Part shown: positions 1 through 57,465 of the stretch, piece after piece | How positions within the stretch are numbered: position 1 is the stretch's first letter | Layout: each line of letters opens with the position of its first letter | Program-made: the position numbers and the translations under genes | Source of the DNA: an uncultured Gammaproteobacteria bacterium | Lineage (GTDB): Bacteria > Pseudomonadota > Gammaproteobacteria > GCA-001735895 | Length of the DNA: 57,465 nucleotides | Assembly (NCBI GenBank): GCA_964196115.1 | Contig: CAXMRQ010000082.1 | Coordinates: forward strand, 1-57,465 | Direction: 5' to 3' | Notes under the pieces: model-generated | What the model saw: only the letters and a program-made list of their open reading frames with translations | The model's database searches: none | What the model was told of the DNA's origin: nothing

Positions 1-567
1 ATCATATTTTTCACGGATGATTTCTATGATACCGGCTTCGTGTTTGTCTAAAGGGCCGTATGAAACGTGGCCGCCTTCGCCTTGCAGTGGCGCCCAATGC
101 TTACCTACCTGAATCACGCCCGAAACACCGAGGCCGGTACCTGGTCCGAGTACTGCCATAATTTGGCCCTGGGGCGATTGCTCACCACCGACCTGTTGAT
201 AATCATCGTCTGTCAAATGTGGCAACGACAGCGCGAGCGCTGTGTAATCGTTAATGATCCGAAGCGAGGTCAGGCCCAGAGACTCTCTTGTTTTTTGAAT
301 TGAGGAGGTCCACACATGATTGGTCATGTGCAGCTGGTCACCCGTGACTGGGGTGGCTATCGAGAAAACTGCTGTTTGTGGTCGGGGGCCGGCTACCAGA
401 TTGAGATAAGCTTCTGCGGCATCTGCCAGCGTAGAGAACTCGGCGCAGGGCAGCGTTTTCGGATCGTAAGGTAGCGCTTCGGGGCTATCAACAAGTGCAA
501 AACGAGCGTTAGTACCGCCGATATCTGCAATTAGACTTGGAGTATCTGTTTTCAAGTTGATCCGCAT
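1..567 (-). CDS. glk: Glucokinase, 5' part (runs off window edge; missing from ORF track)
   Basis: Manual translation from ATG at 567: MRINLKTDTPSLIADIGGTNARFALV...IINDYTALALSLP...GPGTGLGV...EGGH, the Glk signature motifs. Confidence 0.93.
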   Translation of the reverse strand, partial: MRINLKTDTPSLIADIGGTNARFALVDSPEALPYDPKTLPCAEFSTLADAAEAYLNLVAGPRPQTAVFSIATPVTGDQLHMTNHVWTSSIQKTRESLGLTSLRIINDYTALALSLPHLTDDDYQQVGGEQSPQGQIMAVLGPGTGLGVSGVIQVGKHWAPLQGEGGHVSYGPLDKHEAGIIEIIREKYD

Positions 568-596
568 GGTCGAAGTCAATATGCAGCGAACTATAT

Positions 597-617
597 ATAA
601 TTCACTTTGTGAAGTAA
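597..617. promoter_or_regulatory. Candidate ROK (NagC/Mlc-type) operator upstream of glk
   Basis: ATAATTCACTTTGTGAAGTAA: TT-N9-AA dyad in AT-rich flanks, 30 bp upstream of the glk ATG, adjacent to a ROK regulator gene. Confidence 0.5.
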
Positions 618-769
618 AGATAATATTAAAATTATTTTCTCGAGGCCAAAAATTCATCTGAGAATTTGGGTGGCTAGAACCGCAATAAAAGACGCCGGTA
701 CCTGCCGATCATCACCATCATGCGATGACCGGGGAAATTTTTTAACAAGTTTTATTTCGTAGTGGAAGT

Positions 770-1948
770 TTAGCGAGGAGATTCTAATTCAACCCGATCG
801 ATGGCCAGATCCAGTGCGGCGAGCGCGGCCCCACGAACTGCTGCACCATTACCTTTAGCCGGTGCCGATATCGCAACCTGGAGAGGTTGTTTAGTAATTA
901 ATTTAATGATTCGGGAATGGAGTCGGGAAAATAATAATTCCGATGGGAAATCAATAATCACTTCATCCAGCCCCAGAACGGAACTAATCACTAGCACCAA
1001 CTCGCATAAAATAATCGCATAGTCGTCTAACACGGCTGAGGTGCGTTGATTATTATCAATATCAGCCTGCGCAATGCCATCCAGGTCATCAGGTGCTAAG
1101 CCCAGTCGATTTGTTTCCTCAACAAAAGCGCCATCGGTGCTTAACATGCCTTCGAAAGATTTGGGTGATTTGTAGCCATTACGACCAATACACAGATGTC
1201 CGACCTCTCCTGCCCATCCATTTCCCGGCCATAAACTACCGCGTAAGCCAATCCCGGCTCCTACGCCCAGGCCAATGTACAGGTATGAAAAATTTAATTG
1301 CTTTAGTCGGGGCTGCAAGTGCAATTCTGACAATACCGCAAGGTTTACATCATTGAGCAAAGAGATAGAGTAGTTAACCTGATGCGCAACTGCGGGGGCA
1401 AAACTACGGCCTTCGATGGCTCTTAGGGAAGGTGCGATTAGTACTTCATTTTGATTTGTAACACCCGGTATTGCGATAGTGGCTGCGTAAATTTTGCCCT
1501 TGTCTGGCACAGATTGCTCGACGCTGGACAGTGCCGCAAGAACAGCGTCAATCACACTGTCGGTATTGTGATAGTCATTAAAAACCTGGGCCGGGAGTCG
1601 TTCGATATGGCCCGCATAATTGATCCAGGCCATTTGAATGCGGCACTGATGACCTACAGGGTGAAGGCGCAAGCCAATGGCGTAGGCTGCATCCGAGTTT
1701 AGTTCCAGTGGGGATTTTGGCCTGCCACGTGGCGCATATTCACTCACGACTCCAGGTGCTGCAGATCGCAGGAAGCCTCCCTCAACCAGTTCATTCGTGA
1801 CCGAAGACACAGCAGCCGCCGACAATTCCAGGGCAGGAATCAATCCGGAACGCGATGTCGGCCCATTTTTGCGAATATAGTCCAGTACGGCTCTACGGTT
1901 TAGTGCGCGAATACGGGCAGGGCCTGCGGCAATAATTTTATTCGCCAT
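770..1948 (-). CDS. ROK family transcriptional regulator (HTH + ROK sugar-binding domain)
   Basis: N-terminal NRRAVLDYIRKNGPTSRSGL HTH, RGRP motif, NDVN, GLGVGAGI and GEVGH ROK motifs; ATG at 1948 preferred over TTG at 1960. Confidence 0.9.
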   Translation of the reverse strand: MANKIIAAGPARIRALNRRAVLDYIRKNGPTSRSGLIPALELSAAAVSSVTNELVEGGFLRSAAPGVVSEYAPRGRPKSPLELNSDAAYAIGLRLHPVGHQCRIQMAWINYAGHIERLPAQVFNDYHNTDSVIDAVLAALSSVEQSVPDKGKIYAATIAIPGVTNQNEVLIAPSLRAIEGRSFAPAVAHQVNYSISLLNDVNLAVLSELHLQPRLKQLNFSYLYIGLGVGAGIGLRGSLWPGNGWAGEVGHLCIGRNGYKSPKSFEGMLSTDGAFVEETNRLGLAPDDLDGIAQADIDNNQRTSAVLDDYAIILCELVLVISSVLGLDEVIIDFPSELLFSRLHSRIIKLITKQPLQVAISAPAKGNGAAVRGAALAALDLAIDRVELESPR

Positions 1949-2206
1949 AAGTACTGACAAGCGAAGGATTTACCAATAGGGTCTGGCGGCGAATAAATTT
2001 AACCCGCAACATAGTAAAGGTATCGATAGTGGGGGCACAGGATAGGTGTCGCTGTACGCCATGAAAGATAAAAAACATCGTTAGTTTAGCCAGATCTCTA
2101 CGTCCAATACAGATAATGGTGATACTGAAGTATGAATGTAATTCTATTGCATTTATATTTATTTTTCAAAGTAAATAATATATTATCCAAATCCATTGTG
2201 CCAGTA

Positions 2207-2345
2207 ACGTGGAGCTTAACCACGATGCACCCAGGTGAGGGATGAAGCAGCGACTGAATAAACCGGTCATTCCGGCTTCCGAGCCGGAATGACCGCCAGG
2301 GACGGTGGAAATGCGACTGGGGCTGTGGGAACAGCCCTAGCCCTT
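2207..2345 (+). ncRNA. Candidate GGA-rich small RNA or structured leader (CsrB/Rsm-like)
   Basis: Six GGA motifs in ~130 nt, including hairpin CTGGGGCTGT-GGGA-ACAGCCCTAG (2317-2340) and ACCG-CCAGGGA-CGGT; AT-rich promoter-like region just upstream. Confidence 0.35.
2264..2295. repeat. REP-like perfect hairpin (GTC-tagged REP type)
   Basis: CGGTCATTCCGGCT-TCCG-AGCCGGAATGACCG, 14-bp perfect stem; reverse complement matches the unit at 49869-49893 with one mismatch. Confidence 0.75.
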
Positions 2346-2555
2346 TGAACAGTGGTTACTGTATATTCTGAAGTCTCGTTTAAGTGAATACCGGCGGTCC
2401 GACGCTTCGGTCGAATCCGGTATGACAAAGTCAGAATTTGAATGATCAAGCCACAAATTTTTTCAAAAAGTATCGGCAATCACTTACCTGCTATTTGATA
2501 TAAATCCGAACTGTTCAGCCTTCTCAATCGATAATCTTTCATACAAAACCATAAA

Positions 2556-3740
2556 ATGAATCAAAAACCAGATTTCGCCAGCCAGGTATTTCTTAAACAA
2601 CATATCCGCGACACCCTCGCCTTTTACCAACCCCGGGTTTATGACAAAAACGGTGGATTTTTTCAGCACTTTCGTGACGACGGTACTGTCTACGATCCGT
2701 CAACGCGCCATCTGGTAAGCAGTACACGTTTCGTTTTCAATTACGCGATGGCCGCGCGGTATTTTGATAATAACGATTATAAAAACTGGGCGCGCCATGG
2801 CTTGAATTATCTACAGCAATACCATTATCAGCAAGAATCCGGCGGCTATGCCTGGTTACGTGATCAGGAAACAATCCTCGACGCGACCAATCACTGCTAC
2901 GGCCTTGCTTTTGTCATTGTCGCAGGCGCGACCGCACTGCTGGCCGGTATCGAAGAAGGGCGAGCGACATTAGAAAATGCCTGGAAATTAATGGAATCAT
3001 ACTTCTGGGATGCCAAATTCGGGCTATATGCCGACGAAGCCAACACGGATTTCAGCGTGGTTGACCCTTACCGAGGTCAAAACGCCAATATGCACGCCTG
3101 CGAGGCGATGTTATGGGCCTTCGAAGCGACACAGGAATCGCGCTACCTCAAGCGCGCAGCCATCCTGGCAGACAATATTACTCGTAGGCAGGCGGCTAAG
3201 GCGGATGGGCTAATCTGGGAACACTATGATACTAACTGGGAAATCGACTGGGACTACAATAAAGGCGATCCTAAACATTTATTCCGCCCCTGGGGATTCC
3301 AGCCCGGTCATCAAACCGAGTGGGCCAAGTTACTGCTGATTTTACATCGACACCAGCCAGCCGACTGGTATTTACCGCGGGCCAGAGAATTATTCGATAC
3401 AGCAATGGAGAAATCCTGGGACGATGATTACGGTGGCATTAGTTACGGTTTCGCCCCGGATAGCAGCGTGTGTGATGATGACAAATATTTCTGGGTACAG
3501 GCGGAAAGTTTCGCTGCCGCCGCGTTACTCGCACAGGCCACAGGTGAGCAGGTTTACCATGACTGGTATCAGCGAATCTGGCAATACAGCTGGCAACACA
3601 TGGTCGATCATCAATATGGTGCCTGGTATCGAATTCTGACGCGTGATAATCGCAAGTATGATGACAAAAAATCGCCCGCCGGAAAGACTGATTACCACAC
3701 CATGGGTGCCTGCTACGAGGTCCTGCGTTCAAAGAAATAA
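2556..3740 (+). CDS. AGE family epimerase/isomerase, probably D-mannose isomerase
   Basis: RHLVSSTRFVFNYA, YRGQNANMH, QPGHQTEW and GKTDYHTMGAC motifs of the YihS/mannose isomerase branch. Confidence 0.85.
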   Translation: MNQKPDFASQVFLKQHIRDTLAFYQPRVYDKNGGFFQHFRDDGTVYDPSTRHLVSSTRFVFNYAMAARYFDNNDYKNWARHGLNYLQQYHYQQESGGYAWLRDQETILDATNHCYGLAFVIVAGATALLAGIEEGRATLENAWKLMESYFWDAKFGLYADEANTDFSVVDPYRGQNANMHACEAMLWAFEATQESRYLKRAAILADNITRRQAAKADGLIWEHYDTNWEIDWDYNKGDPKHLFRPWGFQPGHQTEWAKLLLILHRHQPADWYLPRARELFDTAMEKSWDDDYGGISYGFAPDSSVCDDDKYFWVQAESFAAAALLAQATGEQVYHDWYQRIWQYSWQHMVDHQYGAWYRILTRDNRKYDDKKSPAGKTDYHTMGACYEVLRSKK

Positions 3741-3960
3741 ATTATCGAGTGTTTCGTTGTTCGCCCAGGCCTTAAGCTTCTATGGGCGAACCCCACAATT
3801 CGAACGGCACGGGATAAAATTTTATGAAAGACATCTCAGGAATCTCTAACATATACCTCCGTGAGTCTGTAGAGGAGGATAAGTGAATAAAGGGGGGTGT
3901 TAGGAATGGACCGATCATTCCCGCCACATTTACCAGATCCTCGCGAGGCCGTCTTACGCC

Positions 3961-4638
3961 TCAATGCATGGTAGTTCTAACTTCTATTTTTTCCTCACCA
4001 TCAGGAACAGCGCTACCCGCTTCCGCCCGGGCTTCTTCGATGTCGGTGTTTTCGGGGGCTTCTTCGAGTGCATCGACATTAAGGACTGGTTCCCTGGCGT
4101 CGGCCAAGTCGCCGGGATTGCCTGATGACCTCGAAGCATCGGTTTTAGCGGTGTCAAACTCCGAACTTACAGAGGCTGGTTCACCGGCATTAGCCTCGGT
4201 GAATGGCTCGGCATGCTCGTCTACCGTTTCCACAGGCGTTGCCTGCGTCACCCCCTGTTCGACAAACGAATCATCATCAACCTTATTCGTGACATTTGTT
4301 TCATCGTCTAGAGTTATCGATACCATGCCCTGATGTTGTTCCAGAAGACTGGTAAAAGTCTTGCTATCACCCAGGGATTGCGCGCCCTCCGCCAGATGCT
4401 GATAAACCTTGACATAGTTTTGCGTCAAATTGTTCACTAGTTCCGAGGTTTTGTTGAAGTGTTGATTGACATTGGACTTGTAACTGTCCAGTTCCTCCCG
4501 GGTCACCTCCAGTTCAGTTTTGACTTTAGCGGCCTGTTTTACCGATGGTGCGAGCAGCCGATAAGCCAGTGCGCCGATCATTGCACCGGCGACCAGTGAG
4601 ATAATGCCAATTTGCCAAACCGAGTATACGTGTTCCAT
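3961..4638 (-). CDS. YhcB/ZapG (DUF1043) family membrane protein with long acidic tail
   Basis: N-terminal TM, coiled coil, V-x-QHF-x-KTSELVNNLTQNYVKVYQHLAEGA motif. Confidence 0.8.
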   Translation of the reverse strand: MEHVYSVWQIGIISLVAGAMIGALAYRLLAPSVKQAAKVKTELEVTREELDSYKSNVNQHFNKTSELVNNLTQNYVKVYQHLAEGAQSLGDSKTFTSLLEQHQGMVSITLDDETNVTNKVDDDSFVEQGVTQATPVETVDEHAEPFTEANAGEPASVSSEFDTAKTDASRSSGNPGDLADAREPVLNVDALEEAPENTDIEEARAEAGSAVPDGEEKIEVRTTMH

Positions 4639-4920
4639 AGCGCCTCTTCGTTATCGATGGTTCGAATATGGTAGTCGATTATAAGTTAACCGCTGCTGCA
4701 ATCATATAAATGTAGACCGCAAAATCAGGCGCCAGTTACCTAAACTCATGCGGCTCGGAAACAGATTTATCGTTATCTTGATTCTTGCGTTCCGACAGTG
4801 AGTCTATGGACGAGGCAGATCTCGTATATCAGGGGTCAGACTCATTGATCTGCAAAAAGAAGCAGTCCACTAAAACCTGTTTAAAACCGGGCGCAGAAAA
4901 TAACTGGCTAAATCCAATTA

Positions 4921-5325
4921 TTAACCGGTTTCAGTTTTTTTAACCAGTTTAGGTATTGGTATCTCTATTTTTTGAGTCTCGTCAAAATCGGGAGTGTTTT
5001 TATCTGGGGTAGAATAGACGCCGGAAATCGTCATCAGGCCTTGAATCGTACAGGTCACTTTACCTATCATCAGGGGTTGATTTGGCGTCACATATCCTTC
5101 TTCAAAGGCAACCGGACTATCATTATCCACAATATAAGTGCCATTGGTGGAATTTAGGTCACGAAGATGGATTCTTCCATTTTTAATTTTCAGCGCGGCA
5201 TGGGGTCTGCTGACAGTGGGGGAGTTTATATAGATATGGCCTTCCATAAATATTTGACCCGTTCTGCTTATGATATAAGTCTGACCATCCGTTATTCCCC
5301 AATCCCTGCTCAAACTGCTACTCAT
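4921..5325 (-). CDS. FHA domain protein
   Basis: TVSRPHA and LRDLNSTNGTY FHA motifs; start uncertain (ATG 5325 or 5331; ORF extends to 5457). Confidence 0.8.
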   Translation of the reverse strand: MSSSLSRDWGITDGQTYIISRTGQIFMEGHIYINSPTVSRPHAALKIKNGRIHLRDLNSTNGTYIVDNDSPVAFEEGYVTPNQPLMIGKVTCTIQGLMTISGVYSTPDKNTPDFDETQKIEIPIPKLVKKTETG

Positions 5326-5467
5326 ATACATTTTCTCACGATACGTATTCTCCGAGTATAGACCTTCCAGGAGATGAATATGCAATAACTCACCCTGTTT
5401 AGCCAAAAGCCACTGGGGTCGCGTCTTGAACTGTAAATTCAAAATGCCATTGTGCATCAGACCGAGT

Positions 5468-6454
5468 TCAATCTACAGAATAAACTATACCAGCTTTGTG
5501 CCGAATCGCATCCAGCGTTTCAATGATTAACAAACTAAAAGCATGCGACATAGCTTCGCTTTGCTTTTTCCCATCAGAAATACAACGCATGACTTCTACA
5601 GCTTCATAACTATAACCACGACCCTTCTTTTTGAATTCAAAATGCTGCACTTCGTCGGTTTCCTTCAGATGCAACGACAGACTGGTCATTTCATGCCAGC
5701 GCGCATGGATATGGATAGTGCCTTTTGATCCATAGATGAAAGCCTCGGTTTTGGTATTTGATAAAATAGTTGAATCCAGTATGGCTATTTTATCTCCGGG
5801 GAACTTCATCAGCATGCCGCAAATATTATCTACCTTAGTCGGTCCCAGGATAGCCCTGGCATCAATTTGCTCAGGTTTACCGAAAAGCAGTAAAGCCAAA
5901 AACACCGGATAAATACCGATGTCTAATAATGACCCGCCACCGAGGGCGGGATTGAACAAACGACCTTCGGGCTTAAATTCAGCAGCGAATCCGAAGTCAG
6001 CTTTGACAGAATTGAGCTCGCCTATTGCGCCCGATTCAATTAATTCAAGCGCCTTATTGATCGGAGGCATAAAACGAGTCCACAGCGCTTCCATCAGGAA
6101 AGTATTGTTAGCCTTTGCGGCGGCGAGCATTTGCGACACTTCGCGAGCATTCATCGCCAATGGTTTTTCACACAATACCGGTATTTTTGCGTTGAGAACC
6201 ATGATCGCATTCTCGGCATGCAATACGTGCGGGGTGGCAATATAAACTGCATCTAAACCCGCTACTCGCAGTAGCGCTTCATAAGAATCCAGCGCATGCT
6301 CTGCGTTATAGGTTTTCGCAAAATCTCTGGCTTTGTCTAAAGACCTTGTTGCTACGGCATGAATACTCGCGCCCGGAATAGTCTGAATATCATCAGCAAA
6401 TTTGTGTGCAATACGCCCGCAACCAATAATGCCCCAGTTAAAAGTTTTCTTCAT
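5468..6454 (-). CDS. Gfo/Idh/MocA family oxidoreductase (sugar/dihydrodiol dehydrogenase-like)
   Basis: WGIIGCGRIA Rossmann, YIATPH, CEKPL, GGSLLDIGIYP. Confidence 0.9.
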   Translation of the reverse strand: MKKTFNWGIIGCGRIAHKFADDIQTIPGASIHAVATRSLDKARDFAKTYNAEHALDSYEALLRVAGLDAVYIATPHVLHAENAIMVLNAKIPVLCEKPLAMNAREVSQMLAAAKANNTFLMEALWTRFMPPINKALELIESGAIGELNSVKADFGFAAEFKPEGRLFNPALGGGSLLDIGIYPVFLALLLFGKPEQIDARAILGPTKVDNICGMLMKFPGDKIAILDSTILSNTKTEAFIYGSKGTIHIHARWHEMTSLSLHLKETDEVQHFEFKKKGRGYSYEAVEVMRCISDGKKQSEAMSHAFSLLIIETLDAIRHKAGIVYSVD

Positions 6455-6477
6455 GCGCTGTAGGTTTACAATTTAGT

Positions 6478-7170
6478 TTAGGGATTCCAATAGACATCAA
6501 CTGGCACCCGATCCTGATGCAGGACTACCCGTATCGGTAGTTCATCAACAGGCCCGGCCGTTAATGCATCTTGATAGATTCGCCATTTTTTCGCGCCTGC
6601 AATATGTAGCAGGATACGCCGACTATCGAGTATCGCGTTAGCCGTTAAAGTCATCCGATCATGGGGTGCAGTGAGCGGAAAAATGGGCAGGCAGAATTCT
6701 GTCGCATTGTTATCCAGAGCAGATCCCGCAACACCAGGAAACAGCGAGGCGGTGTGACCGTCCTCACCCATGCCAAGAATCATAATATCAAAGGGACGCG
6801 GCATGTTTTCCATAGCTTTGTTACAAACCTTTTGACCCTCAAGTACATCGCTTCCGGCGTTTTTAAGCGGGACAAAGTTGGCCGCGGCCGCTTCGCCCTG
6901 GAGGAGGGTTTCTCGAACCATTGCCTCGTTACTGTCTTTCGACGAGGGATCTACCCACCGCTCATCGGCCAGCGTAATAGTGATTTGCGCCCAGGGAAGT
7001 GCGCGCTGGGCGAGATTTTCCAGCAACGGACGCGGTGTGTTGCCACCGGAAAGCACCAGGCTGGCGCGACCCCGATCTGCTACTGCTTTACTGAGTTCGA
7101 CCTCGATATAGGCAGATAATCTGGCATTAAGCTTCTCTGCGGTTGGTTCGCGATATTCTGTAATACTCAT
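6478..7170 (-). CDS. pgl: 6-phosphogluconolactonase (DevB type)
   Basis: LSGGNTP, DERWV, LGMGEDGHTASLFP. Confidence 0.95.
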   Translation of the reverse strand: MSITEYREPTAEKLNARLSAYIEVELSKAVADRGRASLVLSGGNTPRPLLENLAQRALPWAQITITLADERWVDPSSKDSNEAMVRETLLQGEAAAANFVPLKNAGSDVLEGQKVCNKAMENMPRPFDIMILGMGEDGHTASLFPGVAGSALDNNATEFCLPIFPLTAPHDRMTLTANAILDSRRILLHIAGAKKWRIYQDALTAGPVDELPIRVVLHQDRVPVDVYWNP

Positions 7171-7270
7171 TCATTTTCCTTTGTTTAGTTATGATCCTGG
7201 AGGTTCATTTCGTGATTCTATCGATATCAATATTTAATGCAGAGAATACCATTTGTAAATTAACGCTGCC

Positions 7271-7504
7271 TAGGAGGCTGACCGAGAATAGGGGTCGTAG
7301 TGATATGTACAGGATGTACGGTAATAGAACACCAACAGTAGGTGCCTCCAGGCAATGCAGGAGCAATTGTCGAGGGAAAGCTGGATTTAGGCAGATTTTT
7401 TCATTTTTGGGGCAAATAGTTACTCATATTCAGCGATAAAATGGGGAAATCTGCCTAGATCCAGCTTTTCCGCAGTAGGCCTTCTATTCTCGGTCAGCCT
7501 CCTA
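7271..7504. mobile_element. MITE family 1, subfamily A, copy carrying the 70-bp GGA cassette
   Basis: 24-bp perfect inverted repeat GCCTAGGAGGCTGACCGAGAATAG (7268-7291 / 7484-7507), TA/CTAG at both ends, long internal palindrome, homologous copies at 33773 and 40717. Confidence 0.88.
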
Positions 7505-7517
7505 GGCCTTAAAGCAA

Positions 7518-7547
7518 TTCAATAGCTACCATGATTCAGTGTATAAT
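7518..7547 (+). promoter_or_regulatory. Candidate sigma70 promoter for the fructokinase-glg operon
   Basis: TATAAT at 7542-7547 with TTCAAT 18 bp upstream; ~110 bp before the first ATG. Confidence 0.4.
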
Positions 7548-7654
7548 CGCACCGCTCAGCCAAGCGGTGAACTCTTTAGAGCAGCAATGGAAAATTTGTA
7601 CCAATTCTCGCGATGCACTTCGGCAAAGATTAATAACCCAAAGAGATCAATATA

Positions 7655-8614
7655 ATGGCCGATGCAATTTGCCTTGGTGAACTGCTGATAGATTTCGTGC
7701 CGACTGTAACTGGGACGGATTTAATCTCCGCCCCGGCGTTTAAGAAAGCGGCGGGCGGTGCTCCCGGCAATGTCGCCGTCGGGCTTCAGCAGCTAGGCAT
7801 CAATACCGCCTTCATTGGCAAGGTCGGTGATGACCCGTTTGGACATTTCCTCAGCAAAACCCTGTCAGACAGCGGTATCGACGTTAGTTCAATCCGCTAT
7901 AGCGCAGAAGCGCGCACGGCCCTCGCCTTCGTTTCACTGAAGGCCGATGGTGATCGTGAATTTATGTTTTATCGTCACCCCAGCGCTGATATGTTGCTGA
8001 CCGAGGACGAAATCGATGTCGATGCAATCAAGGCGGCAAAACTGTTACATTTCGGATCAATTAGCCTGATCGGCCAACCGTCGCGTGACGCCAGCCTGTA
8101 TGCAGTAGAGACAGCTCGTAAAGCTGGTTGCCAGATTTCCTACGATCCAAACCTGCGCCTGGATCTTTGGCCGGGTGAAGCGGCCGCCCACGAGGGACTG
8201 CTGCTGGGCCTGTCACTGGCTAATATCGTTAAAATCAGCGAAGACGAGGCTGAATTTCTGAGCAGTTTTAGCGATCTCGATAAGGCCGTGAACAAGCTTT
8301 GGCACGATGACCTGCAACTTATGGTGGTGACGCGTGGAAAATATGGTTGCCGTTATTATACTGACAATTTTCGTGGCGAAGTCGATGGCTTTAAAGTCGA
8401 GGCAGTGGATACAACCGGTGCCGGTGACGGTTTTGTCGCGGGCTTATTACAGGGCCTGCTGAAACATCCCGAAACACTTAACAATCCAGAACAACTCGGA
8501 GAACTGTGCACTTTTGCCAACGCAGTCGGGGCTATAACCACCACCAGACGCGGTGCTATCCCTGCCCTACCCAGGTTCGAAGAGGTAGAGAAATTTATCA
8601 ATGCCAGCCAATAA
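7655..8614 (+). CDS. PfkB family carbohydrate kinase, probably fructokinase
   Basis: GELLIDF, GGAPGNVA, REFMFYRHPSADM, YDPNLR, DTTGAGDGF. Confidence 0.9.
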   Translation: MADAICLGELLIDFVPTVTGTDLISAPAFKKAAGGAPGNVAVGLQQLGINTAFIGKVGDDPFGHFLSKTLSDSGIDVSSIRYSAEARTALAFVSLKADGDREFMFYRHPSADMLLTEDEIDVDAIKAAKLLHFGSISLIGQPSRDASLYAVETARKAGCQISYDPNLRLDLWPGEAAAHEGLLLGLSLANIVKISEDEAEFLSSFSDLDKAVNKLWHDDLQLMVVTRGKYGCRYYTDNFRGEVDGFKVEAVDTTGAGDGFVAGLLQGLLKHPETLNNPEQLGELCTFANAVGAITTTRRGAIPALPRFEEVEKFINASQ

Positions 8615-8640
8615 TCAACTCAATATAAGCAAATAACATC

Positions 8641-11585
<2,945 letters not shown>

Positions 11586-11590
11586 AAACT

Positions 11591-13246
11591 ATGCATAACA
11601 GCTCTTTAACCCGGTCACCAGCCTGGTTCGCTTTAGTAGAACATCAGTGTCTGCTGGAAAAAATGCAGCTGCGCGATTTGTTCAACGAGGATCCCGCGCG
11701 AGCCGAAAAATTTTCACTGAAGTTCGGCAATCTATTGCTCGATTATTCGAAGAACAGAATCATCGACGAAACGATGGAGCTGCTAGTATCACTCGCGCAG
11801 GAAACCGGTGTCGAGCAGCTGCGTGAGCAGATGTTCGCAGGCGAAAAGATAAACGTCACCGAGCAACGAGCCGTATTACACACTGCCTTGCGAAACCGAT
11901 CCAATGATGCCGTTTTGGTCGATGGCGCAGACGTGATGCCAGCGGTTAATGCAGTGCTGGCACAAATGCGCGAATTTAGCGATGCAGTGCGCGACGGTAA
12001 CTGGCGCGGCTATAACGGTGAGCGCATTCAAGACGTAGTGAACATCGGCATCGGTGGTTCCGACCTGGGTCCACTGATGGTATGCGAGGCACTAAAAGCT
12101 TATCAGCACCCCGAACTGAGGATGCATTTCGTCTCTAACGTCGATGGTACCCACATCAGCGAAACGCTTAAAAAACTGCGCCCGCAATCTACCCTGTTCA
12201 TCGTCGCCTCCAAGACCTTTTCCACACAGGAAACCCTGACCAATGCGCATTCTGCACGAGACTGGTTTCTACAACAGGTCGGCGATGAAAGTGCTATCGC
12301 CAGCCATTTTGTCGCTGTCTCGACTAACACCGAACAGGTTGCCGCATTCGGAATCGACACCGCCAACATGTTCGGATTCTGGGACTGGGTCGGCGGTCGC
12401 TATTCGCTATGGTCGGCGATCGGTTTACCGATTGCGCTCGCCATCGGCATGGATCGATTTGAACAGCTGCTAAGTGGTGCGCACGACATGGACCGGCATT
12501 TCCAGAAGGCACCGTTAGAACAAAACATGCCGGTATTACTGGCGCTGATCGGTATCTGGTATCACAATTTTTTCGGCGCAGAGAGTTACGCAGTCGAGCC
12601 TTATGATCAATATTTACATCGGTTCCCGGCTTATTTGCAACAGCTCGATATGGAAAGTAATGGTAAATCGGTGACTCGTGATAGCGAGTTGATTGACGAC
12701 TATACTACCGGAGCGGTGCTTTGGGGTGAGCCCGGCACCAATGGTCAACACGCGTTTTTCCAGCTACTGCATCAGGGCACAAGACTGGTACCTGTAGATT
12801 TTCTGCTACCAATCCAGAGCCACAACCCGATAGGCAATCATCATACTTTGCTAATGGCGAATTGTTTCGCCCAATCCGAGGCTTTGATGCGAGGCAAGAC
12901 AGAAGCCGAAGCAAAGGCCGAACTTAGTGCTCAAAGCCTGTCCGGCGAGGCGCTCAAGCAACTATTGCCACACAAAATATTTTCCGGTAACCGGCCCAGC
13001 AACACGCTACTGTTTCAGCAACTTAATCCACACACGCTGGGCATGTTGATCGCGCTATACGAACACAAAGTGTTTGTGCAGGGAATAATCTGGAACATCA
13101 ATTCGTTCGATCAATGGGGCGTAGAGCTCGGCAAGCAACTCGCCAGCACTATCGCCAGCGAATTACAGGGCGATGTAAATTCCACATCCCATGACTCATC
13201 AACTAATACATTGATTAACGCGAGCAAAGGCTTAGACACCCTTTAG
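11591..13246 (+). CDS. pgi: Glucose-6-phosphate isomerase
   Basis: [33 protein letters not shown]. Confidence 0.97.
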
Positions 13247-13292
13247 TAATGGCCCATATATTGCAATTCTCTAGAACCACCAATAATTAACC

Positions 13293-14855
13293 ATGCCCCA
13301 TATTTTAATGATCGCAGCAGAAAACGACGCCTTACCGGACGGTAAGGTAGGTGGTATCGGCGATGTCGTACGCGATCTACCGAGAGCACTGGTAAAACGT
13401 GACTGCACTATATCGGTGCTGACTCCCTCCTATGGTGCGCTTCACGAGGTACCCGGGGCCGAAAAGATAAGCGATATCAAGGTCAATTTTGCCGGAGCGA
13501 CTCAGATACTTGAGTTATATCGGGTAATCGCTGGTGAAACAAATCCCGGCGTACATCATTACGTCATCGACCATCCGTTATTTAGCACTTGTGGTAAGGG
13601 AAAAATTTACTGTGACGATCCTGCGGGTCGTCCCTTTGCTACCGACGCCAGTAAGTTTGCCCTGTTTTGCCAGGCCGCAGCCAGTGCCATCGTTAAATCC
13701 GCTTTCGCAAAAGTCGATGTGATACACCTGCACGATTGGCATGCAGCATTTTTACTCATTCTGCGCGCTTACGATCCACCCTATAAAGCGTTAAAGTCGA
13801 TCCGCTGCGCCTACACCATCCACAATCTCGCATTGCAGGGAATTCGCCCATTTTCCGGTGACGAGTCCTCGCTGCAACAATGGTATCCCGGCCTGAAGTA
13901 TAAAAGCGCGCTACTCGCTGACCCCAGGTGGCCAGACTGTGTTAATCCGATGGCCGCTGGCATACGGTTGGCCGATGCAGTACACACTGTGTCGCCGTCT
14001 TATGCCGAAGAAATTTTGCGCCCCAGCGAGGTCGCCACCCTCGGTCAATACGGTGGTGAAGGTCTTGAGCAAGACCTGCAGGTTGCGCAGAGCGCTAAGC
14101 GGCTGTTTGGTATTCTCAACGGCTGTGAATATCCGAAAAAATCCACCCTCGTGATAAGCAATTGGGGGAAATCACTGGATTTGATGCAGGACCAGCTACT
14201 GCTGATGGCCGCAGCCAATTCGACTCTCTCCAGCGCACTGTTTATTGCGCAGAAACGTCTTTCTGAGCTAAGCAGAAGACGTCCCAAATTTATACTCACC
14301 AGTGTCGGACGTATCACCGAGCAAAAAGTCCGGCTGCTACGACAGGCTACGAGTTCAGGACGCCCTGCCCTGGAAGCCATATTGCAAAAACTCGGCAACA
14401 ACGGTGTGCTAATCCTGGTCGGAAGCGGTGACACGGACTATGAGCAATTTTTAAGCGAAACCGCAGCACGACATAAAAACTTCATATTCCTGCGCGGCTA
14501 CTCCGAAGAATTGGTGAAGGCACTTTACAGCATGGGTGATCTATTTCTGATGCCAAGTTCTTTCGAGCCTTGCGGCATTAGCCAGATGCTGGCCATGCGA
14601 TCAGGCCAGCCTTGCCTGGTGCACCATGTCGGTGGACTACGCGATACGGTTGAGGATAATGTCACTGGTTTTGCTTTCACTGGTACAAACCCGACTGAGC
14701 AGGCCGATTATCTGCTCGCTACTTTGCAGCGTGCGCTGGTGGCAAAGAGTAAACCTGATAAATGGCAGACTATGCGCAAAAAAGCATCGGCAAAGCGTTT
14801 TAAATGGGCGGATAGCATCGACGCTTATCTGAAACAGCTCTATCAACTCATCTAA
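13293..14855 (+). CDS. glgA: Glycogen synthase (GT5)
   Basis: KVGGIGDV, HLHDWH, TIHNL, MPSSFEPCGISQM, VGGLRDTV. Confidence 0.92.
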   Translation: MPHILMIAAENDALPDGKVGGIGDVVRDLPRALVKRDCTISVLTPSYGALHEVPGAEKISDIKVNFAGATQILELYRVIAGETNPGVHHYVIDHPLFSTCGKGKIYCDDPAGRPFATDASKFALFCQAAASAIVKSAFAKVDVIHLHDWHAAFLLILRAYDPPYKALKSIRCAYTIHNLALQGIRPFSGDESSLQQWYPGLKYKSALLADPRWPDCVNPMAAGIRLADAVHTVSPSYAEEILRPSEVATLGQYGGEGLEQDLQVAQSAKRLFGILNGCEYPKKSTLVISNWGKSLDLMQDQLLLMAAANSTLSSALFIAQKRLSELSRRRPKFILTSVGRITEQKVRLLRQATSSGRPALEAILQKLGNNGVLILVGSGDTDYEQFLSETAARHKNFIFLRGYSEELVKALYSMGDLFLMPSSFEPCGISQMLAMRSGQPCLVHHVGGLRDTVEDNVTGFAFTGTNPTEQADYLLATLQRALVAKSKPDKWQTMRKKASAKRFKWADSIDAYLKQLYQLI

Positions 14856-14866
14856 CTCTACTGATT

Positions 14867-17032
14867 ATGGCGACACTGAAAGATAGTATCGAGACCATCG
14901 CTCGTGGCATCAATCGCGACCCATTTAAAGTTCTGGGACCGCGTATCGCAAGAAAAAACTGGGTGATTCGCAGTTGGCAGCCACAGGCCCGCGCGGTCGA
15001 GTTGGTCACTCCTGACGATAAACCGTTGGCGAAAATGAAACGCATCCATGCCGACGGGTTGTTCGAGGCACGCTTACCTCTGCCAATGGTCGATTATCGG
15101 CTACGCCTGTTCGAGCACGAGCACAGTCGCGTCATCGACGACCCCTACCGTTTTCCATCGCCGCTTGGCGAACTCGACCGTCACCTGATGCGAGAAGGCG
15201 CGCACCTTAAGCTCGACGATAAGCTCGGCGCCAATCTGATAGAAATCGCCGAGGTTAGCGGCGTGCATTTCGCGGTATGGGCACCGAATGCCTGTCGGGT
15301 CAGTGTGGTCGGACCTTTCAACGACTGGGATGGCCGCCGCCACCCGATGCGACTGCATCCCAATAACGGCGTGTGGGATTTATTTATTCCCGGCATGGGC
15401 TCGGGGGAACTTTACAAGTTCGAACTGCTCGATGTCGAAGAGCGCCTATTACCCCTCAAAGCCGACCCGTTTGCGCGACGCATGGAGTCGCCGCCAGGCA
15501 ATGCCTCGATAGTGCATTATGACGATTACCAGTGGCAGGACGATAGCTGGATATCGAAGCGAAGCGAGAAAAATGCGCTCGATAGGCCGATGGCAACCTA
15601 TGAGGTCCATCTTGGATCCTGGCGACGAGGTACCGATAACAATTTCTTAAGCTACCGTGATCTGGCATCCGAACTGGTCTCGTATGTACAGGATATGGGT
15701 TATACCCATATCGAATTACTGCCGGTTACCGAATACCCATTTGACGGCTCGTGGGGTTATCAGCCGGTCGGTCTGTTTGCTCCAACCTGGCGCTTCGGCA
15801 ACCCGGAAGATTTCAAATACCTGGTCGACGCCTGCCACCAGCAGGGGATTGGTGTAATTATGGACTGGGTTCCAGCGCATTTCCCGCGTGACGAATTTGG
15901 TCTGGGCCTGTTCGACGGTAGCCATTTGTACGAACATGCCGATCCGCGCCAGGGTGCGCACCAGGACTGGGGCACGCTGATTTTCAATTTCGGTAGCGCC
16001 GAAGTGGTGAACTATCTGCTCGCCAGCGCCCTGTTCTGGATCGAGGAATACCACATCGATGCTCTACGGGTCGATGCCGTATCTTCTATGTTGTATCTGG
16101 ACTACTCGCGCGAACCCGGTGAGTGGCTACCCAATCGACACGGTGGTAACGAAAATCTCGAAGCGGTGGCTTTTTTACGCCGTATGAACGAACTGGTGCA
16201 TGCCCGTGGAGCTGTCACCATCGCCGAAGAATCCACCGCCTGGCCGCAGGTCTCCGCACCGATATATAGCGGTGGACTGGGTTTTAGCTACAAGTGGAAT
16301 ATGGGCTGGATGAACGACAGCCTGGCATTTTTCAAGGAAGACCCGGTAAATAGAAGCTATCACCAGGATAAACTCACCTTCGGATTACTGTACGCATTTA
16401 ATGAAAACTTTATCCTGCCGCTATCACACGATGAGGTTGTTCACGGTAAGGGTTCGTTGAAGGGGCGCATGCCCGGGGGCGACTGGCAGGCTTTTGCTAA
16501 TTTGCGCCTTTATTACACTTTTATGTACGGTCACCCGGGCAAAAAGCTATTATTCATGGGCGGTGAACTCGCTCAGGAACGCGAATGGAATCACTCAACA
16601 TCGCTCGACTGGCATTTGCTAGACCTTCCTTTGCACGCTGGTGTACAGCAGTTGGTAAGAGACCTTAACCGGCTTTACCGGACAACTCCGGCACTTTATG
16701 AAATAGATTTTGATGCTGGCGGTTTCGAATGGATTGACTGTAGCGACAACCATCAGGGCGTGATTTCATTTTTGCGACGCGGCAAAAATCCGCAGGAATT
16801 AATCGTCGTCGTTTGCAATATGACGCCCGTGGTACGGCATAATTACCGCATTGGAGTACCAACCGCAGGTCGGTATCAAGAGCGACTTAATAGCGATGCC
16901 AGCGCTTACGGCGGCAGTGGCGTCGGTAATCTTGGGGCAGTTGTATCTGATCAGATCCGCGCCCACGACCGTGAATATTCTCTAAGCTTAAACCTGCCTC
17001 CACTTGCCGCTTTAATTTTACAACCAGATTAA
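14867..17032 (+). CDS. glgB: 1,4-alpha-glucan branching enzyme
   Basis: FAVWAPNA, YEVHLGSW, SWGYQP, DWVPAHFP, RVDAV, AEEST, LSHDEVVHGK. Confidence 0.97.
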   Translation: MATLKDSIETIARGINRDPFKVLGPRIARKNWVIRSWQPQARAVELVTPDDKPLAKMKRIHADGLFEARLPLPMVDYRLRLFEHEHSRVIDDPYRFPSPLGELDRHLMREGAHLKLDDKLGANLIEIAEVSGVHFAVWAPNACRVSVVGPFNDWDGRRHPMRLHPNNGVWDLFIPGMGSGELYKFELLDVEERLLPLKADPFARRMESPPGNASIVHYDDYQWQDDSWISKRSEKNALDRPMATYEVHLGSWRRGTDNNFLSYRDLASELVSYVQDMGYTHIELLPVTEYPFDGSWGYQPVGLFAPTWRFGNPEDFKYLVDACHQQGIGVIMDWVPAHFPRDEFGLGLFDGSHLYEHADPRQGAHQDWGTLIFNFGSAEVVNYLLASALFWIEEYHIDALRVDAVSSMLYLDYSREPGEWLPNRHGGNENLEAVAFLRRMNELVHARGAVTIAEESTAWPQVSAPIYSGGLGFSYKWNMGWMNDSLAFFKEDPVNRSYHQDKLTFGLLYAFNENFILPLSHDEVVHGKGSLKGRMPGGDWQAFANLRLYYTFMYGHPGKKLLFMGGELAQEREWNHSTSLDWHLLDLPLHAGVQQLVRDLNRLYRTTPALYEIDFDAGGFEWIDCSDNHQGVISFLRRGKNPQELIVVVCNMTPVVRHNYRIGVPTAGRYQERLNSDASAYGGSGVGNLGAVVSDQIRAHDREYSLSLNLPPLAALILQPD

Positions 17033-17057
17033 ACTTTAAACTAAAAAGCCAATATTT

Positions 17058-19565
17058 ATGAGCGAACAAAAATTATCTACCAGTGTATTCGATGAACTAC
17101 CGCCCCCAGGCCTGGATAGCGTGAGTCTGACACAGGATTTTCAGCGCTATTTTAGCCACACTCTGGGACGCGACAACTACCGCACCTCACCCTACTATCA
17201 ATTTATTGCGCTGGCGATGACTTTGCGCGACCGATTAATGGAAGGCAGTAACAAGACGCGTCATCAGTACGAAAAACACGACAGTCGTCGAGTATGTTAC
17301 CTGTCGATGGAATATCTGCTGGGAAGGAGCCTGCGCAACGCAGCATTGAATCTAAACCTGACTGAAACGCTCGCCGAGGCACTTAACCAGCTTGGCCTAA
17401 GCGAAGAAGACATTGCAGCACGTGAACATGATGCCGGGTTGGGCAACGGTGGCCTGGGGCGGCTCGCGGCCTGTTTTCTCGATAGCTGTGCAACACTCGG
17501 CCTGCCGGTCATCGGATATGGAATCCGTTACAAATACGGAATGTTCCGTCAGGAAATGGTCGATGGATATCAGATCGAAGAGCCGGACGCGTGGCTGCGC
17601 GATGGTCACCCCTGGGAGATCGAACGATCGGAATATCAGCAACTGGTTCAGTTCGGTGGGCGCGTTGAGCGTTATCTGGATGATGCTGGTCGCGGCCATG
17701 CGCGCTGGCTGGATACCCACGACGTAATGGCGATGCCGTTTGATATTCCGGTTCCCGGTTATCGCAATGGCACGGTTAATACCCTGCGACTCTGGTCGTC
17801 GCTGGCTACCGACGATTTTGATCTGGAAGAATTCAACGCCGGCAGCTATACCGAGGCGGTTGCAAGCAAGATTGCGGCTGAGAACATCACCATGGTGCTG
17901 TATCCGAATGATGCCAGTGAAAACGGCAAGGAGCTCCGGCTACGCCAGCAGTATTTTCTTGCCTCGGCGAGCCTCAAGGACGTACTGCGCCAATGGGTAC
18001 ATCGACACGATGAAAACTTCGATGCGTTCGCCGAAAAACATTGCTTTCAACTAAATGATACCCATCCCAGTATCGCTGTCGCCGAACTGATGCGCCTGTT
18101 GATGGACAGCCACGGCCTCGAATGGGATGCGGCCTGGGAAATAACAAGCGCCTGCATGGCATATACTAATCACACCCTGCTACCGGAAGCGCTAGAACGC
18201 TGGCCAGTACGGCTAATGCAGCTGCTGCTACCGCGGGTGATGGAAATTATCCGTGAAATTAATGCCAGATTCATCGCCGAAGTCTCGGCCAATTGGCCGG
18301 ATGATCTCGAACGCCGGCAACGCATGTCGATTATCGACGAAGGCCCCGAACCGATGGTACGCATGGCACATCTCGCCATTGTCGGTAGTTATTCTGTGAA
18401 TGGCGTCGCCGAACTCCATTCCACATTACTCAAACGCGGTCTGTTTCGCGATTTCCACGAGCTCTGGCCGACCAGACTGAATAATAAAACTAACGGCGTC
18501 ACCCAGCGCCGCTGGCTAAAGGCCTGCAATTCCGGACTCGCAGAGTTGATCACTTCGACTATCGGCGAACGTTGGGTGACTGATTTAGACGAGCTGACTA
18601 AACTCACAGCCTATACCGAAGATGCCGGGTTTCGCGAACGCTGGGCGACAGTGAAACACAGCAACAAACAAAAAGTAGTGGCGTTAATCAGGCAGCAGTG
18701 CGAGATCGAACTAGATGCTAATTTCATGTTCGATGTTCAGGTGAAGCGAATGCACGAATACAAGCGTCAGTTGCTGAATGTACTACACGTTATTCACTTA
18801 CTGTTACGCATTCACCGTGGAGATACTTCCGACTGGACTCCACGATGCGTAATTATCGGCGGCAAGGCAGCTCCCGGTTATTTCATGGCGAAGGCCATCA
18901 TTAAATTGATCAATAACGTGGCGCAGGTGGTAAACGCCGACCCAAAAACCGAAGGACTTTTGCGCCTGGTATTCCTGCCGAACTACTGTGTTACTTCGAT
19001 GGAGACGCTCTGTCCCGGCACAGACCTGTCAGAACAGATATCGACCGCAGGCAAGGAAGCATCCGGCACCGGAAATATGAAATTTATGATGAACGGCGCA
19101 CTCACTATCGGTACCCTGGACGGCGCCAATATCGAGATTCGCGACGCGGTCGGAGCGGACAACTTCTTCCTCTGCGGGCTGAATGCCGAAGAGGTGGTAG
19201 CGACACGACCACGCTACGATCCGAAATCGATCATCGCCGCCGATGATGATCTTGCCGAAGTTATGAAAGCGCTACAAATCGGCCAGTTCAACCCGTCAGA
19301 GCCCGGCATTTTTGACCCGATAATTGGCTCCATTAGGAGTCCGCAGGACCCATGGATGACGGCGGCCGATTTCGCCAGCCTGGTCGCAGCGCAAAGACAG
19401 GCTGCTACTGCCTATCGAGATCGTGATCAGTGGATCAAAATGAGCATATTGAATACTGCCGCGAGTGGCCGATTTTCATCCGACCGCACCATTAGCGACT
19501 ACAACAATGATATCTGGCGCCTGCAACCGGTAGAAGTCGGCATCAACGGCTTACCGTCCAAGTGA
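17058..19565 (+). CDS. glgP: Glycogen/alpha-glucan phosphorylase
   Basis: GNGGLGRLAACF, LNDTHP, KRMHEYKRQ, PLP site EASGTGNMKF. Confidence 0.97.
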   Translation: MSEQKLSTSVFDELPPPGLDSVSLTQDFQRYFSHTLGRDNYRTSPYYQFIALAMTLRDRLMEGSNKTRHQYEKHDSRRVCYLSMEYLLGRSLRNAALNLNLTETLAEALNQLGLSEEDIAAREHDAGLGNGGLGRLAACFLDSCATLGLPVIGYGIRYKYGMFRQEMVDGYQIEEPDAWLRDGHPWEIERSEYQQLVQFGGRVERYLDDAGRGHARWLDTHDVMAMPFDIPVPGYRNGTVNTLRLWSSLATDDFDLEEFNAGSYTEAVASKIAAENITMVLYPNDASENGKELRLRQQYFLASASLKDVLRQWVHRHDENFDAFAEKHCFQLNDTHPSIAVAELMRLLMDSHGLEWDAAWEITSACMAYTNHTLLPEALERWPVRLMQLLLPRVMEIIREINARFIAEVSANWPDDLERRQRMSIIDEGPEPMVRMAHLAIVGSYSVNGVAELHSTLLKRGLFRDFHELWPTRLNNKTNGVTQRRWLKACNSGLAELITSTIGERWVTDLDELTKLTAYTEDAGFRERWATVKHSNKQKVVALIRQQCEIELDANFMFDVQVKRMHEYKRQLLNVLHVIHLLLRIHRGDTSDWTPRCVIIGGKAAPGYFMAKAIIKLINNVAQVVNADPKTEGLLRLVFLPNYCVTSMETLCPGTDLSEQISTAGKEASGTGNMKFMMNGALTIGTLDGANIEIRDAVGADNFFLCGLNAEEVVATRPRYDPKSIIAADDDLAEVMKALQIGQFNPSEPGIFDPIIGSIRSPQDPWMTAADFASLVAAQRQAATAYRDRDQWIKMSILNTAASGRFSSDRTISDYNNDIWRLQPVEVGINGLPSK

Positions 19566-19599
19566 TCCAACTGCCGCGTCTGGCTGACACTCAACTGCA

Positions 19600-21699
19600 A
19601 TGAAATCGGCTATCACGTCTGGCGTACCGCTTCCACTCGGCGCTAGCTGGGATGGGCAGGGTGTCAACTTCGCCCTGTTCTCGGCTCACGCGGAAAAGGT
19701 CGAATTGTGCCTGTTTGATTCGAGTGGAAGTCATGAACTCGAACGTATCCCTCTGCCCGAAGTCACCGATCAGGTCTGGCATGGTTATCTGCCCGACTGT
19801 CAGGTTGGCACAATTTACGCTTATCGAGTTTATGGCCCTTACCTGCCAGAATCCGGACACCGCTTTAACCACCACAAGCTATTACTCGACCCCTATGCCC
19901 GGCAACTAAGCGGTGCACTCACCTGGTCCGATACAGTGTACGGATTTCGCTTCGGTGATAAAAAGGCCGATCTCAGTTTCGACGCCACAGACAGCGCCAA
20001 TCATGTGCCCAAAGCTGTGGTGGTCGACGAAACTTTCGACTGGGGTGACGATCAACCACCCCGTACTGCCTGGTCAGAGACAGTCCTCTACGAAGCCCAC
20101 ACACGCGGTTTCACCATGCTTCACCCGGACATCATCGAGTCACAGCGCGGAAAGTTTGCCGGGCTTGCATCTGAGTCAGTAATCGCGCATTTAAAATCAC
20201 TGGGCGTAACCGCGCTTGAATTGCAGCCAGTGCAGGCGTTCATCGACGATGAATTCCTGGTAAAAAAACAGTTAACCAATTATTGGGGCTATAACACGAT
20301 CGGTTTTTTTGCGCCGGAACAAGGTTTTCTGACAAGTGATGATCGCAATGAATTCAAGACCATGGTGAAGCAAATGCACCAGGCGGGTATAGAAGTGATA
20401 CTCGATGTGGTCTACAACCATACGGCTGAAGGCGATCAAAGCGGGCCGACATTGAGTTTTCGTGGCATTGACAATGCCAGCTATTATCGCCTGCCAGAGG
20501 ACAACAAACGCTCATACATCAACGATAGCGGATGTGGCAACACCTTAAATATCAATCACCCGCGCGTGTTACAAATGGTGATCGATAGCCTGCGACACTG
20601 GGTTATTGACATGCATGTCGATGGCTTTCGCTTCGATCTGGCGGTAAGCCTGGGACGCGAGGATCATGGTTTTGATCCACGTAGCGCCTTTTTCACTGCT
20701 ATACAGCAGGATACAGTGCTGTCGCAGGTGAAGTTAATCGCAGAACCCTGGGATCTCGGTCCCGGCGGTTATCAGCTAGGTAACTTCCCCGACCAGTGGG
20801 CAGAGTGGAATGACCGTTTTCGTGACAGCCTACGCCGTTTCTGGCGGGGCGATTCCAATCAACTATCGGATGTAGCGCGTAGCTTGCACGGTTCGAGCGA
20901 TCTGTTTGAACACAATGGCAGACGATCCTCTGCCAGCGTAAACCTGATCACCAGCCACGATGGCTTCACCCTAACTGATCTGGTGAGTTACAACGAACGC
21001 CACAATGAGGCAAATACTGAAAACAACCGCGACGGACATAACGCAAACTTCAGCTATAACTATGGTATCGAAGGGTTTACCGACGACGCAACAATTGGCG
21101 AGCTGCGCGAACGCCAACGCCGTAATATGCTGGCAAGCTTGTTTCTCTCGCAGGGAACGCCAATGTTACTGGCTGGTGACGAGTTGAATCGAAGCCAGCA
21201 GGGCAACAACAACGCTTATTGCCAGGACAACGCGATTACCTGGTATGACTGGTCGCTGCTTGAACAGGAGGCTGATTTTCTCGATTTCGTCCAGCGTCTA
21301 ATCAAGCTACGAAACGATTATCCGCTATTGAGTCGAGATCGTTTCGTCCACGGTGAAGAAAAATTCGCATCGACCGGGTTTGCCGATATTGAATGGCTAA
21401 CGGTGGATGGCAAACCAATGAGTGAGGCTGACTGGCACGACCCGCAGAAGTATTTCCTCGCTATGCTGCTAGCGGGTGAAGGATTGTCAGTGGGTGCCGA
21501 GTCTGCAAAGCAGAAGATCGACTCTACCTTAATCATCGTATTCAACGCCTATTCGAATCCAGTCAGCTTTACTCTACCTCAAACCGAGTACGCCTGGCAC
21601 TGCATATTTACTACTGCCAGTGTCGAACCTGCTTCAACCGCGCTAACGAAGCTAGTTGTCGAACCCCGCTCGGTGCAACTGTTCGAATTACAGATGTGA
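19600..21699 (+). CDS. glgX: Glycogen debranching enzyme
   Basis: NFALFSAHA, NYWGYNT, DVVYNHTAEG, DGFRFDLA, AEPWD, GNNNAYCQDN. Confidence 0.97.
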   Translation: MKSAITSGVPLPLGASWDGQGVNFALFSAHAEKVELCLFDSSGSHELERIPLPEVTDQVWHGYLPDCQVGTIYAYRVYGPYLPESGHRFNHHKLLLDPYARQLSGALTWSDTVYGFRFGDKKADLSFDATDSANHVPKAVVVDETFDWGDDQPPRTAWSETVLYEAHTRGFTMLHPDIIESQRGKFAGLASESVIAHLKSLGVTALELQPVQAFIDDEFLVKKQLTNYWGYNTIGFFAPEQGFLTSDDRNEFKTMVKQMHQAGIEVILDVVYNHTAEGDQSGPTLSFRGIDNASYYRLPEDNKRSYINDSGCGNTLNINHPRVLQMVIDSLRHWVIDMHVDGFRFDLAVSLGREDHGFDPRSAFFTAIQQDTVLSQVKLIAEPWDLGPGGYQLGNFPDQWAEWNDRFRDSLRRFWRGDSNQLSDVARSLHGSSDLFEHNGRRSSASVNLITSHDGFTLTDLVSYNERHNEANTENNRDGHNANFSYNYGIEGFTDDATIGELRERQRRNMLASLFLSQGTPMLLAGDELNRSQQGNNNAYCQDNAITWYDWSLLEQEADFLDFVQRLIKLRNDYPLLSRDRFVHGEEKFASTGFADIEWLTVDGKPMSEADWHDPQKYFLAMLLAGEGLSVGAESAKQKIDSTLIIVFNAYSNPVSFTLPQTEYAWHCIFTTASVEPASTALTKLVVEPRSVQLFELQM

Positions 21700-23930
21700 A
21701 CCAGAAAAAAATCATGCCGCTCACTGACTACGATGCGCTTGACAGGTTATGCACCGCCAGTGGGATTACAGGCGCTTACCACGATATCTGGGGAAACTAT
21801 CACCAGCCAACCGTTGAGGTGAAACAATCCCTGCTTAGCGCGATTGGCCTGCCTGTCTACAATAACGCCGATATTCACCGCGCACTAAAACAACAGCATT
21901 TACATGACTGGGATCGCATCGTCGCACCAGTGTTAGTGGTAGCAGAAAACGAATCTTCGATTCGCGTGAACCTAACCCTTGCGCCTGAACAAATCGCCAA
22001 AGCGGTTAGCTGGGAGCTAAACGAGGAATCTGGCAAGGTCCGGCGCGGCCACTGGATTCTCGAAGATACCAATGCGGTAAACAAGTGTGTCGTAAATGGA
22101 ATTCTATTAAAGCAATTCGAGGTATCATTGCCACAGCTACCCGGTGTCGGCTATCACCGTCTGAATATTACTTGCAAGGAGGGTGATGAGACCCAAACCA
22201 GTCTTATCGTTACCCCGCAAAGCTGTTATCAACCCGCGGAACTGGATAACGGTCGCAAGTTATGGGGTATCGCACTACAGCTTTATACTTTGCGTTCACA
22301 GCATAACTGGGGCATAGGTGACTTTGAAGACCTGCATCGGGCTGTTGATACGCTGGCCCCGCTTGGCGTCAATATTATCGGTCTAAACCCCTTGCACGCG
22401 CTTTTTCCGCATCTGCCCGAACAGGCCAGCCCATACAGCCCGACGGGCCGGGATTTTCTCAATCCTTTATATCTGAGTGTCGAGGCGATAGACGAATTCG
22501 AGCGCTGTGAGGAAATTCAGCAGCTGCTTGCTGAGAAGAATTTTCAAGCCCGCCTGGAAACTCTGCGCGAGACTAAACTGGTAGATTATACCGGCGTCTG
22601 GTCAGCCAAGCTGTTAGCGCTAAAAATGCTTTACCAATGCTTTCGGCAGGAGGATTTAGCGAGCAATTCCCCACGCGCTAAATCATTTCGCCAGTTTCAG
22701 GCTGAAGGCGGTAGCGATTTACAAAATTTCGGCCGATTTGAAGCGTTGCAAACCCAGCTTCACCAGCAGGATACCTCGGTTTCGAGCTGGTTGTCATGGC
22801 CCGAAGCCTACCGTGACCCAACATCGGATGCTGTTAATAATTGGGCCGATTCGAATCGCGAGGAAATCGAGTTCCATCAATATCTGCAGTGGAATACGGA
22901 ACTACAACTGGCCGATGTGCAACAGCATTGTGCCATGCGCGGTATGACAATTGGCATCTATCGCGACCTCGCAGTCGGCGTTACCAAACAAGGTGCACAG
23001 ATCTGGGCGGCACAGCCACTTTACGCACTTCAATCAAGCATTGGCGCACCACCGGATGACTTTAATCTACATGGGCAAGACTGGAGTCTGCCACCTCCGA
23101 AGCCGCAGGCCCTTATCGATGAAGCATATGATCCATTTATAAAAACTTTAAGGGCAAACATGCGCCATGCAGGCGCACTTCGAATTGATCATGTAATGGG
23201 GCTTATGCGTTTGTTCTGGATTCCACCGAAGCACCTGCCGGAATCGGGCAGCTATGTTGTTTATCCTTTTACCGATCTACTGGGTATTCTGGCGCTCGAA
23301 AGCCAGCGCAATCAATGCATGGTCATCGGTGAAGACCTTGGTACGGTACCCGATGAACTTCGCGCTGCATTACAATCAATTAATGTATTGTCTTATCGAG
23401 TCCTGTATTTTGAAAAAAACTGGCAGGAAGGCAGTTTCAAGCCCCCGCATGATTATCCACGCGATGCGGTTGCCTCGATCGGATCGCATGACCTGCCAAG
23501 CTTTAGCGGATTCTGGCAGGAAACCGATCTGGATTTGAGCGAAGCGCTGGATCTGTTTCCGTCCCCGCAACAGCGAGATCGACAAAGGCAAGCACGCACC
23601 CGGGATCGAATCGAGATTGTTGCGGCGCTGCAACGGGAAAACTTGATTTCAGCCGAGGAAATAAATGAAAATAATACAGCCGATAATTTATCGAGCGCAC
23701 CAACACTTCCAGTTCATCGCTACCTTGCACGCTCCAGATCCGCGTTGATGCTGCTGCAACTGGAAGACTTTTTCGGCCAAAAAGATCAAGTCAACGTACC
23801 GGGCACAGTTAACCAACACCCTAACTGGCGCCGAAAACTGCCGGTCAATATTGAAAATTGGCTGGATCAGTCTGATCTGGCGTCATTCGCGCAGGTAATT
23901 AGCAGCGAACGCGAAAATCTGGATCGGTAG
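21696..23930 (+). CDS. malQ: 4-alpha-glucanotransferase (GH77)
   Basis: QLYTLRS, WGIGDF, DLAVG, GAPPD, RIDHVMG, GEDLG, NWRRKL; GTGA overlap with glgX. Confidence 0.96.
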   Translation: MNQKKIMPLTDYDALDRLCTASGITGAYHDIWGNYHQPTVEVKQSLLSAIGLPVYNNADIHRALKQQHLHDWDRIVAPVLVVAENESSIRVNLTLAPEQIAKAVSWELNEESGKVRRGHWILEDTNAVNKCVVNGILLKQFEVSLPQLPGVGYHRLNITCKEGDETQTSLIVTPQSCYQPAELDNGRKLWGIALQLYTLRSQHNWGIGDFEDLHRAVDTLAPLGVNIIGLNPLHALFPHLPEQASPYSPTGRDFLNPLYLSVEAIDEFERCEEIQQLLAEKNFQARLETLRETKLVDYTGVWSAKLLALKMLYQCFRQEDLASNSPRAKSFRQFQAEGGSDLQNFGRFEALQTQLHQQDTSVSSWLSWPEAYRDPTSDAVNNWADSNREEIEFHQYLQWNTELQLADVQQHCAMRGMTIGIYRDLAVGVTKQGAQIWAAQPLYALQSSIGAPPDDFNLHGQDWSLPPPKPQALIDEAYDPFIKTLRANMRHAGALRIDHVMGLMRLFWIPPKHLPESGSYVVYPFTDLLGILALESQRNQCMVIGEDLGTVPDELRAALQSINVLSYRVLYFEKNWQEGSFKPPHDYPRDAVASIGSHDLPSFSGFWQETDLDLSEALDLFPSPQQRDRQRQARTRDRIEIVAALQRENLISAEEINENNTADNLSSAPTLPVHRYLARSRSALMLLQLEDFFGQKDQVNVPGTVNQHPNWRRKLPVNIENWLDQSDLASFAQVISSERENLDR

Positions 23931-23959
23931 TAGATTTCGATTAAATTAATTCTTCACCA

Positions 23960-24217
23960 TTGAACCTGGGAAACGCAGTTGGATCACGAAAGTCCACACA
24001 CCAAAAGTAGGCGCTTTTAAGCGAGCTCTTGACGCACCGGAGTGCCGCATCACTAGAAAACCAAATAACTTCTCATCACCAATAAGGTGGCTACGAATTA
24101 TTTGACAGGCACTATGCGCCAATATGACGTGCATGGATGCACTAATGCAGTGTTTGCAGGATGCAAAGGAGCTGCCTTACACGTCTTTTTCGCGCCCAAC
24201 TGCGTTTCCCAGTTTAA
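23960..24217. mobile_element. MITE family 2 with GGA hairpins and one 23-bp micro-unit
   Basis: 17-bp perfect inverted repeat CTGGGAAACGCAGTTGG (23966-23982 / 24196-24212), extendable imperfectly to TTGAA/TTAA ends; non-coding; between convergent genes. Confidence 0.8.
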
Positions 24218-26265
24218 TCTGTCGATTGAGTAACGATAGAAATTACACTATTTAAATCACTATTCGGTGGCTGGCAGGTAAAGCCACGACAGATCCATGC
24301 CGTGGTTATTCCATCCGCCTTTTTCGCTGCGATCGCATCAGGCAAATTTTTAGCATCAGATGGTATGAAAAAAGCCAGTTGAAGTGGCGATAACCTGGCA
24401 GCTAGTTGGTCTCGCCATAATTCGAGCTGGTTAGCTTCCCCTCGTACCATTACGCTGAAAGGCTGGTTATTTATTTCGTCCAGTAAATTAAGAAACCCAG
24501 CAGCGTAGAGGGGCGTCTGGTTCAGGTTGTCTGCGACCGAATGTAATGCTTTTTCGGCAGAATCAATGTACTCACTGTTTCCCAATAGAATTCCGAGCCG
24601 GTATAGAGCCAGGGAGGCGACGGCATTACCACAGGGCATTGCTTCGTCCTGCCAGGATTTGGGTCTCTGTATCAGGTCTTCATGATCGCTGGCGGTGAAA
24701 TAAAAACCACCATTCGTGTTATCTTCAAAAAATTCTAATAACTGCCCGGCAAGAGTTATTGCAAATTCAACATCGTCTGAGCGCCACTGGTATTGCAGGC
24801 AGTCGATTATGGCTTTTAAGAGATGCGCATAATCATCGAGGTAAGCCGGTAACTGTTTTCCTGATTGCTGACTCAGAGCGAGTAGACGCCCATTCTGCCA
24901 GCATTCATCGCGCAGGGCTGCAAGGCAGCGCTGTGCCATTTGGTAATATTCAGGTCTAGAAAGCAGGCGCGCACTGGTTGCGAGACCCTGAATGATGAGG
25001 GAATTCCAGGCGGTCAATATTTTATTATCGAGGCCGGGCCGGATACGCCTGTCTCGTTCGCGCAGCAGAGCCTCGTGACTGGTGTTTAGCTGAGTCGTGA
25101 AGGTGTTTACGTCAATCCCAAATTTATCTGCTACAGCCTGATTTGAATGGTAGGCATGTAAATGCCATTGCCTTTCGAAATTTGCCGGTTTATCGAGACC
25201 ATATTTATACGCGAACAATGGGTAAATATCGGCATTCAGTACTGTCTTTACCTGTTCAGGGGTCCAGGTGTAAAATTTGCCTTCAACACCTTCTGAATCT
25301 GCGTCGAGGGCCGCGAAAAATGTGCCTGAATCGGACTGCATTTCATTACGCAACCACGACACAATACTTTCCACTGCCGATTGATATTCTGGCTTTGCGG
25401 TCAGTCGAAACATCAGCGCAAACACACAAAGCAATTGCCCGTTGTCGTATAACATTTTCTCGAAATGCGGGATCATCCATTTTTCGTCCACCGAATAACG
25501 AAAAAAACCACCTGCCAGATGATCCTGAATGCCGCCGAGGGCAATTTTATGCAAACTAAAATCGATCGCCTGATAAAGTGGATCGCCTGGTGACTCAGAA
25601 AAGGCCCGATGAATTGCCTGCATTAGCATTGCGGCCTGGGGAAATTTCGGAGCTGCGCCGAAACCACCGTTATGATTATCAAACAGCCCTAGTAATTGCT
25701 CGTCGAATTTTATTAAGGACTGGATATCGGCAGCTTTTTGATTGCTGTTGTCCTGTATCGCCAGGTTGACCAGCGCCTGTCGCATCGATTCGGTGTGTTG
25801 CTGAATTTTCTCAGGTTCCTGCTGATAGATGCTGGCAATGCGTTGCAGAAGGTCGCTAAAACTGATCATGCCGTGTCTGGCGGTATGTGGAAAATAAGTA
25901 CCGCCGAAAAATGGCAAATGATCATGCGGGGATAGAAACATGGTCAGCGGCCAGCCGCCGGGCCGCTGTGCGATGAGTTGGTGGGCTGTCTGATAAATTT
26001 TGTCTATGTCGGGGCGTTCTTCACGATCCACTTTGATATTGATGAAAAGCTCATTCATCAATTTAGCCGTTTCGGTATTTTCAAATGACTCGTGGGCCAT
26101 CACATGGCACCAGTGGCAGGCTGAGTATCCAATTGATAATAAGACAGGTTTATTGAGTTGCCTGGCGAGATCGAGCGCTTCCTGCGACCATGGCATCCAT
26201 TCTACTGGATTATCGGCGTGCTGTAGCAAATAGGGGCTGGTTTCGTCAGCTAGTGCGTTGCTCAT
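24214..26265 (-). CDS. YyaL/SSP411 (DUF255) thioredoxin-domain protein
   Basis: [52 protein letters not shown]. Confidence 0.93.
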
Positions 26266-26347
26266 GGCTAAATTCTCATACGAATAGGCAAGATTATATC
26301 GTCCTGATCGGGCATAATTTCCATACTATTTAAGAATTGCTTTATCT

Positions 26348-27190
26348 ATGATTGCTTACCCTGAAATTGATCCGGTTGTTGTTGCATTAGGGCCGATAAA
26401 AATCCATTGGTACGGATTAATGTATCTACTCGCTTTTGCCAGTTTCTGGTGGTTAGGCAAAAGACGAGCACTCCAACCACAAAGTATTATTCGTCCGGAT
26501 CAGATTGACGACCTGGTTTTTTATGGCGCGTTAGGCGCCGTGTTGGGCGGGCGAATAGGCTCGGTATTTTTTTATAATTTAGACAGTTTTATTAATAATC
26601 CGCTCTACCTGTTTAAGATATGGCAAGGTGGGATGTCATTTCATGGAGGCTTCCTCGGGGTACTGCTTGCGATGGAGTGGTATCGGCGAAAAATTGGCTG
26701 TAGTTTTTTTCAACTCACTGATTTCATAGCGCCGTTGGTACCACTAGGGTTGGCCGCAGGTCGTTTCGGTAATTTTATTAACGCTGAGTTATGGGGTGCT
26801 CCGAGCACAGTGTCCTGGGCGATGAAACTGTCCTGCAAACAATTTCCACCGGATCGGTATGTCGATTTTGCCGGTCCTCTGTGTTTCAGCCCGCGCCACC
26901 CATCGCAATTGTATGAAATGATATTCGAGGGTCTGCTGTTGTTTGTTGTTTTATGGGTGATTTCCGCCAGACCAAAACCAGTAATGGTGGTGTCAGGATA
27001 TTTTTTATTGTTGTATGGATTAGCCAGATCCGGTGTCGAATTTATCCGTCTACCGGATGCTCATATTGGTTATTTATTAAACACCGACTGGCTTACCCGA
27101 GGTATTGTATTATCAGTACCGATGATTATATTTGGAACTGGATTAATTATTTTCGCTTATAGGAATAATCGTAATGCAGCAATATCTTGA
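26348..27190 (+). CDS. lgt: Prolipoprotein diacylglyceryl transferase
   Basis: [36 protein letters not shown]. Confidence 0.97.
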
Positions 27191-27968
27191 CCTGATGCGC
27201 CATGTTATGGAAAACGGTAGCGAGAAGACGGATCGCACCGGAACAGGTACTTTGTCGGTTTTCGGCTACCAGATGCGTTTTGATTTAAGCAAGGGTTTCC
27301 CATTGATTACGACGAAGAAACTTCATCTGCACTCGATAATCCATGAACTTCTATGGTTTTTGCAGGGTGATACCAATATTGCCTACCTAAAGCAAAACCA
27401 AGTGCGTATCTGGGACGAATGGGCCGATGAGAAGGGTGATCTGGGTCCGGTATATGGCGCTCAATGGCGCTCCTGGGGGACTAGCGATAATCGATGTATC
27501 GATCAGATTCAACAGCTGATCGAGCAAATCAAGTCAAACCCGGATTCACGCCGGATGATCGTCAGCGCGTGGAATGTTGGTGAAATAGAAAAGATGGCAT
27601 TACCGCCCTGCCATGCGTTTTTTCAGTTTTATGTAGCCGATGGACGATTGTCCTGCCAGTTATACCAGCGTAGTGCGGATGTTTTCCTCGGTGTACCATT
27701 TAATATTGCCTCTTATGCCTTGCTGGTCCTGATGGTGGCGCAGGTGACGGGATTAACTCCGGGAGACTTCGTGCATACGCTAGGTGATGCGCATTTATAT
27801 AACAATCACCTGGCTCAGGCTCGATTGCAATTGTCACGTGATCCATATCCATTGCCTGTCATGGTGCTAAACCCTGAAGTAGATGAATTACTCAATTTTC
27901 AATTTGCAGACTTCGAGCTTCAGGGTTACCAGAGTCATGACCATATAAAGGCAGCAGTAGCAGTTTGA
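27174..27968 (+). CDS. thyA: Thymidylate synthase
   Basis: [30 protein letters not shown]. Confidence 0.98.
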
Positions 27969-28038
27969 GCAGGCTATTACTGCATAATTGATTCAAATTC
28001 GCGTACACTAGTTCCTACACTATTAACAACTCGTATAT

Positions 28039-28422
28039 ATGATCAATTCTCGCCAAAATAATATCAGGGTTGATGTTGAAACACATTATATTGAGGAACA
28101 GTCTAATCCTGAGCAGAACTATTTTGTATTTGCCTACACCATTACCATTCGGAATCAGGGTGAACTGACCGCCCAGTTGTTAACCAGACACTGGGTAATT
28201 ACCGATTCAAATCACAAGGTTCAGGAAGTCAGAGGTGATGGAGTCGTTGGCGAACAGCCCGTGTTAAAACCAGGCGAGCAGTTTGTTTATACCTCGGGAA
28301 CTATGCTGGAGACATCGGTGGGTACAATGAAAGGTAGTTACCAAATGGAATCCGATGATGGTTCGAAATTTGATGCACCTGTACAGGAATTCGTTTTATC
28401 CGCGCCCCGGGTTCTACATTAG
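28039..28422 (+). CDS. apaG: ApaG protein
   Basis: FAYTITI, RHWVITD, GVVGEQP, GTMKGSY. Confidence 0.96.
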   Translation: MINSRQNNIRVDVETHYIEEQSNPEQNYFVFAYTITIRNQGELTAQLLTRHWVITDSNHKVQEVRGDGVVGEQPVLKPGEQFVYTSGTMLETSVGTMKGSYQMESDDGSKFDAPVQEFVLSAPRVLH

Positions 28423-28464
28423 GTATTCGTTATACGACCTGGCTAATAGGGCCGATTTAAACTA

Positions 28465-29277
28465 ATGGCTGTCTATGTAATCGGTGATGTACAAGGTTGT
28501 TATTCCAGACTGATCCGTCTGCTGGAAAAAATACAATTTGATCAGGCTAAAGATAAACTGTGGTTCTGCGGGGATCTGGTTAATCGCGGGCCTGAATCGT
28601 TGCAGACATTGCGATTCGTACGCTCGCTTGGCGATTCTGCGATAACGGTACTGGGTAACCATGATCTGCACTTACTGGCGATTTATCATACACGCCAGGT
28701 CGTCAATGAATCGAATTCATTATCAGAAATTCTACTAAGCCCTGATTGTGAAGAACTCGTCGCCTGGTTACAGTCACAGCCAATGATTCATTATGATGAA
28801 GATTTAAATTTTGTTCTCGTGCATGCAGGTATAGATGCCAATTGGAGTATCGCCCAGGCGATTGAATATGCGAGTGAACTAGAGCGGGTATTGCGATCTG
28901 AAAGCAGCGAGTCCTTTTTTAGACAGATGTATGGAGACCAGCCGGATCGTTGGTCAGAAGATTTAACCGGCATAGATCGATTGCGTTGTATTACCAATAT
29001 ACTCACACGTCTGCGCTTCTACACCGCTGATGGTCGACTTGAGTACCAGGCAAAAGGTGGCCCACAGCAACATGCAAGCGCAGGCCTGGTGCCCTGGTTT
29101 GAGAAAAATCTGAGAATAAATACAGCTACTCGCATCATATTCGGACATTGGTCGACGCTTAAATTTGGTGTCTATGGTCGGCACTTTGCGATAGATGGAG
29201 GCTGTGTCTGGGGGCGCAAATTTGTTGCGTTGCGAATAGATACCCGCGAGCCTCGGTGGTTTGATGTCGATTGTTAG
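28465..29277 (+). CDS. apaH: Symmetrical Ap4A hydrolase
   Basis: IGDVQGC, GDLVNRGP, LGNHD, VHAG, FGHWS, DGGCVWG. Confidence 0.96.
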   Translation: MAVYVIGDVQGCYSRLIRLLEKIQFDQAKDKLWFCGDLVNRGPESLQTLRFVRSLGDSAITVLGNHDLHLLAIYHTRQVVNESNSLSEILLSPDCEELVAWLQSQPMIHYDEDLNFVLVHAGIDANWSIAQAIEYASELERVLRSESSESFFRQMYGDQPDRWSEDLTGIDRLRCITNILTRLRFYTADGRLEYQAKGGPQQHASAGLVPWFEKNLRINTATRIIFGHWSTLKFGVYGRHFAIDGGCVWGRKFVALRIDTREPRWFDVDC

Positions 29278-29432
29278 TAGGTATTTCTATTTAAGTAGAC
29301 TTATTTTGAAGCTAGAATGTGACTTAGTACTAAATGTTGACCTTTGTCGCCTAAACAGAACCTTTCAGCCTTATTATTAGGTTGCGCGGTCAGTTTTGTA
29401 GTTATAATCCTGGAAACTATGTGGTGTTTTAA

Positions 29433-30053
29433 ATGGCTATTGATCGGCGCGATGTAGTTCAGATGCTGAGAGAAGAAAACGAGGCTCTCAAAGCTCTTAA
29501 TCAGCAAATCAATGTACGACTGACTCGGCATCAGCAAGCGTTCCGAGCCTTGATTCAAATGGACGATACGATGCGCGCGCTTTCCGCAGTGTTTGATGTG
29601 GAAAAGTTGATCAGTAAGCTGTTGTCTCTGGTGTTACATGCCTGTGACTCTGAAAACGGATCGTTGGTTTTAGTTGATGATGAAAGCGGTGAACTGGTAT
29701 TTGCAGATGTGGTTGGCGAAGCCAGAAAGCAGTTGCTTAATCACCGTATCAAACCAAATGTCGGAATTATAGGGAATGTATTGATAACCAGGGAACCGAT
29801 ACTGGTCGCCGATGTGCGAAAATCGGCTCAGTGGTCGCCTGAGATAGATCGGGTTGTCGGTTTTAAAACCAATGCGTTGATGTGCGCGCCTTTGTATATC
29901 GATGACAAAACATACGGAGTGATTGAAGTGGTAAATAATAACTCTAATAACGACTTCGATGAAAACGATCTCGCAATTTTGCGAGTGACCGCACGTTTTG
30001 TCAGCCAGGCGCTGCAAAAAGCAGAAGATATCACCCTTTTGGGAGTTAAATAA
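29433..30053 (+). CDS. Stand-alone coiled-coil + GAF domain protein
   Basis: N-terminal heptad helix, then GIIGNVL, GFKTNALMCAPL, GVIEVVN, FDENDL (GAF NKFDE-like). Confidence 0.85.
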   Translation: MAIDRRDVVQMLREENEALKALNQQINVRLTRHQQAFRALIQMDDTMRALSAVFDVEKLISKLLSLVLHACDSENGSLVLVDDESGELVFADVVGEARKQLLNHRIKPNVGIIGNVLITREPILVADVRKSAQWSPEIDRVVGFKTNALMCAPLYIDDKTYGVIEVVNNNSNNDFDENDLAILRVTARFVSQALQKAEDITLLGVK

Positions 30054-30058
30054 ACCTG

Positions 30059-31063
30059 ATGAAAAAATTAAATTTTGCCCCTTTAACTATTATTGCCCTG
30101 GTATTATTTGCGCAATCGGCAGTGGCCCAGGTGGCCGTCGAACTGGAACCATCTTCCCGAGTTATTTTGCATGTGGGTCCAGGTATGTCGATCGATCAAA
30201 TTGTACGTAAAATCTATCCTACCGAAGTCGAACTATGGCTCGACATTAAAAACAAATTAATCGAGCTGAATCCCTATTCATTTCATCCTAACTCGGATCG
30301 CCTGGTTGCTGGTTCACGTCTCAAATTGGTGGAAATAAAACGTGTCGCCGAGCAGGTGGTCAGTAATAAAAGTAAAGTCGGTTACGTTGCGCGTCAGAAA
30401 GGACGGGTTACTGTCAAAGATTTGAACGGCGAAACCCAGATCCTGGAAATTAATTCTCCCATTTACGAGGGTGATCGCATCACCACTGGAATGGGTTCGA
30501 CAGCGTATATTGCCATGGACGATGGTGCCGAAATTTATTTAAAGGAAGATTCGATCATAAAGATCAGCACCTATGTTATTACCTCTGGATTTGATAAAAA
30601 CAGTAGTAGTATTCTTGATCTAATTAGGGGTGGATTAAGAAAAATTACCGGCTCAATCGGTGCTAGCGCGCTGTCCAATTATCAGGTTCAAACCGGTCTG
30701 GCAACAATCGGAATACGGGGCACTGAATATGTGATCAAGCTTTGCAAGCTGGACGATTGCAATCAAACTGTCGGTCGTAATGATCCCGATGCAAAATTAC
30801 ATGCCGTTGTTCTGCAAGGCATTATTACATTGACCACCGAGGATGACGTGCAGATTCTGATGGCAATAGGGGAGTACGGCACGGCATCACGAGATGAACT
30901 GGCTGTTCTTGATGATGTTACGATTCCTTCAGGTTTGCTCGATACCGAGGAATCAACACAGTTTAATGTGATTGTTCCTCAACAACAGGAAAAAGTCGAA
31001 GATTCATCCGATAGTATGTGGAAATGGATTCTTGGAATTATTCTGATCGCAGCTGGAATTTAA
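30059..31063 (+). CDS. Exported FecR-domain protein with N-terminal LysM/FimV-like region and C-terminal hydrophobic tail
   Basis: Signal peptide; IYEGDRITTG, LIRGGLRKITG, TGLATIGIRGT FecR motifs; ends WKWILGIILIAAGI. Confidence 0.78.
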   Translation: MKKLNFAPLTIIALVLFAQSAVAQVAVELEPSSRVILHVGPGMSIDQIVRKIYPTEVELWLDIKNKLIELNPYSFHPNSDRLVAGSRLKLVEIKRVAEQVVSNKSKVGYVARQKGRVTVKDLNGETQILEINSPIYEGDRITTGMGSTAYIAMDDGAEIYLKEDSIIKISTYVITSGFDKNSSSILDLIRGGLRKITGSIGASALSNYQVQTGLATIGIRGTEYVIKLCKLDDCNQTVGRNDPDAKLHAVVLQGIITLTTEDDVQILMAIGEYGTASRDELAVLDDVTIPSGLLDTEESTQFNVIVPQQQEKVEDSSDSMWKWILGIILIAAGI

Positions 31064-31142
31064 GATTTTCTGAATCTTCAGTGGTTGTCAAATAGCCCTC
31101 CAGAGCACTGGGGGGTAAAATGCATCCAAAATTGTAGAAAGA

Positions 31143-31445
31143 TCAGGCCGCGAAAGCGCCGGCAATTTCCAGCAGACTTTTTACACTATGCTGCTTGTTA
31201 CCCAGCACTATCATTTGGTGAAGCTGCACATAGCCTTCGACAAATGGCACAAGCCTCTGGTTTTTAATCAGGTAAGTTCCGTTGGTAGAGCCTAAATCGC
31301 GCAGATATACCTCACCGCTGATAATTTGAATTTCAGCGTGTTGCTTGCTGACGGTGGGGTCATTAATATAAATATGACCTTCTCGGCCGATAATATAGCT
31401 GCGATTTTCCATTTCAGTGGTCTCCTCGCTAATATTTTTATCCAT
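31143..31445 (-). CDS. FHA domain-only protein
   Basis: IIGREG, TVSKQHA, LRDLGSTNGTY. Confidence 0.88.
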   Translation of the reverse strand: MDKNISEETTEMENRSYIIGREGHIYINDPTVSKQHAEIQIISGEVYLRDLGSTNGTYLIKNQRLVPFVEGYVQLHQMIVLGNKQHSVKSLLEIAGAFAA

Positions 31446-31503
31446 ATTAGACGATCCGTTTATCTACACTTTTTTGTGGAACGCAATCCTACTCCAAATA
31501 AAA

Positions 31504-32001
31504 TTATAATTCCCGTGAATACTTTACAAAAGAATAAGGGAATTGATTTTTTTCGTCGGCATTAAAATCATACCGAGAGGCTAGTTTCCAGCATTCTGGA
31601 TCAATTTCAGGAAACCAGGTATCACCTGTAAACTCATGGTGAATCAATGTTAAATAAATTATATCGGCTCGATCTATAGTTTGCTCATAGAGACTGGCGC
31701 CACCAATTAACATGGCTTCTTTACTGTCTTTTACCAGGTATAGCGCGTGATCGATACCAGCAGCGACTTTGCAATTGGGTGCGTCGAAGTTGCTGTCGCG
31801 CGTGACCACGATATTTTGCCGACCCGGTAGCGCCTTTCCAATCGAAGTAAAAGTCTTTCTACCCATAATGATTGGTTTGCTCATAGTGGTTTGTTTGAAA
31901 AATGCAAGGTCAGCGGGCAGATGCCAGGGCAAAGTATTATTCTTTCCGATCAGGCGGTTACTATCCATTGCGGTTATCAATGAAAATATTGGTTTAGTCA
32001 T
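31504..32001 (-). CDS. folA: Dihydrofolate reductase
   Basis: LPWHLPADL, IMGRKTF, LPGRQN, IGGASLY, GDTWFP. Confidence 0.97.
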   Translation of the reverse strand: MTKPIFSLITAMDSNRLIGKNNTLPWHLPADLAFFKQTTMSKPIIMGRKTFTSIGKALPGRQNIVVTRDSNFDAPNCKVAAGIDHALYLVKDSKEAMLIGGASLYEQTIDRADIIYLTLIHHEFTGDTWFPEIDPECWKLASRYDFNADEKNQFPYSFVKYSREL

Positions 32002-32797
32002 GAGTTTGGTCAGATAATGCTGATTTGGGTAATGCCGAATTAGCCAGGCAGACGAAGTTCTGTAAGGTTAAATTCTCGGCGCGTAGGCGTTTGTCGATCT
32101 GACAGATGTCAAACGATTCCAGGGGTAGAACAGACTTCAGTGAATTCGAAATAGTTTTACGACGTTGGCTGAACGCGACCTGCACAATCTCTGAAAATCT
32201 GGCGAAGTCTTTTACGCCAGCTATTGAAGTAGCGTGCGGCGTCAATCTAATGATAGCAGAATCAACTTTTGGTGGTGGTGTGAAACAACCGGGTGGTACG
32301 TCAAATAAATACTGGCAGTGGCAAAAATACTGAATCATCACTGACAGGCGACCATAACTCCGTGAACCGGCTTCGGAAACTATACGTTTGGCAACTTCTT
32401 TTTGCACCATAAAATGCATATCCTGAATGTGGCTGATCGAATTCATCAGATGAAACATTAACGGTGTAGAGATATTGTAAGGCAGGTTACCGACAATTCT
32501 TAAGTTCTCCGAGCAGAGTAAACTGTCAATGTCAAACTTCAGGATGTCGGTGTTAATCAGATTTAACTTGCCGCTCTGAGATGCCTGTTGTTGTAAAACT
32601 GGAATTAAATCGCGATCCAGTTCGATCGCCGTAAATTGTTTGCAATGTTTGAGAAGAGGTAGAGTCAAGGCCCCCCGACCGGGGCCGATTTCGAGCAGAT
32701 TGTCATCCTGTTGTGGACTGATCGCTCGAATAATTCTGTCAATTATATTCCTGTCATGCAAAAAATGCTGACCAAAGCGTTTACGAGCTCGTTGCAT
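31994..32797 (-). CDS. rsmA: 16S rRNA dimethyladenosine transferase
   Basis: RKRFGQHFL, EIGPGRG, GNLPYNIST, MVQKEVA, PPPKVDS. Confidence 0.97.
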   Translation of the reverse strand: MQRARKRFGQHFLHDRNIIDRIIRAISPQQDDNLLEIGPGRGALTLPLLKHCKQFTAIELDRDLIPVLQQQASQSGKLNLINTDILKFDIDSLLCSENLRIVGNLPYNISTPLMFHLMNSISHIQDMHFMVQKEVAKRIVSEAGSRSYGRLSVMIQYFCHCQYLFDVPPGCFTPPPKVDSAIIRLTPHATSIAGVKDFARFSEIVQVAFSQRRKTISNSLKSVLPLESFDICQIDKRLRAENLTLQNFVCLANSALPKSALSDQTHD

Positions 32798-33836
32798 TTC
32801 TTGTCACACACTCGGTCTGGAATATAGCTGAACTTATCGCAGTCAAAAGACTCCCGGTATCGGCACGGGAACTTCCGGCGAGATCCAGGGCGGTGCCATG
32901 ATCTACTGATGTGCGGATGATTGGTAACCCGAGCGTGGTATTGATCGCACGGTGAAATCCTGCGTGTTTCAATACTGGTAGTCCCTGGTCGTGATACATT
33001 GCCAGAACCGCATCGGCATCGATCAAATTTTGTGGCGTGAATACAGTATCAGCCGGAAATGGGCCGCTGATATTCAGACCTTTTTGTTGCATAATTCCTA
33101 TAGCCGGGGATATTTGCTCGATCTCTTCGCGCCCCAGGTATCCATTCTCCCCTGCATGGGGGTTGAGACCGCAGACTTTTATATGTGGTCGCCGCAATCC
33201 GAATTTTAATTGCAGGTCATGGTTTAGAATATCGAGGATCTGAATAATCAATTCAGTGGTGATTGCTTCGGCTACCTGCCGTAGGGGTAAATGCGTGGTC
33301 GCGAGCGCGACTCTGAGTTTGTCTGCAGCCAATAACATGACCGGTTTGACGCCACCACAGATATCAGCTAAAAATTCGGTGTGACCACTAAATGCTATAC
33401 CTGCCTGGTTAATGATGTCCTTTTGCACCGGAGCGGTAACCATTGCATCGAATTCCTTCTCCAGACAACCGTTACAAGCGCGTTTTAATGTTTCAAGCAC
33501 ATAGCTGGCGTTCTCCTGATCCAGGATTCCGGCTTTACAGGGCGTTGCTAGCGGTATATGTAATATTTCAAGCTGAGCTTTTCCAGAGGACCTGGCCCCG
33601 GGCTGGTATTCGACAAAATTAAGGTCGGGATTTAATGCCTTGTTGCGTGACTCTATTAATTCACGATCCCCGATTATTATCAGTCTCGCGTTATAGCTAC
33701 AGGCATCAATAGCGGCAATAATATCTGGCCCGATGCCTGCCGGTTCGCCTGACGTTATTGCGATGCAGGGGCAAGGAGGCTGACCGAGAATAGGGGTCGT
33801 AGCGAGGGAAAGCTGGTTTGAGGTAGGTTTTTTCAT
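32781..33836 (-). CDS. pdxA: 4-hydroxythreonine-4-phosphate dehydrogenase; first 21 codons derive from a MITE
   Basis: GEPAGIGP, GHTEFLA, GLNPHAGE, MYHDQGL, RTSVDHGTA. Confidence 0.96.
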   Translation of the reverse strand: MKKPTSNQLSLATTPILGQPPCPCIAITSGEPAGIGPDIIAAIDACSYNARLIIIGDRELIESRNKALNPDLNFVEYQPGARSSGKAQLEILHIPLATPCKAGILDQENASYVLETLKRACNGCLEKEFDAMVTAPVQKDIINQAGIAFSGHTEFLADICGGVKPVMLLAADKLRVALATTHLPLRQVAEAITTELIIQILDILNHDLQLKFGLRRPHIKVCGLNPHAGENGYLGREEIEQISPAIGIMQQKGLNISGPFPADTVFTPQNLIDADAVLAMYHDQGLPVLKHAGFHRAINTTLGLPIIRTSVDHGTALDLAGSSRADTGSLLTAISSAIFQTECVTRNATSS

Positions 33837-33936
33837 TTTTGAGGCAAAAAGTTACTCATATTTAACGATAAAATGGAGAAATCTGCCCAAATCCAGCTTT
33901 TCCGCAGTAGACCTTCTATTCTTGGTCAGCCTCCTA
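33773..33936. mobile_element. MITE family 1, subfamily A, empty copy (164 bp, no GGA cassette)
   Basis: Ends AGGAGGCTGACCGAGAATAG / CTATTCTTGGTCAGCCTCCTA; colinear with 7271-7504 except for a clean 70-bp gap. Confidence 0.9.
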
Positions 33937-35217
33937 AGTCTTTGCATCAGCAAAAACTACGTAAGCTTCGTCCCTGAGGCGTCGCTTCCATATGTCATAG
34001 CTCTCACGTTGTTTTTGCCGTAATAGTTGCGACTCAATCTTTCGACGTTTACTTTCCTCGGTTTCATCGACGGTTCTGCGACCCGTTACCTCGACTATGT
34101 GCCAGCCAAACTGAGAGCGGAAAGGAAGGCTAATTTCACCCGATGCGAGATTTTTTGCGATTGCTTCGTATTCTGGTACTGTGGCGCCGGACTCCATCCA
34201 GCCGATGTCGCCCCCCTCGGCTCCGGAGCTGTAGTCGACCGAGTAAAGTCGCGCCACCTTACCAAAGTCTTCGCCGCCAAGAATTTGTGTGCGTAGTTCG
34301 TTAAGACGATTTTTAGCATCTTCTTCGGAAATTAGGTCGTTAGAACGAATTAATATATGGCGTGAGCGTGTTTGCTCTGTCAGTACTTGCTGAAAATTGC
34401 GCCGATCACTGAGTAATACGATATGAAATCCGCTGGCGCTTCGAATCGGACCGGCAGATTCCCCGGGCGCTATTTCGAGGATTGCCTTAGAAAACAGACC
34501 AGGCACTTCGGCTTTTTTACGCCATCCGAGATCGCCGCCTTGCAGTGCGTTCGAGCCTGCAGAATACTCATTTGCCAGTTTTGCAAATTGTTCCCCCTGT
34601 CGGAGACGACCGATTATCTGATTTGCGGTTTCGAGGGCTGTGTTCACCTGCTCCGGCGAAGCTGCGTCCGGCAGGGCAATTAAAATATGCGACAACTTGT
34701 ATTCATAATCAATGCTATCGTTGCCTGTTCGGCGCAAAAAATCGTCGACCTCGGCTTCGGTCACGGATGAACTTCGAGTCGAATATTGTTTACGCAAGGT
34801 ATCAATCGTCAATTCTTGGCGCAAGGTCTCGCGGTATACGCCATATTCGAAACCATTTTCTATTAATATCTGGCGAAATCCAGCCAGGCTCAGTTTGTTT
34901 TCGCGAGCAATCCTCTGCATTGCCTGATTCAACTGTCCATCGGTTATTTTTATACCACGGTCTTTCGCCTCCTGTAGCATTACCGAGTCGTTAATCATGA
35001 TTTCCAGCACCTGTCGATACAAAGCCTCCGCTGCAGGCAGGGTTTTGTTTGCCTTGGTGAAATCGTTACGAATCAATTTAACTCTGGCATCAATCTCGCG
35101 TTTTGAAATCACATCCTCATCGACTATTGCGACGATTGCATCGATTAGAACCTGCGCTGCTAATGTCAGTTGCATGCTGGAGGCTAAAATCAAAAATACT
35201 ATTAATTTACGAATCAT
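33934..35217 (-). CDS. surA: Periplasmic chaperone/PPIase SurA
   Basis: Signal peptide, SurA N domain, two parvulin domains (SHILI...GGDLGW; RHILI...GGDIGW); follows lptD. Confidence 0.95.
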   Translation of the reverse strand: MIRKLIVFLILASSMQLTLAAQVLIDAIVAIVDEDVISKREIDARVKLIRNDFTKANKTLPAAEALYRQVLEIMINDSVMLQEAKDRGIKITDGQLNQAMQRIARENKLSLAGFRQILIENGFEYGVYRETLRQELTIDTLRKQYSTRSSSVTEAEVDDFLRRTGNDSIDYEYKLSHILIALPDAASPEQVNTALETANQIIGRLRQGEQFAKLANEYSAGSNALQGGDLGWRKKAEVPGLFSKAILEIAPGESAGPIRSASGFHIVLLSDRRNFQQVLTEQTRSRHILIRSNDLISEEDAKNRLNELRTQILGGEDFGKVARLYSVDYSSGAEGGDIGWMESGATVPEYEAIAKNLASGEISLPFRSQFGWHIVEVTGRRTVDETEESKRRKIESQLLRQKQRESYDIWKRRLRDEAYVVFADAKT

Positions 35218-35246
35218 GATAATGAAGTATTGCGACCTGTATTTGT

Positions 35247-37466
35247 TTAAAATCGAGCCTGGTAACCAGAAATCGAATTCGTTAGTTTTGTATCGATGTC
35301 TTGACCAGCCTGGGTCAAACCTTTTAACGTCAATTCAAAATAAATTGCCCGATCAGTTTCAATAAAATTATTGTCGCTGGTTTGGCTGGCGAGTATTTTA
35401 AAGCCCCAGCAACAGGATTCATAGCTCAGGCCGAATAAATTTTCGACCGGTTTATCAAACAGTTCAGATTGATGATACTTGGCAACGATTGTCCAGCGCT
35501 CGTTCACAGGGTAGACCGCCGATAGTAGTGATTGTTCCAACACTTGATCGGTGAAAAAGTATTCGATATTAGCGGCGAATCCCTGGTTTTGGTAATTGAT
35601 GGAAAGATTTTTTTCCGACAGGTCTTTAGTTTGCTGCTGGCGCACCAGTTTCGAAGTTATTTTCCAGTTTGCGCTTGGCGTCATCGTCAATTGCACGATC
35701 AAATTCGATTTAGGATCAACTACTGTGGTGTTGTTGAGGCTCACCTGCCGATCCTGTCGAAAATGTATCTGTCCGACAGCCATATTGAGTAGTTCGGCTC
35801 CGCTAGCGGTGCTAATGATTCGAGAACCAATGCCCAATGTGAACTGGTCTGCGTCACCAATTCGATCAAATCCACTAAAACGATTAGTTTTAAAGAAATT
35901 GTCGTAGGACTCAGAAAGTAACCCGGTATCGAAATCGGGAATTATGCTTTGATCTTCAAACGGTGTATTCAGGTAAAACAAACGCGGTTCGAGGGTTTGT
36001 ATCCAGCCTTTACTAGCGCTAAAAATTCGCTCAAAATTCAGGCCACTATCGAGGCTGAAAGTCGGCACTGTGCGGGATATGGAATTGTCGTTTGGACTGT
36101 TATTGTCAAGCTCATACTGGCTGAGTGCGTATTGCAGTTTTGGTTTGAAAAAATACCAGCTAGTATTTTTTGACCAGGCTAGCGAAGGGGCTATATGCAG
36201 ACGAGAGCCGGTTACGCTGCCTTCACGCTCAAATTTAACCCATTCATTGCGCAGGTCAAATTGCAGGCCATTATCTAATGCACCGAACTGGCTGTTAATG
36301 GTGAGCCCGGGCAGGCGTTGATAGGGCTGACTGGATATGGCGATACTTTGGTCGATGGTTTGATAGTCCTGCCACGACAGGCGGCTTTGCCAGAATTCAT
36401 TGCTATGACTGATGGCTATGTGCCTCTCAAGGTAATCAATGTCATCGCCTTCAGAGCTGAGTGCAGCAAAATCGCTGAAATATAAATCATCAGAGACTTC
36501 CTGCAACAGCATATCGGCCTTTAGATTCAGAACCAAATCACCTTTATGCTGCCATTTTTTTAGCCATCGGCGGTCATCTGTTAGGTCGTCATCCAGATAA
36601 GATAGATCAAGCTGGCCTTGCTGATTGCTCAACAGGTAGCGGTGTTCACTATTCCACTGCAACCCTCGTTTGCTAAACCATGCCGGCTTAATCGTGGTAT
36701 CGATATTTTCCGCAATATTCCAGTAAAGCGGCACGGCCAGGCTGCTACCGAGTGCGTCAGAATAGCTGACTAACGGGGTTAACATTCCCGACATTCTTCG
36801 ATCATCGATTGGAAACATGATGTAAGGAAGATAGAAAAATGGAATATTGTGAAAATATAGCGTGGCATTTTTTGCGCTTCCGCGACCGCTGTTCTGATCA
36901 ATATTCAGCTCACTCGCTTTCAGGTGCCAGTCCCGATCATCCTGGTCGCAAGAAGTGTATAAAATATCCTGAAATCGACTACGCGAGTCGTCGATCTTAA
37001 TAATTTCCCCTGCACTACCACGTGCGTGCTGACCGGGTAGCTCAAATTCGGCCGAATTAAATCGCACCGATTGGGTTTTCTGGTTTAGACGTAGGGTCTC
37101 GGATCGGAGTCGGAAATTGGCATCCTCGAAAATAACCTGTCCGTTTGCCTGCAATTGTTCCGCCAGATTATCAATAATCAGTTCATCGGCTCTAATTTTT
37201 TGCCCGGCGCGAGCCAGTTCGACCTGCCCGCTAAATCGGACTAAATCGTTATCATCTCGACTCATTCGTGCAGCCTGTATCTCGGTTGCAGACTGGCTGG
37301 AGTCATGATTTTCAACATACACAAAACTGGGCGCGTGGCACAGGGCCCAATTTTCATCGGCTAAAATCTGCTCAAAAAACAGGCTCAGAAATAGACCCGT
37401 AACAATAAAAAGTCTTGGTGGTAGCAATTTGATTGAATTGTGAAAAATGAAACGATTTTGGCACAT
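35247..37466 (-). CDS. lptD: LPS assembly protein LptD
   Basis: OstA-like N domain, PLYWNIA, QTLEPRLFY, NRFSGFDRIGDA, YESCCW; start uncertain. Confidence 0.95.
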   Translation of the reverse strand: MCQNRFIFHNSIKLLPPRLFIVTGLFLSLFFEQILADENWALCHAPSFVYVENHDSSQSATEIQAARMSRDDNDLVRFSGQVELARAGQKIRADELIIDNLAEQLQANGQVIFEDANFRLRSETLRLNQKTQSVRFNSAEFELPGQHARGSAGEIIKIDDSRSRFQDILYTSCDQDDRDWHLKASELNIDQNSGRGSAKNATLYFHNIPFFYLPYIMFPIDDRRMSGMLTPLVSYSDALGSSLAVPLYWNIAENIDTTIKPAWFSKRGLQWNSEHRYLLSNQQGQLDLSYLDDDLTDDRRWLKKWQHKGDLVLNLKADMLLQEVSDDLYFSDFAALSSEGDDIDYLERHIAISHSNEFWQSRLSWQDYQTIDQSIAISSQPYQRLPGLTINSQFGALDNGLQFDLRNEWVKFEREGSVTGSRLHIAPSLAWSKNTSWYFFKPKLQYALSQYELDNNSPNDNSISRTVPTFSLDSGLNFERIFSASKGWIQTLEPRLFYLNTPFEDQSIIPDFDTGLLSESYDNFFKTNRFSGFDRIGDADQFTLGIGSRIISTASGAELLNMAVGQIHFRQDRQVSLNNTTVVDPKSNLIVQLTMTPSANWKITSKLVRQQQTKDLSEKNLSINYQNQGFAANIEYFFTDQVLEQSLLSAVYPVNERWTIVAKYHQSELFDKPVENLFGLSYESCCWGFKILASQTSDNNFIETDRAIYFELTLKGLTQAGQDIDTKLTNSISGYQARF

Positions 37467-37526
37467 TAAACCGTTTACAGCGAGTAACGAAATTGAATCA
37501 AATTATAGACCGGCAAATATTAATCG

Positions 37527-37581
37527 AGCCTGAACTTATCAGGCTTATTAATAATAAACCTGAACTTACGGATTCAGTTTA
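37527..37581. terminator. Two tandem hairpins downstream of the DUF3179 gene
   Basis: AGCCTGA-ACTTA-TCAGGCT (37527-37545) and a related hairpin; CCTGAACTTA repeated at 37529 and 37559. Confidence 0.35.
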
Positions 37582-37611
37582 TAGATATATCATTGAAGGA
37601 GTACTAGTGTG

Positions 37612-38574
37612 TCAATCGGCCTGGAATACGAGCGTGTCTGGGTGAAACGCAAACCAGGCGAACCAAAACCCCTGGATTCCGGCAATTTTGACGCCTTTGC
37701 TGTCTGATAAAGTGACTGACTGGTTAGCACCGTCCCAGTCGACGAAGACAGTGATACCATTAACGCTGTCTTTGAAACGGGATTGCGCATTTTTCTCCAG
37801 TTCGGCAAAGGGATATGCCTTAAATACACCGTTGAATTCGAGGCCAATCACCTGCTCCTTTGGATGGTAAGTTTCCGGCGCCCTGTTATTAACTGCAAAA
37901 TACAATTGTCGGGACTGTTCATAGCCCTGATAGGGATTTCGATCATAGTCGCGAGAATAACCGGTATCGGTGGATAATACTTTTGTCTTCGGATGCCGGG
38001 CTAACCAGTCACGCCAGGTTGTGTGACTAATCGGAATGGGATTCAGCTTTTCACCTAGCAATTTTCCGGCGACGGCTTCCCCCATAATTTGTGACCATAA
38101 CGACTCGGTTTTTTTGTCGTATAACAAAACATCGCTGTTATAGAGCAATCCTGAAACACCAAACTCGGTTATGTTACCAGCCACGTTGGAACGAAACGCG
38201 ACGCCTGTACCACAAAGAGGGCAGTAGGTAACAGCATACTTTTGACCGCTTATTTCATCATTGACGATTTCATGCCAGTTCAATATGGCTATCGGATACG
38301 CCCGTGCTATACCGTCTAGCTCAACACCAATCACTCGATCATTGGGCTGTAGATAGCTGGCGTCAACGGCGTTAAGCAGCTTCGGGTCGGAGAGCGCCGG
38401 TATACCATCTCTAGGAGGGCCTCCAGCCAAAATTTGATCGACTGGAATAGATGCGTTAGAAATATCGAAGCCATTTTTGGAGCCCGCTGAAGCGGTGAAA
38501 TAACTTGCCAGAAAGGCCAGAAATAGCGCCGATAAAATCAGGATTCTGTTTTCGTTGATCCAGTTAAACCTCAT
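37612..38574 (-). CDS. DUF3179 domain exported protein (CxxC)
   Basis: GGPPRDGIPAL, WHEIVND, TYCPLCGTG, FGVSGLLYNS, FWFAWFAFHPDT. Confidence 0.9.
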   Translation of the reverse strand: MRFNWINENRILILSALFLAFLASYFTASAGSKNGFDISNASIPVDQILAGGPPRDGIPALSDPKLLNAVDASYLQPNDRVIGVELDGIARAYPIAILNWHEIVNDEISGQKYAVTYCPLCGTGVAFRSNVAGNITEFGVSGLLYNSDVLLYDKKTESLWSQIMGEAVAGKLLGEKLNPIPISHTTWRDWLARHPKTKVLSTDTGYSRDYDRNPYQGYEQSRQLYFAVNNRAPETYHPKEQVIGLEFNGVFKAYPFAELEKNAQSRFKDSVNGITVFVDWDGANQSVTLSDSKGVKIAGIQGFWFAWFAFHPDTLVFQAD

Positions 38575-38685
38575 TTGTTACTCCGTGCGTTAAATTGATT
38601 AAATAACAGTGTTTTGAGTGAAAAAATACCAATTGATTCAATTTTTGTTGTACAAAATTCAGAGATTTCCAGCATTAACCGATTG

Positions 38686-38714
38686 TTGACTGTGCGAGTC
38701 AATCAAATTAGTCT
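38686..38714 (+). promoter_or_regulatory. sigma70 promoter of frmA-fghA with overlapping palindromic operator
   Basis: TTGACT-17 bp-TAGTCT; TTGACT-GTGCG-AGTCAA dyad overlaps the -35 box. Confidence 0.55.
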
Positions 38715-38756
38715 GCACGCCATAATTCGCTCGATAAAAACCTAAGAGGATCAACG

Positions 38757-39866
38757 ATGAAATGTAAAGCCGCTGTCGCCTGGGAATCAAAAAAACCCCT
38801 GCAAATTGAAGAAGTTGAAGTTGCAGGACCACGTGAAGGAGAAGTTTTACTGAAAGTCGTTGCGTCTGGGGTTTGCCATACCGATGCTTTCACTCTGTCG
38901 GGTAATGACCCTGAAGGTGCATTTCCTGCCATCCTGGGGCATGAAGGGGGTTGCGAGGTAGTCGAATGTGGAACTGGTGTGAAAGATTTAAAGCCGGGTG
39001 ATCATGTGATTCCACTCTATATACCTGAATGTGGTGAGTGCGAATATTGCCATTCAAAAAAATCAAACCTGTGTCAGTCTATAGCGGGTACCGTATGGAC
39101 CGGTTATATGCCGGACGGCACACGTCGATTCTCTCAAAACGGCAAGGATATCTATCACTACATGGGTTGTTCCACTTTTTCCGAATATACCGTGGTGCCT
39201 GAAATCGCGCTGGCAAAGATTAATCCAGCTGCACCACTAGAGAAGGTTTGTTTGCTCGGATGCGGTGTCACAACTGGCATCGGCGCGGTGATGAATACTG
39301 CGAAGGTCGAACCCGGTTCGACGGTTGCGGTATTCGGCCTCGGCGGTATTGGATTATCGGTGATACAGGGTGCGGTTATGGCAAAGGCTGGACGAATCCT
39401 GGCGGTTGATATCAATCCGGCAAAATGGGAGATTGCAAAATCGCTCGGTGCGACCGACTTTGTTAATCCGAAAGAAGTTGATGGTTCGCTAAGTGAATAT
39501 ATCCAGGAAATGACCAGTGGTGGTGTTGATTACTCATTCGAATGTATCGGTAATGTACACGTAATGCGTGATGCGCTCGAATGTACTCACATGGGTTGGG
39601 GTGTTTCCACTGTTATTGGCGTCGCCGGGGCCGGCGAAGAAATAAAAACACGACCTTTTAATCTGGTGGTTGGGCGTAAGTGGCAGGGTACCGCTTTTGG
39701 CGGTGTCAAAGGGCGAACCGAGTTACCGGGTTATGTAGACCGTTACATGAGTGGGGAAATTGAACTCGACAAAATGGTCACCCATACCATGCCATTGGAA
39801 GACATTAATCGCGCCTTTGATTTAATGCATAGTGGCGAAAGTATTCGTTCAGTGATCATTTATTAA
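38757..39866 (+). CDS. frmA: S-(hydroxymethyl)glutathione dehydrogenase / class III ADH
   Basis: [37 protein letters not shown]; RBS GAGGA. Confidence 0.96.
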
Positions 39867-39878
39867 GGTATACAGCGC

Positions 39879-40715
39879 ATGAAAGAGATCGAAAGTGTCA
39901 AGGAAAGCGGCGGATACCTGAATCGTTATATTCATGACTCGAAGACCTGCCGTTGTGAAATGACATTTTCGGTTTATTTGCCGCCGCAGGCTGAAACCGA
40001 AAAAGTACCCGCTTTATACTGGCTTTCAGGGCTTACCTGTACCGATGACAATGCACGTACCAAGGCCGGCATGCAGCGCTTCGCTGCGAAGCATGGCATA
40101 GCCGTCGTATTTCCTGACACCAGCCCGCGCGGTGAACAGGTTGATGATAAACCTGATCGTTACGATCTGGGACAGGGCGCCGGGTTTTACGTTAACGCGA
40201 CGCAGCAACCCTGGTCTGAGCACTATCAAATGTACGATTATGTCGTTACTGAGTTGCCCGAGGTGATCGAACAAAATCTTCCTTTAATGCCGGGTGTTAA
40301 GTCCATCAGCGGCCATTCTATGGGTGGGCACGGGGCTTTAATTTGCGCGCTAAGAAATCCACGGATGTTCCGCTCGGTTTCTGCTTTTGCGCCGATTACT
40401 AATCCAGTCGCCTGCGGTTGGGGACAGGGCTGCTTCGATCTTTATCTGGGGAATAACAGGTCCGACTGGCAAGCTTACGATGCTACCTGCCTGATTGAGA
40501 ACGGGGCCAGGGTAGCGGATATCCTGATCGATCAGGGTGATGGTGATGAATTCTTACATGAAGGCCAGTTACAGCCGGATAATCTGCAGGCGGCCTGCGA
40601 AGCGCAGGGCCAACCCTGTACCATCCGCATGCAGCCAGGCTACGATCATAGCTATCATTTTATCGCCAGTTTCATCGACGCGCATTTTGACTACCACGCC
40701 AAATACCTGAAATAG
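39879..40715 (+). CDS. fghA: S-formylglutathione hydrolase
   Basis: WLSGLTC, PDTSPRG, GHSMGGHGA, GYDHSY. Confidence 0.96.
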   Translation: MKEIESVKESGGYLNRYIHDSKTCRCEMTFSVYLPPQAETEKVPALYWLSGLTCTDDNARTKAGMQRFAAKHGIAVVFPDTSPRGEQVDDKPDRYDLGQGAGFYVNATQQPWSEHYQMYDYVVTELPEVIEQNLPLMPGVKSISGHSMGGHGALICALRNPRMFRSVSAFAPITNPVACGWGQGCFDLYLGNNRSDWQAYDATCLIENGARVADILIDQGDGDEFLHEGQLQPDNLQAACEAQGQPCTIRMQPGYDHSYHFIASFIDAHFDYHAKYLK

Positions 40716-40716
40716 C

Positions 40717-40977
40717 CAGGAGTCTGTCGGACTTAGGTGGTCGTCACGATATGTACAGGATGTACGGTAGTAGAACACCAACAGTAGGCGCTTTTAGGCG
40801 CCAACAGTAGGTGCCCTTAGGCAATGCAGGAGCAATTGTCGAGGGAAAGACCGGTTTGAGTCAGATTTTGAGTTCTTTTAAGGAAAATAGTAGTTCTATT
40901 TGACGAAAAAGAACTCAAAATATGGCCAAATCCGGCTTTTCCGCAGCAGACCACAGCCTAAGTCCGACAGGCTCCTA
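40717..40977. mobile_element. MITE family 1, subfamily B, copy carrying the 93-bp GGA cassette
   Basis: 23-bp inverted repeat with 2 mismatches (GCCAGGAGTCTGTCGGACTTAGG / CCTAAGTCCGACAGGCTCCTAGC); same internal architecture as subfamily A. Confidence 0.88.
40776..40821 (+). repeat. Two tandem 23-bp micro-units
   Basis: CACCAACAGTAGGCGCTTTTAGG then CGCCAACAGTAGGTGCCCTTAGG; single copies at 7330-7352 and 23999-24021. Confidence 0.9.
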
Positions 40978-40982
40978 GCCTC

Positions 40983-41549
40983 CTATGCCGCTGTTTTGTG
41001 GCGATTTTCGGCACCATTGACAAAATCAGCCGACTGTCGCATTGCCGGGAAATCGAGCGGCCTGGCTGCTGTCTTCCACCACAAAGGATTGGTCTGCTGG
41101 GTAATTAACTGATCGTGATCGTGAAAAGCGTAGCGCTGTTTTTGCTGTTTTAAAAAGCCCCAGGAGCTGGCTTTCGGGCCATGTATGAAAAGCGTCCAGA
41201 CCTCTATGTTGTCGATCAAATTGATGCGGTGGAATATGTTGCCGTTGATCCAGTTGAAACGCCCGCTACGCACCATTCGTGTTTGTAGCGTATTGTTATG
41301 AGTCGAATCTGCCATTCGTATTTCTTCATATTTTCCACTTAAGATTAAAGAAAAAGCCGACTTCCAGGGATGGTTGTGTAGACCACGCCCCGGATCGCTG
41401 GCAACAAAACGATGTAGATAAACCTGATAGTTAAAAGGTAATTTTAACAGGTGATATCGCTCTAGATAGGGTCGTTGATCCACCCCGTTAATAATGCGAC
41501 AGCGGCAGTATGAACTAATTTTATACAATATTTGACCGATTATAGACAT
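40983..41549 (-). CDS. Uncharacterised cupin-fold (DSBH) putative metalloprotein, 188 aa
   Basis: PYLERY, YLHRFVASDPGRGLHNHPW, ILSGKYEE, FHRI, WTLFIHG, WGF; RBS GAGGA before ATG 41549 (the longer ORF-track start overlaps the WYL gene). Confidence 0.75.
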   Translation of the reverse strand: MSIIGQILYKISSYCRCRIINGVDQRPYLERYHLLKLPFNYQVYLHRFVASDPGRGLHNHPWKSAFSLILSGKYEEIRMADSTHNNTLQTRMVRSGRFNWINGNIFHRINLIDNIEVWTLFIHGPKASSWGFLKQQKQRYAFHDHDQLITQQTNPLWWKTAARPLDFPAMRQSADFVNGAENRHKTAA

Positions 41550-41597
41550 CGTGATTCCTCTGCATTGTTGATAGCTGCTATTATCCGCCTGCGAGTG

Positions 41598-41612
41598 GCT
41601 CATAAGATGAGC
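41598..41612. promoter_or_regulatory. Palindromic operator between the WYL and cupin genes
   Basis: GCTCAT-AAG-ATGAGC; on the minus strand it is followed after 12 bp by GATAAT (-10-like) towards the cupin gene. Confidence 0.65.
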
Positions 41613-41633
41613 TATAGAGAAATAATTTGAATA

Positions 41634-42602
41634 ATGGATAGAACCGAAAGATTTTATATTATCGACCAGATGCTGTCTAACCAGCGTCTGGTAACTCGCG
41701 TGCAGTTCCTTGAGGCGCTTGAAGTTTCTCCGGCTACATTCAAACGTGATATGGAATATATGCGTGATCGACTCGCAGCACCGATAGTATGGGATCGTGA
41801 AAACCGGGGATATCGGTACGACAATGACGAGGCGGGCGCAAATCATTATCAATTACCGGGTTTGTGGTTTAATACCAGTGAAATCCTGGCATTGCTGAGT
41901 ATGGATGCGCTGCTGGATAATTTGCAGCCGGGAATATTGTCCAGTCATGTTAAGCCGCTGCAATCGCGCATCCGCCTGTTACTCGATAAGGGTGATCACA
42001 GCGCCGAAGAAATTTCGAAACGTATTCGCATCTTACCGGTAGCAGCGAAGAACTACCGAAGTCAAAATTTTCAGCTTGTTAGCCAGGCATTACTGACACG
42101 CAAGCGCCTGCAAATATGTTATTACAGCCGCCAGCTAGATAGCGAAAGTAATCGTCAGATATCACCGCAACGTCTGATCTACTATCGCGATAACTGGTAT
42201 CTCGATAGCTGGTGCCACTGGCGCAAAGGGCTGCGCAGTTTTTCCATAGACGCGATTAAACAGGTGGAGATACTGGCAGAAACGGCGAAGGATATTAATG
42301 AACAGTATTTGAATGATGAACTGGCGAGTGGTTATGGAATTTTTTCGGGTGCCGAAACGCATCAGGCCGAGTTACGGTTCAGTCCCGAAATCGCACGCTG
42401 GGTATCACGAGAATTATGGCATTCGCAGCAGCAGAGTTGCTATGATGAGTCTGGTTTTTATATTTTGCAAATCCCCTACAGTCAGGATACCGAGTTGATA
42501 ATGGATATCCTAAAACACGGCCCCGAAGTTGAAGTATTGCAACCTCCCGATTTGCGTCATAAAGTCGGCCAACGAATCAAGGCGATGCAAGCATTATACT
42601 AG
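41634..42602 (+). CDS. HTH-WYL-WCX transcriptional regulator (YafY/PafB/DriD-like)
   Basis: LEVSPATFKRDMEYMR wHTH; RQISPQRLIYYRDNWYLDSWC...RSFSIDAI WYL domain; DILKHGPEVEVLQPPDLR WCX. Confidence 0.93.
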   Translation: MDRTERFYIIDQMLSNQRLVTRVQFLEALEVSPATFKRDMEYMRDRLAAPIVWDRENRGYRYDNDEAGANHYQLPGLWFNTSEILALLSMDALLDNLQPGILSSHVKPLQSRIRLLLDKGDHSAEEISKRIRILPVAAKNYRSQNFQLVSQALLTRKRLQICYYSRQLDSESNRQISPQRLIYYRDNWYLDSWCHWRKGLRSFSIDAIKQVEILAETAKDINEQYLNDELASGYGIFSGAETHQAELRFSPEIARWVSRELWHSQQQSCYDESGFYILQIPYSQDTELIMDILKHGPEVEVLQPPDLRHKVGQRIKAMQALY

Positions 42603-42621
42603 GAGTCCGACAGGCTCCTGG
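42599..42621. mobile_element. Collapsed remnant of a family 1 subfamily B MITE
   Basis: CTAGGAGTCCGACAGGCTCCTGG = left end fused to right end; AGTCCGACAGGCTCCT identical to 40961-40976. Confidence 0.75.
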
Positions 42622-42636
42622 CCGATAGAGGCTGGC

Positions 42637-43494
42637 TTACCAGAGGTCGATTTCAATATTATCCAGCAGACGGGTGTCGCCTAAACGAGTGGTTACCAGA
42701 ATCACCAGTTTGCGGTCTTGCGGGGTAGCTGGTTTTAAATTATCAGCGTTGCAGACGCTAAAATAATCGGTATCGAATCCTGCCTGATCGAGGCGTTCGA
42801 TGGCCTGTTTTTCGATCAAATCGAAATTATGATCACCATTTAATATCTGCTCCGAGGTATCCTGTAGTGTTATATGAATTAAAGCCGCCTGCGATTTTTG
42901 GGCCTCACTGAGATACTGGTTTCGCGAACTGATGGCCAGGCCCGAGGCCTCGCGTGAAGTTTCCTGGCCAATTATTTCGACATCCATATTTAAGTCCTGT
43001 GTCATTTTTTTGATCACGCAATATTGTTGAAAATCCTTTTTTCCAAACACAGAAATGTCCGCTTTGACGATATTGAATAATTTTGCAACTATGGTAGCAA
43101 CACCGGTGAAGTGGCCGGGTCTATGCGCACCCTCAAATGTTTCGGTTAGATTGGTGACAAAAATTTGGCTGATATTTTCCAGTCCATGCGGATAAAGTTC
43201 AGATGCTGTTGGCATGTATACCAGGTCGCAATTAACAGACTCGAGAAGTTCGATATCCTTATCCAGCGTACGGGGGTAGTGATTGAAGTCCTCGTTGGGA
43301 CCAAATTGCATCGGATTGACGAATATACTGCATATTGATCGATCGCATAATGACTGGCCCTTTTCGATTAACGATAAATGGCCCTGATGCAAATTCCCCA
43401 TGGTTGGAATAAAAGCAATCGATTGATTGTGATCCTTCCAGTGCTGAACATATTGTTTCAGTTCACTGACTGAGTTTGCCTGTTCCATGGGCAT
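42637..43494 (-). CDS. panC: Pantoate--beta-alanine ligase
   Basis: PTMGNLHQGH, FVNPMQF, RPGHFTGV, FGKKDFQQ, SSRN, RLLDN. Confidence 0.97.
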   Translation of the reverse strand: MPMEQANSVSELKQYVQHWKDHNQSIAFIPTMGNLHQGHLSLIEKGQSLCDRSICSIFVNPMQFGPNEDFNHYPRTLDKDIELLESVNCDLVYMPTASELYPHGLENISQIFVTNLTETFEGAHRPGHFTGVATIVAKLFNIVKADISVFGKKDFQQYCVIKKMTQDLNMDVEIIGQETSREASGLAISSRNQYLSEAQKSQAALIHITLQDTSEQILNGDHNFDLIEKQAIERLDQAGFDTDYFSVCNADNLKPATPQDRKLVILVTTRLGDTRLLDNIEIDLW

Positions 43495-43498
43495 TTAC

Positions 43499-44317
43499 TC
43501 AGGAGAAACTATGCGACTGATCTGGGAACTGGCCACTTTTGACTTCGCTGACATAACGGCTGACAGCCTCCTGAATAGTGGATTGGCCTTGCATGAAATT
43601 TTTCGAAAACTTGGGTTTTTTGCCATCGGTAATATTCAAAATATCCTGTAGCACCAGGATTTGACCGTCTACATCGGCCCCGGCTCCAATACCAATGACA
43701 GGAATTTCCAGGGATTTACTAATCTCTGCTGCCAGACTGGCTGGCACGCACTCGAGCAATAGCAGGTCTGCGCCTGCCTGCTGTATCTGGCAGGCGGTAT
43801 TGATCATTTGTTCGGCCGCTGATTTACTTTTACCCTGTACGCGATAGCCCCCCATTTTGTGCACCGATTGTGGTTGCAGACCCAAATGAGCGCAGGTCGC
43901 AATGCCGAACTTTGACAGCATCTCGACGGTTTTGATTTGCGTAATACCGCCCTCCAGCTTTACTACCTGAGCCTGGGTCGCCTTTAACAACTCACTGGCG
44001 TTATCGAGAGCCTGTTGCGGTGAATTGAGAGATCCAAATGGCATGTCTAACATCAACAGGGTGTTACTCAAACCCGCCGCCACTATTGAGCCGTGGTATT
44101 TAATATCCTCAAGCGTTACCGGGATCGTAGTATCATGTCCCTGAATCACCATGCCCAGTGAGTCACCGACCAAAACCACTTCGATCCCAGATTGTTCGAC
44201 CAGTCGAGCGAAGCTGTAGTCATACGCGGTCAGGCAGGCAAATTTTTCACCCTGCTGCTTGAGTTTCTTCAGATATGGGACAGTTATTTTGTCTTCCAGC
44301 GGTTTAGGAATATACAT
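43499..44317 (-). CDS. panB: 3-methyl-2-oxobutanoate hydroxymethyltransferase
   Basis: LTAYD, LVGDSLG, KLEGG, HLGLQPQ, IGIGAG. Confidence 0.97.
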   Translation of the reverse strand: MYIPKPLEDKITVPYLKKLKQQGEKFACLTAYDYSFARLVEQSGIEVVLVGDSLGMVIQGHDTTIPVTLEDIKYHGSIVAAGLSNTLLMLDMPFGSLNSPQQALDNASELLKATQAQVVKLEGGITQIKTVEMLSKFGIATCAHLGLQPQSVHKMGGYRVQGKSKSAAEQMINTACQIQQAGADLLLLECVPASLAAEISKSLEIPVIGIGAGADVDGQILVLQDILNITDGKKPKFSKNFMQGQSTIQEAVSRYVSEVKSGQFPDQSHSFS

Positions 44318-44332
44318 AAAATATTTATCTGG

Positions 44333-44995
44333 TTAATAGGCAAATGATGACTGATTGAAATAATGGCGTCCAGATCGAATATTAGTAATTTCATCGAGTA
44401 AGGCCTGGTAATCCTGTTGGTTATTGATTAAATCAATCGATTGGGTGTTTACCGTGAGCAGTGCGCCTTCATCGTAGTCGTAAAAGAAACGAGTATACAA
44501 TTCGCATAGACGCATCAGGTAATCGTCTTTAATTTTTTGTTCGTAATCGATACCGCGATTAGTGATGCGTTCGCGCAATATATCTATCGGTGCCTGCAAA
44601 TAGATCACCAGGTCGGGCTGCGGCGCGTCGATAGTCATGTGCTGATATATTTGTTGGTAGAGTTTCAGCTCATCGTTAGTGAGGGTCAATTCGGCAAATA
44701 ATCGATCTTTGTCGATCATAAAATCGGCGATATGCGAATTTTGAAACAGGTCTATCTGGCGAAAACTCTGCACCTGTTGAGCGCGTTGTAATAAAAAAGA
44801 TAATTGCGTCGATAAGGCGTATTGCCGAGGGTTTTCGTAAAATCTGGCTATGAATGGATTTTCCTCGGCCTTCTCTAGCAATAACTCACTTTCGAAACTA
44901 TCTGCCAGTTTTTTAACCAGGCTGGTTTTTCCGACACCAATTGGTCCTTCAACAGCAATATAGCGGAGTTGAGTCTGCATATTCAGATCAGTCAT
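44333..44995 (-). CDS. Deoxynucleoside kinase
   Basis: EGPIGVGKT P-loop, PDLVIYLQA; typical folK-dNK-panB context. Confidence 0.92.
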   Translation of the reverse strand: MTDLNMQTQLRYIAVEGPIGVGKTSLVKKLADSFESELLLEKAEENPFIARFYENPRQYALSTQLSFLLQRAQQVQSFRQIDLFQNSHIADFMIDKDRLFAELTLTNDELKLYQQIYQHMTIDAPQPDLVIYLQAPIDILRERITNRGIDYEQKIKDDYLMRLCELYTRFFYDYDEGALLTVNTQSIDLINNQQDYQALLDEITNIRSGRHYFNQSSFAY

Positions 44996-45482
44996 CAACA
45001 ATAGTCAATTTAATTGGCGAGGCATTATCTATCAGGTATTCGAGACTGCCTAAACCTGGAATGTATTTTTCACCGCTAATTTCGAGTAGCGGCTTCAACA
45101 CAAACAACCGATTCTGCATCTCGGGATGGGGCACAGTGAGGTGGCTATCGCCGATAAAACGGTTACCAAACAGGATGATATCGAGATCCAGTGTTCTTGG
45201 TCCCCAGCGAAGCGCAGTATCACGCTGCCGGTAAAATGCATATTCGATAGCCTGTAATTCGAGCAATAGATCGATTGGTTGCAGCTCGGTATTGAGCGCT
45301 GCGACTGCGTTGATGTAATCGTCCTGAGGAATGTCACCAATAGATCCCGACTGATACAGTGACGAAGATTTTATCATCTGCGTTTTAGATAGCTTGCCCA
45401 GGTGTTTGATTGCCTCATGGACGATCGTAATCGAATCGCCCAGATTACTGCCGATACCGATGTATACGTCCTCAGCCGACAT
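44988..45482 (-). CDS. folK: 2-amino-4-hydroxy-6-hydroxymethyldihydropteridine diphosphokinase
   Basis: IGSNLG, WGPRTLDLDI, VPHP..RLFVLKPL. Confidence 0.96.
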   Translation of the reverse strand: MSAEDVYIGIGSNLGDSITIVHEAIKHLGKLSKTQMIKSSSLYQSGSIGDIPQDDYINAVAALNTELQPIDLLLELQAIEYAFYRQRDTALRWGPRTLDLDIILFGNRFIGDSHLTVPHPEMQNRLFVLKPLLEISGEKYIPGLGSLEYLIDNASPIKLTIVDD

Positions 45483-46809
45483 TTTTCCTCGGTCTTCGTC
45501 GATAGTTGCCGGAATCCCTTGCCCTGTGGCTATCGGATGACGGGGCTTGATTATTTTGTTGATAATCCGTCCACCATTGGCTCAAATTTGCGGGTATTAG
45601 ACTAACCATCGATTGAATGCACATAAAATCGTATGCCGCGCGGAAGCAGGGCTGAGCGAGTAATCGTTCGGGTTGTTTGCCCTGTGTGCGCTGAAATTTT
45701 GGCTGTGAGGTCCAGATGTCACGAGCCGTCTGGCTGAAGCGGCGTGGAATCGAAATGTGTTTCAGCTGGCGACTCATCACGTCTGACCCTGCCTGGAATA
45801 TAGCTGGAACAATTTTAACTTTGTCGGACTGTAATTTTAGTGCCTGTTGGTGTACCACAGGCCACAGCATGATCGCGAAGATAAAAGCTGGCGAAACATG
45901 CTGGTTATTATTGATGCGAATATCAGTATTCACCAGGCCCTGGTCGACAAAATCCAGCATTGCCTCGTCGGGTTCGTTGTGCAACAGCTCATCGAGTGCC
46001 GGGAACAGGTATTGGAGTAAATTGTAGTGTCTGAGCAGCTTTAAAACACCGGTTGCGTTGCCTGAGTGAAACAGTTTTACGGTTTCATCGAACAACCGTG
46101 CAGAGGGAATGTCCGCGAGCAAATGACCGCATTTGAAAATCGCATCCCCCGCATATTTCTCAATTTCGAAATCAAGTTTAGCCGCGAATCTTATAGCGCG
46201 CAGCATACGTACGGGATCTTCCTGATAACGTGTTTCAGCGTCGCCAATCAGGCGCAAAGTCCGAGCCTCTACGTCTTTGATGCCGTCGGTGTAGTCGAGT
46301 ATGGAGAAACTGGCGATGTCGTAATACAAAGCATTCGCAGTAAAATCACGTCGAATCGCGTCGTCATGAATTTCACCGAAGGTATTGTCGCGTAAAATCC
46401 GACCTTCGGTACTGAGTTCGTTTTTGGGTGAGTCGGCCGTATGGCTGCGAAAAGTGGCTACTTCAATGATTTCGCGACCGAAACGAATATGCACGAGTCG
46501 AAATCGCCGTCCGATGATACGGCTATTTTTAAAAAGCGAGTGCAACTGCTCCGGTGTCGCATCAGTCGCGACATCAAAATCTTTGGGTTTTAGTCCCAGC
46601 AGCAGATCACGAACCCCTCCACCAACCAGACAGGCACGGTAGCCAGAATTGGTAAGTCGATATAGAACCTTTAGTGCGGCTTCAGATATCGATTTCCTTG
46701 AAATATTGTGTCTGGTTCGGGGAATGATCGCTAACTTATCTGAATTTGCCTCTGTATTATTCGCCACGTTAAGTGAATCCTGTAGTATGCGCGAATCATA
46801 ACATTTCAT
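45472..46809 (-). CDS. pcnB: Poly(A) polymerase I
   Basis: VGGGVRDLL, PKDFDVAT, IIGRRFRLVH PAP signature, RRDFT; true start may be GTG near 46769. Confidence 0.95.
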   Translation of the reverse strand: MKCYDSRILQDSLNVANNTEANSDKLAIIPRTRHNISRKSISEAALKVLYRLTNSGYRACLVGGGVRDLLLGLKPKDFDVATDATPEQLHSLFKNSRIIGRRFRLVHIRFGREIIEVATFRSHTADSPKNELSTEGRILRDNTFGEIHDDAIRRDFTANALYYDIASFSILDYTDGIKDVEARTLRLIGDAETRYQEDPVRMLRAIRFAAKLDFEIEKYAGDAIFKCGHLLADIPSARLFDETVKLFHSGNATGVLKLLRHYNLLQYLFPALDELLHNEPDEAMLDFVDQGLVNTDIRINNNQHVSPAFIFAIMLWPVVHQQALKLQSDKVKIVPAIFQAGSDVMSRQLKHISIPRRFSQTARDIWTSQPKFQRTQGKQPERLLAQPCFRAAYDFMCIQSMVSLIPANLSQWWTDYQQNNQAPSSDSHRARDSGNYRRRPRKNVG

Positions 46810-46860
46810 TGCCCGATTGTAGCGATAAGTTTTATCTGGATCATGAGACAGCTGGCGAGC

Positions 46861-48729
46861 CTAAGGTTTTGAGGATTCCAGTAGTTCCCATCGTTCGAAT
46901 AATTGCTGCAACGATTGTTCGTTTTCAGCGAGTTGTTTTTGAGCATCACTGATGCGCTGCGGATCCCCCTGGAAAAACTCTGGATCGACAAAACATTGTT
47001 GTAATTCAGCGATTGTGTTTTCCAGTTTTTCGATTTTTCGCGGTAATGTTTTTAATTCTTTCTGATCCTGCGGACTTATTGCGGGTTTCGACTTCTCTGG
47101 CTTGATTGGAGTCGAACTCGCCTTTAGGGGTTCAGTCTTCGATGGCCGTTGTCTTAACCAGTCATCGTAACCACCAACGTACTCATTCACTTCTCCCGGT
47201 GCATCGAAAACCAGCGTGCTGGTGACAATATTATCGATAAATGTGCGGTCGTGGCTCACCAGCAACAAGCTACCTTTGAACTCGACCAGCAGTTCTTCCA
47301 GTAGCTCGAGTGTATCCATGTCCAGGTCATTGGTTGGCTCGTCCATAATGAGGAAGTTGAAAGACCGCGTGAACAACTTCGCCAACAGCAGACGATTGCG
47401 CTCGCCTCCGGACAACGCCTTCGCTGGCATATTTATTTTTTTATCGGTAAAGAGGAAATTCTTCAGGTAACTTATGACATGTTTTGGCTGCCCATCGACC
47501 GTCACCTGGTCGTTTTTGTCGGCAATGTTTTCGCGCACCGTTTTACTATTATCAATGGTTTCGCGAAGTTGATCAAAATAAGCAATTTCGAGTTTAGTAC
47601 CGAGTTTGACCTGACCTTGCTGAGGAGTAAGGTCACCCAGCAGTAACTGGATCAGTGTCGACTTGCCACAACCATTGGGCCCTATGATGCCGATTTTTTC
47701 GCCGCGCAGTATTTTGCAGTTAAAGTTTTTGACGATTGCCTTATCCGGCCAGGCAAATTCGAGATCCTCTGCTTCGACTACAATCTTGCCTGACAGGTCA
47801 GATTTTTGTGTCGCCAGATTAACCCGGCCCTGCATTTCGCGACGTTGGGAGCGTTCATCACGTAACTTTTTAAGCGCCCTTACACGACCTTCATTGCGCG
47901 TTCTTCTGGCTTTAATGCCCTGACGTATCCATACTTCTTCCTGGGCAAGTTTTTTATCGAATAAGGCGTTGTGGGTGACTTCGGTATCCAGCATCGCCTG
48001 TTTCGCCCGCAGGAAGTTCTGGTAGTCGCCGGGCCAACTGGTTAACTGGCCTCGGTCGAGATCAACAATGCGGGTTGCCAGCGCCTGTAGAAAAGTACGA
48101 TCGTGGGTGATAAATAACAGGCTACCCCTGAACTGGCGTAAAAATTCTTCCAACCAGATAATCGATTCAATATCGAGATGGTTAGTCGGTTCGTCGAGCA
48201 ATAATAAATCGGGGTCGGCAACCAGTGCCTGACCGAGTAACACGCGTCGCTTCATGCCGCCGGAAAGCTGGTTGAAATCGGTATCGGCGGGTAACCCAAG
48301 TTTTGAAATGGTTGTTGATACTCTATTTTCCAGGTTCCAGGCGTCATTGGCTTCGATTTGATCCTGCAATTTTTGCATGCGCGCCAACGCGGATGGATCG
48401 CTCGAAGCATCGAGTAATGTGTGATGCCAGTCGGTAATTAGGTTAGCCAGGGAACCGAGACCGGCAGCAATACAATCGTATACGCTACCCTGCATGTTGT
48501 CGGGAACTTCCTGCTTAAGCTCCGCTATTCGTATGTCTCGAGCGAAGTTGATTTCGCCGTCGTCGGGCTTAATCGCACGGATTAGTATTTTCAACAGGGT
48601 CGACTTACCCGCGCCATTTCTGCCAATCAGGCAGATTCGCTCTCCCGTTTCGATAGTCAAATTGGCATGATCCAGTAACGGCTGGTCGCCGTAACTGTGA
48701 TAGATATTTTTTGCGCTTACCAGACTCAT
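46861..48729 (-). CDS. uup: ABC-F ATPase Uup
   Basis: Two ABC cassettes, EEVWIRQGIKARRTRNEGRVRAL linker, C-terminal coiled coil ending RWELLE. Confidence 0.93.
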   Translation of the reverse strand: MSLVSAKNIYHSYGDQPLLDHANLTIETGERICLIGRNGAGKSTLLKILIRAIKPDDGEINFARDIRIAELKQEVPDNMQGSVYDCIAAGLGSLANLITDWHHTLLDASSDPSALARMQKLQDQIEANDAWNLENRVSTTISKLGLPADTDFNQLSGGMKRRVLLGQALVADPDLLLLDEPTNHLDIESIIWLEEFLRQFRGSLLFITHDRTFLQALATRIVDLDRGQLTSWPGDYQNFLRAKQAMLDTEVTHNALFDKKLAQEEVWIRQGIKARRTRNEGRVRALKKLRDERSQRREMQGRVNLATQKSDLSGKIVVEAEDLEFAWPDKAIVKNFNCKILRGEKIGIIGPNGCGKSTLIQLLLGDLTPQQGQVKLGTKLEIAYFDQLRETIDNSKTVRENIADKNDQVTVDGQPKHVISYLKNFLFTDKKINMPAKALSGGERNRLLLAKLFTRSFNFLIMDEPTNDLDMDTLELLEELLVEFKGSLLLVSHDRTFIDNIVTSTLVFDAPGEVNEYVGGYDDWLRQRPSKTEPLKASSTPIKPEKSKPAISPQDQKELKTLPRKIEKLENTIAELQQCFVDPEFFQGDPQRISDAQKQLAENEQSLQQLFERWELLESSKP

Positions 48730-48845
48730 ACAATCGCCGAAATTTTAGATGCGGTATTATGCTGTTTTTGCAGGTAAGTTGCGGTATATTTTTAACTATT
48801 AATCCGGCAATTGATATCGTCGAGTTAACAGTAAAGGGTAATCTC

Positions 48846-49490
48846 ATGTGCGGACGATTTTTTCTAGATACTAACGTCAAAGATATCATGGAGCATTATA
48901 ATGCGCCGCCCCCCGATATCTTTAGCCCTCGATATAATATTGCGCCGACCACACCAGTACTCGCGCGTACCGATAAGGGAATCACTTTGTTTCGCTGGGG
49001 ATTGATCCCCGCCTGGGCAAAAGACCTGTCGATGGGTAATCGGATGTTTAATGCGCGCGCCGAGACAGTGGCAGAAAAACCTTCGTTTCGTAATGCCTAC
49101 CGCCGCCGTCGCTGTTTGATTGCCGCCAGTGGATACTACGAATGGCGCGTCGAAAACGGTCGCAAGCAGCCCTATTGCTGCCATATCGATCACGGTCTGT
49201 TTTCAATGGCCGGTATCTGGGAGCACTGGCAGGATGCGAATGGTAATGAAATCCAGTCCTGCGCCATTATTACTACCGAAGCAAGGCAGGCGATTTCAGA
49301 AATTCATCAGCGTATGCCGGTGCATATAGCCAGCGATGATTACGCGAAATGGCTCGACTGTAGCTCGGAAAAAACCAGTGATGCGGATGATTTGCTGGCT
49401 AATACCCTGCCGAATTATCAGTATTATGCGGTGAGTACCGCGGTTAATAATGCTCGTAATGAGGGTAGGGATTTGATTCGGGGGATTTAG
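48846..49490 (+). CDS. SRAP (YedK/HMCES) abasic-site-protecting protein
   Basis: Starts MCGRF (catalytic Cys2, so true start is 48846); RYNIAPT, WGLIP, NARAE, IHQRMP. Confidence 0.94.
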   Translation: MCGRFFLDTNVKDIMEHYNAPPPDIFSPRYNIAPTTPVLARTDKGITLFRWGLIPAWAKDLSMGNRMFNARAETVAEKPSFRNAYRRRRCLIAASGYYEWRVENGRKQPYCCHIDHGLFSMAGIWEHWQDANGNEIQSCAIITTEARQAISEIHQRMPVHIASDDYAKWLDCSSEKTSDADDLLANTLPNYQYYAVSTAVNNARNEGRDLIRGI

Positions 49491-49529
49491 TTGGGCTCCT
49501 GGTTGAGTGGGGTTTGCTGGGGTTTATTA

Positions 49530-50040
49530 ATTTGCCAGGGTTTCGCACACTAAGTCTCTCATTACTCCGTAGTTAACTCAGGAGTAAGTGCGCGAGTCTC
49601 TTTTCTCTGCAGCGAGAAAAGTAACCAAAAGCGCCGCCCCGAACAAGCCCTTATTTCGTCAAAATAGCGCCCATATCAGGGTCGGCCCACACGCGCTCCC
49701 GGCACGAGCGGGCCTAAATTGGCATCCCTGCCAATTTACCCTAATCTGAACACTATTTTGCCGAGGGCTTGAAAGGGGGAAAGAAGAAAAACTCACTGTC
49801 ATACCGGACTTGATCCGGTATCCATTGAAAAGCGACCTCCGGGGCCTGCAGCAAATGCTATCCAATGGATTCCGGCTCGGAGGCCGGAATGACGGTTCAT
49901 TTCCAGGGAGCCGTAGGCCACACGATTGGGCTGCCTTTTTCTTGGTTACTTCTTTTGGGCAAGCAAAAGAAGCAACTCGCGCACTTACTCATAAATAACT
50001 ACAGAGTAAAGAGAGGCTTAGTGTGCGAAACCCGGCAAAT
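49530..50040. mobile_element. ~510-bp nested palindromic element with 66-68-bp terminal inverted arms
   Basis: 49530-49597 is the imperfect reverse complement of 49975-50040; inner hairpin domain 49637-49778; nested REP doublet; non-coding, between convergent genes. Confidence 0.8.
49797..49894. repeat. Inverted REP doublet (GTC-tagged type)
   Basis: TGTCATACCGGACTTGATCCGGTATCCATTG ... CAATGGATTCCGGCTCGGAGGCCGGAATGACG. Confidence 0.8.
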
Positions 50041-50076
50041 CAGCAATCAGACACGCATAAATCGACATTAGTCGAT

Positions 50077-50376
50077 TTATCCCGCTTCAACACCTCCACT
50101 ACGCACCAGTTCGGCAAGCCGGTCATCATCATATGCTTGTTCCAGCTCGCTGGCAGCCGCATCGACGACGGCCTGTAAATCTTTGCCACAGTTCACTGCT
50201 TCTTGTCGCCATTGTTCCAGGTAGGCATCGGTGCCGGCCATTTTGGCGCGCATTGCGGCTTTGTCGATGGCTATGGCGAAGCGTTCGGTTAATACCAGTT
50301 TGGCATTTTCACGACGTTCTTTGGCTATCACCTGGGCAGGAATATCTCGCCAGTAAACAGTGGTTAATTTGGGCAT
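50077..50376 (-). CDS. Small 'virulence factor' family protein (Virulence_fact-like)
   Basis: VYWRDIPAQV, RF..AIDKAAMR, DAYLEQWR motifs. Confidence 0.8.
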   Translation of the reverse strand: MPKLTTVYWRDIPAQVIAKERRENAKLVLTERFAIAIDKAAMRAKMAGTDAYLEQWRQEAVNCGKDLQAVVDAAASELEQAYDDDRLAELVRSGGVEAG

Positions 50377-50585
50377 CGTAACGGCTCACCTGTTGATTCA
50401 GGAGGCGAGTATAAATAGCATTTTGGTAGAAATCCAGTTGTCAATTCACTGCAAATGTTGTTGCCAGTTTATCGATATTGGATGGTTTCCGGTTTGCCAG
50501 GATGCGGGCGAAAATAGCCTATGATTTCAGGCCAACAATGATAATAATAGGCGACAGTTTTTAACAGAGTTCAGCAGGGCGAGTT

Positions 50586-51542
50586 ATGCTAAAGGTGGGT
50601 TTTATAGGTTTGGGTAATGTCGGTGGTAAGTTGGCCGGTAGTTTACTGCGTAACGGCATCGATCTGACAGTGCGCGATCTGGATAGGAATATCGCGCAGC
50701 CGTTTCTCGATGGTGGTGCCAGATGGGCCGATAGTCCGCTTGAAATGGCCAGGAACGTCGACGTATTAATTACCTGCCTGCCAAGTCCGGCGGCGAGTGC
50801 AGCGGTAATGGAAGCCGAAGATGGTGCGCTCGCGGGCCTGGGCGAAGGCAAGGTCTGGGCAGAGATGAGCACCACTGACAAGGACGAGGTGTTGCGTCTC
50901 GGCGAAAAGGTCAGGGCGGTCGGTGCAGATCCTGTCGATTGTCCGGTATCGGGCGGGTGTCACCGTGCGGCGACGGGCAATATAGCAATATTTGCCGGCT
51001 GCGAGCGCTCGACATTTGAAACTATATTACCGCTGCTGACGACGATGGGGCGGCGTATTTTGCACACCGGCGCACTGGGTTCGGCGTCGGTTTTAAAAGT
51101 GGTTACCAATTACCTGGCTACCGCAAACTTGCTGAGCTTGTGCGAGGCTTTGGTCACCGCCGAGGTCGCTGGGATGGATTTAAACACCACTTACGAGGCT
51201 ATCCGCATTTCCTCGGGGAATTCTTTTGTGCATGAAACTGAAAGCCAGGTGATCTTAAATGGCAGTCGGGATATCAGCTTTACCATGGATCTGGTGTGCA
51301 AGGATATCGGCCTGTTCAACGATGTCGCCGAACGCGGTAATTTGAAGCTCGAACTGGCGCCGATTATGCAGGAAATCTTTAAAGACGGACAGGCGCGTTA
51401 TGGTTCGCGTGAATTCTCGCCAAATATTATCAAACGTCTGGAGGCGGCGGCTGGTGTTGAAATACTCGCGCCTGGATTCCCTGCGGAAATGGTTGACGAT
51501 GAACCCGAAGATGCTGGATACGAGGTGTATACGAAACATTAG
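50586..51542 (+). CDS. NAD(P)-dependent oxidoreductase, 3-hydroxyisobutyrate dehydrogenase family
   Basis: GFIGLGNVG, EMSTT, DCPVSGG, KVVTN, KDI. Confidence 0.9.
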   Translation: MLKVGFIGLGNVGGKLAGSLLRNGIDLTVRDLDRNIAQPFLDGGARWADSPLEMARNVDVLITCLPSPAASAAVMEAEDGALAGLGEGKVWAEMSTTDKDEVLRLGEKVRAVGADPVDCPVSGGCHRAATGNIAIFAGCERSTFETILPLLTTMGRRILHTGALGSASVLKVVTNYLATANLLSLCEALVTAEVAGMDLNTTYEAIRISSGNSFVHETESQVILNGSRDISFTMDLVCKDIGLFNDVAERGNLKLELAPIMQEIFKDGQARYGSREFSPNIIKRLEAAAGVEILAPGFPAEMVDDEPEDAGYEVYTKH

Positions 51543-51615
51543 TACTGATGTCTACCCTCGAGATAGCATTTTTTTATATGCAGGTCGACTTTGTTAAAAA
51601 TGGTGATTATTCTAT

Positions 51616-52785
51616 TTGTCTGACTACCAGCAACGAAATGATATGACGACAGCAAAACCTGTCCTGAGAAATTCCCGGCGTCGATTTGACGTTACTGGTG
51701 ACGAAACAGCTATGAAAGCAGTTGTCACGACCGGTAACGGCGGGTACGACAAGCTCGAATACAAGGATGTACCGGTACCGCAACCTGGGTCAGGTGAGGT
51801 GCTGATTCAGGTACTCGCCGCGGGTGTTAATAATACTGAAATTAACACGCGTCTCGGCTGGTATTCATCATCGGTTACCGGCAGTACCGAAGATGCAGCG
51901 GGGCAGTCGTCACCGGATTCCACCATCGCCGATGGTGGTTGGAACGAGTCTACTCAATTTCCCCTGATTCAGGGTACTGATTGTTGCGGGCGGGTGATCG
52001 AAGTAGCAGCGGGTGAAGATTCGAGTATGCTCGGCTCGCGAGTGCTGGTTCGCGCCTGTATGCGCCGCGAGGGATTTGCTTCGATGGAAAATTTCTGGAT
52101 GGCTTCCGATTTCGACGGCGCTTTTGCGCAATATGTAAAGGTGCCTGCGAGCGAGGTCTTTGCCGTCGATTGCGACTGGAGCGACATCGAACTCGCTACC
52201 ATACCCTGTGCTTACGGTACCGCTGAGAACATGGTGCATCGAGCCGCAGTCAGTAATCGGGATAGCGTACTGGTGACCGGTGCATCGGGTGGTGTCGGAT
52301 CAGCGGTTGTGCAATTAGCCAGACGACGGGGCGCTAAAGTCTATGCTATCGCCGGAAAGTCGAAAATCGACCAGGTATATTCGCTTGGTGTCGAACGCGT
52401 GCTTGAAAGAGGTACGGATATTCTCGTATCGCTAGGTAAAAATAGCATCGATGTGGTTATTGATAATGTTGCAGGCGACACATTCGGGCAATTAATTGAG
52501 ATTTTGAAAAGGGGTGGGCGTTATGCGTCTTCGGGCGCGATCGGAGGGCCGCTGGTAACACTGGACATGCGCAGTTTTTATCTGAAAGATCTCAACCTGA
52601 TTGGCTGTACCGCCTGGGATGAACAGGTATTCCCCAACCTGATTTCGTATATCGAAAAGGGTGATATTGTACCGCTGGTGGCAAAAACTTTTGCGCTCGA
52701 AGATATTGTCGAAGCACAGCAGGAGTTTCTGAAGAAAACCCATTTCGGAAATTTCGTATTAATACCGCCGGTGCCGAATACTTGA
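51616..52785 (+). CDS. MDR family alcohol dehydrogenase/quinone oxidoreductase
   Basis: AAGVNNTEINTR, QGTDCCG, VTGASGGVG; start probably later (ATG 51643 or 51712). Confidence 0.85.
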   Translation: MSDYQQRNDMTTAKPVLRNSRRRFDVTGDETAMKAVVTTGNGGYDKLEYKDVPVPQPGSGEVLIQVLAAGVNNTEINTRLGWYSSSVTGSTEDAAGQSSPDSTIADGGWNESTQFPLIQGTDCCGRVIEVAAGEDSSMLGSRVLVRACMRREGFASMENFWMASDFDGAFAQYVKVPASEVFAVDCDWSDIELATIPCAYGTAENMVHRAAVSNRDSVLVTGASGGVGSAVVQLARRRGAKVYAIAGKSKIDQVYSLGVERVLERGTDILVSLGKNSIDVVIDNVAGDTFGQLIEILKRGGRYASSGAIGGPLVTLDMRSFYLKDLNLIGCTAWDEQVFPNLISYIEKGDIVPLVAKTFALEDIVEAQQEFLKKTHFGNFVLIPPVPNT

Positions 52786-52802
52786 ATCATAATCGCGAAC
52801 AT

Positions 52803-53732
52803 TTAATAATGTTCGGCGATGTAAATAAAAACGGGTAGCGTGACAATCGCTGCGATCACCTGAAAAGTCATAATATTCGACATCAATTCGGCATTACCAC
52901 CCATTTTTCTTGCCATTACGTAGGACGATGCTGCAGTTGGTACTGCGCCAGCGATTATCACCACGGTTCGTGGTAAACCTTCCAGCCCAACCAGCCAGGC
53001 CATGCCGATAATCATTAACGGCATGCCGATTAACCGCGTGAATACGCCGATGGCAATGAGTAATTTCTGATCGGCTGCCTGGCCGATACGCAAACCTGCC
53101 CCTACCGCTAACAGGGCCAGACCGAGGCCACCATTACCAATTATAATAATCGTATCGAAGATGACATCGGGCACTCCGATCCAGTTAAGCGCCAGTCCTG
53201 TGGCGCAGGCAATAATTAACGGATTCTTCAAAACACGCATGAATACGGCTTTAAATTCAGGATTATTCGCAGCCGATCCATACAACGACAATACGACTAC
53301 CGATAACATATTCAGCATTGGTACCATGATCGCAAGCGCGAGTGCGGCCAGTGTGACACCCTCGTCACCGTACAATGGACCAATCGTCGCAAGTGCGACA
53401 AATCCGTGGAAGCGTGTTATGCCCTGAAAAAGACTGGTAAAAGTGGGGCCACTGTCTGGGAAGCGGTTGCGAAGGAGCGTATGAATTAAAATCAACAAAA
53501 AGGACATGCCGATAATTGCGACTATCAGAACCAGCACAAAATCGACGATAGGGACGCTGCCCAGGTTAGCCCGGCTCAAGGTACGGATAATGAGAAAGGG
53601 CAGCAATAAATAAAAGCAAATATGCTCGAGCGCTGACCAGACTTCTTCGCCAACGATGCGGGTACGGTATAGCAGGTAGCCGATCGCGATGATCAGGAAA
53701 ATTGGCGTAATAGCATTTAGTGTAGCGAGCAA
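52803..53732 (-). CDS. AEC (auxin efflux carrier) family transporter
   Basis: About 10 TM helices, KNPLIIA, VPTAASSYVMARKMGG. Confidence 0.88.
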   Translation of the reverse strand: MLATLNAITPIFLIIAIGYLLYRTRIVGEEVWSALEHICFYLLLPFLIIRTLSRANLGSVPIVDFVLVLIVAIIGMSFLLILIHTLLRNRFPDSGPTFTSLFQGITRFHGFVALATIGPLYGDEGVTLAALALAIMVPMLNMLSVVVLSLYGSAANNPEFKAVFMRVLKNPLIIACATGLALNWIGVPDVIFDTIIIIGNGGLGLALLAVGAGLRIGQAADQKLLIAIGVFTRLIGMPLMIIGMAWLVGLEGLPRTVVIIAGAVPTAASSYVMARKMGGNAELMSNIMTFQVIAAIVTLPVFIYIAEHY

Positions 53733-53792
53733 TTTTAATCCTTAACAGTGGCAGCAAGCCGCGAATAGCGTTAGGCGTAAATTTAACCTTGC

Positions 53793-54029
53793 TTAACGGG
53801 CGGAGGCGTCGTTGAGCTCGTTCTCAAAGCTACAGGGCACTAACCTTGGCGAGAGTTTATCTTCTGCTACGGTTGATTCGAAAGTTTCAAACCTGCTCGA
53901 CAGAACATCGAAACGGCCTACTCTTATGTGAATGCCTTCTGCGACGATCGACACCACCGATGCGGCAAATTTGATTTCAGTATTATTTTTATCGGTGTAC
54001 AGATAGTACACCATATCACCGGGTTTCAT
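53793..54029 (-). CDS. Hypothetical 78-aa protein
   Basis: ATG with GAGG RBS, fills the gap between co-oriented genes; no recognised family. Confidence 0.6.
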   Translation of the reverse strand: MKPGDMVYYLYTDKNNTEIKFAASVVSIVAEGIHIRVGRFDVLSSRFETFESTVAEDKLSPRLVPCSFENELNDASAR

Positions 54030-54085
54030 GCTGTTGCCTCAGTTGCCTGGTAACACAACCGAATACAGTACGAATAGTACTTAAT

Positions 54086-54937
54086 CTAATTGGGTGTCAG
54101 GCCGCGCAGTCTTTCGTTGCGTCTTCGCAGCAGTTCTACCACGGTTAACAGGGCCATTGAGAAAAGTACCAATATGGTTGCCACGGCTAAAATGGTTGGG
54201 CTAATCTGTTCACGGATGCCGGAGAACATCTGCCACGGAATCGTTCTTTGCTCGTAACTGCCAACAAATAAAATCACCACCACTTCATCAAATGAGGTGA
54301 TAAAGGCAAACAAAGCGCCGGAGATGACACCGGGAAGAATTAGGGGCATGACGACAAAGAAAAAAGTCCTGGTGGGCGTTGCTCCCAGACTGGCAGCCGA
54401 ACGAACGAGTACCTGATCAAAACCGGTCAGCGTAGCTGTTACGGTAATGACGACAAAAGGTGTGCCGAGCGCCGCATGCGCGAGTATGACACCAAGATAG
54501 GTACCTTGAAGACCAATTCTGGAATAAAAAAAGTACATCCCCGCTGCTGATATGATGAGTGGTACGATCATTGGCGAGATCAATAAACCCATAAATACCG
54601 ACCTGTAGGGCATTATTGATCGACTCAACCCGAGCGCGGCGAGGGTGCCCAGGGTCGTCGCTAGTATGGTGGAAAACAGCGCGATAATCATGCTGTTCTT
54701 GACTGCTCCCTGCCAGTTGAGACTGTTAAAAAATTCCTCGTACCACTTTAGAGAATAGCCTGCCGGATCAAAATTCAACATGGCCTCGGTAAAGGTGAAA
54801 AATGGCACCGCGTTGAACGACAGGGGGATAATGATGATGATTGGGATAATAAGAAATAAGAAAATTAACGCACAGATACTTCTGAAACTATAGAACCAGA
54901 TTCTCTCACCCAAAGTTGCATACGTTGGAAGTGCCAT
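54086..54937 (-). CDS. Polyamine/opine-type ABC transporter permease (PotC-like)
   Basis: SPMIVP, AASLGA EAA loop, FITSFDEVV. Confidence 0.92.
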   Translation of the reverse strand: MALPTYATLGERIWFYSFRSICALIFLFLIIPIIIIIPLSFNAVPFFTFTEAMLNFDPAGYSLKWYEEFFNSLNWQGAVKNSMIIALFSTILATTLGTLAALGLSRSIMPYRSVFMGLLISPMIVPLIISAAGMYFFYSRIGLQGTYLGVILAHAALGTPFVVITVTATLTGFDQVLVRSAASLGATPTRTFFFVVMPLILPGVISGALFAFITSFDEVVVILFVGSYEQRTIPWQMFSGIREQISPTILAVATILVLFSMALLTVVELLRRRNERLRGLTPN

Positions 54938-54940
54938 AAG

Positions 54941-56206
54941 CTAGCCCAGTTTCATATTGTCGATGCCGACAATTCTGTCGTAGAAATAATAAAGCACCAA
55001 CACGATACCAAGAAGAATAACCCCGAGTGCGGCAGCCATACCCCAATTGAGTGAAATGGACATGTGATAGGCAATGAAATTACTGATCAGCGTGCCATCG
55101 ACACCGCCCACCAGCGCCGGCGTTATATAATAGCCAATCGAGATAATGAATACTAAAATACTGCCAGCACCCATGCCCGACATGGTGTTGGGAAAATAAA
55201 CCCGAATAAAGGCGACAGTGGGTGTTGCTCCCAGATTTTTTGCTGCCCGCATATAGGTCGGTGGAATTGTTTTCATCACCGAATACAAGGGCAAAACCAT
55301 GAATGGAAGCAAAATATGTGTCATCGCCACCACGGTACCGGTGGCGTTGTGAATCATCGCCAGCCGGCCATCATTGCTGATAAGGCCGATAGCAACCAAA
55401 ACGTCGTTAATAATCCCCTCCTGTTGCAGTAACGCGATCCAGGCCGTCGTTCTTACCAGTAGTGATGTCCAGAATGGCAATAAAACCAGGATCATCAACA
55501 GGTTGCTGGTCTTAACCGATAAGGTTGATAGTAAATAGGCGATCGGATAAGCGAGCACTAAACACAACAGGGTAATCAGTAAACTTAACTTCAGTGTTCT
55601 CCAGAATAACTTGAGATAAATTGCCTCTTTTGCGGTTTTAGGTGAAATTTCACCGCTCGGCCCATAACTCAGGTCCAGGGCGGCCAGGTAATACGATGGC
55701 GTGTAGTTATCAGATTCCCGCTTCAGATAACGCCAGGTTTCTATGTCGCCCCATTTTTTATGGGTCTTGACGAAGGCCTCTTTGTAGGGAGGTTCGAATT
55801 TATCTGCTTTGCGGGCAGTTTTTCTGAATACACTGGAAAAACCAGGTTTTTCATAATTCATTCGCCGGGCAACCTTGAGAATGGTTTTTGCCTTGTATCC
55901 AATTGCAAAATCAACCTGAGCAGCCGCAAATACTTCTTCGCCAGGCAGCTCACCGTTGCTGTCATCCCACTCAAGCAGCAGCGGCGCGGTTTCTACCATA
56001 ATATCAGAGACCATCTGATTCTCGACGCTGCGGAATAACATGTCCGCTACTGGAATAAAAAAAGTACCCATGATAAACAGGAACAAGGGCAGCACCAGTA
56101 GTAAGGCGCGAATTTTAAGACGTCGCTGAGCACGTGCCAGACTCGCTTTAAGTGGCTTACCATCTGCGGTTGTAAGTACTTCGGGTGGCGCTGTTACTGA
56201 ATTCAT
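54941..56206 (-). CDS. Polyamine/opine-type ABC transporter permease (PotB-like, extended N terminus)
   Basis: LLPFWTSLLVRT, HILLPFMVLPLY, AAKNLGA, GYYITPALVGG. Confidence 0.92.
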   Translation of the reverse strand: MNSVTAPPEVLTTADGKPLKASLARAQRRLKIRALLLVLPLFLFIMGTFFIPVADMLFRSVENQMVSDIMVETAPLLLEWDDSNGELPGEEVFAAAQVDFAIGYKAKTILKVARRMNYEKPGFSSVFRKTARKADKFEPPYKEAFVKTHKKWGDIETWRYLKRESDNYTPSYYLAALDLSYGPSGEISPKTAKEAIYLKLFWRTLKLSLLITLLCLVLAYPIAYLLSTLSVKTSNLLMILVLLPFWTSLLVRTTAWIALLQQEGIINDVLVAIGLISNDGRLAMIHNATGTVVAMTHILLPFMVLPLYSVMKTIPPTYMRAAKNLGATPTVAFIRVYFPNTMSGMGAGSILVFIISIGYYITPALVGGVDGTLISNFIAYHMSISLNWGMAAALGVILLGIVLVLYYFYDRIVGIDNMKLG

Positions 56207-56236
56207 TTTGTCAATCTTGTTCTATTTTTTCGGAAA

Positions 56237-56265
56237 GATCGGGGAGGCCAACGGCCACCCCAATC
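56237..56265 (-). terminator. Intercistronic hairpin after the substrate-binding gene (attenuator/stabiliser)
   Basis: GATTGGGGTGGCC-GTT-GGCCTCCCCGATC followed by a short TTT. Confidence 0.55.
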
Positions 56266-56279
56266 GTATCAACCGAATA

Positions 56280-57386
56280 TTACCTCGCCAACCAGGCATT
56301 AAATCGCTCGGTCAGGTCGTCTCTGCGATCTGCCCACCACAAGTAGTTGTATAACATGATATGTTTGGCGTTTGCCGGAGCCGTTGGCATATGCGGGGCC
56401 ATGTCTATGCCCAGCGTGGCATGCTTGCCGACCATGGGTGCCGATGATTGGCGGGCCGGACCGTAGGAGATATACTTGGCCTGGTTAGCAAGCTGTTGGG
56501 TTTCGGAAGCAAATCTCAGAAATTTCATTGCCTCGTCATGATTCGCTCCACCCTTCGGAATAACCCATCCATCAAGGTCGAACATCTGCCAGTCCCACAT
56601 CATCGCAATAGGCTGCTTTTCTTCTTCAATAACAGAGAAAAGTCGGCCGTTGTAAGATGAACCCATGACTACTTCACCGTCAGCCAGTAACTGTGGTGTT
56701 TGCGCGCCTCGTTCCCACCAAACTACCTGGTCTTTAATAGTATCGAGTTTGGCAAAAGCCCGGTCTACGCCAGCATCGGTATCGAGTGTATCGTAGATTT
56801 TATCCGGGTCCACGCCGTCGGCGATCAGGGCCCATTCCAGATTAGCGATGGGAGCTTTCTCTAGTGAACGTTTGCCCGGAATTTTTTTCAAATCGAAGAC
56901 GTCATTGATAGTCGTCGGTGCTACCTTGACTAGATCTGTACGATAAGCAAAGGTGGTTGAGTAGACGATATTCGGAACGAAACAAGGCGATACGATCAAA
57001 TCACCGAAATCCTTCGAGGCAGGCGTTCCGTCTGGGGCAGGAGTGAGTGCAATGTCGTGATCGATCTCTTCAATCAGCCCCTCCTCACAGAGTGTTATGG
57101 CTGAGGAAGCGACTGCATCTACTATGGCCCAGGTAACATTGCCAGCCTCGTTCATGGCACGAATTTTTGCAACAGCCTCGTTCGATGAATCGTCATTAAT
57201 AATTTTAATGTCCGGGTACTTCGCCATGTAGGGATCAGAATATGCCTTCTGCTGGCTCGCTGTGTAAGCGCCACCCCAGGATACGACGACTAGTTCGGTA
57301 GCGGCATTTGCCGTACCGGCGCCCCCGAGACTAAGGGCAGCCACCGACGCCAGGGCTAGTGTTGTTTTTTTGAATGAAACTTTCAT
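56280..57386 (-). CDS. ABC transporter substrate-binding protein (PotD/PotF-like)
   Basis: Signal peptide, VVSWGGAY, EWALIADGV, QLLADGEV, YNGR. Confidence 0.92.
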   Translation of the reverse strand: MKVSFKKTTLALASVAALSLGGAGTANAATELVVVSWGGAYTASQQKAYSDPYMAKYPDIKIINDDSSNEAVAKIRAMNEAGNVTWAIVDAVASSAITLCEEGLIEEIDHDIALTPAPDGTPASKDFGDLIVSPCFVPNIVYSTTFAYRTDLVKVAPTTINDVFDLKKIPGKRSLEKAPIANLEWALIADGVDPDKIYDTLDTDAGVDRAFAKLDTIKDQVVWWERGAQTPQLLADGEVVMGSSYNGRLFSVIEEEKQPIAMMWDWQMFDLDGWVIPKGGANHDEAMKFLRFASETQQLANQAKYISYGPARQSSAPMVGKHATLGIDMAPHMPTAPANAKHIMLYNYLWWADRRDDLTERFNAWLAR

Positions 57387-57465
57387 TTTTACTTACTCCT
57401 TAATATTTTTAGGGTTGATAAATAATGGAAATTCTCTATGTCATTAACCACTCATAGCATGGTAG

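What the first reader, a model, noticed from the sequence alone, without database searches (positions are those of the whole stretch)
2207..49740. Loop-GGA hairpins recur in every repeat family: dispersed CsrA/RsmA-site delivery?
Seen: GGA in hairpin loops at 2317-2340, 7307-7369, 24129-24167, 40753-40838 and (minus strand) TAAATTGGCA-GGGA-TGCCAATTTA at 49715-49738. Two of these elements bracket the glycogen operon in the sense orientation. Known: CsrB repeats are CAGGA(U/A/C)G, the CsrA SELEX consensus is RUACARGGAUGU, and CsrA represses glycogen synthesis in E. coli. Inference: mobile repeats distribute CsrA sites into UTRs as a diffuse sponge, or exploit CsrA for their own control. Alternatively the loop is the recognition signal of an unknown mobilising enzyme.
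Basis: partly seen in the sequence, partly recalled or inferred. Interest (0 to 1): 0.7.

Follow-up and report, generated by a model that had tools for sequence, protein, structure and literature searches.

The report
Self-homing twin-hairpin GGA-loop mobile module
The GGA-loop hairpins are real, but they recur because a tiny (about 48-base) two-hairpin mobile DNA module has inserted itself precisely into several larger repeat families and into its own GGA loop, so the loops look more like a mobility and target signal than a way of delivering CsrA-binding sites.

Summary
Observation confirmed: all five hairpins fold with GGA/GGGA in the loop. Of 24 high-copy hairpin types in the genome, 9 have GGA/TCC loops, against 7.4% of low-copy hairpins.

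The hairpins at 7307-7369, 24129-24167 and 40753-40838 belong to a 47-51-nt module. HP1 has a covarying stem and a CA-N-GGA-N-G loop. HP2 has closing GC pairs, an AGGA loop and a bulged A. The genome holds at least 118 copies.

Of these, 53 have an exact empty-site paralogue, so the module is a precise insertion with no target duplication. Type I modules insert at A^GG(G)A, including the AGGA loop of other modules; nests occur in G010 and G164 and tandem arrays in G083.

The module occurs in 30 of 150 sampled families of the class and matches no Rfam 15 family.

The CsrA reading is weak:
- the motif fits the consensus and two csrA genes exist;
- module presence does not track csrA (27/30 vs 103/120);
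- the GGA strand is mostly antisense to neighbouring genes (8 vs 26);
- a dedicated CsrB-like candidate exists.

Presence does track RAYT-like Y1 transposases (24/30 vs 40/120). The scan noted similar GGA twin-hairpin repeats in other genomes.

The parts
7267..7510 (+). Family-1 MITE copy 'B'. Terminal inverted repeats are about 7267-7291 and 7485-7510. It lies 145 nt upstream of pfkB, the first gene of the glycogen operon.
   Evidence: Sequence read. Repeat families. 50-87 blastn hits per 20-nt bin in the genome.
7301..7370 (+). Type I twin-hairpin module (HP1 7307-7319, HP2 7351-7371 with its AGGA loop at 7359-7362). One 23-nt GTAG hairpin unit (about 7331-7353) is inserted between the two hairpins. 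The module boundary is ambiguous by 3 nt.
   Evidence: R1 match at 7303-7374, E = 0.0014. The joined flanks (11+11 nt) occur exactly at 3 other places in the genome. Fold.
33774..33935 (+). Family-1 MITE copy 'D' without any module. It shows the empty target GTAGCGA^GGGAAAG between 33805 and 33806.
   Evidence: 97% identical to B over 7272-7303 and 89% over 7371-7510, but lacking 7303-7370.
40712..40980 (+). Family-1 MITE copy 'E', downstream of the esterase gene. It carries the type I module at 40747-40839 (HP1 40753-40765, HP2 about 40820-40840) with two 23-nt units inside (about 40777-40822).
   Evidence: R1 match at 40749-40843, E = 9e-4. Empty-site paralogues at 3 places. Fold z = -4.71.
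23966..24213 (+). Family-2 MITE copy 'C' (TIR CTGGGAAACGCAGTTGG), directly downstream of malQ.
   Evidence: 38 copies of this end were examined.
24127..24177 (+). Divergent ('type III') twin-hairpin module: HP1 24129-24142 (UGGA loop), HP2 24146-24176 with an inner AGGAU loop and an AGGAG internal loop. It is a present/absent cassette at the MITE's subterminal site. Boundaries are good to within 2 nt.
   Evidence: Fold. In one search the same site is empty, or holds the 22-23-nt unit (11 of 38), or holds this module (7 of 38 by the strict pattern, a few more variants by eye). R1 did not report it at E <= 0.01.
24080..24099 (-). Unoccupied site for the type II ('c') module: AATTCGTAGC^CACCTTATTG on the minus strand, between 24089 and 24090.
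   Evidence: 11 exact empty-site paralogues for 'c' modules, which insert between ..CGTAG(T) and CACCTTATTGG.
23998..24023 (+). 22-23-nt GTAG-tagged hairpin unit (REP-like), itself a precise insertion.
   Evidence: family D5. 180 genome matches to CCAA[AC]AGTAGG[CT]GC. 0-4 tandem copies inside modules.
49534..50037 (.). Repeat 'F', with about 62-nt terminal inverted repeats. It is the host of the fifth hairpin.
   Evidence: read by eye. 11-34 blastn hits per bin.
49715..49738 (-). Host hairpin UAAAUUGGCA-GGGA-UGCCAAUUUA. It is not part of an inserted module.
   Evidence: Related copies with UGGA / CUGGAA loops.
49684..49714 (-). Hairpin GGCCCGCUCGUGCC-GGGA-GCGCGUGUGGGCC. It is a diverged, unoccupied paralogue of a site that elsewhere carries a type I module inserted just 5' of GGGA.
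   Evidence: ccacccgcgcc^[48-nt module]^gggagcgcgtg, a single possible offset, with 4 exact empty copies. The window copy was read.
2317..2340 (+). 10-bp hairpin with a GGGA loop in a low-copy repeat (2260-2345). No module.
   Evidence: Only 3-7 blastn hits.

Best explanation
The GGA-loop hairpins are the two conserved hairpins of a 47-51-nt non-coding mobile module.

Anatomy:
- HP1 has a 4-8-bp stem of free sequence and a CA-(N)-GGA-(N)-G loop.
- HP2 has a 7-11-bp stem closed by two G-C pairs, an AGGA loop and a bulged A.
- The module has no terminal inverted repeats and makes no target duplication.

Behaviour. It inserts precisely and in a fixed orientation into the backbones of several MITE families, into other hairpins and into itself. 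That nesting is why GGA loops seem to recur 'in every repeat family'.

Role of the loops. For the commonest form (type I) the target is A^GG(G)A, usually a hairpin loop, and this includes the AGGA loop of HP2. Each insertion rebuilds ...CGA^GGA and adds two new targets, which gives Russian-doll nests and tandem arrays. The invariant loops are therefore best read as the signal and target of the mobilising machinery.

What is shown and what is inferred:
- Shown: the modules are discrete present/absent insertions; the stems covary; the type I target is A^GGA.
- Inferred: the machinery acts on single-stranded hairpins.
- Speculative: the enzyme is a RAYT-like Y1 (HUH) transposase.

CsrA may bind the loops wherever the GGA strand is transcribed. 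That would be a side effect, not the reason the loops are kept.
For: Structure. 21 diverse copies align to two helices, and 10 of 12 pairs show compensatory changes. 91.2% of cells are paired against 70.2% in shuffles (0 of 500 reach the observed value) and 27-44% when partners are slid.

Copy number. The covariance model R1 finds at least 118 copies in the genome (150 of 1366 candidates were scored).

Precise insertion. 53 of 118 modules have an exact 11+11-nt empty-site paralogue. Some allow only one offset, so there is no duplication. Window copy D is an empty site for B and E. The family-2 subterminal site is empty, or holds a 22-23-nt unit, or holds the type III module.

Target. The 3' flank of type I starts with G in 57 of 60 copies and GG in 47 of 60. 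Modules sit inside GCA^GGAGC of another module's HP2 in the own genome (C41, C62), in G010 (L036) and, four to five levels deep, in G164 (L048). G083 has about 8 tandem 47-nt units.

Conservation. The loops stay CA.GGA.G and GCAGGAGC while the stems change, across 30 of 150 families of the class.

Patchy copy number. 0-39 copies within the genus, with 16 of 24 genomes positive.

Co-occurrence. PF01797 is found in 28/30 module-positive against 69/120 module-negative genomes (OR 10, p = 1e-4; for genomes of at least 2.3 Mb, p = 0.010). Homologues of a 305-aa RAYT-like protein are found in 24/30 against 40/120 (OR 8, p = 6e-6; at least 2.3 Mb, p = 0.004). In G160 a module starts about 17 nt after that gene's stop codon.

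Folding strand. There are 65 G.T against 14 A.C stem mismatches on the GGA strand, though many are inherited rather than independent.
Against: - No enzyme is tied to the module. Only 1 of 25 RAYT-like loci (flanks of 600-1,500 nt) has an adjacent module, and none of the own genome's six PF01797 hits has one.
- Two module-positive genomes (G038, G150) have no PF01797 match.
- Types II and III keep the GGA loops but do not insert at GGA. For them the 'target' argument does not explain loop conservation, and a trans-acting loop binder is still needed. That binder could in principle be CsrA.
- The strand hints conflict. G.T wobbles favour folding of the GGA strand. But the GGA strand lies on the C-rich strand in 52 loci against 28, which is not what the IS200/IS605 model predicts if the GGA strand is the active one.
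- Precise deletion rather than insertion could produce some of the 'empty' sites.
- Gene calls were crude (ORFs of at least 90-150 aa). R1 E-values are rough, and candidate caps make all copy numbers lower bounds.
Confidence: 0.6

Rival explanations
1. CsrA-site delivery or diffuse sponge. The modules are kept because, once transcribed, their two GGA hairpins clamp CsrA dimers. They would either bring neighbouring genes such as the glycogen operon under Csr control or jointly titrate CsrA.
For: - HP1 loops AUGGAU / AGGAU fit the ANGGAN hexaloop and the CAGGA(U/A/C)G repeats. The 22-nt spacing lies within the 10-63 nt bridging range (PMC7652899, passages).
- There are two intact csrA genes.
- B and C flank the glycogen operon with GGA on the sense strand.
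- Types II and III conserve the loops without using GGA as a target.
- G.T outnumbers A.C in the stems, which suits a single-stranded GGA strand.
- In G111 and G166 a module lies 200 and 650 nt downstream of csrA.
Against: - There is no association with csrA: 27/30 against 103/120, p = 0.77; restricted to genomes of at least 2.3 Mb, 27/30 against 67/73.
- G160 (100% complete, 9 modules), G136 and G162 show no csrA.
- Between co-directional genes the GGA strand is antisense in 26 of 34 loci (p = 0.003). This holds whether the genes are on the leading or the lagging strand.
- The conserved linker, the bulged A and the long HP2 stem are not needed for CsrA binding. The review says very stable stems may be a disadvantage.
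- A dedicated CsrB-like RNA candidate exists: 18 GGA in 320 nt plus a terminator.
- G006 has no module upstream of pfkB.
- No promoter-like site was found around B or C.
Confidence: 0.12
2. Dual use. The module is a selfish mobile element whose loops are mobility signals. Because they mimic CsrA sites (and AGGAG mimics a Shine-Dalgarno sequence), sense-strand copies disturb mRNAs. Selection then shapes where copies survive and in which orientation, and occasionally co-opts a copy.
For: - All the evidence for mobility.
- The significant antisense bias (8 against 26).
- The consensus fit.
Against: - The orientation bias may belong to the host MITE rather than to the GGA strand. 'e'-type modules sit inverted inside family-1 MITEs and show the opposite trend (6 sense, 2 antisense).
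- Family-1 and family-2 MITEs often carry GGA modules on both strands.
- No expression data with strand information exist.
Confidence: 0.15
3. An RNA-level element of another kind. It could be a structured RNA bound by a different protein, or one that moves through an RNA intermediate (reverse splicing or retro-insertion into GGA loops), as has been discussed for very small dispersed repeats of cyanobacteria (recalled).
For: - The covarying two-hairpin structure and the G.T excess on one strand.
- Insertion exactly within loops.
- Repeat-bearing contigs are present in one metatranscriptome (weak).
Against: - No reverse transcriptase or ribozyme link was tested or seen.
- No Rfam family matches.
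- The metatranscriptome contigs carry no strand information and may be DNA carry-over.
Confidence: 0.08
4. No function at all. GGA is conserved only because the copies are recent descendants of one founder.
For: Within each subfamily the copies are about 90-100% identical throughout. For example GTACAGGATGTAC occurs exactly 43 times.
Against: - The loops stay fixed while the stems change by compensatory substitutions across subfamilies.
- The loops also stay fixed across 30 families of the class.
- Rare loop variants exist but are few: GCAGTAGC in L046, and AAGA / GGG.
Confidence: 0.05

Closest known systems
REP / BIME / REPIN elements and their RAYT (TnpA-REP) Y1 transposases (Nunvar 2010 PMC2817692, listing only; Bertels & Rainey 2011 PMC3116915, passages; Ton-Hoang 2012 PMC3333891, abstract; Di Nocera 2013 PMC3733652, abstract and passages)
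   Same: - Short non-coding hairpin repeats in high copy number.
- Mosaic, cassette-like arrangements, as in BIMEs.
- No coding capacity, and thought to be mobilised in trans by a single-strand HUH enzyme.
- Module presence co-occurs with RAYT-like genes.
- The 22-23-nt unit nested in the modules does carry a GTAG tag.
   Different: - The module has two unlike hairpins in direct order, not an inverted REP pair.
- It has no GTAG or CGTC tag.
- It has conserved GGA loops and inserts site-specifically at A^GGA, including into itself.
- It is not found flanking RAYT genes as a REPtron would be (1 of 25 loci).
IS200/IS605-family ends and their miniature derivatives (features as summarised in the PMC3333891 abstract; other details recalled)
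   Same: - No terminal inverted repeats and no target duplication.
- A subterminal hairpin near each end, one with an extrahelical base.
- Insertion next to a short specific sequence in one orientation.
- Re-usable targets, which allow tandem copies.
   Different: - Only 47-51 nt long.
- No transposase lies in cis anywhere.
- The target lies inside a hairpin loop.
- The active strand and any link to replication direction are unresolved.
CsrB / CsrC / RsmX-Y-Z sponge RNAs and CsrA sites in mRNA leaders (PMC7652899, passages)
   Same: - GGA in short hairpin loops in an ANGGAN / CAGGAUG context.
- Pairs of sites at bridging distance.
   Different: - Not a transcription unit with its own promoter and terminator.
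- Dispersed as DNA insertions, mostly antisense to neighbouring genes.
- Not linked to csrA presence.
- The genome has a separate CsrB-like candidate at G000:C35:14311-14590.
Small dispersed repeats (SDR) of heterocystous cyanobacteria (Elhai et al. 2008, Genome Res 18:1484). The paper is not held. Its title and reference were seen in PMC3116915 ref. 43. Its content is recalled.
   Same: Very small repeats that are precisely present or absent and nested inside larger repeats.
   Different: - SDRs are about 21-27 nt (recalled), closer to the 22-23-nt unit seen here.
- The GGA twin-hairpin architecture and self-homing were, as far as I recall, not described for them.
IS elements that target REP hairpins (Tobes & Pareja 2006 PMC1525189, abstract; IS1397 into palindromic units, recalled)
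   Same: Hairpin repeats serve as specific insertion targets.
   Different: Those are full-length IS elements with their own transposase. Here the inserted element is itself a 48-nt hairpin module, and its target is its own loop motif.

Membership tests
CsrA-binding RNA / Csr-Rsm sponge | GGA presented in a hairpin loop in an ANGGAN or CAGGA(U/A/C)G context | tested here: met
   HP1 loops are A(U)GGAU and HP2 has an AGGA loop. Consensus taken from PMC7652899.
CsrA-binding RNA / Csr-Rsm sponge | Two or more sites on one RNA, 10-63 nt apart | tested here: met
   About 22 nt lie between the two GGA motifs when no unit is inserted.
CsrA-binding RNA / Csr-Rsm sponge | The GGA strand is transcribed | tested here: inconclusive
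   8 sense against 26 antisense loci between co-directional genes. Only unstranded, low-depth metatranscriptome contigs were available.
CsrA-binding RNA / Csr-Rsm sponge | Own promoter and terminator (an sRNA gene) | tested here: not met
   The modules are 47-51-nt cassettes inside MITEs. No promoter-like or terminator-like site was found around B and C. No match to RsmY, RsmZ or CsrB above the gathering score lies in a module.
CsrA-binding RNA / Csr-Rsm sponge | Occurs only where csrA/rsmA is present | tested here: not met
   27/30 against 103/120, p = 0.77. G136, G160 and G162 have modules but no PF02599 match.
CsrA-binding RNA / Csr-Rsm sponge | CsrA binding that depends on GGA | not testable with these tools
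   Needs EMSA or CLIP.
MITE | Terminal inverted repeats and a target-site duplication | tested here: not met
   The host elements B, C, D, E and F have TIRs. The module itself has neither TIRs nor a duplication (single-offset cases).
REP / REPIN with RAYT | GTAG (or CGTC) tag next to a palindrome; inverted REP doublet | tested here: not met
   The module flanks show no common GTAG. The two hairpins are unlike and in direct order. Only the nested 22-23-nt unit is GTAG-tagged.
REP / REPIN with RAYT | Repeats flank the RAYT gene (REPtron) | tested here: not met
   1 of 25 RAYT-like loci has a module (G160). None lies beside the own genome's PF01797 genes.
REP / REPIN with RAYT | Co-occurrence with a RAYT-type Y1 transposase | tested here: met
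   24/30 against 40/120 (p = 6e-6; at least 2.3 Mb, p = 0.004). PF01797: 28/30 against 69/120. This is correlation only.
IS200/IS605-like single-strand elements | No TIR, no duplication, a hairpin near each end, fixed orientation next to a short specific target | tested here: met
   plus the nests.
IS200/IS605-like single-strand elements | Active strand on the lagging-strand template | tested here: inconclusive
   The GGA strand lies on the C-rich strand in 52 loci against 28. But the G.T excess favours folding of the GGA strand, and the bias follows gene direction.
Any Rfam 15 family | Covariance-model match | tested here: not met
   No relevant match at E <= 1 in the window or in 20 loci with intact modules.

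The most novel reading that the evidence does not exclude
A previously undescribed class of very small site-specific mobile element. It is a 48-nt twin-hairpin module, present in about a fifth of the gammaproteobacterial families sampled. It homes into A^GGA hairpin loops, which is the very motif CsrA reads. It therefore multiplies by invading its own loop and any GGA-loop hairpin, probably using a domesticated RAYT-like HUH enzyme. As a by-product it would create, duplicate or split CsrA-type sites across genomes.
Probability: 0.35. Interest if true: 0.75.

Novelty: new variant of a known kind. Interest (0 to 1): 0.6.

Why it matters
- Recurring 'CsrA-like' GGA hairpins in dispersed repeats, which this scan has also noted in other genomes, would get a simple mechanistic explanation. 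They are the signature and the target of a tiny self-homing mobile module, not evidence of Csr regulation. That warns against calling CsrA sponges or regulons from GGA-loop motifs alone.
- The element has clean empty and filled sites, nests and tandem arrays. It offers a tractable system for asking how 50-nt DNA can move site-specifically, and whether RAYT-like 'domesticated' transposases do this.
- If CsrA also binds the loops, the element would be a generator of Csr-network variation.

Tried and rejected
- Rfam. The gathering and E-value scans of the window and of 20 module loci found no family.
- Exact 25-nt module pattern in genome contigs: 0 hits. The LptD protein in genome contigs gave no confirmed relative.
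- Sequencing runs. Holders are marine-sediment and ice metagenomes, with one metatranscriptome holding a 0.06 share of the words. Laying the reads gave only low-depth, unstranded contigs, mostly 90-95% alike, over the MITE bins. This is no usable evidence of transcription, and parts without cover mean nothing.
- RAYT adjacency. The own genome's six PF01797 hits have no module nearby. 24 of 25 RAYT-like loci have none. GGA-loop hairpins seen by eye just after the C162 and C225 genes were not matched by R1.
- PF01797 within the genus is uninformative, as it is present in 24 of 24 genomes.
- Promoter and terminator scans around B and C found nothing relevant.
- Orthologous glycogen-operon leaders. 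The species of the genus are too diverged (66-70% DNA identity). Only G006 was comparable, and synteny differs in G177.
- Candidate 'sponge-like' GGA clusters at C31 and C207 lie in coding sequence and were dropped.
- A fuzzy empty-site search for the type III module timed out and was replaced by reading the 38 family-2 ends.
- Elhai 2008 could not be read.
- Literature searches listed no paper linking CsrA with MITE/REP repeats or describing a GGA twin-hairpin self-inserting module. Supplements were not consulted.
- My mid-session note of '10 of 24' hairpin types was a miscount. The figure is 9 of 24.

Full report
**Setting.**
The window is the whole contig C82 of a 3.58-Mb, 229-contig genome (97.7% complete). 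Gene order is gammaproteobacterial, and a nine-gene glycogen operon lies at 7655-23930 on the + strand (pfkB, glgC, pgm, pgi, glgA, glgB, glgP, glgX, malQ). Run holders are marine-sediment and ice metagenomes. The organism could not be named.

**1. The observation.**
The five sites carry the stated sequences and fold with GGA or GGGA in the loop.

I listed every perfect 5-bp-stem hairpin in the genome with a 3-8-nt loop. Of the 24 distinct types with at least 8 copies, 9 have GGA/TCC in the loop. The figure is 7.4% for the 20,284 types with at most 2 copies (p = 3e-5), and GGA is the top loop trinucleotide.

The nine types share the form NNNCA-(U)GGA-UGNNN or GC-AGGA-GC with different, complementary stems. 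They are one superfamily rather than nine independent events.

**2. What the hairpins belong to.**
The intergenic repeats are MITE-like elements with terminal inverted repeats, present in tens of copies:
- family 1: B (7267-7510), D (33774-33935) and E (40712-40980);
- family 2: C (23966-24213);
- F (49534-50037).

D equals B without 7303-7370, the segment that holds both GGA hairpins.

Aligning all genome copies on the hairpins shows a constant 47-51-nt unit:
- HP1: a variable 4-8-bp stem with loop CA-(N)-GGA-(N)-G;
- a linker of about 11 nt, GGUAGUAGAGC in 'type I' and GUAUGC... in 'type II';
- HP2: a 7-11-bp stem closed by GC/GC, with an AGGA loop and a bulged A on the 3' arm.

Twenty-one diverse copies give 12 consensus pairs, 10 of them with compensatory changes. 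91.2% of cells are paired, against 70.2% in shuffles (0 of 500 reach the observed value) and 27-44% for slid partners.

A covariance model (R1) finds at least 118 copies in this genome. Only 150 of 1366 candidates were scored. The two window hits are at 7303-7374 and 40749-40843. They score low because one or two 23-nt GTAG hairpin units are inserted between HP1 and HP2.

The hairpins at 24129-24167 form a diverged 'type III' module that R1 did not report.

No Rfam 15 family matches the window or 20 loci with intact modules.

**3. The module is a precise insertion.**
For 53 of 118 modules, the 11 nt on each side, once joined, occur exactly elsewhere in the genome (up to 23 copies). In several cases only one offset is possible, so there is no target duplication. 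An example is ccacccgcgcc^[48 nt]^gggagcgcgtg.

The family-2 subterminal site was read in 38 copies. It is empty, or holds the 22-23-nt unit (11 copies), or holds the type III module (7 by strict pattern, plus a few variants).

The window shows every state:
- filled sites in B, E and C;
- empty sites in D (33805^33806) and in C for the type II module (24089^24090);
- an unoccupied, diverged target hairpin in F (49684-49714, minus strand).

Family-1 MITEs can carry one module near each end in the same direction and a third, inverted, in the central loop. An example is C75:4703(+), 4811(-), 4903(+).

**4. The GGA loop is the type I target.**
The 3' flank of type I modules begins with G in 57 of 60 copies and GG in 47 of 60, though many share one host site. 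Distinct host sites read GCA^GGAGC, CGA^GGGAAAG, GCC^GGGAGCG, GCA^GGACGG, CCA^GGAAGC, GCA^GGGATGC and GTA^GATTTAT.

Several of these are hairpin loops. Some are the AGGA loop of another module's HP2. This is seen in the own genome (C41, C62), in G010 (L036) and in G164. In G164, four to five 5' halves are stacked on the left and the matching GGAGCAGTTACCGA halves on the right (L048).

Each insertion rebuilds ...CGA^GGA. That explains tandem arrays at 47-49-nt spacing: C52; G015:C211; and about 8 units in G083.

Types II and III keep the loops but insert at other sites.

**5. Distribution.**
R1 matches (E <= 0.001) occur in 16 of 24 other genomes of the genus, with 0-39 copies, and in 2 of 16 genomes of other families.

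In a sample of one genome per family of the class (at least 90% complete), 30 of 150 have matches at E <= 1e-4, with 1-35 copies. Only 39 candidates were scored per genome.

The loop sequences are kept while the stems differ. This patchy, copy-number-variable pattern is what mobile DNA shows.

**6. Tests of the CsrA reading.**

*For:*
- The motif and the spacing fit the consensus (PMC7652899, passages).
- Two intact csrA genes are present.
- No RsmY, RsmZ or CsrB match reaches the gathering score.

*Against:*
- (a) Module presence does not track csrA: 27/30 against 103/120, p = 0.77. G136, G160 and G162 have modules but no PF02599 match. G160 is 100% complete and has 9 modules.
- (b) I used crude ORF-based gene calls (3196 ORFs, 86% coding). 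Loci between co-directional genes of at least 150 aa have the GGA strand sense in 8 and antisense in 26 (p = 0.003). The split is 5:18 where the genes are on the leading strand and 2:6 where they are on the lagging strand. By subtype, sense:antisense is a 2:12, b 0:5, c 1:8 and other type I 3:9. Other type II copies give 6:2, because 'e' copies sit inverted in family-1 MITEs. The bias may therefore belong to the host MITE, and many MITEs carry GGA hairpins on both strands.
- (c) The weak CsrB hit (19.6 bits) at G000:C35:14341-14580 is a convincing dedicated sponge candidate. It has 18 GGA against 2 TCC in 320 nt, is intergenic, and ends in a hairpin plus a T-run.
- (d) In G006, the one comparable relative, the 384-nt region upstream of pfkB has no module.
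- (e) Expression could not be judged.

**7. Who moves it?**
The module has no TIRs, makes no duplication, has a hairpin near each end, inserts in a fixed orientation next to a short motif, and re-uses its target. This is the logic of single-strand HUH (Y1) transposition (features as in the PMC3333891 abstract; further details recalled).

*Co-occurrence:*
- PF01797 is present in 28/30 module-positive against 69/120 module-negative genomes (OR 10.3, p = 1e-4). For genomes of at least 2.3 Mb the figures are 28/30 against 51/73 (p = 0.010).
- Homologues (E <= 1e-20) of a 305-aa RAYT-like protein are present in 24/30 against 40/120 (OR 8, p = 6e-6). For genomes of at least 2.3 Mb the figures are 24/30 against 36/73 (p = 0.004).
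- These tallies include the unpublished genomes G141 and G063, both module-negative. Removing them changes only the negative column, by at most 2.

*Adjacency:* In G160 a module starts about 17 nt after that gene's stop codon. None of the other 24 RAYT-like loci has one.

*Strand:* The hints conflict. There are 65 G.T against 14 A.C stem mismatches on the GGA strand (107 unique copies; many are inherited). But the GGA strand lies on the C-rich strand in 52 loci against 28.

The enzyme therefore remains unidentified.

**8. Verdict.**
The CsrA interpretation rests on resemblance and fails its own phyletic test.

The element is closest to REP/REPIN, IS200/IS605-type and SDR-type small repeats. 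It differs in its twin GGA-loop architecture and in homing to its own loop.

I found no description of it in Rfam or in five literature searches. Earlier notes of this scan report similar GGA twin-hairpin repeats in other genomes; I did not check them.

Noticed in passing
G000:C35:14311-14590 (+), outside the window: A strong candidate for the genome's dedicated CsrB/Rsm-type sponge RNA. It has 18 GGA against 2 TCC in 320 nt, many in AAGGAU / CAGGGAUG hairpins. It is intergenic and ends in a hairpin plus a T-run. The Rfam CsrB score is only 19.6 bits (gathering score 71).
   Followed up: partly
window 23998-24023, about 7331-7353 and about 40777-40822: A 22-23-nt GTAG-tagged hairpin unit (CCAACAGTAGGCGCTTT(T)AGGCG, 180 pattern matches in the genome). 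It is itself precisely present or absent, sits at TA^AT / CA^AT sites inside modules and MITEs, and occurs as 0-4 tandem copies.
   Followed up: partly
L048 (G164:C9, about 13800-14000): A Russian-doll nest. Four to five modules are each inserted in the AGGA loop of the previous one, with the 5' halves stacked on the left and the GGAGCAGTTACCGA halves on the right.
   Followed up: partly
L050 (G083:C1:4134695-4135025): A tandem array of about 8 module units with a 47-nt period in a complete genome. That genome also has 22 PF01797 matches.
   Followed up: partly
G111:C56 and G166:C41: A module lies 200 nt (G111, that genome's only match) and 650 nt (G166) downstream of csrA, on the opposite strand. 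This may be chance or a hot spot.
   Followed up: no
window 33774-33935: MITE copy D lies between pdxA and surA. The longest pdxA reading frame (32781-33836) runs into it, so the true pdxA start is probably further downstream.
   Followed up: no
window 2266-2295 and 49866-49893: A 12-14-bp hairpin, GGTCATTCCGGC...GCCGGAATGACC, recurs in two otherwise different repeats. The second copy has a UCGGAG loop.
   Followed up: no
window 7267-7272 / 7505-7510 and the flanks: Family-1 MITE ends read CYAG|GAG...CTC|CTAG. This suggests a CTAG-type target or duplication, as in some IS5-family elements (recalled). No full-length parent IS was sought.
   Followed up: no
G000:C187:19844-20680: One RAYT-like gene is flanked by inverted repeats (GGGTCAGGTCTAG ... 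CTAGACCTGACCC). This matches the 'RAYTs flanked by TIRs' class mentioned in the PMC3733652 abstract.
   Followed up: no

Follow-up and report, generated by a model that had tools for sequence, protein, structure and literature searches.

A putative 47-nt two-hairpin mini-element nested at one site of diverged MITEs in a gammaproteobacterial genome

The window, i.e., the whole stretch of 57,465 nucleotides analyzed here, carries two short cassettes embedded in MITEs. The first host, a MITE of subfamily A filled at what we call site 2 (7272..7503, plus strand; 232 bp; terminal inverted repeat AGGAGGCTGACCGAGAATAG), is predicted to fold as a single long hairpin (z = -10.3) and contains a 70-bp cassette at 7304..7373 on the same strand, inserted at GTGA^GGG. 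The second host, of subfamily B2 (40718..40976, plus strand; 259 bp; terminal inverted repeat AGGAGTCTGTCGGACTTAGG), is likewise filled at site 2, by a 93-bp cassette at 40750..40842 (plus strand). The host MITEs have 20-nt inverted ends, and the two filled hosts are identical in 118 of 182 aligned columns (~65%). A further subfamily A MITE at 33774..33935 (plus strand; 162 bp), in which GTCGTAG is directly followed by CGAGGGAAAG, has no cassette at site 2. The uninterrupted junction is 33805/33806 (GTAGCGA^GGGAAAG) and in the predicted fold falls within an interrupted, partly unpaired stretch of the long hairpin, with the outer and inner stems on either side. Two diagnostic motifs of the cassette each occur twice in the window, against 0.00 expected from 100 shuffles.

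An earlier note, made from the letters of this DNA, had placed the 70-bp and 93-bp cassettes at the same position in A and B hosts and had reported that the other A copy lacks the cassette exactly. Both cassettes are real and occupy an equivalent place in the diverged MITEs, and the copy at 33774-33935 is precisely empty (162 bp, compared with 232 bp when filled). The frame is ambiguous by 3 nt because of the CGA/TGA...CGA repeat, and therefore 7301-7370, as first given, equals 7304-7373; 40747-40839 is equivalent to 40750..40842 in the same way. The repeat said to bound the cassette is present, but other insertions, taken in comparison, show that it is not a target duplication: it consists of the host target CGA^GGG and the element's own CGA end.

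By its sequence, the cassette is a composite of a 47-nt two-hairpin mini-element and separate 22-23-nt GTAG-headed units. The first cassette comprises the mini-element and one 23-nt unit, and the second the mini-element and two units in tandem, at 40778-40800 and 40801-40823 on the plus strand (47 + 46 = 93), the 23-nt length gap between the two cassettes being one unit. Pairwise alignment of their arms yields 2 differences in 47 nt (T/C at position 1 and A/G at position 24), just as had been counted outside the 23-bp unit; the lone unit of the first cassette and the second unit of the other are slightly more diverged (CCTCC vs CCCTT). Within the first cassette, on the plus strand, hairpin 1 (GTAC-AGGAT-GTAC) lies at 7307..7319, the nested 23-nt GTAG-headed unit CCAACAGTAGGTGCCTCCAGGCA is inserted at CA^AT between the two hairpins (7332..7354), and hairpin 2 (GGCAATGC-AGGA-GC(A)ATTGTC) occupies 7351..7371, followed by the CGA end of the element at 7373. 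Folding predicts both of the loop-GGA hairpins that had been noticed by eye, the stem of hairpin 2 forming as CAATGC-AGGA-GC(A)ATTG with one bulged A, and the absence of terminal inverted repeats from the cassette was borne out. Folded whole, the two cassettes reach modest energy z-scores of -1.3 and -3.7.

Across the family, the mini-element core measures 47-48 nt and consists of hairpin 1, a GTAG-containing linker (GGTAGTAGAACA), hairpin 2 and a 3' end YCGA. The stem of hairpin 1 varies and closes a C-A(N)GGAU-G loop, hairpin 2 has a GC-AGGA-GC apex, and the GTAG precedes hairpin 2 by 3-6 nt. In the unit, which reads CAGTAGGCGCTTT(T)AGGCGCC, a GGCGC/GCGCC stem stands immediately 3' of GTAG; site 2 holds 0-2 units, and core-less short forms hold up to four. 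Covariation was assessed on 56 distinct copies out of 81, chosen by eye in a selection that leans towards structure; the 25 copies left out were 7 without a recognizable hairpin 1 in a 33-nt window, 6 length variants and 12 near-duplicates. In this set, compensatory changes were found at all 4 pairs of hairpin 1, where 98.5% of cells are paired, and pair 31-49 of hairpin 2 also covaries (GC in 45 copies, AU in 9 and GU in 2). None of 500 shuffles reached the observed covariation score.

The distribution of the unit indicates that it is an inserter independent of the mini-element. A unit copy (CCAAAAGTAGGCGCTTTTAAGCG) at 24001..24023 on the plus strand sits, again at CA^A, in an unrelated third MITE family (23969-24209; terminal inverted repeat CTGGGAAACGCAGTTGG), and units are found at NA^AN in 4 MITE sites and 3 other repeat families. 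Elsewhere in the genome, a tyrosine-recombinase gene is broken at GGTA^AAGG by a 22-nt copy, and the two parts of its domain (PF00589 positions 3-67 and 54-167) stand in different frames.

The tabulation of filled and empty sites that the earlier note had proposed was run genome-wide. Among 63 scorable MITE copies, 35 are filled and 28 empty at site 2 (filled/empty: A 2/4, B1 29/17, B2 4/7), and the boundaries are invariant, with identical junctions in every filled copy (35 of 35). The 63 copies flanked by unique sequence on either side show just two states at this site. The source genome is a 229-contig assembly of an uncultivated gammaproteobacterium, in which many contigs end in these repeats; its nearest named records are unclassified MAGs at ~75% nucleotide identity, and neither pmoA (PF02461) nor the control for that search gave a match. 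Left-arm matches with up to 2 mismatches fall at site 2 of the MITE in 47 of 48 cases, a near-confinement that would also be expected if the cassette travelled with its MITE or passed from one MITE copy to another. The site specificity suggested in the earlier note is seen in this subfamily, but the wider family also occurs in loops, genes and other hosts. Sites 3 and 4 of the same MITE each carry their own paralogous cassette type, and filling of sites 2 and 4 is associated in B1 (both filled in 13 copies, site 2 alone in 14, site 4 alone in 3 and neither in 17). Ten core-less short forms join a site-2 left arm, units and a site-4 right arm, and tandem arrays of the mini-element are present on contig C52 at about 4050-4330.

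The cassettes are far less diverged than their hosts. In the 29 filled B1 copies the cassette arms differ at 0.015 per site, whereas the aligned B1 hosts differ at 0.082-0.084 per site, both within and between filled and empty copies, although youth need not account for all of the low cassette value, to which selection or gene conversion could contribute. The element family is conserved across orders. Between subfamilies, ungapped counts give 0.45-0.52 for the host and 0.013-0.030 for the cassette. Cassette presence does not track host phylogeny: on the B1 host tree, which is poorly resolved (32 of 42 inner branches open), filled and empty copies are intermixed and the state requires 16 changes, compared with 14.1 +/- 1.5 when labels are shuffled. 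Cassettes vary in their number of units (0, 1 or 2) and between GGAG and GGACG, and these variants cut across host subfamilies. Host bases specific to A and B2 approach the cassette to within 1-3 nt on its left side and 10 nt on its right side, which argues against transfer via homologous gene conversion. Taken with the invariant junctions, the scattered states and the lower divergence support the original suggestion that the cassette is mobile, nested and younger than its hosts. Of the two outcomes that the earlier note had named as speaking against it, congruent cassette and host trees and variable boundaries, neither was observed.

Beyond the source genome, the 3' motif of the mini-element was detected in at least 118 stretches from many gammaproteobacterial lineages, and in 48 of 401 sampled class-level Gammaproteobacteria genomes (41 of 320 genera). 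Five complete genomes contain 6-51 copies each, with 0 matches for the reversed control, and no obvious strand switch along the chromosome was seen by eye in these five. In two Endozoicomonas genomes the 47-nt element is inserted at CCACA^GGGTGG in a group II intron reverse transcriptase, where it interrupts the motif GSPQ|GGVISPLLAN and shifts the frame. Further insertions interrupt hairpin loops: TGCA^GGAGCA in hairpin 2 of another mini-element, CTTTA^GGCG in a unit. A 51-nt copy at locus L107 resides in frame within a coding gene. These insertions in genes and loops fix the ends at A^G(G), without target duplication. The left flank ends in A (GCA, CGA, GTA, TTA), the right flank starts with G(G) and the element ends in YCGA, no single fixed tetranucleotide being evident. 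The family appears to enter single-stranded loops in general rather than being MITE-specific. In finished chromosomes of Methylotuvimicrobium, a different MITE occurs both with and without a 97-nt nested cassette in its apical loop. Related MITEs from 8 other species of the source genus were empty in 9 of 9 cases, of the form CGT..CGAGG(G/A)A, having been chosen from matches that start just right of site 2, which favors empty copies. Congeners also carry unit-bearing cassettes in non-MITE contexts, and in the nearest congener the intergenic region orthologous to that of 40718..40976 is without the MITE. The mini-element family is widespread in Gammaproteobacteria and apparently undescribed: a literature search, with subscription journals outside its coverage, found the motifs of the element printed in no paper and nothing relevant on nested REP, MITE or CsrA repeats.

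Public contigs were compared with the first locus. Contigs of two public runs skip 7261-7500, and related populations therefore lack the MITE at this place. In run X8, a contig joins the unique left flank 7003-7300 directly to 7371, omitting exactly 7301-7370 and continuing for 60 letters beyond; this is a possible orthologous empty site, which could also be an assembly chimera formed through repeats. Skips of 7301-7370 in runs X2 and X6 have 19 letters on the short side and may derive from other A-type copies. Among the public contigs listed, none spans a whole MITE, including that at 7272-7503.

The earlier note had also suggested looking for a HUH/RAYT gene flanked by the cassette. No such arrangement was found: none of the 6 Y1_Tnp genes of the source genome is flanked by a unit or cassette, and their flanks instead hold other, low-copy inverted repeats. 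A motif scan of ~1.5 kb flanks at 33 Y1_Tnp loci in 6 genomes returned no canonical cassette or unit motif and two weak non-canonical matches (L006 and L136), and no full-length relative encoding TnpA with the same ends was detected near these loci. One canonical element, missed by the scan because its right arm has two mismatches, lies ~230 bp upstream of the Y1_Tnp gene at locus L156, in a separate host hairpin (1 of 27 loci in the 5 other genomes). RAYT/IS200 transposases were accordingly set aside as mobilizers, showing no association at the Y1_Tnp genes of the source genome and five others. The source genome also contains an IS91-like Y2 transposase, whose companion recombinase is a victim of the unit and not an obvious mobilizer.

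We consider it probable that the cassette is a non-autonomous mini-element nested in the MITE. The element, with or without units, would enter the unpaired stretch of the long MITE hairpin precisely, at CGA^GGGAAAG, without target duplication and without inverted ends, and such insertions would have been repeated, later than the divergence of MITE subfamilies A, B1 and B2. Movement would depend on a trans-acting protein that recognizes the GGA-loop hairpins on a single strand of nucleic acid, DNA being the likeliest; much as HUH/Y1 enzymes do, it would cut and join exposed loops at A^G.

Several other explanations were weighed against repeated insertion. The cassette could have entered a single MITE copy once and then homed to others by gene conversion or homologous recombination, as the concentration of this subfamily at one MITE site, the separate paralogous types at sites 3 and 4 and the linked filling of sites 2 and 4 in B1 might suggest; recombination of modules is indeed clear in the ten core-less forms. 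Transfer into A and B2 hosts would, however, need conversion tracts whose borders share no more than 7 nt of sequence to the left of the cassette and ~10 nt to its right, co-converted host bases were not seen, and relatives of the cassette occur in unrelated hosts and genes without a homologous donor flank, which makes this route unlikely. The converse history, in which the cassette is an ancestral MITE part retained by selection and elsewhere deleted precisely between two CGA triplets, draws on the CGA...CGA repeat, which could mediate such a deletion, and on the much better conservation of the cassette than of the host. It is largely refuted and, in our judgment, very improbable: the diverged MITEs of the 8 other species all have the empty form (with the noted choice in favor of empties), in the predicted fold the opposite arm of the hairpin pairs with the empty form, cassette variants are shared among host subfamilies, the filled and empty states are scattered on the host tree, and the element family extends far outside MITEs. 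An assembly artefact, in which the mosaics are chimeric repeat paths of a short-read metagenome assembly, has in its favor the many contigs that end in these repeats and the want of a MITE-spanning contig among the public ones listed, and individual mosaic copies could be such chimeras. As a general account it is scarcely credible, since both states also occur in finished chromosomes of another genus, at site 2 the uniquely flanked copies show two states only, and the cassette sequence is reproduced at high depth in independent runs.

Conservation of the two hairpins through selection at the level of the host, with the cassette acting as a functional RNA module, is compatible with mobility. 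The module would be a portable predicted CsrA/Rsm site or raw material for a Csr sponge. Published CsrA consensus sequences, as given in PMC6849547, are CANGGANG and RUACARGGAUGU; CANGGANG is found in the hairpin-1 loops of 50 of the 56 distinct copies, and a spacing of 24-25 nt separates the GGA motifs of the two loops. The two CsrA genes of the source genome, the tandem arrays on C52 and the concentration of the family in Gammaproteobacteria point the same way. Against it, the orientation of copies is only weakly and not significantly biased by crude ORF calls (31 of 120 co-directional with both neighbors, 19 of 120 antisense to both), and a transposase reading hairpin loops would conserve them equally well. 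By the same crude calls, copies inside ORFs are 9 sense and 9 antisense. Among the public runs listed, no RNA data set holds the sequence. No Rfam family matched either: Rfam 15 gave 0 matches in the window at gathering scores and none at the element positions in three loci at E up to 1. As an explanation of the conserved hairpins, the RNA module is doubtful.

A more speculative extension, to which we attach little confidence, is that the 47-nt element is both a self-targeting mini-transposon and a mobile source of Csr sites and post-transcriptional wiring, perhaps of Csr sponge RNAs. The two GGA-loop hairpins would then serve as enzyme handle and target alike; as other copies insert at A^GGA in an exposed loop, copies could accumulate within one another and within any hairpin. 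With loops predicted to be near-perfect CsrA/Rsm sites at the spacing of one dimer, a spreading element would distribute ready-made Csr sites and sponge-like arrays among gammaproteobacterial transcriptomes.

To our knowledge, the mechanisms by which very small repeats without inverted ends or duplications move are still unknown, and the small dispersed repeats (SDRs) of cyanobacteria have been an isolated case. The covarying two-hairpin anatomy, the exact ends, the clear empty and filled sites and the spread over dozens of genera, among them that of a methanotroph amenable to genetics, Methylotuvimicrobium buryatense 5G, make the question of what moves very small repeats testable. The present copies also illustrate that MITEs can act as platforms gathering second- and third-tier insertions at up to four sites; such nested insertions enlarge and diversify intergenic hairpins and fragment assemblies. 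Should CsrA bind to the GGA loops, these elements would in addition constitute a mobile form of regulatory module.

The cassette itself does not belong to the MITEs, having neither terminal inverted repeats nor a target-site duplication. By description, it has a parallel in the SDR family that Elhai and colleagues reportedly described in 2008 from Nostoc punctiforme, said to comprise repeats of 21-27 nt without inverted ends or target duplications, inserted precisely in larger repeats and hairpins. The 22-23-nt unit is likewise precisely inserted in larger repeats, and the mini-element nests too; the latter is larger, however, with a defined two-hairpin GGA-loop anatomy, and belongs to Gammaproteobacteria rather than Cyanobacteria. 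PATEs are miniature derivatives of the IS200/IS605 type, associated with palindromes and inserted 3' of a short fixed sequence, one conserved tetra- or pentanucleotide. The mini-element resembles them in lacking inverted ends and target duplication and in its subterminal hairpins at both ends; its insertion 3' of a sequence similar to its own 3' end (host CGA^, element CGA) may be a further likeness. It differs in its far smaller size of 47 nt, in a target that, apart from A^G, is loosely defined and apparently a single-stranded loop, and in that no cognate tnpA with matching ends was found near the 33 Y1_Tnp loci.

Pneumococcal BOX is a mosaic repeat of the form boxA-boxB(n)-boxC. The BIME of E. 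coli is defined in PMC3733652. With BOX and BIME the cassette shares a modular build, a variable number of a short internal unit and several motif types per intergenic element, but its modules are separate insertions with empty sites, nesting and unrelated hosts. Likenesses to the GTAG-tagged REP superfamily, short palindromes with an unpaired GTAG or GTGG head, are seen in the unit, a GTAG head followed by a short GC-rich hairpin (compare PMC3116915 and PMC3733652), and in the mini-element, with its GTAG upstream of hairpin 2, high copy number and occasional copies inside genes; REPs also regularly nest in longer palindromes (PMC3733652, section 7). Unlike REPINs, as outlined in these sources, units are single or in direct tandems of 2-4, with no inverted doublets seen, and unlike the REP-RAYT systems outlined there, none of the 6 Y1 genes is flanked by unit or cassette, and the mini-element has two unlike hairpins with conserved loops. 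Rickettsia palindromic elements (RPE) are small palindromic repeats that occur in protein-coding genes, sometimes in frame (PMC3733652), and the gene-internal copies, e.g., the in-frame copy at L107, recall them. RPE are longer, however, and not known from within MITEs, whereas the mini-element is mostly intergenic and breaks the frame in several gene insertions. Finally, compared with the CsrB/RsmZ sponge RNAs and CsrA sites covered in PMC6849547, the mini-element is dispersed and mobile-looking rather than a single regulated sRNA gene, and is without an Rfam match, but it shares with them the GGA in short hairpin loops matching CANGGANG and the arrangement of two sites 24-25 nt apart.

The window contains two filled host MITEs, one of subfamily A at 7272-7503 (232 bp, 20-nt inverted ends AGGAGGCTGACCGAGAATAG) and one of subfamily B2 at 40718-40976 (259 bp, ends AGGAGTCTGTCGGACTTAGG). 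These carry an extra 70 bp (7301-7370) and 93 bp (40747-40839), respectively, at the equivalent position directly left of (C)GAGGGAAAG, hereafter site 2. The earlier note had described both inserts as one two-hairpin cassette at the same site of diverged MITEs and had counted 2 differences in 47 positions outside a 23-bp unit. Both statements are borne out: pairwise alignment recovers the 2 of 47 arm differences, and 118 of 182 aligned columns are identical between the hosts. The longer cassette has one additional 23-nt unit, and the single unit of the 70-bp cassette is somewhat more diverged from its counterpart. The subfamily A copy at 33774-33935 (162 bp) indeed lacks the cassette, GTCGTAG being followed by CGAGGGAAAG with no insert between. 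The window has two copies of each of two diagnostic cassette motifs, where 100 shuffles give an expectation of 0.00. Folding recovered both loop-GGA hairpins as originally drawn; each MITE is predicted to fold into a single long hairpin (z = -8.8 and -10.3), with site 2 in an interrupted, partly unpaired stretch from which the cassette projects as side branches.

To census the MITE in the 3.58-Mb genome (229 contigs, the window being contig C82), both kinds of inverted end were searched with up to 4 mismatches. The 228 matches could be joined into 86 pairs, 80 of B and 6 of A, which left 56 single ends; many of these lie where a contig stops. Copies of the MITE have CTAG-like tetranucleotides on either side (CTAG, CCAG, CTGG), and we take this to suggest an IS5-type parent. 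The base length is 162-164 bp, and other copies are lengthened by optional modules at four sites: a 22-23-nt unit after TTAGGTA (site 1), the cassette (site 2), a paralogous cassette in opposite orientation in the central loop (site 3), and another paralogous cassette after CCGCAGTA (site 4). In the 47 B1 copies whose core is intact, site 1 is occupied 9 times, site 2 27 times, site 3 12 times and site 4 16 times, with nearly all combinations present. Anchors in the host to the right of site 2 were used to score it; there were 69, 7 of them unrelated; after reclassification of one truncated B2 copy and manual addition of the window A copy missed by the anchor, 63 copies were scorable. Of these, 35 are filled and 28 empty (A, 2 and 4; B1, 29 and 17, one empty copy having a variant flank; B2, 4 and 7), and the junctions are identical in all 35 filled copies. 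Across the genome, 47 of 48 matches to the cassette left arm (up to 2 mismatches) lie after the host site-2 flank; 10 of the 47 are short core-less forms in which units run directly into the site-4 right arm. Between their two inverted ends, these ten derivatives, 128-216 bp long, hold the site-2 left arm followed by 1-4 units and the site-4 right arm (e.g., contigs C118:5563-5690, C35:6928-7077 and C73:6480-6695), and look like deletions through recombination between units.

The unit, CCAACAGTAGGCGCTTT(T)AGGCG, is a separate repeat of 22-23 nt. Its 15-nt seed (up to 2 mismatches) has 179 matches in the genome, 74 in paired MITEs and 105 elsewhere; about 10 of the latter lie in genes and appear fortuitous, and at least three additional repeat families are represented among the remainder. 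One is a third MITE family, with dozens of copies genome-wide, represented in the window at 23969-24209 (ends CTGGGAAACGCAGTTGG), with a unit at 24001-24023 and further small GGAT-loop hairpins, GTGCATGGATGCAC and TTTGCAGGATGCAAA. Other families account for more repeat islands at 49582-49990, three stretches of 14-mers present in multiple copies. In every case with an empty counterpart, the unit sits between two A's (TA^AT, CA^AT, CA^AA, TA^AC; ^ marks the insertion point). A 22-nt copy on contig C1 (locus L204:677-698), inserted at GGTA^AAGG, plainly breaks the frame of a gene for a tyrosine recombinase: it separates RIEQG from GKKDRLVALP and leaves profile positions 3-67 and 54-167 of the Phage_integrase domain in two frames; the gene belongs to an IS91-like element composed of this recombinase and a Y2_Tnp/Zn_Tnp_IS91 transposase. 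Without units the cassette measures 47-48 nt, which explains the observed lengths as 47+23 = 70 and 47+46 = 93.

The cassette had been proposed to be younger than its hosts and to move independently of them, and divergence and distribution support both points. The arms differ by 0.015 per site among the 29 filled B1 copies, against 0.082 for the flanking host sequence of filled copies (alignment of 30 nt on the left and 62 nt on the right), 0.083 for that of empty copies and 0.084 between the classes; across subfamilies, hosts differ by 0.45-0.52 per site and cassettes by 0.013-0.030 (ungapped counts). On a tree of 46 B1 hosts, which is weak in that 32 of its 42 inner branches are open, filled and empty states require 16 changes versus 14.1 +/- 1.5 with shuffled labels and are therefore scattered. 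Cassette variants (0, 1 or 2 units; hairpin 2 with GGAG or GGACG) are common to different host subfamilies. Filled A and B2 copies retain subfamily-specific host bases up to 1-3 nt to the left (in B2, ..GTCAC followed by GA) and 10 nt to the right, and no co-converted host flank is visible around their cassettes. B-like copies from other species of the genus were empty at site 2 in 9 of 9 fetched cases from 8 species, a sample that favours empties because it was picked for matches starting just right of the site. In the nearest congener, the intergenic region orthologous to that of the B2 copy has no MITE (79 nt versus 323 nt). It is probable, in our view, that the cassette inserted independently as a member of a widespread mini-element family.

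This family is defined by the 47-nt two-hairpin core. A search with TGCAGGAGCAATTGYCGAGG in one genome per prokaryote species found at least 118 stretches; the matches listed include Methylobacter, Methylotuvimicrobium, Methylovulum, Methylomonas, Endozoicomonas, Bermanella, Marinomonas, Kangiella, Sedimenticola, Ectothiorhodospiraceae, Spongiihabitans and Lysobacterales, together with many unclassified gammaproteobacterial MAGs and one Gemmatimonadales MAG. A 17-nt degenerate form occurs in 46, 51, 27, 25 and 6 copies in five complete genomes (reversed control, 0), and in an even sample of the Gammaproteobacteria, 48 genomes out of 401, from 41 of the 320 genera, contain it (controls, 0), the window's genome being the richest with 65 copies. 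The motif context is constant: a variable-stem hairpin with loop C-A(N)GGA(T/C)-G, the linker (G)GTAG(A/T)AG(A/G)GCAA, then TGCAGGAGCAATTG(C/T)CGA. From 120 copies, 81 were distinct with a canonical linker and 56 were aligned, 25 having been omitted by eye (7 without a recognisable hairpin 1 in a 33-nt window, 6 length variants, 12 near-duplicates). Hairpin 1 shows compensatory changes in all four stem pairs, with 98.5% of cells paired (pair 10-19: AU 22, CG 21, GC 12). Pair 31-49 of hairpin 2 is GC in 45 copies, AU in 9 and GU in 2, the last 20 nt of the alignment being uninformative because they were set by the search pattern. The observed covariation was reached by none of 500 shuffles, and slid partners fall to 16-44% paired. 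Contig C52:4050-4330 of the window's genome carries 3-4 mini-elements in a head-to-tail array, with micro-modules CGGTCCGG(C/T)G(G/T)(T/C)CCGG within hairpin 1 and TCGAGTCAGGAACAGAGACCGAGA in the linker.

Nested copies reveal exact empty sites. Many mini-elements lie inside the hairpin 2 loop of another copy (TGCA^GGAGCA), and several inside the unit loop (CTTTA^GGCG). In two Endozoicomonas species (L059:720-772, L105:5152-5204), a 47-nt copy (CGACTGC...TTGCCGA) at CCACA^GGGTGG interrupts a group II intron reverse transcriptase between GSPQ and GGVISPLLAN and shifts the frame, according to Rfam intron hits and translations. An IS91-like transposase gene (L107:7758-7810) contains a 51-nt mini-element in frame between ..RQ and VLSFP..; two further such genes, each from another genome, carry one at the same site, with a stop codon in L080 and degenerate in L087. 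It follows that the element starts directly after an A (GCA, CGA, GTA, TTA) and ends in YCGA, that the next host bases are G(G), and that target duplication is absent. The window cassette is therefore an insertion at ..(C/T)GA^GGGAAAG. The CGA direct repeat that the earlier note took as its boundary is present, and consists of the host target plus the cassette's own 3' end. Methylotuvimicrobium has another MITE (ends CAGCAATTCCCAG), which occurs with or without a 97-nt nested cassette pair in its apical loop, GGCGGCAGCT^CCCTGCTGCC. The outer cassette ends in its hairpin 2, not in CGA, so ends vary among subfamilies. This MITE (L045:6338-6598 versus L200-L202) has about 50-60 copies per genome, and locus L203 holds a still deeper nest that includes a 23-nt unit. 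Confinement to the MITE holds for all but one of the left-arm matches in the window's genome but not for relatives of the cassette, which reside in genes, hairpin loops and the MITE of another genus. With the composite of core and unit and the reinterpreted CGA as refinements, the mobile, nested, younger-than-MITE reading is supported.

Public contigs bear on the window insertion itself. Runs matching the window come from metagenomes labelled as marine sediment, sediment and ice; among named records, those closest to this uncultivated gammaproteobacterium are MAGs without classification, at about 75% nucleotide identity. In two runs, contigs join 7260 to 7501 with 7 other letters between and skip 7261-7500, so related populations lack the MITE altogether. 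In a third run, one low-depth contig covers the unique left flank (7003-7300) and continues at 7371 for 60 letters, with exactly the cassette missing between. This joint would be an orthologous empty site, or it may stem from a chimeric path through the repeat. The GGA loops additionally provide a lead towards an RNA role, as putative CsrA/Rsm sites. The binding consensus given in PMC6849547, CANGGANG and RUACARGGAUGU, is matched as CANGGANG by hairpin 1 in 50 of 56 distinct copies; the two loop GGA motifs are 24-25 nt apart, and the window's genome has two CsrA genes. Against such a role, by crude ORF calls, orientation to neighbouring ORFs is only weakly biased (31 co-directional versus 19 antisense) and even for copies inside ORFs (9 versus 9), and Rfam returned no match to the element.

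The analysis shows the cassette core to be a non-autonomous element whose structure is under selection and which inserts precisely into loops, nests in itself and forms tandem arrays. A trans-acting protein would recognise GGA-loop hairpins on single-stranded nucleic acid and join at A^G. The closest analogy is the HUH (Y1) chemistry of IS200/IS605 and RAYTs, which the element resembles in lacking both inverted ends and duplication, in its subterminal hairpins and in a target similar to its own 3' end; a single-stranded DNA, HUH-like route is possible, though less likely than not. The earlier note had suggested looking for a mobilising gene flanked by the cassette. Around 33 Y1_Tnp loci from 6 genomes, scanning about 1.5 kb of flank yielded no canonical element or unit motif and only two weak non-canonical matches. 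One canonical element, missed by the scan because its right arm has two mismatches, does lie about 230 bp from Y1_Tnp locus L156, in a separate host hairpin. The Y1_Tnp genes of the window's genome have their own low-copy inverted repeats; RAYT-like genes at C225:13690-14510 and on C91 are bracketed by GGGGTCAGTCTCGATTGA... and GGGGTCTAATCTTGACTTAACATATT..., unrelated to cassette or unit.

The earlier note knew of no named family for the cassette. In the openly accessible articles searched, no paper prints the element motifs and keyword searches gave nothing relevant. Its closest precedents include IS200/IS605 miniatures, modular BOX and BIME repeats and, reportedly, the cyanobacterial small dispersed repeats of Elhai 2008. 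A further close precedent is provided by GTAG-tagged REPs and REPINs with RAYTs, as described in PMC3116915, which lists Elhai 2008 as its reference 43, and PMC3733652, the latter also reporting that REPs are regularly nested within longer palindromes. As to membership among REPINs, the element showed neither inverted doublets nor a RAYT that it flanks. Very small nested repeats are an already known kind, of which this element is a representative with unusually clear anatomy and wide distribution.

Follow-up and report, generated by a model that had tools for sequence, protein, structure and literature searches.

How does a sequence of little more than twenty bases come to stand in otherwise unrelated repeat elements? 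The question is raised by positions 40,776 to 40,823 of the stretch of DNA analyzed here (hereafter the window, 57,465 nt from an uncultured gammaproteobacterium), where such a sequence is found twice in tandem within one element; a single copy lies in a sister element and another in a repeat, termed family 2, that has different ends and a different interior. From this arrangement the first-pass annotation had proposed a third tier of nesting, in which an insert of ~21 bp with CR dinucleotide borders is added repeatedly to repeat elements. The window belongs to a draft assembly of 3.58 Mb, split into 229 contigs, whose repeats are collapsed.

Nested repeats in the window

The pattern CCAAMAGTAGGYGC matched the window at 7332, 24001, 40778, and 40801, which accounts for all four copies placed there by the first-pass annotation. 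When up to two mismatches were allowed, the number of matches was likewise four, compared to 1.03 expected, and none of 100 shuffled sequences reached this number. The window holds one MITE family in three states (Table 1): a bare element, an element carrying a ~47-nt second-tier module with one unit, and a sister element whose module carries two units, which supports the proposed third tier and the repeated addition of units to repeats. Paired elements of this first-tier kind numbered 68, and at the module site AGAACA|ATGCAGG we found the empty state as well as the states M, V, M+V, and K+V, where the letters denote types of unit.

Table 1. Positions of units, second-tier modules, and first-tier MITEs in the window
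Feature	Position	Strand	Details
Lone V-type unit	7332..7354	+	In the other MITE, at the same site in the module as in the 40747 cassette
Lone K-type unit	24001..24023	+	In the unrelated family 2 repeat; hairpin CGCT/TTTA/AGCG; 18 unit-free copies of the context
Unit 1 of tandem pair, main type M23	40778..40800	+	CCAACAGTAG followed by hairpin CGCT/TTTA/GGCG; borders from unit-free paralogues
Unit 2 of tandem pair, variant V	40801..40823	+	Hairpin TGCC/CTTA/GGCA, compensatory to M
Left half of second-tier module	40750..40777	+	Hairpin GTACAGGATGTAC followed by GGTAGTAGAACA; terminal AACA is the insertion target
Right half of second-tier module	40824..40842	+	ATGCAGGAGCAATTGTCGA
First-tier MITE, 257 nt, sister element of the 7273 family	40719..40975	+	Base form 162 nt; carries module and two units; terminal inverted repeats GGAGTCTGTCGGACTTAGG
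Terminal inverted repeats of this MITE	40719-40737 and 40957-40975		GGAGTCTGTCGGACTTAGG
MITE of the 7273 family	7273-7500		Carries ~47-nt module and one unit
Second-tier module with unit in the 7273 MITE	7304..7373	+	Left half 7304-7331, unit 7332-7354, right half 7355-7373
Base MITE of the 7273 family, 162 nt	33774..33935	+	Neither module nor unit; empty state of tiers 2 and 3

A contig of run X6 joins position 33771 to 33934, with the 162 nt absent, and in the nearest congener (79% identical) the MITE locus has ~80 nt between the flanking matches vs. 324 nt here, the whole MITE being missing. At the level of the unit, metagenome contigs from three of four runs contained the unit-free joint 40775>40822, but its sides measure only 20-23 nt; these joints derive from paralogues and do not prove that alleles exist at this site. 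Between the compared genomes, every one of which is at most 79% identical at this locus, we found no unit-level alleles. No Rfam family reached its gathering score anywhere in the window.

Sequence, register, and hairpin of the unit

The unit measures 22-23 nt and consists of CCAAMAGTAG and a 4-bp hairpin with a loop of 3-4 nt. The 11-nt head, CCAAMAGTAGG, is a near-palindrome with GTAG inside it, and in the form CCAAC-A-GTAGG it is dyad-symmetric at 8 of 11 positions. Because unit-free sites set the borders at CCAA...GGCG or CCAA...GGCA, the tandem units run from 40778 to 40800 and from 40801 to 40823, so that the register of the first-pass annotation had to be moved 2 nt to the right. The idea of an insert survived this correction; its size of ~21 bp did not, and the CR dinucleotide, taken earlier as the border of the insert, is instead where the left flank, or the unit before, comes to an end; it is a target that is retained and not duplicated. 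Comparisons made in the original register were reproduced for the most part: 23999-24021 and 40776-40798 are identical at 21 of 23 positions, and the tandem units differ at four. The further assertion that each tandem unit is closer to a distant copy than to its neighbor is true of unit 1, with two differences to the copy at 24000 vs. four to its neighbor. For unit 2 it comes to a tie in the original register (4 vs. 4) and to 3 vs. 4 in the corrected one; the hairpin type TGCCCTTAGGCA occurs 17 times in the genome, and identical copies of unit 2 thus exist elsewhere.

Among the 246 tails that follow CCANNNGTAGG, 193 form a fully paired hairpin. Counted by copies, the outer stem pair was C-G in 169, T-A in 34, and G-C in 5, and the inner pair, over the 246 tails, was T.G in 143, C-G in 40, and T-A in 26. 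Fully paired stems were present in 21 of 72 distinct haplotypes, whereas in 500 shufflings of the 3' arm this number averaged 6.8 and never exceeded 15. The stem co-varies with compensatory changes, and the hairpin of the unit is under selection. A lone unit folds weakly; the tandem pair forms a longer hairpin that makes use of the symmetry of the head (-10.4 kcal/mol, z = -3.6), and a fifth stem pair is available only where a further unit comes next. The ends of the unit, CCAA.. and ..GGCG, are not inverted copies of each other, and its 3' ends (GGCG, GGCA, and AGCG) resemble the target end RGYA described below.

Precise insertion at a short, retained target

The genome contains 180 exact matches to the core of the unit. 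A scan that allowed mismatches only, up to five from the 22- or 23-nt form, recovered 214 units vs. 4 in the reversed genome. These units make up 173 arrays, the array lengths sought by the first-pass annotation being one unit in 138 cases, two in 30, three in 4, and four in 1. The base before the array was A in 164 of 173 cases, with C or T ahead of that base in 170 of 173, and the base after it was A in 161 of 172. Across 84 mutually unrelated contexts, drawn from this and other genomes and including protein-coding genes, the target reads G-Y-A|A-n-G and carries ~4 bits; left flanks end in RGYA, right flanks begin with A, and farther out nothing is conserved.

Unit-free forms, whose absence had been named as refuting, proved abundant as paralogues. 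Exactly joined flanks were found for 45 of 83 contexts, equivalent to 128 of 172 arrays and 19 of 23 recurrent contexts, at 169 distinct empty places. None of these 169 places revealed a target duplication at the unit. A form with one A fewer was seen in none of the 83 contexts, except for two whose flank itself contains an additional T and one in which the unit is 2 nt longer. Filled sites with an empty paralogue (up to 12 mismatches in an 80-nt flank) numbered 81; five of these pairs had no mismatch and four had one, so some gains or losses of the unit must be recent. The unit is a discrete, precise insertion, and sites that are otherwise identical occur both with and without it. We consider it very probable that it is a real, precisely inserted element mobilized in trans, and it appears to rank among the smallest known mobile DNA elements.

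Two other views of the insertion were tried and set aside. A rule by which the target lies in the loop of a host hairpin was not borne out, stems of at least 5 bp flanking the unit in 6 of 84 contexts compared to 3.3-4.3 expected. Half-units that would mark the ends of a larger element or the footprint of an excision were also dismissed, nearly all heads being part of complete units. We found no larger parent element of the unit.

Order of units in arrays and growth in copy number

All 35 multi-unit arrays are head-to-tail. The first-pass annotation had called for a check of the polarity of unit addition, and one is evident: V is the 3'-most unit in 27 of the 35 arrays and internal in none, and K precedes S in three arrays. 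Each of the subtypes V, K, and S is limited to one host family. In 31 of 31 cases the sequence that follows V is the second-tier module arm AYGCAGGAGC, and K occurs only in family 2. Since V is host-bound and diverged while M is ubiquitous, we infer that new units enter 5' of the resident one, at the retained left-flank motif. The motif is kept after insertion, and the same site may therefore stay open to further insertion.

Not every array is accounted for in this way. Adjacent units that share a private change, namely the CCAACGG pairs (C2 and C206) and an array of four M22 units (C73), argue for local duplication in some homogeneous arrays. The earlier judgment that slippage is a poor explanation thus holds for the M-V pair of the window and fails for some homogeneous arrays with shared private changes. 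A simple tandem repeat was rejected as a description of the unit as a whole, given 138 single units in dozens of contexts and M-V neighbors that differ at four positions while identical copies lie far off.

Much of the copy number is passive, with units hitch-hiking on host repeats, MITEs, and ~47-nt modules. Contexts are better than copies for counting independent events. Most copies in two other genomes (G005 and G305) likewise lie at fixed offsets in larger repeats. We also identified derivatives of 111 and 149 nt in which a MITE end or first module is joined to a last module via a unit array; the empty form of these junctions was not found in the genome. The units serve here as portable homology, the sequence between two units being deleted.

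Interrupted genes and introns

The unit also interrupts recognizable genes. On contig C1 of the genome it splits a tyrosine recombinase that lies beside an IS91 transposase, dividing the Phage_integrase match into 3-60 and 63-167. In other genomes it splits DDE_Tnp_IS66 (158-255 and 257-284), DDE_3 (26-86 and 89-142), Zn_Tnp_IS91 (3-54 and 57-87), and the IS66 zinc finger. Three group II introns contain the unit as well, twice 6 nt ahead of the D1-D4-3 model and once inside the model. Because the host profile runs on across the unit with no residues lost, the unit-bearing coding sites were made by insertion, not by deletion, and because 22 nt shift the reading frame, the host genes are broken as they stand.

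Across distinct sites in transcribed hosts, the unit lies in sense orientation at 9 of 10 (p = 0.02, with counts that include related copies). At six of the sense sites the host family scores above the library cut-off: the tyrosine recombinase, two IS66 sites, the IS91 zinc domain, and two group II introns. The DDE_3 site and three others of the 10 fall below that standard, the three being weak matches, no matches, or readings by eye; for the DDE_3 host (L095), the downstream piece, at 49.1 bits, was above the Pfam cut-off and the upstream piece scored 22.9 vs. a cut-off of 28.6.

Some homologous positions are filled again and again. The IS91 zinc-domain site, the antisense site, and a site in a C-x2-C ORF are each occupied in five loci, in hosts that are 58-72% identical, and the units at these three sites are identical at 21-22 of 22 positions, in a comparison in which exact-match searching favors intact units and biases the ascertainment of recurring filled sites. 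A target of 4 bits does not account for these recurring filled positions.

Distribution across genomes

An exact scan with one genome per species returned at least 116 loci, and metagenome contigs added at least 122 more. Among the matches listed were cultured strains of Methylobacter and Methylotuvimicrobium, with Methylobacter tundripaludum SV96 and Methylotuvimicrobium sp. KM1 as named examples, and metagenome-assembled genomes (MAGs) labeled as many gammaproteobacterial families. A few of the matches listed were labeled Chloroflexia, Ardenticatenaceae, Nitrospinae, Desulfuromonadales, or Halobacteria, labels that may be wrong for MAGs; the context in the 'Halobacteria' case is a module also present in Methylobacter. 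The exact 22-mer occurred in 24 of 60 congeners, at 1-23 copies each vs. 112 in the genome of the window, in 12 of 400 other genomes of the class (1-41 copies), and in 12 of 308 genera including the window's own. A control with the backwards sequence gave no match in the class sample and one (G004) in the genus sample. The distribution of the unit is patchy, with bursts.

Viral contigs contained no exact match to the unit, and plasmids gave no match at E <= 0.01, a limit that a 22-nt match could hardly pass. None of the open-access papers and preprints searched in full text contained the 16-mer of the unit in either orientation, and a phrase search of the literature on very small mobile elements returned nothing relevant.

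Replication-strand bias

We compared the orientation of the unit with the direction of replication in two genomes. In Methylotuvimicrobium sp. KM1 (G041), where GC skew is positive to ~2.4 Mb and negative past 2.6 Mb, the top (GTAG) strand is on the lagging-strand template for 28 of 36 units. The complete genome of a member of another family (G358) gave 10 of 13, with four ambiguous units near the origin left out. Together these amount to 38 of 49 units (p = 1.4e-4; p = 0.0075 against a null of 60%), in counts that include related copies. As a control, the arm of the host module in KM1 was found on that template in 28 of 56 cases, which is no bias and differs from the units (Fisher p = 0.009).

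A candidate enzyme and mechanism

The explanation that we favor overall, and to which we give about an even chance, is that a candidate HUH Y1 enzyme acts in trans on the unit, a non-autonomous micro-element, and moves it in the form of single-stranded DNA (ssDNA). That the enzyme itself is an HUH Y1 protein of the REP-associated or IS200-like kind acting on ssDNA is proposed tentatively, at somewhat less than an even chance. One hairpin would have to serve both ends, which is not known for any HUH transposase. GTAG immediately 5' of the stem is the hallmark of REPs; according to PMC3333891, TnpA-REP of Escherichia coli binds and cuts only ssDNA and requires both GTAG and the REP hairpin to do so. 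The unit agrees with the single-strand 'peel and paste' of Y1 HUH enzymes outlined in PMC3333891 in its lack of inverted ends and of duplication, in the motif that is retained at the left border and echoed at the 3' end of the unit itself (RGYA vs. GGCG, GGCA, and AGCG), in a hairpin with GTAG at its 5' foot, and in the replication-strand bias.

On this proposal, the enzyme would bind GTAG and the hairpin on the top strand and would cut twice after a short RGYR motif, at the border of flank and unit (..GYA|CC) and where the hairpin closes on its 3' side (..GGCG|A). The 22-nt piece would then be joined 3' of an RGYA motif that lies exposed on the template of the lagging strand. As the left-flank motif would outlive each insertion, repeated hits could build arrays of head-to-tail units in which the 3'-most unit is the oldest. 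Most of the 214 copies would subsequently have arisen passively, by amplification of MITEs and of the ~47-nt module.

The genome encodes candidates of this class. The NCBIfam model 'REP-associated tyrosine transposase' is matched by three intact Y1 genes, two of them above its cut-off and one below, and all three adjoin housekeeping genes; none has a GTAG hairpin of the unit kind beside it. No unit lies within ~1.5 kb of any of the six Y1_Tnp loci of this genome, in a draft assembly that could hide a copy. In G041, each of six Y1 matches is at least 10 kb from any unit, so that no enzyme is linked to the unit in either genome. RAYT-like genes occur in 58 of 60 congeners, with or without units, and across these 60 genomes the close orthologues of one RAYT-like gene did not track unit counts. 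We also searched the multi-copy proteins of the assembly and found no transposase family with three or more copies, probably because the repeats of the assembly are collapsed.

Other observations fit the enzyme poorly. TnpA-REP of E. coli cuts at C|T (PMC3333891), vs. A|C and G|A at the borders of the unit, and the A at +1 is not expected if the 5' flank alone is read. We keep the probability of an HUH enzyme below even because of the lack of a linked enzyme, the occurrence of RAYT-like genes regardless of units, the identity of the 22-mer across families, the short stem, the head-to-tail arrays, the cut site, the single hairpin, the A at +1, and the recurring filled sites.

A bolder version, doubtful on balance, is that of a nano-transposon, a parasite of parasites in which one hairpin and a GTAG guide would be all that a widespread HUH enzyme needs to excise and reinsert it. 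If this were true, the same sequence would cross the borders of families and perhaps of phyla. It would land mainly in IS91, IS66, DDE_3, group II introns, and MITEs, whose single-stranded or transcribed intermediates would expose the target. Transposase genes would be silenced and perhaps, where excision is precise, restored, and nested repeats would be reshuffled through unit-to-unit exchange.

Alternative explanations

An enzyme of another kind acting on DNA is an unlikely source of the insertions. In this case a dimeric protein, such as a recombinase of the tyrosine or serine type, an enzyme of the IS110 type, or a nuclease-ligase, would bind the head CCAAC-A-GTAGG, in agreement with the dyad symmetry of the head, with information to the left as well as to the right of the insertion point (A at -1 and at +1), and with the failure to find an HUH gene linked to the unit; the genome does have a tyrosine recombinase and an IS91 gene, both of them hosts of the unit. 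However, a 22-bp double-stranded circle is impossible, known recombinases need longer paired sites, target duplication is absent, and a candidate protein was likewise not found, while the bias of 38 of 49 units in replication strand, like the sense bias seen in transcribed hosts, suggests a step that involves a single strand. That sense bias can also be read as a sign of spread at the level of RNA, with the unit entering transcripts by ligation or in the manner of reverse splicing and being fixed by reverse transcription, for which the reverse transcriptases of group II introns would be natural candidates. We regard this as decidedly improbable. It would suit the sense orientation at nine of ten transcribed-host sites, the T.G pair that most often closes the stem (143 of 246) and that pairs in RNA, and the three group II introns among the hosts. 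Most hosts are nevertheless DNA elements (MITEs, IS66, IS91, and DDE_3), in which a change made in RNA is not inherited; moreover, a ribozyme cannot fit in 22 nt, the one antisense site recurs in five loci, and the replication-strand bias is not predicted.

Retention of the unit for the benefit of its hosts, as a regulatory hairpin or through an in-frame UUU-AGG-C at which a +1 shift would make the insert a self-correcting cassette that adds seven residues and leaves the gene alive, appears very improbable to us, although it would explain why three sites are filled, with nearly identical units, across diverged hosts. Three of five recognizable coding insertions split a codon after its first base and so place TTT AGG C in frame, the genome's own recombinase and two recurring sites are, by eye, likewise in phase 1, and two of the hosts (L120 and L226) are otherwise open reading frames. 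Yet phases 0 (L086) and 2 (L013 and L180, with TAG in frame) are also seen, the antisense site has TAA in frame, three hosts (L025, L082, and L051) have additional stops, and phase 1 owes something to the common ancestry of sites. The occurrence of all three codon phases and the antisense in-frame stops led us to reject a programmed +1 frameshift, which is retained as a weak rival only. We give very little credence indeed to an immobile unit, an old part of composite repeats whose variation stems from slippage, unequal exchange, and precise deletion promoted by the hairpin. Private changes common to neighbors (C2, C206, and C73), the restriction of V, K, and S to one host family each, the mostly fixed offsets of copies in G005 and G305, and the deletion derivatives joined at units are all in keeping with it. 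Against it stand the 84 unrelated flank contexts with borders identical throughout, among them several protein domains and introns whose family profiles continue without the unit, and the presence of the same 22-mer in 12 of 308 genera sampled. As a full explanation this account is largely refuted, and it stands for part of the copy-number variation only.

Relation to known elements

The closest known kinds are the GTAG-tagged REPs, the logic of IS200/IS605, and the small dispersed repeats of cyanobacteria. We place the unit among very small hairpin repeats with the behavior of mobile DNA and assign it to no single family. As a rule, REP-RAYT pairs are lineage-specific; in contrast, the unit 22-mer is identical across families and, unlike REPs, is inserted precisely in repeats, transposase genes, and introns. 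The likeness to GTAG-tagged REPs and BIMEs begins with GTAG, or a close variant, left unpaired directly 5' of a stem-loop (PMC3733652). It extends (PMC3733652 and PMC3333891) to compensatory and G.T changes in the stem, high copy number, variable tandem number, mosaics with other short motifs in BIMEs, and the location of some REPs inside genes, and RAYT-type genes are present in the genome of the window as in REP systems. The GTAG REP families of PMC3733652 have stems of 5-13 bp, whereas the 4-bp stem of the unit is shorter than any listed there, and the unit has a conserved 7-nt extension 5' of GTAG that these REPs do not. GTAG REPs mostly form inverted pairs (HH or TT dimers and REPINs), whereas the arrays of the unit are head-to-tail and 138 of 173 are single. 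In REP systems the RAYT gene is flanked by its own REPs; in the six Y1_Tnp loci of this genome, the unit flanks no RAYT gene.

IS200/IS605 elements, as described in PMC3333891, resemble the unit in having no inverted ends, no direct repeats or target duplication, and a short motif that is kept at the left border, with insertion 3' of it. They are active on the top strand only, have a hairpin whose foot is preceded by a short guide, and use the lagging-strand template, to which the unit is likewise biased. They differ from the unit in having two subterminal hairpins and hundreds of bases even when miniature, compared to one hairpin and 22 nt. They also have a cognate Y1 transposase or a parent IS, whereas the unit has neither a linked transposase nor a parent element. 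With MITEs, which are also its hosts here, the unit shares a non-autonomous, multi-copy, and nested existence, but it has no terminal inverted repeats or target site duplication and is roughly five to ten times shorter.

In size and in presence/absence behavior the unit agrees with what is described for the small dispersed repeats (SDRs) of heterocystous cyanobacteria, to which it may be comparable. Elhai et al. are said to have described these in 2008 as 'very small mobile repeated elements'; they are reportedly about 20-27 nt long, dispersed as well as tandem, variable in copy number, exactly present or absent at otherwise matching sites, and regarded as mobile, although no enzyme is known to move them. 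SDRs belong to a different phylum, and their sequences are probably different from the unit. The neisserial intergenic mosaic elements offer another parallel, in which 20-bp dRS3 repeats punctuate other repeat modules and act as a recombination site, much as the unit, of similar length, punctuates arrays of modules. The dRS3 repeats have inverted ends and are themselves the target of other elements, and they are not known to insert in coding genes or to spread across families.

Mobile DNA is usually held to need at least two recognizable ends and ~100 bases. If mobile, a 22-base element that has a single 4-bp hairpin would lower this limit, and it would do so with footprint-free insertion, unrelated hosts, and a sequence constant across bacterial families. 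It would also offer a very small and defined substrate from which the roles of REP-associated and other HUH enzymes in cells could be learned. On the practical side, the unit breaks short-read assemblies, the transposase and recombinase genes that it frameshifts end up annotated as pseudogenes, and it drives deletions between nested repeats.

Two MITE families and the modules inserted within them

The first-tier elements, both in the window and genome-wide, belong to two related families of 162-nt MITEs; one has GGAGTCTGTCGGACTTAGG as its terminal inverted repeat and the other has GGAGGCTGACCGAGAATAGG. Genome-wide, the ends of the GGAGTCTGTCGGACTTAGG family gave 99 and 93 matches, from which 68 elements with paired ends were assembled, the shortest 51 nt and the longest about 430 nt. 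CTAG/CCTAGG adjoins the ends of both families; CCTAGG is scarce in the genome, with 112 occurrences vs. an expectation of about 874 computed from length alone.

Coordinates of MITEs and second-tier modules in the window
Feature	Position (or first half)	Second half
MITE	7273-7500	
MITE	33774-33935	
MITE	40719-40975	
Second-tier module	7304-7331	7355-7373
Second-tier module	40750-40777	40824-40842

A contig from the metagenome run X6 joins window position 33771 to 33934, with exactly 162 nt missing and a shorter side of 48 nt, and the MITE at 33774-33935 therefore seems to be absent from the same locus in another population. When the region 40200-41500 was compared with contig C8 of the nearest congener, G077, which is 79% identical to the window in the esterase-like gene upstream of the 40719 MITE, the gap between the two flanking matches was about 80 nt in G077 vs. 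324 nt in the window. Judged from this spacing, the whole 40719 MITE is an insertion in the window's lineage.

The second-tier modules are themselves cleanly inserted within MITEs. Each is ~47-49 nt long and consists of a small hairpin plus GGTAG(T)AGANNA | AYGCAGGAGCARTTGNCGA; no Rfam family matched it. Many other genera also carry the module, and there the 22-23-nt unit lies in it more often than in any other host; in Methylotuvimicrobium sp. KM1 its arm occurs 57 times, with strand bias absent.

Other hosts of the unit and a different GTAG hairpin

At locus L123 (G000:C1:8800-11882) in the window's own genome, a 210-nt MITE precedes a tyrosine recombinase, the one interrupted by the unit, and an intact IS91-family transposase that overlaps it by a few bases. 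Loci L157 (G006:C146) and L226, from two unrelated samples, share an IS91-like gene with two units, a sense unit in the zinc domain and an antisense unit about 270-580 nt downstream; in L226 the 1.6 kb frame is otherwise open.

On several contigs of G305, a genome of another family, units occur in fixed pairs of two kinds: direct pairs with a spacing of 67 nt (at least six among those listed) and inverted pairs with a spacing of 131 nt (at least four among those listed). We conclude from these fixed pairings that the G305 units are carried by two larger repeat types.

Immediately after one RAYT-like gene of the window's genome (L002, G000:C162), another kind of GTAG hairpin, AAAGGG-TAGCGTC-CCCTTT, is present twice in direct orientation at positions 686-732. 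The 13-nt core of this hairpin was counted 10 times genome-wide, and the hairpin may be the REP belonging to that RAYT-like gene.

Follow-up and report, generated by a model that had tools for sequence, protein, structure and literature searches.

Three described WYL-domain regulators offer the closest comparisons for the locus reported here. DriD of Caulobacter crescentus, an HTH-WYL-WCX protein of the SOS-independent damage response, activates a divergent operon and not its own gene, and it binds promoters without a -35 element at sites that extend over the -35 position and keep a constant spacing to the -10 box, according to the sections of PMC13004042 drawn on here. WYL DNA-damage activators with regulons that include recA, recC and cas genes were published in 2025-26 as DdaA (PMC12392091, PMC13010146), a regulator that replaced the SOS response in Acinetobacter and the Moraxellaceae; the parts of these papers that concern us give its UniProt entry as A0A7U9PMQ2 and its motif as CGWCA-N5-TGWCG (PMC12392091) and relate that the DdaA of basal lineages controls few genes, its own among them, and is found alongside LexA (PMC12392091, PMC13010146). 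Finally, SiwR of Mycobacterium smegmatis is described in the relevant portions of PMC10693628 as an ssDNA-binding WYL activator of adjacent putative metalloenzyme genes after genotoxic stress.

The window, a stretch of 57,465 nucleotides from an uncultured gammaproteobacterium, carries a cupin gene (P0001; positions 40983..41549, minus strand, 188 aa from an ATG start, as read from the open reading frame and its translation) and, divergent from it, a gene for an HTH-WYL-WCX transcription factor (P0002; 41634..42602, plus strand, 322 aa, from the open reading frame and Pfam), with a spacer of 84 bp (41550-41633) between them. The coordinates confirm the first-pass annotation of an intact HTH-WYL-WCX gene and a divergent 188-aa gene 84 bp apart between fghA and panC, and the cupin motifs that it quoted (LHRF-x3-D, LHNHPW, GKYEE, FHRI, WTLF and WGF) are all found in the translation. 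The cupin gene has a ribosome-binding site, GAGGAA (TTCCTC on the plus strand), visible in the sequence 5′ of its ATG at 41555..41560 on the minus strand, and orthologous spacers have purine-rich stretches where this site sits. Beyond the cupin gene lies fghA (TIGR02821, 2.9e-123), preceded by adhC, and beyond the WYL gene lies panC (TIGR00018, 1.5e-96), followed by panB. Where fghA and the cupin gene converge, RNA folding predicts a hairpin with U/A-rich flanks (40865..40921, assigned to neither strand) that is probably a two-way terminator; the minus-strand fold of 40850-40985 reached -50.1 kcal/mol (z -5.0), and 0 of 200 shuffles were equally stable. The annotation had also described the pair as inserted and suggested a test for defence-island association, and neither idea is supported. 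The order panC-WYL<>cupin recurs at 15 of 20 related loci, with fghA after the cupin in 8 of the 20; the G+C content of 0.42-0.48 is similar to that of neighbouring genes; adhC, fghA, panC and panB are housekeeping neighbours; and 0 PADLOC models match P0001. Nearly all genomes of the genus (33/36) have the cupin, which makes it a core gene, and the WYL/cupin locus represents conserved synteny, neither an insertion nor a defence island.

In Pfam searches P0002 matched WYL (3e-19) and WCX (2.5e-16), with a weak HTH_11 match (0.0011) below the cut-off, and against PADLOC it recovered generic WYL models only (WYL, 2e-39). It accounts for the single PF13280 match in its genome, G000, and is the only WYL gene found there. 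The closest solved relative by sequence was PafBC (3e-13), with BrxR a weak match (2.7e-4), and DriD was absent from the relatives recovered by PDB sequence search at E<=0.01. An AF2 model built from a 21-row alignment showed N-terminal helices at low confidence (pLDDT 59).

The spacer contains a putative operator, the 17-bp palindrome GGCTCATAAGATGAGCT at 41597..41613 (strandless), which has a 7-N3-7 arrangement, GGCTCAT-N3-ATGAGCy. On the minus strand GATAAT (41580..41585) is predicted to serve the cupin promoter as its -10 box, which would put the transcription start about 7 nt beyond 41580 on that strand; it stands 11 nt from the palindrome and has no -35 box, and a hexamer 17 bp upstream of it would fall within the palindrome, so that TTGACA is impossible there. 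A simple promoter scan of the spacer called no promoter, as expected where a -35 box is missing. On the plus strand the sequence suggests an extended -10 element for the WYL gene, TGcTATTAT (41576..41584). Among the seven loci listed, a gap of 11-12 nt separates TATTAT from the palindrome downstream, which would occupy approximately positions +7 to +23 in the transcript of the WYL gene.

We found the palindrome in 20 of 20 spacers from the genus, one of them with a mismatch, and its consensus is GGCTCAy-N3-rTGAGCy. When only zero-mismatch sites were counted, every genus genome had at least one (41/41), compared with 3/41 for the backwards control pattern; with up to one mismatch allowed, matches in G000 (5 + 4, against 6 + 6 for the control) amounted to noise. 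Approximately 100 distinct sites were placed by coordinates together with flank clustering of 69 site loci, and the identities of flanking genes were checked with Pfam. These sites fall at 38 WYL/cupin loci (36/41 genomes), before recA in 30/41 genomes (30 sites) and recC in 21/41 (21 sites), at cas3 or cas1 (4 sites, with one or other gene preceded by the palindrome in three genomes), and elsewhere (7 sites). Between the palindrome and nATAAT there are 10 or 11 nt in cupin promoters at 19 of the 19 loci that have the site. This layout recurs at all 30 recA loci, with a gap of 10 nt in 29 of the 30, at all 21 recC loci, with 10 nt in every one, and in the cas promoters. Because the palindrome occupies the same promoter position before cupin, recA and recC, it is very probable that the WYL protein controls the cupin and does so in a response of the DNA-damage type. 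In one genome (G033) the cupin has moved, and it and the WYL gene are on separate contigs; the cupin there carries its own palindrome, followed by N11 and GATAAT, which argues that it is an independent target. The WYL gene of that genome, although it has no cupin neighbour, retains its own copy of the palindrome. The proposal in the first-pass annotation of a WYL-linked cupin induced by DNA damage is therefore strengthened by the palindrome shared among cupin, recA and recC, but its picture of a self-contained two-gene system is not, since a small regulon that includes recA and recC implies that the regulator does not serve the cupin alone. Two LexA homologues of G000 also score above the cut-off of their family, given which recA may answer to both regulators; near recA, no exact match to the CTGT-N8-ACAG box was found.

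This arrangement closely parallels DriD. Both DriD and P0002 are HTH-WYL-WCX proteins encoded beside a two-way promoter, in both cases the promoters have no -35 element and the palindrome covers its place, with a constant spacing to the -10 box, and DNA-repair genes belong to both regulons (PMC13004042, in the sections cited). They differ in motif, which is CGAC-N7-GTCG for DriD in the same sections and GGCTCAy-N3-rTGAGCy here, and in targets, as recA and recC are not named as DriD targets in the parts of PMC13004042 cited. The genes divergent from driD are also not cupins; phrog_4786, the family to which P0001 belongs, was found in 0 of 14 control genomes, Caulobacter included. With DdaA, P0002 shares a gammaproteobacterial host and a regulon of recA, recC and CRISPR-Cas genes, together with a motif geometry of xxWCA-N5-TGWxx in which the outer half-site bases differ (CGWCA-N5-TGWCG against GCTCA-N5-TGAGC here), as far as the relevant parts of PMC12392091 describe the Acinetobacter protein. 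In the same parts the Acinetobacter motif lies approximately 50 bp upstream of the start site, whereas the palindrome here covers the -35 position, and the main text of the DdaA papers (PMC12392091, PMC13010146) mentions no cupin or dioxygenase. The likeness of P0002 to DdaA is one of motif shape and regulon. The label "undescribed" given to the pair in the first-pass annotation fits the cupin but not the regulator, given the published accounts of WYL damage activators in the portions of PMC12392091 and PMC13010146 used here. SiwR is more distant: it is actinobacterial, its site lies in the -26 region, its local regulon is given without recA, and its targets are DinB/YfiT-like proteins where the predicted target of P0002 is a cupin (PMC10693628, in the portions cited).

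Taking these lines of evidence together, we consider it probable that P0002 is a damage activator of the DriD/DdaA type, acting on recA, recC, the cupin and some cas genes, and that the cupin is a small metal enzyme induced by damage. We infer activation rather than repression from the promoter layout and from analogy, although a repressor covering the -35 region would equally yield the same conserved site. A regulator of the CapW/BrxR type could repress cupin, recA and recC from that position until ssDNA releases it, so that induction by damage would occur through de-repression. Consistent with such a scheme, the site covers the -35 region and would also fall inside the WYL transcript, both of which are classic repressor positions, ssDNA-sensing WYL repressors have been published (PMC11662680, in the part cited), and BrxR is among the weak sequence matches of P0002. 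Yet none of the approximately 70 promoters can hold a -35 hexamer, which an unaided sigma-70 promoter would need once the repressor had been released, and the 10-nt spacing in 50 of 51 recA and recC promoters is a rigidity expected for contact with RNA polymerase, as for DriD in the sections of PMC13004042 cited. We therefore regard repression as unlikely.

Under the activator model the WYL protein would probably act as a homodimer. Single-stranded DNA arising from damage, or incoming or phage DNA, may bind the WYL domain and switch on DNA binding; this step is drawn by analogy, and P0002 does have the WYL domain signature. Bound to the palindrome in place of a -35 box, the regulator would help RNA polymerase to start, as DriD structures suggest, at recA, recC and the divergent cupin gene in this genus and at cas3 or cas1 in a few genomes. 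As the site that it binds would come shortly after the start of the WYL transcript, the protein may have no effect on its own gene or may limit its own expression.

The product of the divergent gene would then be a damage-induced protein, and structural prediction places it in the cupin superfamily. The AF2 model of P0001 is a beta-barrel (pLDDT 76); Foldseek matched it to the PDB at least 500 times at E<=0.001, the matches listed being cupins, and VIA-align scored the model against cupins at Z 9.3-11.2 over approximately 100-135 residues. The Foldseek matches to the cupin fold uphold the cupin assignment of the first-pass annotation, and no match to the Pfam family of a known enzyme emerged. 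In cupins, the HxH of motif 1 and the His of motif 2 serve as metal ligands. P0001 has both motifs, H58-N-H60 and H107, which provide candidate ligands, and as the Glu that usually follows HxH is absent, a three-His metal site is likely. In an alignment of 62 distant relatives H46, D52, H58 and H107 were invariant and H60 was at least 90% conserved, and R31 and E76 are also conserved in alignments across the family. The protein is most likely a small mononuclear-metal enzyme in which the invariant R31, H46 and D52 would line a site formed by H58, H60 and H107; with low confidence, it may use O2 to convert either a thiol or another small, reactive metabolite, or else a compound related to nucleotides.

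An ordinary role as a cysteine dioxygenase of sulfur metabolism, with an accidental link to the WYL gene, would accord with the PHROG and RefSeq labels on phage members of the family (e.g., mycobacteriophage Rey gp82 and Achromobacter phage phiAxp-2), with the putative cysteine dioxygenase of Bacillus subtilis (4qm9) as the top Foldseek match (E 8e-7), and with the glutathione-linked adhC and fghA next door. Profile searches leave the label unsupported, however: P0001 had no match to any Pfam family at E<=1, including CDO_I (PF05995), and no PDB sequence relative was found, whether with the single sequence or with a 62-sequence profile at E<=10. In a full structure scan cysteine, mercaptosuccinate and ergothioneine dioxygenases (Z 9.5-10.2) were level with many other, unrelated cupins, dozens of cupin subfamilies tying in the search, and in G033 the operator moves along with the cupin. 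We consider this reading very unlikely.

The family itself is carried mostly by phages. P0001 matched phrog_4786 (E 1e-34, residues 17-146), a match that was reproduced in the genome scan, and 89 phage records held a homologue at 33-38% identity, which bears out the link to phage proteins made in the first-pass annotation. PHROG 4786 comprises approximately 4,000 representative clusters and has neither a Pfam entry nor a solved structure; its phage proteins belong to the same family as P0001 and share the core motifs. Phage copies sit among early and replication genes without a WYL neighbour (four records), whereas the gene for P0001 belongs to the chromosomal core and has a promoter of the damage type. 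Some family members are fused to dNMP-kinase-like, dNTP-pyrophosphohydrolase or methyltransferase domains, and these fusions, like the phage neighbourhoods, are only hints of a nucleotide-linked role. Literature searches returned nothing relevant that joins WYL with cupins, or with cysteine dioxygenase among the matches listed, and for phage cysteine dioxygenase or cupin hypothetical proteins they returned only giant-virus work. The cupin could alternatively be an anti-phage effector, and the pair a small infection-induced defence system, given that WYL regulators often guard defence systems, that three genomes have this operator before cas3 or cas1, and that WYL orthologues elsewhere adjoin ARPP-1, PDDEXK nuclease, RmuC and Cas genes. 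Against this, the cupin is a core gene among housekeeping neighbours and matches no PADLOC model, and a family carried mostly by phages fits an aid to replication or repair better than a weapon against phages, which makes a defensive role most improbable.

Beyond the genus the pairing dissolves, so that the WYL-cupin association proposed at the outset holds only within it. Cupin homologue loci were located by genome search (a single-protein scan of genome contigs gave 1 locus); a WYL gene lay within 1.5 kb of the cupin at 0 of 20 loci in other families, and a cupin homologue was present at 0 of 27 WYL-orthologue loci elsewhere. The WYL subfamily occurred in 8 of 19 cupin-bearing genomes outside the genus and in 97 of 379 without a cupin, and the two barely co-occur. 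Divergent small genes beside WYL orthologues in G361 and G231 were considered as remote cupins and rejected (hhalign probability <1%), and genes with a thiol link near cupin homologues (rhodanese, MAPEG, glyoxalase and DoxX) were too scattered to serve as evidence. Two cupin homologues have sites of their own upstream. In G251, GGCTCCAACAAGGAGCC-N10-TATTAT stands in front of the gene; none of the three other GGCTCC-N5-GGAGCC sites in that genome is followed by a hexamer resembling a -10 box or has recA, recC or a WYL gene nearby, and we did not retain the pattern as an operator. In G133 a DdaA-type ACGACAGGGTTTGTCGT lies 76 nt upstream, with two near-identical sites elsewhere; this set was likewise set aside, as its neighbours were unremarkable (FtsZ-like, response regulators and an HD protein) and the WYL gene has no site. 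Both upstream sites are leads only.

The operator, by comparison, follows the regulator across families. WYL orthologues at 44-53% identity from four other families have a common helix, ATFKRD(L/M)EY(L/M)R, and in these families GGCTCA-N5-TGAGCC is kept beside their own WYL gene; orthologues with a different recognition helix lack it. Among five genomes of other families with the same palindrome, it lies at the WYL gene in four and at recC in one, and it was not found at recA in any of the five. The sharing of both helix and palindrome across families, together with the presence of a single WYL gene in G000, supports the WYL protein as the factor that would recognise GGCTCAy-N3-rTGAGCy. That the palindrome instead belongs to another regulator, such as one of the two LexA homologues of G000, with recA as a classic LexA target and the WYL gene merely adjoining one copy, is hardly tenable given that the site tracks the WYL gene in 36/41 genus genomes, including the cupin-less WYL locus of G033, and the orthologues of four other families with the common recognition helix, and that no lexA gene was seen to flank any of the 69 site loci.

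As a tentative conjecture, which we think more doubtful than not, the cupin family may constitute an unrecognised three-His metalloprotein of the DNA-damage response that clears a small thiol- or nucleotide-derived compound endangering replicating DNA. If true, this would explain why the cupin stands under a recA-type WYL promoter in bacteria, and why it is found in the replication modules of hundreds of phages, sometimes fused to nucleotide-enzyme domains. The findings would extend the WYL-driven damage response both to several further gammaproteobacterial families and to an uncultured genus from marine sediment, with a new operator of DriD-like layout in Gammaproteobacteria that keep LexA. 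For a large and mostly phage-borne cupin family, co-regulation with recA and recC would provide a first regulatory context, and its function becomes testable by damage-induction, metal and substrate assays.

The 188-aa cupin (40983-41549, minus strand) and the 322-aa WYL regulator (41634-42602, plus strand), both defined by open reading frame and translation, are divergent genes with 84 bp between them, and the pair is flanked by fghA and panC. The first-pass annotation had proposed these genes as a two-gene nucleic-acid-stress or defence module composed of a WYL sensor and a divergent cupin; its observation at the locus is confirmed, as both genes are present at the place it gave and the cupin translation contains every motif it quoted. 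The association with a defence island that it raised was not borne out: the neighbours, classified with NCBIfam, are adhC (TIGR02818, 1.4e-194), fghA (TIGR02821, 2.9e-123), panC (TIGR00018, 1.5e-96) and panB, and no PADLOC model matches the cupin, so that the locus is no defence island. Base composition shows no break here. A strong hairpin (~40865-40921, z -5.0) lies where fghA and the cupin gene converge and is probably the terminator of both transcripts. Just 3′ of fghA, at 40778-40814 of the window, CCAACAGTAGG(C/T)GC occurs twice, 23 nt apart.

Alignment of 20 WYL-cupin spacers from the genus of the window's organism revealed two conserved blocks, namely TGCTATTATCC and the palindrome GGCTCAy-N3-rTGAGCy (41597-41613 in the window). 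In the window's own genome (G000) the palindrome is found three times without mismatch, compared to ~0.2 expected by chance by our own arithmetic, and these sites lie in the WYL-cupin spacer, upstream of recA and upstream of recC. All 41 genus genomes have at least one palindrome, while the same pattern written backwards is found in 3 of 41. We fetched 69 sites away from already known cupin loci and clustered their flanking genes: 30 are flanked by RecA and 21 by RecC, seven are further WYL or cupin loci, Cas3 and Cas1 flank two sites each, and the remaining seven have other or unassigned flanks. Including 31 sites at known cupin loci, placed by their coordinates, a perfect site is present at the WYL/cupin locus in 36 of the 41 genomes. 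Two genes without a Pfam family share operator-bearing spacers, one encoding a conserved 336-aa protein divergent from recC (18 loci; L054 458-1465, minus strand) and the other a 260-aa membrane-like protein divergent from recA (16 loci; L053 1621-2403, plus strand); the -10 box faces recC and recA instead.

The spacing between the palindrome and an nATAAT-like hexamer was then compared across these promoters. The gap is 10 nt in 29/30 recA loci (11 nt in the other) and in 21/21 recC loci, and on the cupin side it is 10 nt in six loci and 11 nt in 13, accounting for all 19 pattern-matching loci; the L008 cupin spacer has a site with one mismatch. The same arrangement recurs at four cas promoters and at the relocated cupin of genus genome G033. 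The position of a -35 hexamer falls inside the palindrome in these promoters, which accordingly lack a -35 box. On the strand opposite to the cupin promoter, TGcTATTAT (41576-41584) looks from its sequence like an extended -10 of the WYL gene, which would place the palindrome just inside the predicted WYL transcript.

The WYL protein is the likely binder of the palindrome, because helix and palindrome co-vary among its orthologues. Those of G361, G231, G116 and G059, genomes from four other families (44-53% identity), have the common helix ATFKRD(L/M)EY(L/M)R, and in each GGCTCA-N5-TGAGCC adjoins the genome's own WYL gene; orthologues with another helix, such as that of G133 (42% identity), lack the palindrome and lie beside type I-F cas1. 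In G033 the WYL gene keeps the palindrome though the cupin is on another contig. A scan of the window's genome found the regulator as its sole WYL-domain gene, together with two LexA homologues; there is no exact CTGT-N8-ACAG box near recA in this genome, and lexA is absent from the flanks of the fetched palindrome sites. The LexA homologues score above the family cut-off (C104:11646-12236 and C46:3525-4121; loci L138 and L139), and a near SOS box, CTGTTGTATATTACAC, immediately precedes the start codon of the second. Among five genomes of other families, the strict palindrome occurs at the WYL gene in four and at recC in one, and was not found at recA; given this, the recA link may be particular to this genus, or imperfect sites may be used elsewhere.

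Conservation of the WYL-cupin pairing held within the genus but not outside it. The cupin was detected in 33 of 36 other genus genomes, compared to 0/24 genomes of other families in the same draw, and the WYL gene is divergent from and adjacent to it in 18 of 20 related loci, a count in which two loci with identical spacers (L001 and L003) probably represent one genome. Across these loci the regulator (65-86% identity) is more conserved than the cupin (59-69%). The two exceptions are G033, with the genes on different contigs, and G021, in which a 605-aa protein without a Pfam family is encoded between them on the cupin's strand. In that one species, the 605-aa ORF (L022 1777-3594, plus strand) and the cupin seem to make up a two-gene unit behind the operator. 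In G033, the upstream neighbour of the WYL gene (C41; L128 3-1307, minus strand) has the core domain of an eCIS, a contractile injection system.

In a class-wide search with an alignment of 62 distant cupin-family members (A2), a further 19 genomes proved to carry the cupin, with 400 scored, one genome unscored and one (G177) flagged as unpublished. Outside the genus, tblastn detected no WYL homologue within 1.5 kb of the cupin at any of 20 loci, Pfam found no WYL domain in 86 neighbouring ORFs (19 of the 20 loci, L032 left out), and the neighbours are heterogeneous. Conversely, no cupin homologue was present at the 27 fetched WYL-orthologue loci. The WYL subfamily (40-58% identity, full length) is found in 108/401 genomes, and in 8/19 cupin-bearing compared to 97/379 cupin-less genomes, a weak co-occurrence. 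The unpublished genomes G177 and G075 enter the 22/400 count of the cupin search, the L050 neighbour row and the 108/401 count, and no conclusion rests on them. WYL-cupin adjacency is thus specific to one genus. Neighbours of the WYL orthologues include ARPP-1 (3 loci), RmuC, a PDDEXK nuclease, CoiA, PAPS reductase and Cas3 or Cas1; the ARPP-1 proteins (PF20208) adjoin orthologues in three different families (L161, L165, L182), and the subclade with a different recognition helix directly adjoins type I-F cas1 (L154 1084-3095 in G133; L181, L185).

The phage-like character of the cupin was upheld. At E<=1 no Pfam family matches the protein, and phrog_4786 matches it at 1e-34; the "cysteine dioxygenase" label of that family is backed by no profile. 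Homologue searches returned 283 close relatives (54-93% identity), almost all of them unnamed proteins of Gammaproteobacteria MAGs, and an exhaustive search recovered 4,004 representative clusters at E<=0.001 (1,071 at E<=1e-10). Homologues occur in 89 phage records, with hosts including Mycobacterium (51 records), Gordonia (7), Xylella (6), Burkholderia (5) and Pseudomonas (5), and in the ESM Atlas the closest clusters consist of viral hypothetical proteins. R31, H46, D52, H58, P61, H107 and F121 are invariant in the 62 distant members, and H60, W62 and E76 are almost so, as are the PYLERY and WGF blocks. The AF2 model (pLDDT 76) is a beta-barrel for which Foldseek returned cupins (top match a putative B. 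subtilis CDO, 4qm9, E 8e-7), and an unbiased structure scan left many cupin subfamilies level at Z 9.3-11.2, such as auxin-binding protein (11.2), DddK (10.5), mercaptosuccinate dioxygenase (10.2) and rat CDO (9.7); the 62-sequence profile found no solved relative at E<=10. We conclude that the protein is a cupin carrying an HxH...H site.

Longer family members carry a P-mevalonate-kinase/dNMP-kinase-like domain (two proteins, one also with an MTS methyltransferase), a dATP/dGTP pyrophosphohydrolase (one), MFS transporters (two) or an antirepressor domain (one). In the four phage records examined the gene sits among early/replication genes, with neighbours including WhiB and DnaQ; MazG, a kinase and a DNA methyltransferase; and a C5 methylase and DUF159. 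These fusions and neighbours hint at a possible nucleotide or DNA link. In Marinobacter phage PS3 (L157) and an unrelated prophage-like region of G311 (L051), the homologue is near a C5 cytosine DNA methylase gene, and in PS3 also near a DUF159 (SRAP) gene.

The regulator has WYL (3e-19), WCX (2.5e-16) and weak HTH_11 domains in Pfam and matches generic WYL models in PADLOC. Published accounts describe DdaA as a Moraxellaceae WYL activator with the motif CGWCA-N5-TGWCG, ~50 bp upstream of the start site in Acinetobacter, and a regulon including recA, recC and CRISPR-Cas; the basal lineages combine a small DdaA regulon with self-regulation and the presence of LexA (PMC12392091; PMC13010146). 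DriD sites overlap the -35 position and keep a constant distance to the -10, in promoters that have no -35; the driD promoter works in both directions, and there DriD activates a divergent operon of unknown function but not its own gene (PMC13004042). SiwR, a WYL activator, activates adjacent putative metalloenzyme genes under genotoxic stress (PMC10693628). The present system combines a DdaA-type motif geometry and regulon with a DriD-type promoter layout and divergent-target logic. The main text of both DdaA papers mentions no cupin or dioxygenase, a point on which their supplements could bear, and our literature search tying the WYL domain to a cupin, or WYL to cysteine dioxygenase, found nothing relevant.

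Of the interpretation first proposed, the cupin as a DNA-damage-induced target of the WYL regulator very probably stands, while the regulator as its dedicated partner does not: it is probably a DNA-damage activator of a published kind, with a small regulon. New here are the operator itself, a DriD-like promoter layout among Gammaproteobacteria that have retained LexA, and a recA and recC regulon into which a large, phage-rich and uncharacterised family of cupins has been recruited.
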